Shown: positions 1-35,572 of the stretch, piece after piece
How positions within the stretch are numbered: position 1 is the stretch's first letter
How the letters are laid out: each line of letters begins with the position of its first letter
From: Macrostomum lignano
Taxonomy: Eukaryota
Assembly: GCA_002269645.1 (NCBI GenBank)
Contig: NIVC01000743.1
Coordinates: forward strand, 1-35,572
Direction: 5' to 3'
DNA length: 35,572 nucleotides
Translations under genes and position numbers: made by a program
Notes under the pieces: model-generated
Seen by the model: only the letters and a program-made list of their open reading frames with translations
Databases searched by the model: none
What the model was told of the DNA's origin: nothing

Positions 1-2307
1 TAATTAAATTCTGAAAATATGAACTTAACTACGAAAAGACAGGAGCAGTTAAAACAAAAAAAATAACAACACTTAGTTCATATCATATCGGGTGTTTCAT
101 AGTCTAATTCTGGGGTAAAAGTAATCAAAATGGTTTTAAATAAACATTTATCTGCTTCTCATTTTCTACTCATGTTGCCATGTTGACCAAAGTATCCAGG
201 TATCAGGCGATATCCAGGTGCAGGTTTGTGGTACCCTATGGCATCGCAGCGGCCAGGCGTTGTACATTCTTGGGCCCCAGGTCCGGCTGGACAAAGAATG
301 CCGGCAGCCGAGTGCCAGGCGGCAATCTCGCCCGCTGCACTCCGGCAACGGCAGAGCGCGCTGGAAGCCCTCGTAGCGATCGGGCAGAATCTGAATGAGA
401 GTGCAAAATGTGTTTTTGACTGGTTAGTTTCGTTGCTTCGATACATGTCGGCTGTTTTGTGATATTAATTTACAGTTTCTAGGGTTGTAACTTGTTTCAT
501 CAATGATTTAACGGCCCAGCGTTGCTTGCGTCAAAAACTGTAGAATTTTAGCAAAGTAAATTACAGTATGTCGATTACTAGCCAAAGTAAATTCTAGTAC
601 CTAGGAAGAAGTACCTAGGTGTAGAGATCTTCAAGCCTAGTTGGCTACTAAAAGTAGTAAGATAAAAACACGAATACTATTTAAAACTAACACGCGTCAT
701 ACTCTATTTTCAGTAATGCATGCAATATCACGTAAACAGCGAGTGATCGTTCCATAGTCCGAAAAACCGGTTTTCAACCTATATTTCCAAATATGGTAAA
801 TGTCAATTTAAATGCGACCCAAGCTTCCCCCCTTTTCTTTGTAAAACCCCACCGGTCACGAGACAAAGTCCATCTTTTGATTCTTATCAATAAAACCGGT
901 TTTAAGCTCAAGGTCGAATGAAATCGTGTATAAATACAAGCAAAAATCCGAGCTGAAACCTCAGAATCGGAGCAGTCTTAAGAGATCTTAGGCTTAGCCA
1001 GAGCTACCAAGCAAGGCTATATCTCTGAGAGAGACAAATACCAATTGGTAAGCCGTTGTTAGAGTCTTTGTTATTTGAGTCTTTGTTACTCGATTATTGA
1101 GAGCTTTGTCATTGCCGGCCGTTACTGATCAGTCGATTTATTGAGTTATTGAATTTGAGGCCTCCCTATTTCTAAGGGATTGGATAGGATCGGCGGACCG
1201 GTTCCGATACTCTTAGTCGATTACTGATTGATTGATTTTGGTACCCTAGAGTAACCGATAGGAGCACACGACTCCGATTCCGTTATTTCTAGAAGAAGAC
1301 GCCCTTTCGGAGGACCTCGTTATTGTTATAGAGTTGACTTTGTTATTAGGGCGCATCTCTGCACTCGAGGAATATATTGACGTTGACGGACTAAGTTATT
1401 AAGCTCTCATATTCTGCCGATTCTAGAATTCAAGAAAACTACTCCGGAGGAAGCATATTTGAAGAGACGAGCTCGGAAAACCTGCCCGACAAAGAAGAGG
1501 AGCCCGCATCAGTAAGTGAACACCGAACTTTGTTCCCAGGCTTGAGGTCTGGAAGTGGGAGTTCGTGCGTTTAGACACTAGAATAAATTCTCTCTCTCTT
1601 CTCTTTCTCTCTCTCTTTCCCTCTCTCTAGTGTGCTATAAGCGAACTCTTCATAGGTATCCAGGTAATAAAAGTTCCTAGGGAGCGCTGGGAAGAGTGGC
1701 GCTCACACAGGACCCCTTAATCCGCGCCCGGCTACAGCTGTTGCGAAAAATTTTAAAAGTCTCATTTTTAGTCAGTTAATTCTGTTTTTACTGAACTTTT
1801 ACAATTCAATTTACAATTCAGAATTTGCGTTACAGTTGAAATCAGATAAGGATTTATGGATTCCGACTGGGGGTATTTGCTTTAGACGAGTCAATTATGG
1901 ATGGAATGCGCTTATCTGTTGTGGTAGGATGCAATGACTCACTAGGCGGCACCGCCAAGCATCAGAACGTGGCCGCCGGCCGGCCATCTTAGCGGACAAA
2001 ATCAGCGATGGCCTCGCTCAGTCGGGGAGGTGAACAGCGTCCGAGTGGCCAAACCACGGCTAGCCAGCCAGGTCTGCTGGCAGCGGATTCTGTCACCTGC
2101 GGGTTGATTGCGGTGCGTTGCGACTTTAGTACAACCTGAGCAACTGTAAATTAAAGTCACAAAACAGCCGATATGTATTGAAGAGCTGTACTTTTTTCAG
2201 AAAGGGCATCAAAGTATCGCTTTTAACCGATACTTTTTTCGAGTATCGTTCCCAACACTGGGTAATTATTATCACTTTTTAATTGTTTCTTTTCTAACAT
2301 TTTTAGG

Positions 2308-2868
2308 GATGCTGCCTTCCGTAAGTGCAAGGAGCTGCTCAGCAGGGCGCCGGTGCTCGCACATTTCGATGAGCGGCAGCCACTAGTGCTGGAGTGCGAC
2401 GCTTCTCCATACGGCATCGGTGCTGTCATCAGCCATCGAATCTGGAGAACGATGCGCTGGCAGTGGTGTTCGGAGTGAAGAAGTTTCACACGTATCTATA
2501 CGGCCGGCAGTTCACGCTGATCAGCGATCACAAGCCGTTGTTGGGGCTGCTGCATGAGTCGAAGCCGATTCCTGCCATGGCTTCCAGCAGAATCCAGCGG
2601 TGGGCGCTCACCCTGGCCGCCTACAGCTACTCCATGGTGCACAGGTCGGGCAGATCGCTGCTGCGTGCGGATGTTCTCAGCCGTCTGCCGCTGCCAGAGA
2701 GGCCGAAAAGTTCACTGGTACCAGCGGATTTCGTGCTGCTCATGGACATGCTGGACGAAGTTCCGGTGACGGCACGACACATTCGAGCATGAACAAGGAC
2801 GGACCCCGTGCTGTCCAAGGTGTTGCGATCAGCCGAGTCCGGCCAGTGGCCGGCGAGACCGCCTCCGT
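2308..2868 (+). pseudogene. Decayed Ty3/gypsy pol fragment (RT-linked RNase H)
   Basis: AFRKCKELLSRAPVLAHFD..LECDASPYGIGAVISH, then after a frameshift ALAVVFGVKKFHTYLYGRQFTLISDHKPLLGL..RIQRWALTL..ADVLSRLP. No RT core or integrase is present. Confidence 0.9.
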
Positions 2869-3001
<133 letters not shown>

Positions 3002-3155
3002 TTAAAACACGAGTAGTTTATAGTATCGGTGGCAGACAATAAAATTTGTAGAAAGGCTGTTGTCAAGCATGGTGGCGCATTTGATTATTGAAATAATTGG
3101 ACCTCCTTAGAGTTCAGCGCAGCTATTTCAGCCTTTGAAATCGTAAACAACTTGA

Positions 3156-3161
3156 TTTATT
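3156..3161 (-). terminator. Candidate polyadenylation signal (AATAAA) of the mucin gene
   Basis: Plus-strand TTTATT, downstream of the inferred stop codon. Confidence 0.35.
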
Positions 3162-3483
3162 ATTAGAAATTTTATAAACAAATTAAAAAACATTTACGCA
3201 TTTAAACTTTCGTCAAGCCTTTTTGGAAAAAGTTCTGCTAACTGGGGCGGCGACAACGCGATGAAGGCAGGTGTCAGACCCGTGTATAAACGTGCTGTGT
3301 CAGCAGGATGAAACTTACAGTAGAAATATGGTAGTAAAATGTCTAAATAGTCTTATAAAAATTGGTTTGTGTGGGCTATTTTAGTTTCAACATGAGCAGA
3401 TGCAGAGTACAGAGTGCAGAAATGTTGAACGCTCATCATAATTAGTCTCTGCTCTTTCGCTTTGTTAATCACGTCCGGGACCT

Positions 3484-3551
3484 TCAGGCGGCGTGGCTGT
3501 CCGGCCTATTGGTGCCGGGGCCGTCCACTGGGTCGTAGAACTGAGCCCTGT
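3484..3551 (-). CDS. Mucin putative last coding exon ([22 protein letters not shown])
   Basis: Acceptor atttttcccaacattgcag, phase 1 matches, TGA at 3486-3484, AATAAA about 320 nt downstream. Confidence 0.55.
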
Positions 3552-6500
3552 CTGCAATGTTGGGAAAAATTGTTTGCTATTATAGTTACTAATTATACTG
3601 TATTAGTGAATAGTGACTGTGTCCTTGATCTGACTGTCTTAAGATTCATCGATTTATCATGGCTTGTTCACCAGATTTAGGATATTACAAATGCTAGACA
3701 TAACAAGAAATAGAAATAATCTGACATGGGCATGTAGGGCATGTAAAGCGGATGGCTGCTGCACTGGCAGATAGCGCCAACCCTGGAGGCCGGCTGTGGC
3801 TGCAGAACGCATTGGCAAAATGGGAAACTCTCAGATTTTGTCATCAATTCTCAATATTTCACCTTCTGAACATCCGAATCGCAAATCGAACAAATCTAAG
3901 TTTTGTTCGAGGTGAGCTCACAAGTTTATTGAGCTAGCTTTCATGAAGTGCTACCTCACTCACTCACTCATTCACACTCACTCACTCACTCACTCACTCA
4001 CTCACTCACAAACTCACTCACTCACCCAATCACTTACTCACTCATTCACCCACTCACTCATTCACTCACTCACTCACTCACTCACTCACTCACTCACTCA
4101 CTCACTAACTCACTCACTCAATCACTCACTCACTCACTCACTCACTCACTCACTCACTCACTCACTCACTCACTCACTCACTAACTCACTCACTCACTCA
4201 CTCAATCACTCACTCACTCACTCACTCACTCACTCACTAACTCACTCACTCACTCACTCACTCACTCACTCACTCACTAACTCACCCACCCACTCACTCA
4301 CTCACTCACTCACTCACTCACTCACTCACTCACTCACTCACTCATTCACTCACTCACTCACTCACTCACTCACTCACTCACTCACTCACTCACTCACTCA
4401 CTCACTCACTCACTCACTCACTCACCCAATCACTCACTCACTCACTCACTCACTCACTCACTCACTCACTCACACACTCACTCACTCACTCACCCAATCA
4501 CTCACTCACTCACTCACTCACTCACTCACTCACTCACTCACTCACTCACTCACTCACTCACTCACTCACTCACTCACTCACTCACTCACTCACTCATTTT
4601 AATCAAACATCAAACAGCAAAGAAGAAAACCTTGCTCGCCTGCATGAAGCAGTACTTTAAATTCAAGGCTTTTGAAGCTAGGGACTAAAAGCTGAGTCCC
4701 GGCAGAACATAAATATAGAAAGAAGAATTGTGATTCCATTCCGGCACTATTTTCCCATTTGTCCTATTTTCAAACCCAAATTTCGGTGTCGCAGTTCGCT
4801 GTTTCTCTGCTTTCAGTAGCAAAAGGAAGAACGCAAAGGCTATTTTATAGAAGAAAGGCAGCTGGATGACCCGTAAAGAACTTGCTGTCGGTGGAGCAAT
4901 AAAGAAAATTTTCATTCCAATTCGAAATTGAGCTGTGCTTAATAGTGAAGCTTCCATTCTCAATTGCTGGCTGTGGAAAAAGCTAAAGGTTTTACTTTCA
5001 ATTTTGAAGCTGTGCATTCAGTTTTGACAAAAATGATTAACGCAAGCATATGTATGGAGATATAGCTTCGTTTTTAAAGTGTAGACATCCTAAAAGGTGC
5101 AGCTAGTTTCTAGCGGCTTGCTTGTAACCAAGGTTAAGAAAGAACAATCTAAATCCCCACGCTGAGTCCCCAACCTGGTCCGTACGGCTCCTCAATCCGG
5201 TAGTTCGTCTTCAAGTTCAGTTCGTCCCTCAGGCGCCTGGTCTGCACAGCGTAGACCTGCAGGTTTTAGGAGGGTTTGTGCGGTTTTAGCGGACTTCCCA
5301 TATCACCCAGTTGCTTAGGTAATAGCTTCCGCGAGCTTCTTCATGTAACAAGAACAACTTCATGTAACTAAAACAAGGATTTTAAGTTGTCCCCGACTGC
5401 TACTTAGTCGGTATATTTAACATTGAGCCATTTCTTAGCCAAGATGCATGTACCGTGCCAGGAAAATTTCTGATCAAATGGTGCAAGTCTGAAGAAAATC
5501 GGTTGAGCCAATTTTTCTGAAATCTATCGCATAGCTAGATAGATAGATAGATAGAGACAGACAACTCATTTTTAGTACTAGTCGGTATAAGCAAAGAAAC
5601 ACAGCTAATGGGCACAAGCGCTTGTGCAGTATTGCATACAGCAGCATTCAAGTCGCTTACGATGATAAAGATGACGAGGACAAGCAGGAAAAGTCCGCCA
5701 ATTACTGCAACCAGAATGATCAGGATGGTGTAATCCTGCGACACGGCCTCAGGGCCACCGCTTGTGGCTGTGCCGGCACTGGCTGCCGCAGTCGTGGCCG
5801 CTGCCCGAGTGGTGGATTCGACGGCCGTTGTCGTTGAGCTGGTACTGGTGAGGCTTGTGACGGCTGTGAATTTAGGGAACCATTCGAAATTATTTCATAT
5901 GGTATATACATGTCAAAGGCACAAAAAGCGCTTGCAATTTAAGCTGCTTTGCTCACCCGAAGATCCAATGTTATCGATGATGACACCACCCAGATCTGTT
6001 GCTTTCAAACCTTTTGTGAGAAGCTCGATAATAGAAGCTGCTGTGTTTGTAGACGTGTCTCGAACCACAAGGTTTCCACTGATGACAACACTTCCCGACT
6101 TAAACTGTAAGTTTACTGCGTTTTGCAGTTCACCATAAAGCGAAGTTGACCTGGATGATTTCATAATGGTCTCAAAGGCGTAGTTAGCCAGCTGCTTGTA
6201 GCGCCAACTGTTCGGGTCTGCATAGTCATCGAACCACTGCAAATTTGAAAAGCGGAACGAGAACGGCACGGTCTTGACGTTCTTAAACACAGGCTGGTAG
6301 TTGGACGGACAGATGCAAGACGTCGTTGTGGGCGCAACAGTCGTAGTTGTAGTCGGAGTTGTAGTAGTGGTGGAAGTAGTCGTTGTTGTTGTGGTGCTTG
6401 TAGTTGGAGTAGTAGTGGTAGTAGTCGGAGTGGTTGTGGTAGTAGTCGGAGTGGTTGTTGTAGTAGTCGGAGTGGTTGTGGTAGTAGTCGGAGTGGTTGT

Positions 6501-9500
6501 GGTTGTAGTCGGAGTGGTTGTGGTTGTAGTCGGAGTGGTTGTTGTAGTAGTCGGAGTGGTTGTGGTAGTAGTCGGAGTGGTTGTGGTAGTAGTCGGAGTG
6601 GTTGTGGTAGTAGTCGGAGTGGTTGTAGTAGTAGTCGGAGTGGTTGTGGTAGTAGTCGGAGTGGTTGTGGTAGTAGTCGGAGTGGTTGTGGTAGTAGTCG
6701 GAGTGGTTGTGGTAGTAGTCGGAGTGGTTGTGGTAGTAGTCGGAGTGGTTGTGGTAGTAGTCGGAGTGGTTGTGGTAGTAGTCGGAGTGGTTGTGGTAGT
6801 AGTCGGAGTGGTTGTGGTAGTAGTCGGAGTGGTTGTGGTAGTAGTGGTTATTGATGTAGTCGTTGTCAAACACACTGCTGGAACTGTCGTGAAGCAGCCG
6901 TTAATGATGAGGTACATTTGGAAATTCGTGCTCGTTGCTGAAGCCGTCTTGAGTGTGCGCGGCAAAATTATGAACTGAGCTACTGGAAAGCCGATGTCGA
7001 AGCACAGATCCGCCGCAGTGTCTGAGGATACCAAGCTAGCAAGATTTTGGAAAGGTGCCGCATAGAACTGCTTGTATCGAATCGTAGCCTCTCTAACGTT
7101 TCCAGAGAGACACAACTAGAATTATGGCAGGGTAGAGCATTTAAGACCGATGCGTTCTCTGCACTGCTTAGAGAAATAAAGCTAAAAAAGCTTACCCTGT
7201 CAATATAAATTCCACTACGACAGTTATTAATGGTAAGATCCACAGTCAAATATCCATCCGTACCGGTGCGAATATTGAAGCCAGTAGCATCACTGAAGCT
7301 GGTGGCCCCCGTGATATAGTCCATTGGCAGGAGCGATGAGTTCGACAGAGCGTTTACCATTGGACAGACTGAATAAACAATTTGCTTTTAGCCGTTAGCG
7401 TTCAGAATAAACAAACAATTTTGTCTTTACATAAAGGATAGTGCATTTGACTTACACGTGGTTCCCACAGTCGTAACGGTCGTGGGGGTTTTGGCAGTAG
7501 ATGAACTGCTGGTCGTCGTGCTTGACGTGGTTGCGCTAGTGCTTGTCCTCGTGCTGGTCGTTGGAGTGCATCCCGGAATCGGCATGAAGCAGCCATACAC
7601 CGACAGGAAGAAGTTGTAAGTGCTAGATCCGGTGGCTGCAGAAGACTTCAGTTCCTTCGGTGCGATGATGATAGAGCTCACGTTGAAGTTCAGGTCGTAG
7701 CACAGAAGTCCTGGACCGTCTTGAATAATAGTTGTGGACTGAACCAGTGGCAGGTATGACTGAGATGCCGATGTCTGGTAGATGAGGTCAGCTCTCTTTA
7801 CATTACCGCCGATAAGGCAAACCTAAAAAGTGCAAGGATTTTTCGGTTACAGATTGAATCGTGACGCGACTCTAATGACCAATTAAATCAATGCTACAGA
7901 GACTAATTGTACCTGTGTGATGTATTCTGGTCTGCGGCAGTTGTTGGATGTCAAATCGATGAAAAGTCCTTCGCCGGGTGCTCTAGACATTGTGTAGCCC
8001 AATACAGGAGAGAATGTTGCTCCACTGATGGCCCAGGAAGGCAGCAACGATGTATCAGCGATCGCATCGACAGCAGGACAAACTAAGAGAAATATTCAAG
8101 TTCAGTATACGATAACAAAAAGTTTTAAAAGAAATTAAGCCAAAGTACTTACATGTTGGCTTTGGTGTAGTAGTTGCTGTCGTAGTTGAACTTATTGTTG
8201 TCGATGTGGTGGAAGCTGTTGAAGTAGTTGGTGTTGTTGTTGCAGTTGACTTTGTTGTCTCCGTTGTGGAAGCAATTGGTGTTGTAGTTGTGGAAGATGT
8301 TGGCAGTGTAGTAGTTTTCGTCGTTGTTGGTGTAGTTGTAGTTGTAGAACTTGTTGATGGTGTCAATGTGCTTGAAGTTGTAGTAGAGGTCGAAGTTGTT
8401 GGAGATGTAGTCGATGTGCTGGTTGTTGGAGTCGTCGTTGTGGGTGTTGTAGTCGTACTCGTTGTTGTTGAAGTCGTGGTTGAAGTTGTCGTTGGAGTAG
8501 TAGTTGTGGTGGTAGTCGTTGGAGTCGTGAGGCAGGCGCTTGTTAGAGGCGTGAAGCAGGCATCGACTCTAACAAAGAAATTGAACATACTGTCGGTCGA
8601 GAACGATTTGAGTCGCAGAGGCACAATTGCTATTTTAGCTACAGTCTCTTTGTTGAGAACTGTGTAGCACCACGGACTCGTAGTGTCAACTGAGATGCTC
8701 GAAGCAGACAAATCAGGTGAGTACTTTTCAGTGCTTAATCTTGCAAACAGCAAGTTGGCTTCTCGCACGTTACCAATCAGACAAATCTGAAAGAATAAGC
8801 GGACATTCCAGTGTATGGAAACATGTGAGGAAAATATAGTTCAAGACACGTCATAAATGACATACAAACGCGTACCCTATCAACGACTATTGGCGGCCGA
8901 CATGAGTTTACAGTCAGATCAATCTCAAGGCTTCCGTTCTTCAGAGGAAGTCTGTAGCCATAGAATGGGTCGTATTCTCCACCAGTTACAGCGAATGAAG
9001 GAATCAAGTTGGACTGGTAGAAGCCGTCAATAGCGCAAGACGTTGTGGTTTCCAGTGTTGTGGTCAGAGTAGTTCTTGTTGTCGTCGATGTCGTAGTGCT
9101 GGTCGTTGGAGTCGTCGTAGTGGTAGATGTAGTCGGTGTAGTTGTAGTAGTGCTTGTTGTAACAGTAGTCGGCGTGGTCGGCGTTGTAGTAGTTGTAGTC
9201 GTGCTGGTAGTGCTGGTGCTGGTCGTTGTGGTCGGCGTGGTCAGACACGTGGAGTTAAGAGGATTGATGCAGGCCATGAGAGACACGAAGAACTGGTACT
9301 CGGTTGAGTTGTAGCCAGGCTTTGTAGCTTGAGGAACAATCACTAGTTCAGAGGTGAGTCTATTAAGATCATAGCACAGAGGATCTCCAGTTGAAGAAGT
9401 CTTTCCTGGCGTGTTGAAGTCGGGTACCAGTTTGTCGCTGGTTGGCTCTCGGATCAAGATTTGTGCATTGAACACGTTTCCAGCGATGCACAGCTGCAAT

Positions 9501-12500
9501 CACGATCGTTGACGATTAGTTAGATTAATGTTATATACGAGCGTAGTTACTAAGCGAGTAAGCATATCCATGTCGAAAACAGGAATACAACATCTAAACT
9601 TTACCCTTGAAATCACAGCAGCGGGTCGGCAGCCAAAGACAGTAAGATCGATTTTCAATGCGGCTTTGAGGGGAAGAATGTATCCAAAAAGCTCTCTGTA
9701 TGTGCCACCAGTGACTGCGAATGATGGCAGCAAGTCCGAACGACTGAAGGCATCAACGAGGCATGCTGAAAATCAAGTAGTCAGTTTTAAAAATGATTAA
9801 TCGCATTTTGTAAGCTGGGTTTCCAAAGAAACTCGAGAACAAAAACTAAAATGTTTCTTTTTAAACGTTGTTTTAACTTACAAGTAGTAGTAGTCGGGGT
9901 TGTTATTGTAGTTGTTGGAGTCGTCGTCACAGTCGTGGTGGGCGTAGTTGTAGTTCTAGTAGTGGTAGGTGTAGTTGTTGTAGTGGAAGTCGAAGAGGTG
10001 CTTGTCGATGTTGGCGTTGTTGTAGTTGTAGATGACGTTGGTAGAGTAGTTGGCGTTGTGGTTGTTGGCGTTGTGGTTGTTGGAGTTGTTGTAGGAGTTG
10101 TTGTTGGCGTTGTAGTTGTTGAAGTTGTGGTCGGTTTTGTTGTGCTTGTTGTTGTGCTTGTAGTGGGAGTTGTGGTACTTGTGGTAGTAGTAGTGGCTGT
10201 AGTCGTTGTGGTTGTGGTTGTTGGTGTTGTTTGGCATGTGTCGTTAAGCGGCAAGAAGCAAGCTTGTATAGTCAAGAAAAACTGATAGTTCACTGCAGGA
10301 GCTTGAAGAGCAGTAGGCTTGACTTGGAGCTCGACCATGTCGATGTTCAAATTGTAGCACAGTTGAGAACTACTAGTTTCATAGTTTATTGAGTCGGCGA
10401 AGATAACCGGATAGTCGGAATATGTTCTTCGATAAACCACGTTTGATCTTTTTACATTTCCTCCTATCAAGCAAACCTGAAATGTTCCAAGCGTTTTAAA
10501 CGGAGTATCTGAAGACAAAATTCTCGTAGTCTATAGTAAGCACACTGCTTAGCTGGTAAAACTACTACATCATTCGTAACAAAACTCAGAAACAAAAAAT
10601 ATTCAAATAGTTTTACGTGATAAACTGTTTAGGTTTGCTCTCAACACTAACTGTCGAACAAAAACTATAAGAGTTAAAGTACTAAATAGTACTTTATACT
10701 AATTGCTTAATAGTACTACGAGGGTGTTCAAAACGTCTTAGGACGTTTTCTCATTACTGTTGGGCTGCGCCCTTCCAGTGCTTGTGTACTTTGTCTTGTT
10801 TTCATTTTTTCATGCCGCCCCGCCCCGTCCCCCGTCTCGCGCCCGGGCCAGGGTTTGTGAGAGGCGTAAGCCTCAACCCTGGCCTAGCCCTTTCTGCACC
10901 CAGCCCCCGGCCCAACTTCTGTCCAATCTGGTTGCTGACCCTACCCCCTCCCTCTTTGCCCGCCTCACCCTAGGGCTGCTCGTATTGGCTGGCTGGCTGA
11001 TAAGCCGGCTGGGCCCCAGGGTTTGGCTCGCCCTCTCCATTCTGCCCCACCCCTCCCCTTTTCTGTGTAAATATTATGTAAAGGCTAGCCCTGAGCGGGC
11101 TGCGCTCCACGCTTTTCGTTCTTTCTGATTTTTCCGTTCTTCGGCGTACCTCTGCCCTTTGCGTACCAATAACTGCTTCGTGCCAATAACTGCTTTTTGC
11201 CAATAAACGTTCCGCCAATTCTAACGCCTTGTTAATAAGTCGATACATCAAGAAGAGGTGAGCGCGTGCTTTCTTCTTTCGGGTTGCCGCGTGGGGCCGG
11301 ATCTGTAGGGACCTGGGACCGGTGAACACTCGCTGATCCCAGGGTGGTCGGTCCGGCGAACTCTCGCCGAACCGAGCGAGGCGGTCGTCGGAGTAGCCAG
11401 GGAGGGCTGGGACCGGGGTGTCTCAGGCGGGAGGGCCCGAACCATGACCCGTCCAGCGGCCATTAGGCCGAGACACAACATTACTCTTTTTAACAGTCAG
11501 CAATAGTACTCCTTGCTTGGCACATCTTTCGTTTCTCTGTAATATACGTACCTGATAAACAGTCAAGGCTCCCCGGCATCCACGAGCTGTGAGGTCAATC
11601 GCTATGTATCCACCGCTGGAAACTGGAATGTTCCAGCCAGTAGCGCCGTCAAACGTCGCACCAGTGATCGTAAATTGCGGCAAGTACACAGGACTCGATA
11701 AACCATTAACGACGGGACAAACTGTAATGACAACGTGAAAATGTCTTATTTATTAAGTTATTAATACACTACTTCTCGAATACAGCTCTCAATGACAATT
11801 GAGCACTTAAAAGAATCATGTAACGATCTTATTTACTTGTTGTGGGCACTGTTGTAGTACTTGTACTTGTCAGAGTAGTTGTAGTGGTAGTGGTCGACGT
11901 TGTCGGTGTAGTTGTTGTGGTTGTTGTGGGTGTTGTAGTTGTTGTAGTAGTGGTCGTTGTTGTCGGAGTTGTCAAGCAGGTATTATTCAAAGGTGTGAAG
12001 CAAGCCTTGATTGTGATGTAAGCTCGAAATGCCGTGTCGGAGCTGAAAGCGCTCTTCAACTGTTGCGGTGAGATGCGCACACCAGTGAGCATCATTCCTG
12101 TAGGCGGAGTGAAGCACAACGGATCGGAAACCCCAGTAGCTGACTGGCTTGCAGACGGAAGATTCGGACTGAATGGTCCTCCGTATGTAGTTTGATACAG
12201 GATGTAGGAACTCTGAATGTTTCCTAGTAGACAAATCTGCAAAAACCGTTGTGTGGTACACAATGGGTATTGTCTAGTGGTATGTCTGAAATGTATTAGC
12301 AAAGTGTCACGTTGTAACGAAATTCCTGCTCAATACTCACGCTCTCAACAGTAATTGGCATGCGGCAGCCAAACACGGAGATGTCCACTGTCATTGTGTA
12401 GGTACCACCAGTTCGAATCATGTACCCTGAAGCAGTGTAATTGGCTCCACTGACTGCAAATGATGGAATAAAGCGCTCATCCGACAAGCCATCAACTGCA

Positions 12501-15500
12501 CATGAAGGCGTAGTTGTAGTAGCAGTGGTCGTTGTGCTCGTCGTCGTGCTCGTCGTTGATGTCGACGTGGTGGGTGTAGTTGTCGCTGTTGATGTTGTCG
12601 TCGGTGTAGTCGCAGTCGTTGTTGTGCTCGTCGAAGTGGTTGGTGTTGAAGTTGTCGTTGAGGTAGTCGTCGTAGTACACGATACTGGCAGAGGAGTGAA
12701 ACAGGCCTCGATGGAAAGGAAAAACTGATACAACGAATCGCCTGAGGCTGCGCTTTTAAACTCTTTCGGAACAATTCTCAGCTCGGAAATGGGAAGCATT
12801 GGGTAGTAGCACAGCGGTGTAGCAGTGTCACTTGTATTGTACAGCGACTGCTCGAAGAAGTCCCAGTAGAGGGTGGAGCCTTGACGGATGATAAGATCAG
12901 CTCGTTTTACATTACCGCCGAACAGACAAATCTAAAACGGAACGCATCTGATTTTAGCATTTGAAATTGCTATTTTATTTAAATATCAAGAAAAGAACAA
13001 GTTACATACCCTATTAATTAGGATCGGTGTGCGGCAACCGGATACAGAAATGTCCACATAGACGCCTTCCACTGAGCCTCTGGGTACATTATATCCTGTT
13101 AACGGATTATAACTAGGAGCATTGATAGAAGAACTAGGAATCAAGACGCCGTTGAGTCCGTTCACCAAACAGGATGTTGTTGTCGACGGAGTGGTTGTAG
13201 TAGTGCTAGTTGCTGTTGTGGTCGATGTCGGCGTTGTGCTAGTAGTTGTGGGAGTTGTTGTTGTGGATGAAGTAGTCGACGTTGTAGAAGTCGTCGTTGT
13301 CGACGTCGTTACAGGTTGAGTTTGACAGGCTGTAGTTAGAGGCGCGAAACAGCCCTCAAGGCTCAGGAAGAATAAATAATTCGTTTCCAGCGACGAGCTG
13401 TTCAGTAGTGCGACTGGCGTGATTGCAATGCTAGATATGTTTGCCCCGAGAGTTATGCAAAGAGGAGTCAACGAAGACGAGACAGATACCAAATTGGATT
13501 CCAAGACAAGATCGAACCGACCGGTCGGATAAGTCGTCTGGGTAGACACCGTTACCTGCCTTACATTTCCTGTCACACAAACTCTCGTTAGGTATGTAGG
13601 AACAGGATTACATCCTCCAGCAGTCAAATCTATGATAAGATCTCGTCTCGGACTCACTGGCATCTCGTATCGACCAGTTACATAAGTGGCGCCGGTAATG
13701 GCCCAATCAGGTATGTACTTTCTATCACTAAGGCCATTGAGTGCTGGACAAATTGTAGGCTTGACAGTAGTTGTAGACGTTGTTGTCGTTGACGTTGTCG
13801 TAGGAGTTGTAGTTGTGCTGGTAGTTGTAGGTGTTGTAGTGGTTGTTGAAGTAGTCGTCGGTGTTGTGGTAGTGCTACTAGTTGTAGTAGGCGTTGTAGT
13901 TGTGCTTGTAGTACTCGAAGTTGGAGTGGTTGAAGTGGTAGATGTAGATGTTGAAGTGGAGGTTGTTGGTGCGACTGTGGTAGACGTCGTCGTTGGAGTT
14001 GTAGTGGTAGTAGGAGTAGTCGATGTCGATGTTGTTGGTGTAGTTGTGGTTGACGTCGTCGTGGGTGTCGTTGTCGTTGACGTCGTCGTGGGTGTCGTTG
14101 TTGTGGTGGTGGTTGTTGTAGTCGTAGTAGTGAGACAGCTGGCATTTAAGGCAGTGAAGCAGCCGTAGATATTCATATAAAATGTGAAATCTGATCCTGT
14201 TCCAGGAGTCATTGTCTGTGGCATCAGCTGCAAACCGGTGATGTCTCTGTTCACTTGAAGACAAAGCAGCCCGTTTCCACCCGTAACGGATGCAGGGAAA
14301 AGCACAAGCCTAGAATCCAGATTGTTCTGTACTGAAATCAGAGTCGTTTGCACATTTCCACCGAGACAGACGCTAAAAATTCGAATTGGCGCACGACATC
14401 CGCGAGCAGAGATATCCACCACAATAGAACCAAGTGGTTGAACAACGAATGCTCCTGCTCGATTAATAGATGCCCCAGAAATGTCTTGATCTGGTATAAA
14501 CTGCGCGCTTGTCATTCCGTCGACCACAGGACAGTCTAAAAATAATATTTTTACAGACAAATGATGATTATAACAAAAAACAATAAAATGAAACGAAAGG
14601 GTTAGATTTCTATTACTACTAATTCTTACAGGTCGTAGGTGTAGTTGTAGTAGTAGAAGTTGTTGTCGGTGTCGTCGGAGTAGTGCTTGTCGTTGTGCTG
14701 GGTGTCGTTGAAGTAGTTGAAGGCGTGGTTGTAGCTGTACTGGTTGTTGTAGGAGTTGTAGGGGTTGTTGTTGGTTCTTTTGTTGTTGTTGATGTTGTTG
14801 TGCTTGTTGTGCTTGAAGTTGGTGTTGTCGTCGGTGTAGTGGTTGTTGGGGTCGATGTCGTCGGTGTTGTTGTAGTCGATGTCGTTGGTGTTGTTGTGGT
14901 TGATGTTGTTGTTGAGGTTGTGGGAGTAGTTGTAGTTGACGTTGTTGATGTCGTCGTAGTCGTTGTAAGACAGGACGCGTTTAAGTTGCTGAAGCAGCCA
15001 TAGATCGATAAGAAGAAGTAGTAGGAACTTGCTGTCGTCTTTAATAGCTGCGGTTCTACCTGAACACTGATGACATCTCTGTTTACATCAATGCACAGAA
15101 TTTCTCCTTCCTTTGCAGTGAGCGTAGCCGAGTCAGGGATCAGGTAGGGAATCACGTCTGTGTTGAATCGCACCAGAACAAATGCTTGAGCAACGTTTCC
15201 AGCTATGCAAACCTAAAATTTAGGTTAGTGTGATATTATAGTCAATGATTGTGTCAGTTGGCAGAAATGCTGCTTTTTCTTACTCTTAGAACCCGAGTTG
15301 CGGGACGACAGCCTCTCGACGAGATGTCGACAATGACAGACGTTCTTTGCTGAAGTGTAAACGCTCCTGAGACTTGACGAGTGCTGTTACCGAATGTCGC
15401 AATGTCGATAGCGGGGATCATCGAAGGGTACAGCATACCATCGACGCTGGGGCAATCTGCGATTGAGCGCCAGATTTAGGCAATATTAAAATCTTATTTC

Positions 15501-18500
15501 TTATAGAGTCGATATACAAAGCCAAGTTAACAGGCCTAGTATGGTGTCCTTAAAGCATATGTACTAGTCCCTGTAGCGCTACACATTTAAACTAATTAGT
15601 TCGTAAAAGAAATAAAGCGTTGGTATGTATTTTTCTTTGCTAGAACTGTTTCTTTTTTTAGTTTTTAATTTATTATTCTTGTTTTGTGTTCTTTGAAATT
15701 CGTGCGTTGTTGTCGCAAGTACATTTTTTAGTTTGTCAACTGGTTGCTGGTATAGAATTTAACATATGCTCGTAATTTATTTAGATCTATTCTCTTGATG
15801 AAGAAAAAAACACTTTTATTTAGCAATTGATATCAATTTGATGTTTGTTTTATTATTACTACCAGTCATAGCAAAGCTACTGCAATATCTGATTCTAAGT
15901 TAAGGCTAAAGTTAAAGCAACGACATTAGGACTATCTAACCTAGTCAAAAACAATTTCGCAATCATATCTTATCAAAGGAAGAAGTCAGAAACTAGCAAC
16001 TCTATCGAAGTTAAGCGGCTATGCCGTAGGCCCCTGCAAAATCGTCAACTAATTTAAAGTATCTTTATTTCCTTTCTAACAACAAATACAGGCTGCTTGC
16101 TGAGAAAACTACATTTTATATGCTTTTAATAGCGTGACTCGGCTATAGGCGATAGGGTAACAAGAGGTTTCGGTGAATGTGACTTTGGCAAAAGAGGTTT
16201 TGGCGACTGGCTGATAAGTTCGTGATGCCTGTTACATAGGTGAATATAATATGCTCGCATTGTTCAACACTGCAGCTGACCATGCGTGGTCTACAGGTTG
16301 CGTGCGTTGGCTGGGATCTTGCAGGTCAGGAGTTCGAATTTTTGTGTACTTTTTTTAGTTTTTGGTGCTGACATATGACTGCAGGTTGCACAACCGATTA
16401 GTGGGTGTGGTAATTTTTTGAGTAGCATGTAAGTAGCAAGAAAATTTCAGTGCTACTAAACCTGTTGTGTATGGATGATCATATTGTTTGTCATTCAATC
16501 TGGTCCGAGTCGATCAATAAGTAACCATCTGCTTTTTAGGCTTTCCTTTTCGCTACAGTTTTAGGCTTTCCTTTTCGCTACAGTTTTAGGCTTGAAGAGA
16601 TTTAGTGTGCCCTGGGTCTGTACACAGGCATAAACTCGATGGTAGTGTAGGTTTGAGATGATCGCTGTTGTTAGCAGTTCAACAAACACAAATCTTATAG
16701 TTGACTAACCGCTACAGCGTGATACGTCCCGTTCGATAACTTTAGATACATGTAAAGCTCAAATGTCTAGAAATCAACTTACAGGTTGTACTCGGGGCTG
16801 TTGTAGTCGTACTTGTTGTTGGTGTCGTTGTAGTCGGCTTCGTTGTCGTGGTCGTCGACGTTGTTGTTGGAGTTGTTGATGTAGTTGTCGACGTCGACGT
16901 CGATGTCGTTGTTGGAGTAGTTGTAGTCGTCGAAGTGGTCGGTGTAGTGGTCGTCGTCGTTGAAGTCGTAGTCGTAGTCGGAGTCGTAGTAGTTATGGTA
17001 GTTGTAGGTGTGGTCGTCGATGTAGTAGTTGACGTAGTAGTCGTTGGCGCAGTGCAAGTGCTCGGCAGTGGTTCGAAGCAACCCTCAATGGTGACGGAGA
17101 ACCGGAAGTTTGTCGCAGCCGAATCATAAGACTTTACCAATTGAGGAGCGATTCTCACTGCCGATATGTTGAATCCGATCGAGTAGCAAAGCGAGTCAGC
17201 CATGGCGTCCCCGGTGGTGGTGAAAGATAGCTCAGAAAAGACCAGATTTGCAGTGACGCTTCTTTGCAAACGGATGTTGGCTTGTTTGATGTTTCCGTAA
17301 AGACAGATCTGAAATGCACCAGGTTGAGTTATGGTCGGGTATGAGCTACAATCGGACTCATCAGACATTTATGGTTATTAATAGTAACTGTCCGTATACC
17401 CTCTCAATGTAGACTGGATTTGGTCGGCAGTTTACGGCAGACAAATCAATGTCCATAAATCCGGACGCGGACCTTGAAATGCTGTATCCAAAGATAGGGT
17501 CAGACGAGACTCCGCTGATAGAGTAGGATGGAATGTAGGTATTGCTCGAAAGTCCATTTATTAGTGGGCAGACTGAAAAAGTGCGTAGTAGTTGAAGGTC
17601 GGTAAAAAAGTTGAAAAAAAATACCATCGAAAAATCGCGAAACAAGAAACTTACTCGTTGGCTTTGGAGTCGTAGTAGTTGTTGTAGTTGTTGTCGGAGT
17701 GGTGGTTGTTGGCGGTGTAGTAGTTGTGGATGTTGTTGGTTTGGTGGTTGTCGTTAACGTTGTAGCAGTCGTTGTGGGAGTGGTTGATGTCGTTGTAGTC
17801 GAGGTAGTGGAAGTCGTCGTTGTTGGCGTCGTTGTTGGCGTAGATTGAGTGGTGGTTGTCGTTGATGGTGTCGTCGTCGTAGTTGTCGTTGGTGATGTCG
17901 TCGATGTTGTTGTCGTAGACGTAGTTGTGGTAGGCGTAGTTGTGGTAGGTGAAGTTGTGGTTGATGTGGTAGTTGGAGTAATTGTTGTTGATGTTGTCAA
18001 TGTAGTCGATTTGGTGGTAGTAGACGTTGGGGTAGTGGTAGTGCTGGTAGTGCTTGTAGTTGTTGTTGGCGTTGTCAGACACACTGCGGAAAGCGGCAAG
18101 AAGCACGCGTTGATCGTGAGGTAGAACTGGTACTGGGTTTTGTTCGGTGCCGACGACTTGAACTCCAATGGAAAAATTCCTATCTTGGCCGCAACTAGTT
18201 TAATGTCGTAGCACAGATCTCCAACATCGCTCGATACGGATGCTGATCTCGGCACAGGGACGAATGGCCTATCGGATGTTTCACCGTACAAAATGTTGGC
18301 CCGTTTTACAGTGCCACTGATACAGATCTGAAAAAACAGTATATAGAATTAAATTTTCCACAAATAATAAAAAACGTTTTTTTACTTATATGAGTAACGA
18401 TTTGATCGACGAACTTACACTTTCAATTAGAATTGGGCTGCGGCAACTTCCCAGTACCAGGTCAATTTGCATGACGTCATTTTGGTAAACCAGCCAGCCG

Positions 18501-20824
18501 CGAAGTGGATCATTCGTTGCGTCTGCCACGGCAGTCGTCGGAATGTAGGAGTAGTCCGACATGCCGTTTACGATGCGACAGTCTAAAATTTTTATGGTTG
18601 ATTCGTAGGCTTCGCTTCTCATGTCATCAACGGCAGTATCGGATTTTTTTGTTGAGAAACTGCCACTTGGCTTTAGCGGCCTATTTTTCTAATATAAATT
18701 TCTTAGTTCCTAACACTGCACTCACAAGTCGTAGTGGTGGGCGTTGTTGTCGTGGTGGTTGTCGGCGTTGTGCTGGTGGTTGTGGTGGATGTCGTCGGAG
18801 TTGTAGTGGGTGTTGTCGGCGTCGTTGTAGTAGTAGTAGATGTAGTCGTCGGGGTCGTAGTAGTGCTGGTAGTGGTAGAAGTTGTAGTGCTTGTGGAGGT
18901 AGTTTGGCAGCTGTCATTAACCGGTGTGAAGCAGCCGTCGATGGTGAGGAATACCTGGTAGTTGGTGGCCGAGAGGGCTCCGGACTTCAGTGCGACTGGA
19001 TAAAAGGCAAGCCGAACCATCCTCGTATTCAGCTCATAGCACAGCCTGGCGCCAGTGACATCAGAAAACAGGGAGCTGGACGGCTCAAATGGGACGTAGC
19101 GGCTACTGGTGGTAGGCATGTACTTTACCAAGGCTCGCATCACGTTTCCAGTCATGCACAGAGTGTTCACAAAAATTTCAGTAGTTCGACAGCCATCGAC
19201 AATGAAGTCGAACTCCATCTGATCGTTGAAACTGATCAGAAAATCACCAGACATTCCCGGCCGTCCACCGGAGATGGATTTGTCCGGGATGTAAGACTTC
19301 TGCGACAGACCGTTCACGTAGTTGCAGACTGAAATTCGCAACATTGAGGGCGTGTTGGTGATGAAGCTCGAAAGATAACTGATAAAAATTTCGCTAGCAA
19401 ATAAAAGACATCTTATCATAAAAAAGTGCCAAACTCACCGGGCGTGGAAGTTGGCAGTGGCGTCGTCGTAGTTGAAGTCGACGTCGTGCTTGAAGTAGTT
19501 GTTGGCGTGGTTGTGGTCACGGTGGTGGTGGGAGTAGTCGGAGTTGGTGTTGTGAAGAAGTACTTGGTGGTGAGCGGCACGCATGAACAGAAGGGCTCGG
19601 CTGTTGTGAAGCCGGCGGCAGGCGTTGCCAGGACGGCCAAAACGGCTACTGCTGCGGCGATGCCTGTCGAAAGGTGATCGAAAATCAATGTGCTGCTTGT
19701 TGAATTTCATTAGCACTCGGCAAGGGGACCGAAGTACCAACAGGCGTTTTAACTCAGGCAATTTGGTCTAGGTACTCCAATGGTTATATGTGCAGTGTCT
19801 CTAAACTTAGTCGTTGCTAGTTACTAAAATGGTGGTCGTGAGTTTCCTAAGTACCAACCATTCAGTGGTGGTGATTTTCACGCTTTTTTAAAGTAAGTAA
19901 ACTTGGTCACTTCGTTACCGTTAATAGTATGTTATTGTCGATTGGACCGTTTGAACTCGAAAGTATATTAGGATACCTTTTCTGTAGCAGAAAACTAGAA
20001 ACGAAGTTATCAAGTCAATATTTTTTTCTCTATGATTCAGAGACCTGTTTTGTGAACAGAAAGAAGCTTATCTCCCCCCTACTGATAGTAGTCTTGCTAG
20101 AATCATATTTAAATATGTCCATTTTTGGCAGGTACAACAGTAGCAAAGATAAAAAATCAGCACATCCAGGCCACATAAGCAGTGAGTAAGCTTTTTCATC
20201 AGGGGGGGGGGGCGTAGCCCAGCGGTCTAGCGCAGGCTCTGGTGTGCCAGCGACCCAGGCTCGATTCCAAGTGCAGTCACATTAATTTGGGGCTGAATTG
20301 GAATCTCGGCTTGGCTCTGCTCGTGCAATTAACGGCCTTGAGAGCCAACCCCCCAAGGCGCAGTGAAGTGTACATGCCTAACGATAAAATAAAGTTAGGG
20401 CTGCTGTACACTCCTGTGTGAGTGTGTGCCTGCGTACGTATCCGCGCGCTTGTGTGCCTGCTCAGGGGAGTCGGTGGAATCCCTCTGCTTCTAATAAAAA
20501 AAAACATTTTTATCATTTTTGTGTAAAATTCAGTAATTCAATAATTAATATGCTCGTATTTGAATGAGTTTTACTATAAAGAAAAAAGGAGCTTTAAAGT
20601 AACAACTCATTTCGCATCGGTTCCAGTAAAAATCATGCAGGCTTTTATGAGCTCTAATGTACGCTATGATTTTTTTTGTTCAGTTGAAAATAAGCATATA
20701 CCGACCGTGAGCAGCGCTAAACGCATTTTATTTTTAAGGTCTACCAATTGTTAAAAGTATGAATAGCTTAAAATAGACGGGCCCTGGACTCACTCAGCAT
20801 TGCAGGTTGAGCAGAGATGGACAT
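3484..20824 (-). CDS. Giant multi-exon transmembrane mucin-like protein (~3,355 aa): SP - [6-Cys domain + PTS]x13 - SEA - TM - short cytoplasmic tail
   Basis: 24 hand-called GT-AG exons whose phases all match (CDS sum 10,068 nt, divisible by 3). Internal exons are well supported by the repeated motif. The first exon and the last two are less certain. Confidence 0.85.
3954..4597. repeat. (TCAC)n microsatellite, ~640 bp
   Basis: Near-perfect tetranucleotide run; it produces spurious THSL ORFs. Confidence 0.98.
5175..5256 (-). CDS. Mucin exon 23: end of TM and juxtamembrane tail ([27 protein letters not shown])
   Basis: Phase-0 acceptor cctgcag, basic residues right after the TM, GC3-rich codons. 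The donor (AG/GTTGGG) is weak. Confidence 0.7.
5661..5863 (-). CDS. Mucin exon 22: Ser/Thr/Ala stalk + transmembrane helix
   Basis: [43 protein letters not shown]; acceptor ttcacag, donor GTAAGC; phase 1-0. Confidence 0.88.
5957..7115 (-). CDS. Mucin exon 21: module 13 C-half + VNTR PTS + SEA domain
   Basis: LCLSGNV..IINGCF..C, then (TTTTPTT)n, then a ~105-aa region with [16 protein letters not shown], which fits the SEA pattern; donor GTGAGC; phase 0-1. Confidence 0.9.
6415..6846 (-). repeat. Coding 21-bp VNTR (~20 copies, TTTTPTT)
   Basis: Plus-strand unit GTAGTAGTCGGAGTGGTTGTG, almost invariant. Confidence 0.95.
7196..7368 (-). CDS. Mucin exon 20: module 13, N-half
   Basis: [24 protein letters not shown]; donor GTAAGC; phase 1-0. 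Confidence 0.88.
7456..7822 (-). CDS. Mucin exon 19: module 12, C-half + short PTS
   Basis: [28 protein letters not shown]; donor GTAAGT; phase 0-1. Confidence 0.88.
7913..8082 (-). CDS. Mucin exon 18: module 12, N-half (not in ORF track)
   Basis: Own translation: [56 protein letters not shown]; phase 1-0. Confidence 0.87.
8153..8786 (-). CDS. Mucin exon 17: module 11, C-half + PTS
   Basis: [25 protein letters not shown]; donor GTAAGT; phase 0-1. Confidence 0.9.
8876..9493 (-). CDS. Mucin exon 16: module 10 C-half + PTS + module 11 N-half
   Basis: [43 protein letters not shown]; phase 0-0. Confidence 0.9.
9605..9765 (-). CDS. Mucin exon 15: module 10, N-half
   Basis: [24 protein letters not shown]; phase 1-0. 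Confidence 0.87.
9882..10476 (-). CDS. Mucin exon 14: module 9, C-half + PTS
   Basis: [32 protein letters not shown]; donor GTAAGT; phase 0-1. Confidence 0.9.
10758..11480 (+). mobile_element. Solo LTR (723 bp) in a mucin intron
   Basis: Starts TGTTG, ends CAACA, flanked by TTAC on both sides (10754-10757 and 11481-11484). It is GC-rich within an AT-rich intron and has an internal AATAAA near 11202. Confidence 0.8.
11552..11721 (-). CDS. Mucin exon 13: module 9, N-half
   Basis: [17 protein letters not shown]; donor GTACGT; phase 1-0. Confidence 0.87.
11837..12236 (-). CDS. Mucin exon 12: module 8, C-half + PTS
   Basis: [26 protein letters not shown]; phase 0-1. Confidence 0.88.
12341..12931 (-). 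CDS. Mucin exon 11: module 7 C-half + PTS + module 8 N-half
   Basis: [41 protein letters not shown]; donor GTGAGT; phase 0-0. Confidence 0.9.
13010..14535 (-). CDS. Mucin exon 10: modules 5 and 6 complete plus module 7 N-half
   Basis: Single 1,526-nt open exon holding 2.5 domain copies and two PTS tracts; donor GTATGT; phase 1-0. Confidence 0.9.
14630..15212 (-). CDS. Mucin exon 9: module 4, C-half + PTS
   Basis: [26 protein letters not shown]; donor GTAAGA; phase 0-1. Confidence 0.9.
15284..15456 (-). CDS. Mucin exon 8: module 4, N-half
   Basis: [22 protein letters not shown]; donor GTAAGA; phase 1-0. Confidence 0.85.
16537..16593. repeat. 25-bp tandem duplication (TTTTAGGCTTTCCTTTTCGCTACAG, ~2.3 copies)
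   Basis: Read directly from the sequence. Confidence 0.85.
16783..17308 (-). CDS. Mucin exon 7: module 3, C-half + PTS
   Basis: [23 protein letters not shown]; donor GTAAGT; phase 0-1. Confidence 0.9.
17400..17572 (-). CDS. Mucin exon 6: module 3, N-half
   Basis: [23 protein letters not shown]; phase 1-0. Confidence 0.88.
17655..18327 (-). CDS. Mucin exon 5: module 2, C-half + PTS
   Basis: [25 protein letters not shown]; donor GTAAGT; phase 0-1. Confidence 0.9.
18419..18582 (-). CDS. Mucin exon 4: module 2, N-half
   Basis: [22 protein letters not shown]; donor GTAAGT; phase 1-0. Confidence 0.88.
18726..19328 (-). CDS. Mucin exon 3: module 1 (whole domain + PTS, no internal intron)
   Basis: [35 protein letters not shown] then Thr tract; AG/GTGAGT; phase 1-1. 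Confidence 0.9.
19439..19663 (-). CDS. Mucin exon 2: signal peptide core ([17 protein letters not shown]), CxC motif, short PTS
   Basis: Acceptor ctttcgacag, donor GTGAGT, phase 1-1, hydrophobic Ala/Val/Leu stretch. Confidence 0.85.
20202..20504 (+). mobile_element. tRNA-headed SINE-like element in mucin intron 1
   Basis: A-box TAGCCCAGCGG (20215-20225) and B-box-like GGCTCGATTCC (20258-20268) at tRNA-like spacing, then ~230 nt of body and an AATAAAAAAAAA tail. No canonical cloverleaf. Confidence 0.6.
20794..20824 (-). CDS. Mucin exon 1 (putative start: [11 protein letters not shown])
   Basis: ATG at 20824, 31 nt, phase-1 donor GTGAGT. It joins exon 2 in frame and completes a signal peptide. 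Confidence 0.55.
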
Positions 20825-21003
20825 CTCCAGTTTTGGTAGGAGGTAAGACGGACGGACGGCTGTCAGCCCGCTGTTGCGGCACGGCGACTGTTGCGTTTGG
20901 GGCGAAGAGACTTGCTGCGAAAGTCGCTGGAGCTGTTCTGCAGGGCGCGCCCGGTTCTTTCGTTTCGCGGTCGAAGCGGCTGGAGGCGGCGCGACGGGGC
21001 GAC

Positions 21004-21010
21004 TTAAATA
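21004..21010 (-). promoter_or_regulatory. Candidate TATA-like box (TATTTAA) of the mucin gene
   Basis: AT-rich heptamer in GC-rich context, ~180 nt upstream of the proposed ATG. Confidence 0.35.
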
Positions 21011-21556
21011 GGCGAGTTTCCAGCAGAGCTGCGGCTGTTCGCAAGTAGTCCAGGTGAAGCTCGTCCATCGGCTGGCTGCCTCTCCTCTCTCCCTCTCTCT
21101 CTCCATCGCGAGCCCCCATTGTTGCCAACCTCTAGAAGTTTCCAGTATTCTCTCTTCACGTTTCCAGTAGCGCGGGAGCCGAGGAGTGGTCACATTGTCA
21201 GAGAGACGCCCACACTCTGCTGTCTCAGCGATGGGTTTCAATGGCTGGCAAACCTTTTTTAGAGGGCTACCTTCAGTGTTCGTAAAAAGCATTCACTACA
21301 CAGTTTACCTCAGTAGTCATTAAACTCTTGCTTAAACCGCAGGAAGACCAGGCGGCATGGACTGGACAAAAAGCAGAAAGAAGGAAGACAATGTGCACTG
21401 CTTAAGTTCAATAGCAATGCCTGTTATGGACCATTGAGCATCGCTCTGCGTTTTTTTACGCTTACACTGCAGCATAGCGCTGCTTTAGCTCGGATATCTG
21501 TGGCCTGAAATGCGACAATATTCAAGTCTCACAACATTGAAAATATCACGCCACCT

Positions 21557-21690
21557 AAATCTCACCCTACATGAATCTCACCCTACATGAATCTCACCTT
21601 ACATGAATCTCACCGTTCATGAATCTCACGCAACCTGAATTTCCCTACATGAATCTCACCCTACGGGTGTCTCACCCTACGTGAAGTTAG
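21557..21690. repeat. 16-bp tandem array (TGAATCTCACCCTACA, ~8 degenerate copies)
   Basis: Read directly from the sequence. Confidence 0.85.
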
Positions 21691-24600
21691 TGAGACTCCC
21701 AGAGTAGTGGGCGTGGCGGCCCGGCTCTCACTTCAGCTCAAACCGGAGCGAGCGGATTCTATTGAATCAGAGCCAGCCATTGAGATGAGCCAAGCAGGTC
21801 CAGAATGAGCTGTCCGGAGAGGAAACAGGACTCCATGGCCGTCTTGACTACTCTGGGGCACTTCTGCAACTTCTGCAGTCGGGAAGCTCATTGTCTTGCT
21901 TGGGTACGGAGTCTCGGTGCGAGTTAGCGAGAGAAGATGGACTGGCTGTCTGCAAGCCAATCACAGCAGGGGCCTCCAACTTCCACGCAGTCTTCTCACC
22001 TCACCAAGGGGTGCCTGCCTACCCCATGCTAGTGGGCAGCCGCTCACCTTTAGTGCTCCTTTGGCCGAACACTAACTGCGTGCACAGCTTGGAGAATCTT
22101 CGGCATTTTACTGGATGGGGCTGAGCAGCGCAGCGCATTGAAACCTTGCATTGTGCACTTTGAAACAGTCTTCGTGTCTTTTTCTATTTTCTGCATTTTC
22201 CGGTTCAGACCGGTCTATCGTGTTTTACGAGTAGGCCTTCTACTTCTAGCTCAATCTATCTAACTTCTATTTTAGCCTATCTAAAAAGTACATGCATGCG
22301 TAATGTCCCATGCTGTACGCCCATTATTCAACGCTTTGAAATTATTATTTGACTACTAAAAATATATTCATGAGATAATGTACTTGTGCATGTGGTTTGT
22401 CATAGACAATGTCCACAGGGCGCACTTGAGGGCCTGGGCGCGAACGTAGGCCGCACCGCCGGCAGTACCCGGGGCGCCGGAATCAGCCAGCAGGCCGCGT
22501 CAGCAGCAGCACCTCCTGCACCGGTTGCGGGCAGTACGACTCGGCTCGGATGCTATGGTTTGCCAGCTCAACTAAATAGACTGTCTATATTCCAGAGCGG
22601 CGCCTGCCAGCCACACTGACGGCGAGGATACTTCAACTAAAACCCGTGAGAGACGTCCTGATCTTTGCTTAGAGGCAGAGTCAGTTTTGTATTCGTCAAC
22701 AGGACATGACCCGTTGTGCTGATGCAAAAACTCTCTGTATCCGAGATGAAGAATTTCCCGAATGAGATTCAAAACGATTGGAAACTATATCTTCGACAAA
22801 CCTAACCCTAACCCTAACCGGAGATATGAACCCCCTCTTGATAAATGCACTTTGCCATCTTAGTTGCGCCCTCTTGCTTCACTCACGCAGTCGGTGCAAC
22901 AAATCAGGAAAAGACTGTTCGAAGGCTCCAGCCAAGCTTTCGTCAGCATCTTTCGGGTAGACTGCATGCTCATTCCCTAAACCTCTGAACTCGAAGTACA
23001 TCGGCCATCAGTTTTGGCTCCATGATGCAGCAGTTCCTACTCTTCTTTGAGCACCTGCTCATAACCAGCCTCGATACCGTCTTCTTCCTTTGTGTCGTTC
23101 GTTTGTACCTAAGGCTCGTAAAGCCAGCAGCTTGCCGTATTGGTCTCCCTGCTTCCTGCATTGCAGCCAAGGACCAATGAAGTAAGTGTCTCCTACAGCA
23201 GTCCTTGATTGCATCCAGCACTCATTTGGTAATCTTAAGTGTGTGCGGAATAAGCCACTTTAAAAGGGACACCACCTTTTAAGATTGACTGTTTTATCTT
23301 GTGACCCCTTCCATTCTGTTTTGGCTAGAGCGTCTGGCCGTGGAAACCCTATCTCTCTCAGTTAGCACAGTGGAACAAAGTGCAATTTTACTCGGTACGA
23401 AGGGAAATGAAGTGTCTATGGCATGCCCTGCTTGCCAACTGGTGAAATAGACACGTGTGGAAGAAATTAAGTGCAGTAGACAAGTGGATAAATTTTAAAG
23501 GTATAATATCGAGGAAGCTTAAAACCACGAGTGACACTGAGAAAGCCGATTGTCTAGAAATTCGGCGATCATTATTCACATTTTTATGCAGAACAATACA
23601 TTATGGGTAGGCTGCCTGGGTTGAAACGCGATTGAAACGCTCTCTACATTTGTCCGCCGTCACTGTCTATGGTTGAAGCATATTTCAATTATATTCAATT
23701 CATCACTTATAGCCACTGTATACTTCACTGCCAACAAACACAAGACCAAACACAACAGGAATGAAACACGAAGTAAACGAAATAATTCAGTAAATAACGC
23801 TTGGAAGCTCAAAATGATATGTGGCTGGAGAGTTCATCAATAGTTACCTCAATAGTTACATCTGTCAGTTAGCGTGGTCAAACGACAAAAATTCGGTGTT
23901 ACCGATAATTCGCACGTTCCTTGTCTCCAGCACGTACCGATGAATAGACGCCCTGAAGCACACCAGACTTCGGACAGCGTATGGCTTGCCTTCCTGACTC
24001 CTCGTAGCGTAGCGCCGAGGCTTTTCAGTTCATTTCAGTCCTCAACAGCCAGTCTATATTAATATATTACTACAAACAATGCATTGTTTTTAGGATCGTC
24101 AAACAGAAAAACAATGCAAAGGCTTTTCTACTTTTCTACCTTCTACTTTTCTACTTTTCTACTTGTAGGCTTTTCTACCGGCGCTCGCCAGACAATCGTT
24201 GTCACACACTGGGACCGCTGATTATCTATCAATTATCCTTCATTTACTGCTGCTGAGTTTGAGACAGAGAAAATATTGATTATACATACGAAGATGTCTA
24301 CCAATGCTTGCAAATGTATGAAACTGTCCCACTATCTCAACTAGCATAATCCTAACACTGCAACAACGCAACCTAACTATACGCACTGAGGGTAGCCAAG
24401 TGGAGAATAAACACACAATAGCTCGTAAATGTCATTGTCAAATGTCAATTCATTTTTGCCGAGTCTTCTCAGGCACAGCAGCTGACCATTCAACAGAGAA
24501 AAGCTACATGTATCGCCGCATTTTGAGCCCCCATAAAACAGTGGCTCCTCTGCTGCAGTGGCGCCACTGGGCTTGGGTGTACATGTAGCTTCGAAGTTGA

Positions 24601-24894
24601 GGTCATGCAATGCGCTCACCCACATTGGACTCTCATCTGACAATTGTACCGTCAGGTGCTTCACCTTAGTCTATCACAGAGCTCCTCCCGACATTAGTGA
24701 CTGTGGCAGTCATTTGCCAAACTACTCTTATCATGCAGACACTGCCCAGGTGCTTTACAATTTCCGAAATTTTTCCGCAAGCTCAGGTGCGCGATTGTCA
24801 AAAGTGAAACTGCAAGAGGTGAAATCTCTTTTCTATTAGCAATACAAAAGCTCACTTTTTGTCCTACTGGGCTCAATGTGTGGATTGGGGCGCC

Positions 24895-25795
24895 GTGATA
24901 GGTGTGCATGATGGGATTGGAGGGTGACAGGTGTGCATGGGATGGGGATGAAAGGTGTACATGGGATTGGGAGGTGACAGGTGTGCATGGGATAGGGGAG
25001 GTGACAGGCGTGCATGGGATAGGGGAGGTGACAGGTGTGCATGGGATCGGGGAGGTGACAGGTGTGCATGGGATCGGGGAGGTGACAGGTGTGCATGGGA
25101 TAGGGGAGGTGACAGGTGTGCATGGGACTGGGGGGTGACAGGTGTCCATGTGATTTGGGATGACAGGTGTGCATGGGATGGGGGATGAAAGGTGTACATG
25201 GGATTGGGAGGTGACAGGTGTGCATGGGATAGGGGAGGTGACAGGTGTGCATGGGACTGGGGGGTGACAGGTGTGCATGGGATAGGGGAGGTGACAGGTG
25301 TGCATGGGATTGGGAGGTGACAGGTGTGCATGGGATAGGGGAGGTGACAGGTGTGCATGGGATCGGGGAGGTGACAGGTGTCCATGGGATCGGGGAGGTG
25401 ACAGGTGTGCATGGGATCGGGGAGGTGACAGGTGTGCATGGGATCGGGGAGGTGACAGGTGTGCATGGGATCGGGGAGGTGACAGGTGTGCAAGGGATCG
25501 GGGAGGTGACAGGTGTGCATGGGATCGGGGAGGTGACAGGTGTGCATGGGATCGGGGAGGTGACAGGTGTGCAAGGGATCGGGGAGGTGACAGGTGTGCA
25601 TGGGATCGGGGAGGTGACAGGTGTGCATGGGATCGGGGGGTGACAGGTGTGCATAGGACTGGGGGGTGACAGGTGTGCATGGGACTGGGGGTGACAGGTG
25701 TGCATGGGACTGGGGTGACAGGTGTGCATGGAGTTAGGGGGGGGGTGACAGGTGTGCATGGGATCAGGGGGTGACAGGTGTGCATGGGATGGGGC
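24895..25795. repeat. 27-bp minisatellite (TGCATGGGATCGGGGAGGTGACAGGTG), ~33 copies
   Basis: Read directly; 9-aa periodic spurious ORFs on both strands. Confidence 0.97.
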
Positions 25796-26493
25796 ACTCT
25801 GACAGGTACATGCATGCGTCGGGGGCTAAGCACAAAAATTTGACCTTTAAAAGCTACGAGCAGCAGGCCTGCCGCACTTCGGCAGCATTTCTTTTACCAC
25901 TCCAGCCATAATTGGCAGTCGCAACATGCGCTTCTCTACCAAACTCGGCAGCTCTCACGCGAAAATTAAAGTACTGGGCGGGTACATTTCAACCCTCAGA
26001 GAAACAACAAACGAAAATTTGCTCCTTGCAGCATTAAAATAGCCTGGCTCGAGATGCTGGAATGATGAGGCGCACTGTGAATTGCCCAGTGACCCCTCAT
26101 TAAGCCATGCCAGCAGGGAAGCACTCAGAAAGACAAGCTCTACAGGCCTGCTGCAAAAAAGGGCTACTTAAAATGTTTCAGTAATGGCAGAATTTTTGCG
26201 CAAACCAAAGACTCGCAACAACGCCCACACGGTTCCGCCATAGCGCTGAGAGTTGTGGCAGAACTTTAATTGCAGCTCAAAACCTTGAAAGCGTAAACAG
26301 AAAATCTCTTTCTCTCTAAGAACATCGCTGCCAGCCGCACCCAGTAAGGCAGAAAATATTTCTGAGTAGAAAATTTTTACGGATTAGGCTTCTACCATGA
26401 ACTGTTAAACTGAATATGTTCTGTCATGACCTTACATATGCTAATTACCGGTATTTATTAATTCCGTCGGTCTGCTTCCGTTAGTCTGCGTGC

Positions 26494-26848
26494 ATGTCTG
26501 TCTGACTGAGTGACTGTCTGTTTGTCTGTCTGTCTGTGTCTGTCTGTCTGTCTGTCTGTGTCTGTCTGTATGTCTGTCTGTCTGTCTGACTGTCTGTCTG
26601 GCTGTCTGTCTGTCTGTCTGTATGCCTGTCTGTCTCTGTCTGCCTGTCTGTCTCTGTCTGCCTGTCTGTCTGTCTCTGTCTGCCTGTCTGTCTGTCTGTC
26701 TGTGTCTGTCTGTCTGTCTGTCTGTCTGTGTCTGTCTGTCTGTCTGTCTGTCTGTGTCTGTCTGTCTGTCTGTCTGTCTGTGTCTGTCTGTCTGTCTGTC
26801 TGTGTGTCTGTCTTCTGTCTGTCTGTTTGTCTGTCTATCTTCTGTCTG

Positions 26849-26935
<87 letters not shown>

Positions 26936-26981
26936 TTGTCTGTCTATCTTCTGTCTGTGTCTGTCTGTCTGTCTGTCTGCC

Positions 26982-27034
<53 letters not shown>

Positions 27035-27058
27035 GGGTCTGTCTGTCTGTCTGTCTGT
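26494..27058. repeat. (GTCT)n microsatellite, ~560 bp
   Basis: Read directly from the sequence. Confidence 0.98.
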
Positions 27059-27929
27059 GCTGCCTGCGACAGTTTGGCAAAAGACAAACCAATGACCAAG
27101 CACCCAAACCAATTCATAATTAGCAGTTTAGCGTCTGATAATCTGATAATAATTTACTGAGCTGAATAGCAGTAGTACAGTGCGAGTATGCGGCGTATAA
27201 TTTAGGAACACAGACAACTTTCTAAGGTACTAAAACAAGTCAAGGATCGGTGGGAACGGTCTACAAGAAATATTGTCGAGCTCTTGGCGTGAAGACAGCC
27301 CGCATGCCTTCAAGTCTCATCGCCAAATCCGAAGGGCTGTAATGAAGACCGCACAGAGCAGCGGCCGATAAATTTTCGCCTAAATAGAAAAGTCGCGAAG
27401 CTATTGAGAATGAAACCGCTTGCAATTTGGCCGAGCTCGCAATGCCCTCAACACACTACTGACAGTAGCGCTATGATAATCAGTAGTCACAAAAGTTTTT
27501 TTCGCCATAATTTGAAAATGAATCAAAATGTAATCATGATTATAGAATAGTTGGAGAACTTCACCACGCAAGCTTTATCACAATAGTCAGAGGCAGGGCT
27601 GACGAAATGAAATTGAGAAAAGCTATAAATATCTGGCAACTCGGCCCTGGCATCCTGCACAACCGCAAGCTTTCAAGACAGAAAATTACAATTTTGCTAA
27701 GAGTCAACAGCTATTAATTTCTCACGCAAAAGTTCAAATTACATCTTTATAGTTTGCAAAACAATATCTAACTAGTAAACTGCATATACTACTTAGTAGT
27801 GATAAAATGGTAGCAAAAATAAGGAAGCCAAACTGTTTCGATTCATACACAAAAATACCTATATGTATAGAAGTCTGCCCATGGTGCTGATGCAGCAACC
27901 TCTGTGCTAGGAGTGCTTCTTAGCGTGCT

Positions 27930-28482
27930 GCAAGGAGTGATTCTCGGGGTGCCACAGGGAGTGATTCTCAGGGTGCTGCAGGGAGTGATCCTCGAGTGCT
28001 ACAGGGAGTGATTCCCAGGTTTGCCGCAGGGAGTGATTCTCAGGTTTGCCGCAGGGAGTGATTCTCAGGTTTGCCGCAGGGAGTGATTCTCAGGTTTGCC
28101 GCAGGGAGTGATTCTCAGGTTTGCCGCAGGGAGTGATTCTCAGGTTTGCCGCAGGGAGTGATTCTCGAGTGCTGCAGGGAGTGATTCTCAGGGTGCCCAC
28201 AGGGAGTGATTCTCAGGGTGCAATAGAAAGTGATTCTCAGGGTGCCGCAGGGAGTGATTCTTAGGGTGCTGCAGGGAGTGATTCTCAGGGTACCACAGGG
28301 AGTGATTCTCAGGGTGCCACATGGAGTGATTCTCAGTGTGCCACAGGGAGTGATTCTCTGGTTTGCTACAGGGAGTGATTCTCGAGTGCTGCAGGGAGTG
28401 ATTCTCAGGTTTGCCACAGGGAGTGATTCTCAGGGTGCCACAGGGAGTGATTCTCAGGTTTGCCGCAGGGAGTGATTCTCAG
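27930..28482. repeat. 24/25-bp minisatellite (core CAGGGAGTGATTCTC)
   Basis: About 22 copies with two tail variants (AGGTTTGCCG and AGGGTGCCA). Confidence 0.95.
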
Positions 28483-28769
28483 CGGTTCAGGAGATTTCTG
28501 CGTGTACATTCTGGCGCTTTAAATGTTGCACAAAAGTCGTGAGGGGCTGCATCGACTCCAAGTGAGCAGTGAACGCCAGAGAGTGACTGCAATAAGCAGG
28601 AGCGGATAGAAGTGAATAACAGTAATAATAATATTTAATAACACAGTTTTCTTTGTGTAAAATACAAAAGGTATTTCCAAACAAATAAATAATATAAAAA
28701 CAATACAAACTCCGAACCGAATAGCAAATCAACATGCAAGCTGTCCGTCAGCGGGCAGACAGCCACGAT

Positions 28770-29030
28770 ACAGTGACAGGCAATGGCACTGACAGTGACA
28801 ACAGACAATATCACTTACAGTGACAACAGACAATGGCACTGAGAGTGACAACTGACGATGGCACTGACAATGACAACTGACAATGGCACTGACAGTGACA
28901 ACTGACAATGGCACTGACAGTGACTGACAGTGACAACTGACAGTGACAACTGACAATGGCACTGACAGTGACAACTGACAGTGACAACTGACAGTGACAA
29001 CTGACAATGGCACTGACAGTGACTGACAGT
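28770..29030. repeat. Compound TGACAG / TGACAAC / TGGCAC repeat
   Basis: Read directly from the sequence. Confidence 0.9.
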
Positions 29031-29408
29031 GGTGTCACCTGCCCAATCACAGAAAAATTGCAAAAGCATTTCCCAGAAAGCAGTGATTAAACAGCAGTTC
29101 ACTTCAGTCAGCACTGCGGCATGCGCGGGCAGGCAGACGGTGAGGCCGTGACGGTGAGGCGAACAGCTAGGAGCTGCTGCTGGGTGGCTGCTGAAAGCGG
29201 AACAGAGATGAGCACAATAAGCAATATCATCAAAATGGAGGTGGAGCTCAAATCGCCTAATGATTTAGCAGTTTGCAGAAACAGCCACTGTCTGAGAACG
29301 AAGGTGGAACACGTCACTTCAAGCTGCATGCATGGCCTATTTACATTAATATGTACAGATATGTACAGCAGTATCAAGCATTGCAAGCCACATCTAACTG
29401 GGTTATTT

Positions 29409-29528
29409 TTAGAACTCGCTGCCATCCGGCATTGGACCGCTGGGCCGGACCAAGCCTTGCATTGCTGACAGGTCCAGCTGGAAGTTGCGGCGCGTTGGGG
29501 CGCGGATTGGGGCTCTGGTTTCACCTGG
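29409..29528 (-). CDS. HIP1: Probable last coding exon of the HIP1-family gene (PGETRAPIRAPTRRNFQLDLSAMQGLVRPSGPMPDGSEF*)
   Basis: First non-satellite sequence after the intron, acceptor ctcag in phase 0, 40 GC3-rich codons ending in TAA. Confidence 0.5.
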   Translation of the reverse strand, partial: PGETRAPIRAPTRRNFQLDLSAMQGLVRPSGPMPDGSEF

Positions 29529-29555
29529 CTGAGCGACCGCTAGGCGTGTTGGGGA

Positions 29556-32338
29556 CTGGTCAGTGGCGATTCTCTCGGGGCTGGTCAGTGGCGATTCTCT
29601 CGGGGCTGGTCAGTGGCGATTCTCTCGGGGCTGGTCAAAAAGCGATTCTCTCGGGGCTGGTCGGGGGCGATTCTCTCGGGGCTGGTCGGGGGCGATTCTC
29701 TCGGGGCTGGTCAGGGGCGATTCTCTCGGGGCTGGTCGGGGGCGATTCTCTCGGGGCTGGTCGGGGGCGATTCTCTCGGGGCTGGTCAGAGGCGATTTTC
29801 TCGGGGCTGGTCAGTGGCGATTCTCTCGTGGCTGGTCGGGGCGATTCTCTCGGGGCTGGTCAGGGGCGATTCTCTCGGGGCTGGTCGGGGGCGATTCTTT
29901 CGGGGCTGGTCGGGGGCGATTCTCTCGGGGCTGGTCAGGGGCGATTCTCTCGGGGCTGGTCAGGGGCGATTCTCTCGGGGCTGGTCAGTGGCGATTCTCT
30001 CGGGGCTGGTCAGAGGCGATTCTTTCGGGGCTGGTCAGAGGCGATTCTCTCGGGGCTTGTCGGGGGCGATTTTCTCGGGGCTGGTCAGTGGCGATTCTCT
30101 CGGGGCTGGTCAGGGGCGATTCTCTCGGGCTGGTCGGGGCGATTCTCTCGGGGCTTGTCGGGGGCGATTCTCTCGGGGCTGGTCAGAGGCGATTCTTTCG
30201 GGGCTGGTCAGTGGCGATTCTCTCGGGGCTGGTCAAAAAGCGATTCTCTCGGGGCTGGTCGGGGGCGATTCTCTCGGGGCTGGTCGGGGGCGATTCTCTC
30301 GGGGCTGGTCAGGGGCGATTCTCTCGGGGCTGGTCGGGGGCGATTCTCTCGGGGCTGGTCGGGGGCGATTCTTTCGGGGCTGGTCAGAGGCGATTCTCTC
30401 GGGGCTGGTCAGTGGCGATTCTCTCGTGGCTGGTCGGGGCGATTCTCTCGGGGCTGGTCAGGGGCGATTCTCTCGGGGCTGGTCAGGGGCGATTCTCTCG
30501 GGGCTGGTCAGGGGCGATTTTCTCGGGGCTGGTCAGGGGCGATTCTCTCGGGCTGGTCAGGGGCGATTCTCTCGGGGCTGGTCAGTGGCGATTCTCTCGG
30601 GCTGGTCGGGGGCGATTCTCTCGAGGCTGGTCAGTGGCGATTTTCTCGGGGCTGGTCAAAAAGCGATTCTCTCGGGGCTGGTCAAAAAGCGATTCTCTCG
30701 GGGCTGGTCAGAGGCGATTCTCTCGGGGCTGGTCAGTGGCGATTCTCTCGGGGCTGGTCGGGGGCGATTCTCTCGGGGCTGGTCGGGGGCGATTCTCTCG
30801 GGGCTGGTCAGGGGCGATTCTCTCGGGGCTGGTCAGAGGCGATTCTTTCGGGGCTGGTCGGGGGCGATTCTCTCGGGGCTGGTCGGGGGCGATTCTCTCG
30901 GGGCTGGTCAGTGGCGATTCTCTCGTGGCTGGTCGGGGGCGATTCTCTCGGGGCTGGTCAGGGGCGATTCTCTCGGGGCTGGTCGGGGGCGATTCTCTCG
31001 GGGCTGGTCAGGGGCGATTTTCTCGGGGCTGGTCAGGGGCGATTCTCTCGGGGCTGGTCAGAGGCGATTCTTTCGGGGCTGGTCAGTGGCGATTCTCTCG
31101 GGGCTGGTCAAAAAGCGATTCTCTCGGGGCTGGTCAGTGGCGATTCTCTCGGGGCTGGTCGGGGGCGATTCTCTCGGGGCTGGTCGGGGGCGATTCTCTC
31201 GGGGCTGGTCAGAGGCGATTCTCTCGGGGCTGGTCAGGGGCGATTCTCTCGGGGCTGGTCGGGGGCGATTCTCTCGGGGCTGGTCGGGGGCGATTCTCTC
31301 GGGGCTGGTCAGTGGCGATTCTCTCGGGGCTGGTCAGGGGCGATTCTCTCGGGCTGGTCGGGGCGATTCTCTCGGGGCTGGTCAGGGCGATTCTCTCGGG
31401 GCTGGTCGGGGGCGATTCTCTCGAGGCTGGTCAGTGGCGATTCTCTCGGGCTGGTCAGGGGCGATTCTCTCGGGGCTGGTCAGTGGCGGTTCTCTCGGGC
31501 TGGTCAGTGGCGATTCTCTCGGGCTGGTCAGGGGCGATTCTTTCGGGGCTGGTCGGGGGCGATTCTCTCGGGGCTGGTCGGGGGCGATTCTCTCGGGGCT
31601 GGTCAGGGGCGATTCTCTCGGGGCTGGTCGGGGGCGATTCTCTCGGGGCTGGTCGGGGCGATTCTCTCGGGGCTGGTCAGAGGCGATTTTCTCGGGGCTG
31701 GTCAGTGGCGATTCTCTCGTGGCTGGTCGGGGCGATTCTCTCGGGGCTGGTCAGGGGCGATTCTCTCGGGGCTGGTCGGGGCGATTCTTTCGGGGCTGGT
31801 CGGGGGCGATTCTCTCGGGGCTGGTCAGGGGCGATTCTCTCGGGGCTGGTCAGGGGCGATTCTCTCGGGGCTGGTCAGTGGCGATTCTCTCGGGGCTGGT
31901 CAGAGGCGATTCTTTCGGGGCTGGTCAGAGGCGATTCTCTCGGGGCTTGTCGGGGGCGATTTTCTCGGGGCTGGTCAGTGGCGATTCTCTCGGGGCTGGT
32001 CAGGGGCGATTCTCTCGGGGCTGGTCGGGGGCGATTCTCTCGGGGCTTGTCGGGGGCGATTCTCTCGGGGCTGGTCAGAGGCGATTCTTTCGGGGCTGGT
32101 CAGTGGCGATTCTCTCGGGGCTGGTCAAAAAGCGATTCTCTCGGGGCTGGTCGGGGGCGATTCTCTCGGGGCTGGTCGGGGGCGATTCTCTCGGGCTGGT
32201 CAGGGGCGATTCTCTCGGGCTGGTCGGGGGCGATTCTCTCGGGGCTGGTCGGGGGCGATTCTTTCGGGGCTGGTCAGAGGCGATTCTCTCGGGGCTGGTC
32301 AGTGGCGATTCTCTCGTGGCTGGTCGGGGGCGATTCTC
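29556..32338. repeat. 25-bp G-rich minisatellite (GATTCTCTCGGGGCTGGTCRGGGGC), ~110 copies, intronic in the HIP1-family gene
   Basis: Read directly; it explains the three 900-1,160 aa plus-strand ORFs. Confidence 0.98.
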
Positions 32339-32410
32339 AGGTTAGACAGGCGCGATTCTTTAAAACATTTTGTGCTTGTCCGTCCGTCTACCCATCCAGC
32401 AGTGACTCAC

Positions 32411-32813
32411 AGCCTCCACCTCCGCGGACTCATCAGCCAGGCGGTAGTGCCGGCGGCGCAGCTCGCCCAGCTTGGCGCGCTCTTTCTCCAGCTCGGCCTC
32501 GAGCTCCAGCAGGCGCACCTGGGAGTTCATCTCCATCCGCTTGGTTTGGGTGATGCTGAGCGCCGAGAAGTCCAGCGCGTCGCGGTCTTCGATGGCCTCG
32601 GCGGCGGACTTGGCCTGGGCGACCACCTGGCCGGTGGCCTCGGAGACGCCCTTGCTGGCCGTCTGCAGCTGCTGCAGGCTGAAGGACTTCGGGTTGGCCT
32701 TCACCCTGGAAGCCACCACCAGCTGGGCGGTGGAGGCGGCGATGTCCTGTGAGCAGACGATCAGCTCCTCAAATTTCGTGCCGCCGCTGGACACGAGAAG
32801 ATCGGCGGCGCCG
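32411..32813 (-). CDS. HIP1: HIP1-family exon: I/LWEQ (THATCH) domain C-terminal part
   Basis: FEELIVCSQDIAASTAQLVVASRVKA..LQTASKGVSEAT..LDFSALSITQTKRMEMNSQVRLLELEAELEKERAKLGELRRRHY; donor GTGAGT; phase 2-0. Confidence 0.93.
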
Positions 32814-33054
32814 CTGGGGATTCGGAGAATCGGGATTTGTGAGTCACTAAGCTGTGGGAGCAACTGGTAATGAAATAAAATGATCATTCACGAACTTTTG
32901 ACAGTTGGGATGGGAATGAGTTGTTTAGGAATGAGTTGAAGAGATTCGTGATGATGATTTCAAGGATTAGGGGAGATTTCGGAGGTTTAGAGATAAGTTG
33001 AGATTGTAGATGACGTGAAAGGATTGGGGGAGATTTGGGAGGATTAGAGGTGAC

Positions 33055-33218
33055 TTGGATTAGGGATGATTTGAGAGGATTAGGGATGATTTAAGAGGAG
33101 TAGGGATGGTTTGAGAGGATTAGGGATGATTTAAGAGGATTAGAGATGATTTGAGAGGATTAGAGATGATTTGAGAGGATTAGAGATGATTTGAGAGGAT
33201 TAGAGATGATTTGAGGAT
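33055..33218. repeat. 20-bp purine-rich minisatellite (TTGAGAGGATTAGAGATGAT), ~8 copies
   Basis: Read directly; intronic. Confidence 0.92.
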
Positions 33219-33286
33219 CTCTACCGCTAAGCACAGTTAGAAACCAACAATTTGGTTTGAGATAACTGAGAATAAGCGGTGCTCAC

Positions 33287-33834
33287 CAGAGCTGATTCGC
33301 ACCGAATCCCACAGCCTTGGCAGCAGAGATCAGTCCCTCAGTCCAGCGCGAGTGCTTCTTGTAGAACTCGGTCTGGGAGGCCGCGCCCCGGCCCTCAGCG
33401 ACAATCTCCCGCTGCAGCACCTTGGACTTGTGCACCAGCGCCTTCACCGCCAGCATGAGGTTCGAGCAGGACTCGAACACTCGCATGTTGACCTCCAGGT
33501 GCACCCCGCTGAGACCCGTGTCGGCCGATTTCTCAATCAGCTCTCGGAACTTGGCCTCCGCGGCTTCCACGGCCTCGGAAATGCCGAGCATCTCAGTCTC
33601 GACCAGGTCGCCCATGTCCTCAGGCCGGATGTCCTTGACCTGCGGCACCAGCAGCTCGGTGAGGGAGCGCAGGCCGTTCAGGTGGGAGAACAGCGAGGCG
33701 CAGTGCCCGACGAGGGCCTCCTGGTCGAAGCCCTGCGACAGGGCCCGCAAGAAGTTGGAGCCCTCCTCCGCTGTGACGCGGGACATCGACTGCAGCTCTG
33801 CGGAAGGCCGGGGGTCTCTGGCGGTCAGCGGGCT
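33287..33834 (-). CDS. HIP1: Huntingtin-interacting protein 1 / HIP1R / Sla2 family exon (start of I/LWEQ domain)
   Basis: ..EFYKKHSRWTEGLISAAKAVGFGA.. is the hallmark HIP1/Sla2 motif. Acceptor cacctcag, donor GTGAGC, phase 0-2. Confidence 0.92.
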
Positions 33835-33889
33835 CTGAGGTGCGAAGGCACGAAGGCCCACATGAACTGCAGTCTTTGGTGCACAAGAC

Positions 33890-34345
33890 GTGGAGCGCAC
33901 AGGTGTGGGGAGTGGAGCCACAGGTGTGGTGAGTGGAGCCACAGGTGTGGGGAGTGGAGCGCACAGGTGTGGTGAGTGGAGCCCACAGGTGTGGTGAGTG
34001 GAGCCCACAGGTGTGGGGAGTGGAGCGCACAGGTGTGGGGAGTGGAGCGCACAGGTGTGGGGAGTGGAGCGCACAGGTGTGGGGAGTGGAGCCCACAGGT
34101 GTGGGGAGTGGAGCCCACAGGTGTGGGAGTGGAGCGCACAGGTGTGGGGAGTGGAGCGCACAGGTGTGGGGAGTGGAGTGCACAGGTGTGGGGAGTGGAG
34201 CCCACAGGTGTGGGTGAGTGGAGCCCACAGTTTTGGGGAGTGGAGCGCACAGGTGTGGGGAGTGGAGCGCACAGGTGTGGGGAGTGGAGCCACAGTTTTG
34301 GGGAGTGGAGCGCACAGGTGTGGGGAGTGGAGCGCACAGGTGTAA
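33890..34345. repeat. 22-bp minisatellite (TGGAGCGCACAGGTGTGGGGAG), ~20 copies
   Basis: Read directly; intronic. Confidence 0.95.
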
Positions 34346-34662
34346 AGGCTGAAACCGTAAAAAGTTGAGAAACCCAGCAGACTGCATAAACGCAGTGCGA
34401 GACACAGAAAACTGAAACTGAAAATACGAGAATAAATATTGAATATTGAAAAGTCCATAGTGCAATGCTGAGACACTTCATGCAGTCTCAGTAGCTACGA
34501 TAGGATTTTTTAGTTTTCTAAATTGCCTGCAAAATGAATGACCAAATGAATGAAGTGAGCCAGTGAGTGAGCAGTGAGAGTACTTTGGCCTGATAAGATA
34601 GGGCTTGCTCAGGCAAGACTGTGACAGAAACTGAACTGAGAACAGCTGCTGAGATGGCTCAC

Positions 34663-34692
34663 CGTCCATGAGGGCAAATCTGTGCTCAACTG
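34663..34692 (-). CDS. Possible 30-nt upstream HIP1 micro-exon (QLSTDLPSWT)
   Basis: Pyrimidine-rich acceptor cccacag, donor GTGAGC, phase 0-0 compatible with the next exon. No motif support. Confidence 0.3.
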
Positions 34693-35572
34693 CTGTGGGG
34701 GGTAACAGAAAATGCGAATGTCCTTGCAGATAAAAGGGCACAGTCTTGAGAAAGACGCACACTTAAAATACTTAAAACAGCTGCCAGGTGCACCACCGGC
34801 TAAAATACTATTTTGAAGAAAACATTTTACCCCCAGACAAAAGTAATAAAATTTGCCTGTTAGAACATTCCGGACACCTCCAAATAAAAGTTGCGGTTAT
34901 TAGCAGTTAAAAATCCGGTCACTGGCTGCAATTAACGCATTAATGTATGAACAGAATATAAAAGTTGCGGTTATAACAACTAGCAACAGATAACAGACAA
35001 CAGTTGTAAACATGCTGGTTAATACGCTCGTAGCCGTATAAAATATGAGTGCCAAGCACACGATACACAGCACTGTTATTAGCTAATTAACAAGGCTATT
35101 TAAAAGCACTTGGGCCGGGCAACTCACTGAGAAGATTATCATGCAGTTCAGTTACACTGCACTGAGCCGCAACTGCGCCGCCTGAAACACATGCATCAGA
35201 TCTGAATGAATCCACTTCATCAACAGTCAGTTAGCAGTGACAAGGTGACAAGCGGTTCTGTGACCAGAGTGAGAAAGCTAACTGCGTGCGCTTTAAGGAG
35301 TTAGAGATAGACCAGACTTGAGCACGGCTCACATGAGATTATCACTGCATAAAGAATAAATAAATAAATGCTGAAAATCTACTAATTTTAGACAGTTAAA
35401 TCGCATGGAAGCGACGACCCGCAGGGCATCACCTATGAACAGGTCCAGTCCGCGAGCAGCTGCAAGCCGCGGGGCATTTTAATTAATTATTTCAACTAAA
35501 TTTAAAATTACAGTACAATTTAACAAATTTGTGTCTCTTCAAGACATCAATAAACTCTCTCACCGAATTACA

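What the first reader, a model, noticed from the sequence alone, without database searches (positions are those of the whole stretch)
3484..20824. Complete ~3,350-aa membrane-tethered mucin hidden across about 20 fragmentary ORFs
Seen: the ORF track splits this gene and starts most pieces in introns, yet all 24 exon phases chain with no stop. Established: vertebrate TM mucins (MUC1, MUC3, MUC12, MUC17) have SP-PTS-SEA-TM-tail, mostly with one long PTS region. Gel-forming mucins (MUC2, MUC5AC) interrupt their PTS with CysD domains. Inference: this protein is a hybrid, with a domain-interrupted PTS on a SEA/TM anchor. It is a candidate epidermal or gut glycocalyx, mucus or adhesion component.
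Basis: partly seen in the sequence, partly recalled or inferred. Interest (0 to 1): 0.7.

Follow-up and report, generated by a model that had tools for sequence, protein, structure and literature searches.

The report
Flatworm membrane mucin with discoidin-like beads
The window holds one complete 24-exon gene on the minus strand, most likely from the flatworm Macrostomum lignano, that encodes a 3,355-residue cell-surface mucin. Thirteen copies of an uncatalogued beta-sandwich domain alternate with threonine-rich sugar-carrying stretches on a SEA/transmembrane anchor, a design so far credited mainly to vertebrates.

Summary
On the minus strand, 24 exons (20824 to 3484, all introns GT-AG) join into a 10,068-nt reading frame with a single terminal stop, giving 3,355 aa.

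The order of parts is:
- signal peptide
- 13 modules of about 140 aa, each with 6 cysteines
- 14 Thr/Ser/Pro linkers between and around the modules (1,286 aa, 70% Thr)
- a SEA domain with a GSVV self-cleavage motif
- one transmembrane helix
- a tail of about 47 aa

The module has no Pfam match and no sequence match in the PDB. AlphaFold2 (pLDDT 87) and Foldseek place it in the discoidin / galactose-binding-like fold. Only about 20 relatives exist among 1.84 billion representative proteins. They are fragmentary, uncharacterised Macrostomum lignano predictions (one is 98% identical), a chiton 'mucin-2-like' protein, and unnamed metagenome fragments.

Module 13, the last linker and the SEA domain lie in one uninterrupted exon. 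A paralogue's gene model carries signal peptide, modules, SEA half, TM and the same juxtamembrane tail.

The interrupting domain is not CysD, and the gene is not an orthologue of any vertebrate MUC gene.

Function is inferred, not shown: a glycocalyx or barrier role, possibly lectin-like beads, and a sheddable ectodomain. I class it as a new variant of a known kind, of moderate interest.

The parts
20794..20824 (-). Exon 1: ATG and the first 10 codons ([10 protein letters not shown]), followed by a GTGAGT donor; phase 1
   Evidence: Exon 2 has no ATG. This donor gives the phase that exon 2 needs. The start codon is ambiguous among the in-frame ATGs at 21292, 21106, 20824 and 20800.
19439..19663 (-). 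Exon 2: hydrophobic core of the signal peptide ([18 protein letters not shown]), the conserved [18 protein letters not shown] motif, and the first PTS stretch
   Evidence: The same motif follows the signal peptide of paralogue P0001. The related copy L001 has the same phase-1 exon without an ATG.
18726..19328 (-). Exon 3: module 1 (no internal intron) plus PTS
   Evidence: E 4e-47
18419..18582 (-). Exon 4: module 2, N-terminal half
   Evidence: The exon 4/5 junction ..IE(S/T)ICISG.. is also seen in the M. lignano prediction P0003.
17655..18327 (-). Exon 5: module 2, C-terminal half, plus PTS
17400..17572 (-). Exon 6: module 3, N-terminal half
   Evidence: The junctions PKPTICPLING and YIERICLYGN are present in P0003 and P0006.
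16783..17308 (-). Exon 7: module 3, C-terminal half, plus PTS; followed by a 1,326-nt intron
15284..15456 (-). Exon 8: module 4, N-terminal half
14630..15212 (-). Exon 9: module 4, C-terminal half, plus PTS
13010..14535 (-). Exon 10 (1,526 nt): modules 5 and 6 complete, their PTS linkers, and the N-terminal half of module 7. The introns have been lost here.
   Evidence: E 9e-42 and 2e-43
12341..12931 (-). Exon 11: module 7 C-terminal half, PTS, and module 8 N-terminal half
   Evidence: P0004 (PAA49141.1) is 98.4% identical over residues 1604-1853 and carries the exon 11/12 junction [11 protein letters not shown].
11837..12236 (-). Exon 12: module 8, C-terminal half, plus PTS
11552..11721 (-). 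Exon 13: module 9, N-terminal half; followed by a 1,075-nt intron
9882..10476 (-). Exon 14: module 9, C-terminal half, plus PTS
9605..9765 (-). Exon 15: module 10, N-terminal half
   Evidence: The donor was chosen by homology between modules (aggGTAAAG).
8876..9493 (-). Exon 16: module 10 C-terminal half, PTS, and module 11 N-terminal half
8153..8786 (-). Exon 17: module 11, C-terminal half, plus PTS
7913..8082 (-). Exon 18: module 12, N-terminal half
7456..7822 (-). Exon 19: module 12, C-terminal half, plus a short PTS
7196..7368 (-). Exon 20: module 13, N-terminal half
5957..7115 (-). Exon 21 (1,159 nt): module 13 C-terminal half, the longest PTS (184 aa), and the SEA domain, all in one open frame
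6400..6845 (-). Near-perfect tandem array inside exon 21: 21 nt x 21.2 copies at 97% identity, encoding (PTTTTTT)n
6084..6095 (-). Codons for G3193-S-V-V3196, the SEA self-cleavage motif (the canonical site is G|SVVV)
   Evidence: In the AlphaFold2 model, G-S sits in the turn between strands 66-77 and 80-90. Cleavage itself is not shown.
5661..5863 (-). Exon 22: Ser/Thr/Ala-rich stalk and the transmembrane helix ([22 protein letters not shown])
   Evidence: Kyte-Doolittle peak 3.47
5175..5256 (-). Exon 23: juxtamembrane cytoplasmic segment [27 protein letters not shown]
   Evidence: The junction ..VIFII|VYAV..RR.R.. is conserved in paralogue P0001 (VIFIIVYAVYSRRMRSDL).
3484..3551 (-). Exon 24: end of the tail ([22 protein letters not shown]) and the TGA stop at 3486-3484. 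This is the least certain exon.
   Evidence: It rests on splice phase and a good acceptor only. If the weak donor at 5175 is not used, the tail would end in ..[10 protein letters not shown].
3156..3161 (-). AATAAA about 320 nt downstream of the stop; a candidate polyadenylation signal
   Evidence: Read from the sequence. Inference only.

Best explanation
This is one intact gene for a type I membrane mucin of a macrostomid flatworm, Macrostomum lignano or a very close relative.

Shown by the sequence and the tools:
- an N-terminal signal-peptide-like segment
- an ectodomain of about 3,250 aa in which 13 diverged copies (26-38% identical) of a roughly 140-aa six-cysteine beta-sandwich domain alternate with 14 Thr-rich PTS linkers
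- a membrane-proximal SEA domain with a GSVV motif
- one TM helix
- a tail of about 47 aa whose juxtamembrane part is conserved in a paralogue

Inferred mechanism:
1. The protein enters the secretory pathway.
2. The SEA domain cleaves itself at G3193|S3194 in the ER. The huge ectodomain then stays attached non-covalently to the membrane stub and can be shed under force, as in vertebrate SEA mucins.
3. The PTS linkers are densely O-glycosylated and become stiff bottle-brush rods. Roughly 1,286 aa x 0.25 nm gives about 0.3 micrometres in total.
4. The disulfide-stabilised discoidin-like domains sit as folded beads between the rods.
5. The product is a tall 'beads on a bottle-brush' glycocalyx element on an apical surface (epidermis, gut or another epithelium). 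It would give hydration, barrier and anti-adhesion or lubrication properties.
6. The beads are candidate lectin-like or protein-binding sites that cross-link the coat or dock secreted material.

The module units have symmetric intron phases (1-1). The array therefore probably grew by tandem duplication of an exon pair, and skipping a whole module would keep the reading frame.
For: - Gene model: 24 exons, all introns GT-AG, one stop, 3,355 aa.
- Exactly 13 ordered module halves on the minus strand and none elsewhere.
- Intron positions and phases are conserved across modules.
- Six invariant Cys across 13 modules that are only 26-38% identical.
- pN/pS = 0.26 against the related M. lignano copy L001.
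- Linkers are T 70.5%, S 11.9%, P 10.4% over 1,286 aa.
- SEA scores 38.1 bits against Pfam's cut-off of 26.4.
- The SEA model has beta-alpha-beta-beta-alpha-beta order with G-S in the hairpin. Its best Foldseek hits are MUC16 SEA5 (7sa9), 1ivz and 2e7v.
- There are only two strongly hydrophobic segments: the N-terminus and residues 3285-3308.
- Module model: pLDDT 87.2, pTM 0.83, all-beta.
- Foldseek matches the module to the muskelin discoidin domain (E 3.8e-6), IFT25, neuropilin b1, factor V/VIII C domains and CBM32.
- Paralogue A0A1I8G2V1 (P0001) carries signal peptide, modules, the second half of a SEA domain, TM and the same VYAV..RR.R tail in one gene model.
- Splice junctions 4/5, 5/6, 6/7 and 11/12 recur in independent M. 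lignano predictions.
- M. lignano has a lectin-positive glycocalyx; the paper read here (PMC6410801) names no protein of it.
Against: - No transcript or protein data were available, so the start codon, the last exon and the isoforms are inferred.
- No SignalP, TMHMM or O-glycosylation predictor was available. Only hydropathy and composition were used.
- SEA cleavage, glycosylation, tissue of expression and any ligand of the modules are untested.
- The SEA model is of only moderate confidence (pLDDT 66.6, 3-sequence alignment).
- The discoidin assignment is by fold. TM-scores are 0.5-0.6. Direct profile comparison of the module with canonical F5/8 type C domains is not significant.
- The related public copy L001 has a somewhat different module order, so copy number may vary or the assemblies may be imperfect.
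Confidence: 0.78

Rival explanations
1. It is mainly a shed mucus or adhesion component. The TM/SEA anchor would serve only for delivery. After SEA cleavage the ectodomain is released and works in secreted mucus (gliding, prey capture, or the temporary-adhesion system), with the discoidin-like beads binding substrate or glue proteins.
For: - The GSVV motif and SEA fold allow release of the ectodomain.
- Distant relatives of the module sit in apparently secreted mucin-like or VWC/TIL proteins: the chiton 'mucin-2-like' P0007, and P0014 and P0018.
- Discoidin-fold domains are often ligand binders.
Against: - The TM helix and the juxtamembrane tail are conserved in a paralogue, which argues for a function at the membrane.
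- No VWD, C8, TIL or CTCK polymerisation domains are present.
- In M. lignano, footprints of the adhesive did not carry glycocalyx lectin label (PMC6410801).
Confidence: 0.2
2. It is a signalling or mechanosensing mucin, in the manner of MUC1 or yeast Msb2. Force on the ectodomain unfolds or dissociates the SEA domain, and the short tail relays a signal or drives endocytosis.
For: - The cleavable-type SEA domain lies next to the membrane.
- The juxtamembrane tail motif is conserved between paralogues.
- The tail has three Tyr, including a YDPV (YxxPhi-type) motif.
Against: - The tail is short and matches no Pfam domain above its curated cut-off.
- The last exon, which carries YDPV, is the least certain part of the model.
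- Nothing here tests signalling. This role is also compatible with the main explanation rather than exclusive of it.
Confidence: 0.12
3. The locus is really two or more genes, or the chain of exons is an artefact of choosing stop-free pieces.
For: - Public annotations of the related copy split it into at least two gene calls, of 964 and 290 aa.
- There are three long introns (1.1-1.3 kb) where a boundary could hide.
- M. lignano uses trans-splicing and operons (my own knowledge, not tested here).
Against: - Phases chain across all 23 introns with canonical sites.
- Exon 10 alone holds 2.5 modules. Exon 21 alone joins a module, the PTS and the SEA domain.
- No internal exon offers an ATG plus signal peptide.
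- Paralogue P0001 spans from signal peptide to tail in one model.
- The public fragments are explained by a contig end inside the gene and by frameshifted PTS translation.
Confidence: 0.06
4. It is a decaying pseudogene copy in a duplicated genome.
For: M. lignano carries several diverged copies. L001 is 88-97% identical, and P0003 is about 79% identical over modules 2-3.
Against: - 10 kb of coding sequence has no stop or frameshift.
- All 78 module cysteines (13 x 6) are kept.
- pN/pS is 0.26.
Confidence: 0.02

Closest known systems
Vertebrate SEA-type transmembrane mucins (MUC1, MUC3, MUC12, MUC13, MUC17; also MUC16)
   Same: - The order of parts is the same: signal peptide, PTS, SEA next to the membrane, single TM, short tail.
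- The G|SVV-type self-cleavage motif is present.
- A near-perfect tandem repeat (VNTR-like) lies in one PTS exon.
- The SEA model's best structural matches are MUC16 SEA domains.
   Different: - There is no sequence relationship outside the SEA profile.
- No EGF domains flank the SEA domain.
- The PTS is cut into 14 pieces by 13 folded domains, instead of one long block.
- The gene has many exons rather than one giant PTS exon.
[quoted passage not shown] This is probably an independent assembly of the same parts.
Gel-forming mucins with CysD-interrupted PTS (MUC2, MUC5AC, MUC5B)
   Same: Small Cys-containing globular domains are spaced along the PTS region.
   Different: - The interrupting domain is not CysD. 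There is no Mucin2_WxxW hit or any other Pfam hit. It has six Cys and a discoidin-like beta-sandwich fold.
- There are no VWD/C8/TIL or CTCK domains.
- It is membrane-anchored rather than polymerised.
Discoidin / F5/8 type C domains and the wider galactose-binding-like fold (muskelin, neuropilin b1, factor V/VIII C1-C2, CBM32, IFT25)
   Same: - The predicted fold matches (Foldseek E 4e-6 to 1e-3, TM 0.5-0.6).
- The N-terminal motif C-x-x-(L/V)-(N/D)-G-(L/M)...I-P...I-(S/T)-G-A echoes C-x-x-L-G-M...I-x-D-x-Q-I-T-A-S-S.
- Cys residues lie at both ends of the domain.
- The distant-relative profile A2 aligns end to end with canonical domains (hhalign 58%, E 1e-4).
   Different: - There is no Pfam F5_F8_type_C hit.
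- The direct profile comparison is not significant.
- Four extra conserved Cys are present.
- The canonical Trp and the TQG motif are absent.
- Any ligand is unknown.
Liolophura sinensis (chiton) XP_064614628.1 'mucin-2-like', and unnamed metagenome eukaryote proteins (P0011, P0015, P0017-P0022)
   Same: They carry the same domain family (A1 against A2: hhalign 98.8%, E 1e-16). The copies are again repeated and separated by Thr/Pro-rich linkers.
   Different: - Only the first and last Cys are kept.
- No SEA domain was found in P0007 or the other relatives scanned with Pfam, and I saw no TM segment in the sequences listed.
- Some combine the domain with VWC/TIL domains.
- Identity to the flatworm modules is about 25-30%.
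Macrostomum lignano paralogues (UniRef A0A1I8G2V1 'Membrane-associated protein'; A0A1I8IX78; A0A1I8FZS0; PAA49141.1)
   Same: - They share the module, the [18 protein letters not shown] start, the SEA/TM end and the VYAV..RR.R tail.
- PAA49141.1 is 98.4% identical over 251 aa.
   Different: - All are fragmentary or PTS-skipping predictions.
- Their automatic names (ZP, PKD, REJ, CUB, DUF3707) disagree with each other. For the three I scanned (P0005 PKD, P0009 REJ, P0023 DUF3707), Pfam does not reproduce the name.
- None shows the full 13-module protein.

Membership tests
SEA-type transmembrane mucin (as an architecture) | N-terminal signal peptide | tested here: met
   [28 protein letters not shown]|F has a Kyte-Doolittle peak of 2.19 at residues 1-32. 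A paralogue has a signal peptide of the same length before the same EPFCSC motif. No dedicated predictor was available, and the start codon is inferred.
SEA-type transmembrane mucin (as an architecture) | Long Pro/Thr/Ser-rich region(s) | tested here: met
   There are 14 linkers of 38-184 aa, 1,286 aa in total, with T 70.5%, S 11.9% and P 10.4%. One is a 21-nt x 21 tandem array.
SEA-type transmembrane mucin (as an architecture) | SEA domain next to the membrane | tested here: met
   Pfam PF01390 scores 38.1 and 35.3 bits against a cut-off of 26.4. The model's top Foldseek hits are MUC16 SEA5 (7sa9, E 4.7e-4), 1ivz and 2e7v. The model itself is only pLDDT 66.6.
SEA-type transmembrane mucin (as an architecture) | Self-cleavage at G|SVVV | not testable with these tools
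   The motif GSVVI is present at residues 3193-3197 and lies in the beta-hairpin turn of the model. Cleavage needs a biochemical test.
SEA-type transmembrane mucin (as an architecture) | Single TM helix and cytoplasmic tail | tested here: met
   Residues 3285-3308 have a hydropathy peak of 3.47, the only such segment besides the N-terminus. The basic juxtamembrane RRLR is conserved in the paralogue.
SEA-type transmembrane mucin (as an architecture) | Dense O-glycosylation of the PTS | not testable with these tools
   Only the composition is known.
Vertebrate MUC1 / MUC3 / MUC12 / MUC13 / MUC17 gene family (orthology) | Sequence homology beyond the generic SEA profile, flanking EGF domains, conserved tail motifs | tested here: not met
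   A phmmer search of the SEA region against PDB sequences found nothing. No EGF or other Pfam domain was found. All relatives found are from flatworm, mollusc or unnamed metagenome contigs.
Gel-forming mucins | VWD-C8-TIL assemblies, CysD (Mucin2_WxxW), C-terminal cystine knot | tested here: not met
   Pfam scans of all 13 modules, the first 940 aa and the last 449 aa found only SEA above threshold.
F5/8 type C (discoidin) domain, Pfam PF00754 | Match to the family profile | tested here: not met
   No hit for any of the 13 modules at E up to 10. hhalign of A1 against five canonical domains gave 0.2% probability.
Galactose-binding-domain-like / discoidin fold (structural superfamily) | Eight-stranded distorted beta-barrel or sandwich matching solved members | tested here: met
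   The AlphaFold2 model has pLDDT 87.2 and pTM 0.83, with 8 strands. Nineteen PDB matches reach E <= 1e-3, and almost all of them are discoidin/F5-8C, neuropilin b1, muskelin, IFT25 or CBM32 domains.
Galactose-binding-domain-like / discoidin fold (structural superfamily) | Homology (common descent) with canonical discoidin domains | tested here: inconclusive
   The link is transitive. A1-A2 is 98.8%. A2-F5/8C is 58%, E 9.9e-5, colinear from the first Cys to the last Cys. The direct A1-F5/8C comparison is negative.
Galactose-binding-domain-like / discoidin fold (structural superfamily) | N-to-C terminal disulfide and ligand-binding loops | not testable with these tools
Cys are invariant at positions 1, 47, 58, 98, 134 and 142.

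The most novel reading that the evidence does not exclude
Spiralian animals have their own mucin lineage. It is built on an unrecognised, highly diverged discoidin-like 'bead' domain interleaved with PTS rods. In macrostomid flatworms this array was fused independently to a cleavable SEA/TM anchor, which would be a second invention of SEA-type membrane mucins outside vertebrates. The product would be the main protein scaffold of the flatworm's surface glycocalyx, with the beads acting as lectin-like cross-linkers or as docking points for secreted material such as the temporary adhesive.
Probability: 0.3. Interest if true: 0.65.

Novelty: new variant of a known kind. Interest (0 to 1): 0.5.

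Why it matters
- Membrane mucins are usually described from vertebrates, and a recent paper states that SEA-type membrane mucins emerged there (PMC9578598). A complete flatworm example shows that the same solution (PTS rods, a cleavable SEA domain and a TM anchor) was reached in a distant phylum.
- This example has 13 copies of a domain that no library names. It adds a new domain family to the discoidin-like fold.
- It gives a full-length model for a gene that public annotation holds only as mislabelled fragments.
- M. lignano is a laboratory model with routine RNAi and in situ methods, and a lectin-defined glycocalyx whose proteins are not named in the literature I read (PMC6410801). The gene is therefore a directly testable candidate for the coat that protects and lubricates a soft-bodied animal's surface, and that may interact with its adhesive system.

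Tried and rejected
- Plus-strand reading. The plus-strand ORFs in the region are Val/Gly-rich mirror images of the Thr codons. I rejected them.
- Word-indexed protein searches. Neither the module profile nor the SEA-TM-tail sequence gave a hit. The exhaustive HMM search was needed. A later word-indexed search with the distant-relative profile A2 found only 9 unnamed metagenome fragments.
- PDB sequence searches. The module profile, the distant-relative profile and the SEA region gave nothing meaningful.
- Two of the 22 representative hits (P0012, P0016) are repeat-rich proteins that look bacterial (P0012 has an Lcl C-terminal domain), with only weak per-domain scores. I discarded them.
- CysD, VWD, TIL, EGF, ZP, PKD, CUB. 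None is found by Pfam in this protein. Pfam also finds no PKD, REJ or DUF3707 in the three relatives so named that I scanned. I treat the automatic UniProt names as unsupported.
- Exon 1 in the related copy L001. Only exon 2 is recognisable there, at 79% identity, with the same phase and no ATG. The counterpart of exon 1 lies beyond the fetched DNA.
- Alternative first exons further upstream, for example 22138-22048. These have good donors but do not yield a plausible signal peptide.
- Hidden modules in the long introns. There are none.
- Rfam and tRNA scans of the window found nothing.
- Literature. No paper names this gene (Mlig023086) or links a SEA domain to Macrostomum. Searches pairing M. 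lignano with mucin, single-cell data or glycocalyx turned up no description of a membrane mucin in the papers I checked.
- Mlig-ap1 and Mlig-ap2 adhesive proteins. I considered and rejected them as identities. As described in PMC8621496, they are secreted proteins containing VWD, C8 and TIL domains. Here there is a TM anchor and no VWD, C8 or TIL domain.

Full report
OBSERVATION

The plus-strand frames between 3.5 and 20.8 kb translate to Val/Gly-rich nonsense. The minus strand gives long Thr-rich stretches alternating with Cys-containing globular sequence, so the gene is on the minus strand.

I anchored each conserved peptide. I then listed all GT...AG pairs that keep frame without stops, and scored them. 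Nearly every junction had one clearly best pair (GTAAGT or GTGAGT donors, pyrimidine-rich YAG acceptors). The two ambiguous ones (17400 and 9605) were settled by homology between modules.

The core chain gave 3,242 aa without a stop. Reading the ends added four exons:
- an ATG exon at 20824-20794 (GTGAGT donor, phase 1)
- the TM exon at 5863-5661
- a juxtamembrane exon at 5256-5175
- a last exon at 3551-3484, ending in TGA

The full model has 24 exons, 23 GT-AG introns, and a 10,068-nt coding sequence encoding 3,355 aa with one terminal stop.

Eighteen introns are 70-143 nt. The other five are 404-1,623 nt, and the last of these holds a (CTCA)161 microsatellite.

A profile of the module, run on the six-frame translation of the whole window, finds 13 N-halves and 13 C-halves in strict alternation on the minus strand (E 1e-13 to 1e-47). 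Nothing else scores below E = 0.2. No module hides in the long introns, and the pattern cannot be due to chance.

ANATOMY

| Residues | Part |
|---|---|
| 1-28 | Signal-peptide-like segment (hydropathy 2.19) |
| about 33-50 | Short conserved motif [18 protein letters not shown] |
| 87-2934 | 13 modules of 133-142 aa |
| between and around the modules | 14 linkers of 38-184 aa; 1,286 aa in total; T 70.5%, S 11.9%, P 10.4% |
| 3119-3240 | SEA domain, with GSVV at 3193-3196 |
| 3241-3284 | Ser/Thr/Ala stalk |
| 3285-3308 | TM helix (hydropathy 3.47) |
| C-terminal about 47 aa | Cytoplasmic tail, starting just after the TM helix |

- The modules are only 26-38% identical to each other. All of them keep six Cys (positions 1, 47, 58, 98, 134, 142) and the motifs C-P-x-V-N-G-L-S...I-P...I-x-G-A, I-D-L...G-C-R, C-L-x-G-N-V, L-C-Y, P..L-K-S and Y-x-F-F-L-x-I-x-G-C-F-x-P-L...C.
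- The last linker contains a 21-nt x 21.2 array at 97% identity, encoding (PTTTTTT)n. It looks like a recent expansion. The other linkers are degenerate.
- Intron positions repeat. A phase-0 intron lies one residue before the third Cys in 10 modules. A phase-1 intron lies one residue before the first Cys in 9 modules.
- Exon 10 holds 2.5 modules with no intron. Exons 3, 11 and 16 have also lost one intron each.
- Each module unit is phase 1-1. This fits growth by tandem duplication of an exon pair, and it allows module skipping that keeps the frame.

ONE GENE, AND A LIVE ONE

- Exon 21 (7115-5957) is a single open frame. It contains the second half of module 13, the PTS array and the SEA domain. 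The anchor is therefore tied to the array without any splicing assumption.
- The TM exon follows after a 93-nt intron, in the right phase.
- The junction ..VIFII|[13 protein letters not shown].. is mirrored in the paralogue P0001 (..VIFIIVYAVYSRRMRSDL..). That gene model also carries a signal peptide, the EPFCSC motif, modules and the second half of a SEA domain.
- Junctions 4/5, 5/6, 6/7 and 11/12 appear in independent M. lignano predictions P0003, P0006 and P0004.
- Against the related genomic copy L001, module codons give pS 0.137, pN 0.035 and a ratio of 0.26. This indicates purifying selection.

ORGANISM AND PUBLIC RECORD

- The exhaustive profile search found 22 proteins among 1.84 billion representatives.
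- The best hits are Macrostomum lignano entries. PAA49141.1 (BOX15_Mlig023086g3, 290 aa) is 98.4% identical to residues 1604-1853.
- Its contig, NIVC01003964.1, ends inside the gene. There the annotation splits the locus into calls of 964 and 290 aa. That copy is 88-97% identical to the window and has a somewhat different module order.
- The window is therefore M. lignano or a very close relative (Platyhelminthes, Macrostomorpha), a species known to carry duplicated genome copies.
- The automatic UniProt names of the fragments (ZP, PKD, REJ, CUB, DUF3707) contradict each other. For the three fragments I scanned (PKD, REJ, DUF3707), Pfam does not reproduce the name.
- I found no paper on the gene.

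THE MODULE

- There is no Pfam hit for any copy at E up to 10, and no sequence hit in the PDB.
- AlphaFold2, using the 13 copies as the alignment, gives pLDDT 87.2 and pTM 0.83. The model is all-beta with eight strands, and has one low-confidence loop at residues 85-89.
- Foldseek against the PDB returns the muskelin discoidin domain (E 3.8e-6), IFT25/HSPB11, neuropilin b1, factor V/VIII C domains, CBM32 and CASPR2 discoidin. TM-scores are 0.5-0.6 and identity is 10-16%. This is the galactose-binding-like or discoidin fold.
- Outside Macrostomum, the family appears in a chiton 'mucin-2-like' protein (7 copies between Thr/Pro linkers). It also appears in unnamed eukaryote-like fragments from metagenomes, some of which carry VWC and TIL domains.
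- An alignment of these distant copies (A2) matches the flatworm profile at 98.8% probability, E 1e-16.
- A2 aligns end to end with five canonical F5/8 type C domains at 58% probability, E 1e-4.
- The flatworm profile itself does not align with the canonical domains.
- My reading is that this is a very diverged member of the discoidin-like fold. Common descent with F5/8 type C is likely but unproven, and it does not belong to the Pfam family as defined.

THE SEA DOMAIN

- Pfam SEA scores 38.1 bits against a cut-off of 26.4, and 35.3 bits in a longer query.
- A three-sequence AlphaFold2 model is only moderate (pLDDT 66.6). It shows the beta-alpha-beta-beta-alpha-beta order, with G-S in the turn between the second and third strands. 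In cleaving SEA domains that is where the G|SVVV break occurs (established knowledge for MUC1).
- Foldseek's best hits are human MUC16 SEA5 (7sa9, E 4.7e-4), the mouse MUC16-like SEA (1ivz) and a membrane-protease SEA (2e7v).

HOW IT MOST LIKELY WORKS

The architecture is shown. The following steps are inferred from established mucin biology:
1. Co-translational entry into the ER.
2. SEA self-cleavage, giving a non-covalent two-chain protein.
3. Dense O-glycosylation of 1,286 linker residues in the Golgi.
4. Display at an apical membrane as a structure of roughly 0.3-0.4 micrometres, in which stiff glycan brushes are punctuated by 13 disulfide-locked beads.

The coat would hydrate, lubricate and shield the surface. 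The SEA joint would let the ectodomain come off under force rather than tear the membrane. The beads, by analogy with other discoidin-fold domains, may bind sugars, lipids or proteins, and so cross-link the coat or dock secreted material.

M. lignano has a PHA-E/PHA-L-positive glycocalyx; the paper I read names no protein of it (PMC6410801). This gene is a candidate.

Rival emphases are a shed mucus or adhesion component and a signalling mucin. Both are compatible with the same anatomy, and I cannot separate them here.

COMPARISON AND NOVELTY

In architecture it is a SEA-type membrane mucin. By descent it is not a member of the vertebrate MUC1/3/12/13/17 group. It is not a gel-forming mucin, since it has no VWD, C8, TIL, CysD or CTCK domains.

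[quoted passage not shown] This flatworm protein is a counter-example in architecture, and most simply an independent assembly.

Three things are new:
- the full-length model
- the recognition of a 13-fold array of an uncatalogued discoidin-like domain
- the link between that domain and mucin-like proteins in a mollusc

I class it as a new variant of a known kind, with interest about 0.5.

SURROUNDINGS

Upstream on the same strand lie the C-terminal I/LWEQ exons of a HIP1/HIP1R-like gene. They are separated from the mucin start by about 11 kb that is dense in minisatellites. Downstream lies a frameshifted retrotransposon RNase H fragment.

Noticed in passing
window 32360-33800 (minus strand): C-terminal exons of a HIP1/HIP1R/Sla2-like gene. 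The I/LWEQ actin-binding domain scores Pfam E 6.4e-40. The gene is on the same strand as the mucin and upstream of it. Its intron holds a 22-nt x 21 minisatellite (33890-34343).
   Followed up: partly
window 29552-32338: A very large GC-rich minisatellite: 25 nt x 112 copies at 92% identity, open in all three plus-strand frames. This produces spurious ORFs of 900-1,160 aa. Further arrays lie at 24911-25794 (27 nt x 33), 26495-27058 ((TGTC)147), 27910-28482 (25/48 nt) and 28781-29023.
   Followed up: no
window 2266-2789 (plus strand), and 2869-3001: A frameshifted fragment of a retrotransposon pol gene (RT_RNaseH_2 and RT_RNaseH, each E 1.2e-13), just downstream of the mucin's 3' end. It is followed by (GATA)33.
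   Followed up: partly
window 3955-4596: (CTCA)161 microsatellite inside the last intron of the mucin gene. It gives long 'THSL' pseudo-ORFs on the plus strand.
   Followed up: no
window 6400-6845: The PTS array in exon 21 is 97% identical between its 21-nt units, whereas all other linkers are degenerate. This suggests a recent expansion, and probably length polymorphism between copies or individuals.
   Followed up: partly
L001 (NIVC01003964.1:21735-33109) against window 11540-19336: The related public copy carries an extra module-4-like segment between modules 1 and 2, and it is cut by the contig end. This could be a true difference in copy number between homeologues, or an assembly error.
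   Followed up: partly
window 20794-21292 (minus strand): The frame of exon 1 stays open upstream to 21292, with in-frame ATGs at 21292, 21106, 20824 and 20800. The longer versions would bury the hydrophobic segment 100-170 aa inside the protein. The transcription start is unknown.
   Followed up: partly
window 10477-11551 and 15457-16782 (introns 13 and 7): These two introns are about ten times longer than their neighbours. Intron 13 has GC-rich open frames on both strands. The one I scanned has no Pfam match. It may be an old insertion.
   Followed up: no
proteins P0011, P0019, P0021 (one 107,445-bp ENA metagenome contig): Three separate short 'proteins' carrying the distant form of the module sit on one long eukaryote-like contig. 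They are probably exons of a single multi-module gene in an unidentified animal.
   Followed up: no

What the first reader, a model, noticed from the sequence alone, without database searches (positions are those of the whole stretch)
6880..19328. Thirteen copies of an unnamed ~140-aa six-cysteine domain spaced by Thr-rich linkers
Seen: after splicing, each module follows C-x2-3-[ND]-G-[LM]..[IL]P..[IV][ST]G..G[YWF]..[IV]D[LI][TS]..C-R-x-P..|..C-[LI]-x-G-N-V..L-C-Y..P..L-K..F-[FY]-L-[ST]-I-x-[GA]-C-F-x-P-L-x3-C. Six Cys positions are kept while the loops diverge strongly between copies. Established: F5/8 type C (discoidin) domains begin C..PLGM...IPD..I.AS, contain an LQVDL strand and end ..[32 protein letters not shown] and FYMNIYGC echo these. 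Inference: a divergent discoidin-like beta-sandwich with extra disulfides, displayed like beads on a glycosylated string. It could be an array of lectin or adhesion modules with different specificities. I know of no named mucin with this module.
Basis: partly seen in the sequence, partly recalled or inferred. Interest (0 to 1): 0.85.

Follow-up and report, generated by a model that had tools for sequence, protein, structure and literature searches.

The report
Flatworm membrane mucin with discoidin beads
A flatworm (Macrostomum lignano) gene encodes a giant cell-surface mucin in which thirteen very divergent discoidin-type (coagulation factor V/VIII C-like) beta-sandwich domains alternate with threonine-rich spacers that are probably sugar-coated; the domain has no Pfam model, but both the fold and this kind of protein are familiar.

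Summary
On the minus strand, 19661-5149, lies one intron-containing gene: 22 exons, all introns GT-AG, an open reading frame of at least 3330 aa. It encodes a signal-peptide-like segment and 13 modules of 133-142 aa, each with six invariant Cys. Each module is followed by a spacer that is 74-90% Ser+Thr. Then come a 21-nt x 21 repeat encoding a Thr-rich stretch, a SEA domain with a G/SVVI site, one transmembrane helix and a short tail. Near-identical UniProt fragments place the window in Macrostomum lignano.

AlphaFold models (pLDDT 93.9 and 87.6) match solved discoidin/F5-8C domains best (CASPR2, neuropilin b1, FVIII C2, DDR; TM-score 0.54-0.68). No Pfam model matches any module. Sequence homology to F5/8C shows only through a two-Cys relative found in a chiton "mucin-2-like" protein and in an unidentified eukaryote's mucin-like module array. 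hhalign gives 98.9% from the window modules to these relatives, and 58% (P 1e-4, far above decoys) from the relatives to canonical F5/8C.

Ligand binding is untested. F5/8C domains in lophotrochozoan mucin-like proteins are already published, so this is a new, unnamed variant of a known kind.

The parts
19439..19661 (-). First recognisable exon. It encodes the hydrophobic signal-peptide core ([17 protein letters not shown]), the conserved [13 protein letters not shown] motif (19592-19554) and a short Thr/Pro stretch. The 5' end and start codon are unresolved.
   Evidence: The motif is 15/15 identical to the N-terminus of paralog P0001. The ATG at about 19709 is in another frame, and an acceptor-like TTTCGACAG precedes the hydrophobic core.
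18907..19326 (-). Module M1 (C1..C6), no intron.
   Evidence: AlphaFold model pLDDT 93.9; discoidin-like by Foldseek.
18079..18580 (-). Module M2, with a phase-0 intron at 18418-18328.
17054..17570 (-). Module M3, with a phase-0 intron at 17399-17309.
   Evidence: The splice agrees with UniProt fragment P0003.
14970..15454 (-). Module M4, with a phase-0 intron at 15283-15213. It is preceded by a 1326-nt phase-1 intron at 16782-15457.
14135..14533 (-). Module M5, no intron.
13325..13750 (-). Module M6, no intron.
12677..13171 (-). Module M7, with a phase-0 intron at 13009-12932.
11976..12502 (-). Module M8, with a phase-0 intron at 12340-12237.
   Evidence: UniProt fragment P0004 is 97% identical here.
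10234..11719 (-). Module M9, with a long (1075 nt) phase-0 intron at 11551-10477.
9245..9763 (-). Module M10, with a phase-0 intron at 9604-9494.
8532..9037 (-). Module M11, with a phase-0 intron at 8875-8787.
7568..8080 (-). Module M12, with a phase-0 intron at 7912-7823.
6870..7366 (-). Module M13, with a phase-0 intron at 7195-7116.
6318..6869 (-). Last and longest Thr-rich (PTS) region, 184 aa. Its core is a 21-nt x 21.2 tandem repeat (6400-6845, 97% matches) encoding TTTTTTP units.
   Evidence: The 12 inter-module spacers (35-139 aa, 74-90% S+T) lie between the modules listed above.
5958..6320 (-). [12 protein letters not shown] motif (6320-6285) and the SEA domain (6302-5958). The autoproteolysis-type site [10 protein letters not shown] is at 6104-6075.
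   Evidence: Pfam PF01390, E 5e-9 to 1e-8, 35.8-36.6 bits against a cut-off of 26.4. 55% identical to the SEA region of paralog P0019. Motif coordinates.
5245..5863 (-). Juxtamembrane Ser/Thr/Ala stalk and the single transmembrane helix [28 protein letters not shown] (5732-5245), split by an intron at 5660-5257.
   Evidence: 64% identical to the transmembrane helix of P0001.
5149..5244 (-). Cytoplasmic tail of 31 aa ([31 protein letters not shown]) and the stop codon.
   Evidence: The exon was placed by a weak match to the paralog tail (VYAVYSRRMRSDLKQK; E 0.6), so it is the least certain exon.

Best explanation
What it is. This is a type I transmembrane mucin of the SEA class from the flatworm Macrostomum lignano.

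Shown by the analysis. One minus-strand gene has 22 exons and an uninterrupted reading frame of at least 3330 codons. It encodes 13 homologous six-Cys modules, each followed by a Thr-rich spacer. After these come a repeat-encoded Thr-rich region, a SEA domain with a G/SVV site, one transmembrane helix and a short tail. Each module is confidently predicted to be an eight-stranded jelly-roll beta-sandwich, and its nearest solved relatives are discoidin (F5/8 type C) domains. The modules are clear homologues of a two-Cys module that also sits between Thr-rich stretches in mucin-like genes of other animals. That two-Cys module gives a colinear, above-decoy profile match to canonical F5/8C. The module order is conserved between paralogues, so each bead keeps its own identity.

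Inferred mechanism. The Thr-rich spacers are densely O-glycosylated and stiff, so the protein stands up from an epithelial cell surface as a rod of a few hundred nanometres. Along it, 13 disulfide-locked discoidin-like beads are spaced out. As in other discoidin/CBM32-type domains, the loops at the end of the barrel opposite the termini would bind ligands such as glycans, other mucins, matrix or microbes. This would make a multivalent array with position-specific specificities inside the glycocalyx. The SEA domain is probably self-cleaved and holds the ectodomain non-covalently, so the ectodomain can be shed under force.
For: Gene model. All 21 introns are GT-AG and there is one ORF.

Modules. 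All 13 are homologous, with pairwise E 3e-38 to 2e-10 and fixed Cys spacing.

Spacers and membrane end. Spacer composition and Thr = 32% of residues. SEA above the Pfam cut-off. G/SVVI site, transmembrane helix and tail.

Species. UniProt M. lignano fragments P0004 and P0006 are 97-98% identical to the window.

Paralogues. P0001/P0019 and P0005 have the same architecture: signal peptide, modules, SEA-like region, transmembrane helix.

Fold. pLDDT 93.9 and pTM 0.87 for M1, with top Foldseek hits CASPR2, NRP2 b1, CBM32 and DDR1. pLDDT 87.6 for the two-Cys relative, with top hits NRP1 b1 (TM 0.65), FVIII C2, DDR2 and CASPR2.

Sequence chain. Window modules to two-Cys modules: hhalign 98.85%, E 4e-17. 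Two-Cys modules to canonical F5/8C: 58.4%, P 9.7e-5, 129 colinear columns, with the Cys aligned. Reversed and 40 column-shuffled decoys scored at most 12.9 against 33.0.

Context elsewhere. At least 9 two-Cys modules alternate with Thr-rich exons in L001. TIL-VWD-TIL exons lie upstream of a Thr-rich-plus-module exon in L005. The chiton protein P0007, 'mucin-2-like', has 7 copies.

Positional orthology. Paralogue modules match M1, M2, M3, M4, M8, M10, M12 and M13 in the same order, at 38-53% identity (46-53% for all but M1) against 28-43% for the next best module.

Literature. F5_F8 domains are characteristic of lophotrochozoan mucin-like proteins (PMC4948705).
Against: - No Pfam model, including PF00754, matches any module.
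- HMMER profiles find no PDB chain.
- The direct profile-profile comparison of the window modules with canonical F5/8C is insignificant (0.3%). The link rests on an intermediate step at 58% probability plus fold similarity at TM 0.5-0.68, which alone cannot exclude convergence within the galactose-binding-like superfamily.
- Most canonical F5/8C signature residues (W of NAW, TQG, GN.D, R..R) are not kept.
- No expression, glycosylation, cleavage or binding data were available.
- Disulfide pairing could not be measured, because the tools do not return model coordinates.
- The start codon was not found.
- Loops are barely more variable than strands. This does not particularly favour diversifying binding loops.
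Confidence: 0.7

Rival explanations
1. The fold and architecture are as in the best explanation, but the beads are not lectins. They would act like the CysD domains of MUC2/MUC5AC: compact, disulfide-locked, protease-resistant knots that interrupt the glycosylated rod and make homotypic, non-covalent contacts. These contacts would organise or cross-link the glycocalyx.
For: The arrangement 'globular Cys domain between PTS stretches' is that of CysD in gel-forming mucins (PMC3195396, listed). Conservation is spread over the whole domain rather than sparing the loops. Canonical ligand-binding signature residues are not kept. There are three disulfide-capable Cys pairs per 140 aa.
Against: Position-specific conservation of 13 different beads between paralogues is not needed for a generic spacer or cross-linker. 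The nearest structural relatives are ligand-binding domains.
Confidence: 0.3
2. The discoidin resemblance is convergence, or membership of a different galactose-binding-like family (for example CBM32-like or laminin-N-like). On this reading the module is an independent family, not a descendant of F5/8C.
For: No Pfam hit. Direct hhalign 0.3%. TM-scores are only 0.5-0.68, and bacterial CBM32, IFT25 and netrin LN domains are among the Foldseek hits.
Against: The two-Cys relatives hit almost only animal discoidin domains at the top of the list. They also give a full-length colinear profile match with both Cys aligned, far above decoys. Canonical F5_F8 domains already sit in lophotrochozoan mucin-like proteins, which is a plausible source.
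Confidence: 0.15
3. The protein is mainly a shed or secreted adhesive component, for example part of the temporary adhesion system. It would be comparable to sea-urchin Nectin (six tandem discoidin domains), with the membrane anchor serving only for delivery.
For: SEA cleavage would allow release of the ectodomain. Multi-discoidin proteins are adhesives in echinoderms (PMC10057474). [quoted passage not shown]
Against: The two known M. lignano glue proteins have a different architecture (vWD, C8, TIL, EGF, TSP-1, C-type lectin) and no SEA or transmembrane segment. No expression data link this gene to adhesive organs.
Confidence: 0.1
4. The locus is a decaying pseudogene or an assembly artefact of repeated sequence.
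For: No in-frame ATG precedes the signal-peptide core, and the nearest ATG is out of frame. The region is rich in tandem repeats.
Against: There are 3330 codons without a stop across 22 exons, with canonical splice sites. The six Cys are invariant in all 13 modules. The modules are 25-45% identical to one another, so they are not recent assembly duplicates. Independent UniProt gene models cover parts of the locus.
Confidence: 0.03

Closest known systems
Discoidin / F5/8 type C domain (Pfam PF00754; neuropilin b1, factor V/VIII C1-C2, DDR1/2, CASPR2, lactadherin, retinoschisin)
   Same: About 140-155 aa, extracellular. It begins with a Cys followed by x-x-[LD]-G-M..I(P)..I(T/S), has a (Q/I)-[VI]-D-L strand and ends at ..G-C. 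It has the same eight-stranded jelly roll (TM 0.54-0.68). The profile match through the two-Cys relatives is colinear.
   Different: There is no PF00754 match at any threshold. Most signature residues are lost, and the segment aligning with the first spike loops is about 10 residues shorter than in the two-Cys relatives. Four extra invariant Cys are present (C2, C3, C4, C6), and a C-terminal extension (F-x-P-L-x3-C) follows the canonical last Cys. Identity to solved domains is 7-17%.
Protostome gel-forming mucin-like proteins carrying F5_F8_type_C domains (hemolectin/hemocytin type; Lang et al. 2016, PMC4948705)
   Same: Discoidin-type domains sit within a mucin-like protein next to PTS sequence, reported as characteristic of Lophotrochozoa. 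The two-Cys relatives here lie downstream of TIL-VWD-TIL exons in L005.
   Different: Those proteins are secreted VWD-C8-TIL polymers with a few Pfam-recognisable F5_F8 domains. The window gene shows no VWD, C8 or TIL in the parts scanned with Pfam. It is membrane-anchored through SEA plus a transmembrane helix, and carries 13 unrecognisable copies, each paired with its own PTS spacer.
SEA-type transmembrane mucins (vertebrate MUC1, MUC3, MUC12, MUC13, MUC16, MUC17)
   Same: Signal peptide, long PTS region with a VNTR-like repeat, membrane-proximal SEA domain with a G/SVV-type site, a single transmembrane helix and a short cytoplasmic tail.
   Different: From my own knowledge, vertebrate members have no globular domains spaced through the PTS region; MUC16 repeats SEA domains and MUC3/12/13/17 have EGF domains beside the SEA domain. 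Orthology to any of them was not tested and is not claimed.
CysD domains of MUC2/MUC5AC/MUC5B (Pfam PF13330)
   Same: Small disulfide-rich globular domains that interrupt heavily O-glycosylated PTS stretches, giving the same 'beads on a string' logic (PMC3195396, listed).
   Different: The family is unrelated: no PF13330 hit, and six Cys per module, against the WxxW motif and about ten Cys that I recall for CysD (own knowledge). The predicted fold here is a jelly roll.
Sea-urchin Nectin (six tandem discoidin domains; PMC10057474)
   Same: A multi-copy array of discoidin-fold domains in an extracellular invertebrate glycoprotein.
   Different: Nectin's domains are canonical FA58C, 47-55% identical to one another, directly abutting, secreted, and have no PTS spacers, SEA or transmembrane segment.

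Membership tests
F5/8 type C (discoidin) domain, Pfam PF00754 | Match to the family's profile HMM at or above the gathering score. | tested here: not met
   No PF00754 or PF22633 hit for any of the 13 window modules, 5 Macrostomum/other modules or 8 two-Cys modules, even at E<=10. Positive control: 8 of 8 canonical domains hit PF00754 with best E 1.8e-35.
F5/8 type C (discoidin) domain, Pfam PF00754 | Eight-stranded distorted jelly-roll beta-barrel superposable on solved discoidin domains. | tested here: met
   The AlphaFold models have pLDDT 93.9 and 87.6, with 8-10 strands. Foldseek top hits are CASPR2, NRP1/2 b1, FVIII C2 and DDR1/2, with E 1.5e-5 to 1e-3 and TM 0.54-0.68. These are predictions, not solved structures.
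F5/8 type C (discoidin) domain, Pfam PF00754 | Disulfide between the first and last Cys, tying the N and C termini together. | tested here: inconclusive
   C1 and C5 (the G/A-C-F Cys) align with the two canonical Cys in hhalign. They are also the only Cys kept in most two-Cys relatives. Model coordinates are not returned by the tools, so the S-S distance could not be measured.
F5/8 type C (discoidin) domain, Pfam PF00754 | Detectable sequence homology to canonical members by profile-profile comparison. | tested here: inconclusive
   Direct comparison of window modules with canonical domains: 0.3%. Mixed alignment: 15.5%, P 0.0017. Via the two-Cys relatives: 98.85%, then 58.4%, P 9.7e-5, over 129 colinear columns. 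Decoys reached at most score 12.9 against 33.0. The canonical set was only 8 sequences, recalled from memory and checked against PDB.
F5/8 type C (discoidin) domain, Pfam PF00754 | Signature residues (W of N-A-W, T-Q-G, G-N-x-D, R..R..P). | tested here: not met
   These are invariant in the canonical set. In the window modules only the D of (I/V)-D-L, a G-N in a different place and the P of I-x-P are kept.
F5/8 type C (discoidin) domain, Pfam PF00754 | Ligand binding through the loops ('spikes') at the end of the barrel opposite the termini. | not testable with these tools
   This needs recombinant modules tested on glycan, lipid or protein arrays.
SEA-type transmembrane mucin | Long Pro/Thr/Ser-rich (PTS) regions. 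| tested here: met
   12 spacers of 35-139 aa at 74-90% S+T, plus a 184-aa terminal PTS region encoded by a 21-nt x 21 repeat. Thr makes up 32% of the protein.
SEA-type transmembrane mucin | Membrane-proximal SEA domain. | tested here: met
   PF01390 scores 35.8-36.6 bits against a cut-off of 26.4, about 45 residues before the transmembrane helix.
SEA-type transmembrane mucin | G/SVVV-type autoproteolysis site, and actual cleavage. | tested here: inconclusive
   The sequence [10 protein letters not shown] is present at 6104-6075. Paralogues have EG-SVKA and SG-SVAF. Cleavage itself cannot be tested here.
SEA-type transmembrane mucin | Signal peptide, single transmembrane helix, short cytoplasmic tail. 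| tested here: inconclusive
   The transmembrane helix (28 hydrophobic residues followed by QTRRLR) and a 31-aa tail are read directly from the sequence. A signal-peptide core is present, but no in-frame start codon was found.
SEA-type transmembrane mucin | Dense O-glycosylation of the PTS regions. | not testable with these tools
   Inferred from composition only.
CysD domain (PF13330) | Match to the Pfam model; the WxxW motif and about ten Cys in about 110 aa (these two features from my own knowledge). | tested here: not met
   No PF13330 hit at E<=10. The modules have six Cys and a predicted jelly-roll fold.
Gel-forming mucin (VWD-C8-TIL polymer) | N-terminal VWD-C8-TIL assemblies. | tested here: not met
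   The Pfam scans covered the first 927 residues, the M5-M7 stretch and the C-terminal 287-400 residues, and found only SEA. The rest of the model is made of modules (scanned singly) and Thr-rich spacers. VWD and TIL exons were seen only next to a two-Cys relative in another organism's contig, L005.

The most novel reading that the evidence does not exclude
The six-Cys module and its two-Cys relatives may form a previously unrecognised 'mucin bead' domain family found across Spiralia and descended from F5/8C. In Macrostomum it would have been recruited from secreted VWD-type mucins into SEA-type membrane mucins and expanded to 13 positionally fixed copies. Each copy would have its own ligand specificity, making the protein a multivalent cell-surface lectin array: a glycan or microbe reader built into the glycocalyx, rather than a passive barrier.
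Probability: 0.3. Interest if true: 0.65.

Novelty: new variant of a known kind. Interest (0 to 1): 0.45.

Why it matters
Mucin classification and mucin-finding pipelines rely on a short list of domains: VWD, C8, TIL, CysD, SEA and PTS. This module has no Pfam model. UniProt and NCBI label its carriers with uninformative names such as 'Membrane-associated protein', 'ZP domain-containing' and 'mucin-2-like', or with a name that Pfam did not reproduce here ('DUF3707').

A profile for this module would allow three things:
- finding and classifying spiralian mucins of this type;
- testing whether discoidin-type beads do in protostomes what CysD does in vertebrate mucins;
- studying a membrane mucin with built-in binding domains in an animal where RNAi and in situ hybridisation are routine (Macrostomum lignano).

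The 13 old, individually conserved beads are also a natural series for studying how the discoidin scaffold diversifies.

It remains a variant of familiar parts. Nothing here points to a new mechanism.

Tried and rejected
(1) Word-indexed protein searches. With the module profiles these returned nothing useful: A1 gave none, A2 gave only its own member P0010, and A4 gave two fragments from the same ENA sample. The taxonomic range therefore rests on the single exhaustive HMM search, which used a Macrostomum-only profile and probably misses distant members.

(2) HMMER against PDB sequences, using A1 and A4. Only chance-level hits appeared: HcgC, coronavirus spike and eIF3j, at E 0.6-8. Rejected.

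(3) Bacterial hits. P0011, P0013, P0014 and P0015 (E 3e-8 to 1e-4, 6-9 short stretches each) are long repeat proteins that match only a 30-60-residue part of the profile. I judged them spurious accumulation over repeats and did not follow them up.

(4) Direct hhalign of the window modules against canonical F5/8C is insignificant. The link appears only through the two-Cys relatives.

(5) Test for loops evolving faster than strands. The difference is negligible, 1.87 against 1.77 bits.

(6) Automatic splice-site scoring picked five wrong introns. I replaced them with the homology-consistent alternatives.

(7) Start codon. No in-frame ATG was found. Trans-splicing onto the acceptor-like site would not restore the frame by my reading. 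Left unresolved.

(8) Mlig-ap1 and Mlig-ap2 glue proteins. Considered and rejected on architecture.

(9) Rfam. No hits in the window.

(10) The two long introns contain no repeat shared with the rest of the window.

(11) Disulfide connectivity could not be derived, because model coordinates are not exposed.


Full report
**What is in the sequence.** The window has eukaryotic features: spliced genes, microsatellites and a retroelement fragment. Stop-to-stop translation of the minus strand between about 19700 and 5100 shows a chain of open segments. In these, a cysteine-containing unit of about 140 aa alternates with runs of Thr, Ser and Pro. The + strand ORFs over the same DNA are V/G-rich mirror images of the Thr codons. 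I extracted 13 units and aligned them. Identity is 26-39% to the first unit. The invariant columns are six Cys, P16, D42, G62 and P112, and R49, V57, N63, L97 and F135 are nearly invariant.

**Gene model.** Ten of the 13 modules are split at the same place by a short phase-0 intron (71-111 nt, but 1075 nt in M9). M1, M5 and M6 are not split. The GT donor of this intron is what reads through as an apparent Val. Nine of the 13 modules also begin a new exon after a phase-1 intron placed 2 nt before the first Cys codon, typically with a GTAAGT or GTGAGT donor. M6, M7, M8 and M11 instead continue directly from the preceding spacer in the same exon. After I replaced five automatic splice choices with the homology-consistent ones, the model has 22 exons, 21 GT-AG introns and one ORF of 3330 codons ending at 5149. 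Cys spacing is nearly fixed at 44-48, 10-11, 35-40, 33-38 and 7-8 residues. All 78 module pairs are significant by BLASTP, with E 3e-38 to 2e-10 at 25-45% identity.

**The rest of the protein.** Upstream of M1 is a hydrophobic signal-peptide core, a conserved [13 protein letters not shown] motif and a short Thr/Pro stretch. The 12 spacers between modules are 35-139 aa and 74-90% Ser+Thr. After M13 comes a 184-aa Thr-rich region encoded by a 21-nt unit repeated 21 times at 97% identity. Next is a second C-x-C motif ([12 protein letters not shown]), then a SEA domain scoring above the Pfam cut-off that contains [10 protein letters not shown], the G/SVV-type self-cleavage motif. A Ser/Thr/Ala stalk follows, then one transmembrane helix followed by QTRRLR, and a 31-aa tail. 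This is the architecture of a SEA-type transmembrane mucin. The Pfam scans, which covered the first 927 residues, the M5-M7 stretch and the C-terminal end, found no other family. The start codon is unresolved. The only nearby ATG (about 19709) is in another frame, and an acceptor-like site precedes the hydrophobic core.

**Origin and relatives.** An exhaustive profile search of 1.84 billion representative proteins found only 18 hits.
- The best hits are UniProt entries of the free-living flatworm Macrostomum lignano.
- P0004 and P0006 are 97-98% identical to the window, so the window is M. lignano or something very close to it.
- P0001/P0019 is a paralogue at 37-53% identity with the same N-terminal motif, SEA domain, transmembrane helix and tail.
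- P0005 is a more distant paralogue with about four modules, a SEA-like region and a transmembrane helix.
- The paralogue's modules match M1, M2, M3, M4, M8, M10, M12 and M13 in the same order, at 38-53% identity (46-53% for all but M1) against 28-43% for the next best window module. The array therefore predates the gene duplication, and each position has kept its own identity. There is no concerted evolution.
- Outside Macrostomum, the true hits are a chiton protein (Liolophura sinensis XP_064614628.1, 'mucin-2-like', seven copies) and short ORFs from one ENA assembly.

**The two-Cys relatives.** These outside hits carry a variant of the module that keeps only C1 and C5. Contig L001 has 36% GC and exon-sized ORFs. 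It carries at least nine such modules in tandem on one strand, interleaved with Thr-rich exons. On another contig of the same sample, L005, TIL, VWD and TIL exons lie upstream, on the same strand, of a Thr-rich-plus-module exon. The module is thus repeatedly tied to mucin-type proteins: a membrane type in Macrostomum and probably a secreted VWD type elsewhere. Whether the VWD-TIL exons and the module on L005 belong to one gene is not shown.

**Fold.** AlphaFold2 on M1 with the 13-module alignment gave pLDDT 93.9 and pTM 0.87, an all-beta domain with eight main strands. Foldseek against PDB put the CASPR2 discoidin domain first (E 1.5e-5, TM 0.54). Next came neuropilin-2 b1, Clostridium CBM32 modules, DDR1, IFT25 and netrin/laminin LN domains. 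All of these are, to my knowledge, classed in the galactose-binding-domain-like superfamily. The model of a two-Cys module (P0010, pLDDT 87.6) hit animal discoidin domains almost exclusively. These were neuropilin-1 b1 (TM 0.65, 16-17% identity), factor VIII C2, DDR2 (TM 0.67) and CASPR2.

**Sequence-level tests of membership.**
- Pfam finds nothing for any module, even at E<=10. The same tool finds PF00754 in all eight canonical controls.
- HMMER profiles find no PDB chain.
- For profile-profile tests I built a small canonical alignment: NRP1 b1, lactadherin C2, retinoschisin, DDR1, FVIII C2, CASPR2 and FV C1/C2. Seven gave near-identical full-length matches of 339-367 bits (FV C2 100% identical, FV C1 copied from the PDB alignment). 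Lactadherin C2 matched only at 241-253 bits.
- Window modules against canonical domains: 0.3%, not significant.
- Two-Cys modules against window modules: 98.85%, E 4e-17.
- Two-Cys modules against canonical domains: 58.4%, P 9.7e-5, over 129 colinear columns from the first Cys to the last. DGM..IP..IS lines up with LGM..I..ITAS, VDL with QVDL, and A-C-F with G-C.
- Controls: reversed alignments and 40 column-shuffled decoys reached at most score 12.9 and probability 0.2%, against 33.0 for the real comparison.

My reading is remote homology to F5/8C through an intermediate subfamily. It is supported by the fold but not proven. C1 and C5 correspond to the canonical disulfide pair. C2, C3, C4 and C6 are additions, and their pairing I could not determine.

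**How it probably works.** Shown: the architecture, the predicted fold, the homologies and the positional conservation. Inferred from what is established for mucins and discoidin domains:
- The Thr-rich spacers are O-glycosylated and extended. At roughly 0.25 nm per residue, about 1300 spacer residues plus 13 beads would span a few hundred nanometres.
- The beads are rigid, disulfide-locked domains exposed between glycan brushes.
- They would bind ligands through the loops opposite their termini, as neuropilin, DDR, factor V/VIII, discoidin I and CBM32 do.
- The SEA domain would be self-cleaved, letting the ectodomain detach under load.

The main rival is that the beads act like CysD domains, as structural or cross-linking knots rather than lectins. 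The even spread of divergence over strands and loops mildly favours this rival. The position-specific conservation of 13 different beads mildly favours specific functions.

**Comparison with what is known.** The two known M. lignano glue proteins have a different architecture. I found no paper on this gene or domain. However, Lang et al. 2016 report that F5_F8_type_C domains sit next to PTS sequence in hemolectin-type proteins and are characteristic of lophotrochozoan mucin-like proteins. Multi-discoidin adhesive proteins such as Nectin are also known. What is new here is threefold:
- a subfamily so divergent that no Pfam model detects it;
- the six-Cys form of the domain;
- its use as 13 regularly spaced beads in a SEA-type membrane mucin.

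**Verdict.** It is a new variant of a known kind. It is of moderate interest, mainly for mucin evolution and domain annotation.

Noticed in passing
window 32360-32887 and 33283-33450, minus strand: Exons of a neighbouring gene encode an I/LWEQ (talin/HIP1-type actin-binding) domain: Pfam PF01608, E 1.3e-39 and 7.5e-6. This is probably the 3' end of a HIP1/HIP1R-like gene downstream of a large minisatellite.
   Followed up: partly
window 29552-32338: A GC-rich (about 64%) minisatellite with a 25-nt unit in 112 copies at 92% identity. It creates three long artefactual ORFs (up to 1159 aa) on the + strand.
   Followed up: partly
window 2869-3001, 3955-4596, 24911-25794, 26495-27058, 27910-28482, 33890-34343: Several further micro- and minisatellites: (GATA)33, (CTCA)161, a 27-nt unit x 33, (TGTC)147, a 25/48-nt unit, and a 22-nt unit x 21. 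Roughly a fifth of the window is tandem repeat.
   Followed up: no
window 2394-2792, + strand: A fragment of a retroelement pol gene: the RNase H-like domain of reverse transcriptase, PF17917, E 1e-13.
   Followed up: no
window 19592-19554 and 6320-6285, minus strand: The only four Cys outside the modules form two C-x-C motifs that bracket the whole mucin region: FCSCVP just after the signal peptide and [12 protein letters not shown] just before the SEA domain. Both are conserved in paralogues (15/15 identity at the N-terminus; ICGCSANYRPVF in P0005). They could be sites for intra- or intermolecular disulfides.
   Followed up: partly
window 19720-19640, minus strand: The nearest ATG (about 19709) would give a good signal-peptide n-region ([16 protein letters not shown]) but is out of frame with the hydrophobic core. 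This is either a 1-nt indel in the assembly or allele, or a missing upstream exon joined at the acceptor-like TTTCGACAG.
   Followed up: partly
C-terminal end of modules M1, M4, M5, M8, M9 and M10 (for example window 18921-18907 for M1): Six of the 13 modules have an N-glycosylation sequon directly before the last Cys (N-x-S/T-C, for example LNASC, LNDTC). Every module has 1-2 sequons in all.
   Followed up: no
L005 1559-5824 (+), with the module exon at 9923-10657 (+); ENA ERZ25069853 ctg14003l: In an unidentified eukaryote, TIL, VWD and TIL exons precede a Thr-rich-plus-two-Cys-module exon on the same strand. This suggests a gel-forming mucin that carries this domain. A near-identical module exon on contig L001 is instead preceded by other modules, so there are either two paralogues or a structural variant.
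   Followed up: partly
P0003, P0005, P0020 (UniProt A0A1I8FZS0, A0A1I8IX78, A0A1I8J2C9): The automatic names of the M. lignano relatives ('ZP domain-containing', 'PKD domain-containing', 'DUF3707 domain-containing') were not reproduced by Pfam scans here. They look like mis-annotations, probably caused by low-complexity sequence, and several of these gene models read the Thr-rich exons in the wrong frame.
   Followed up: partly
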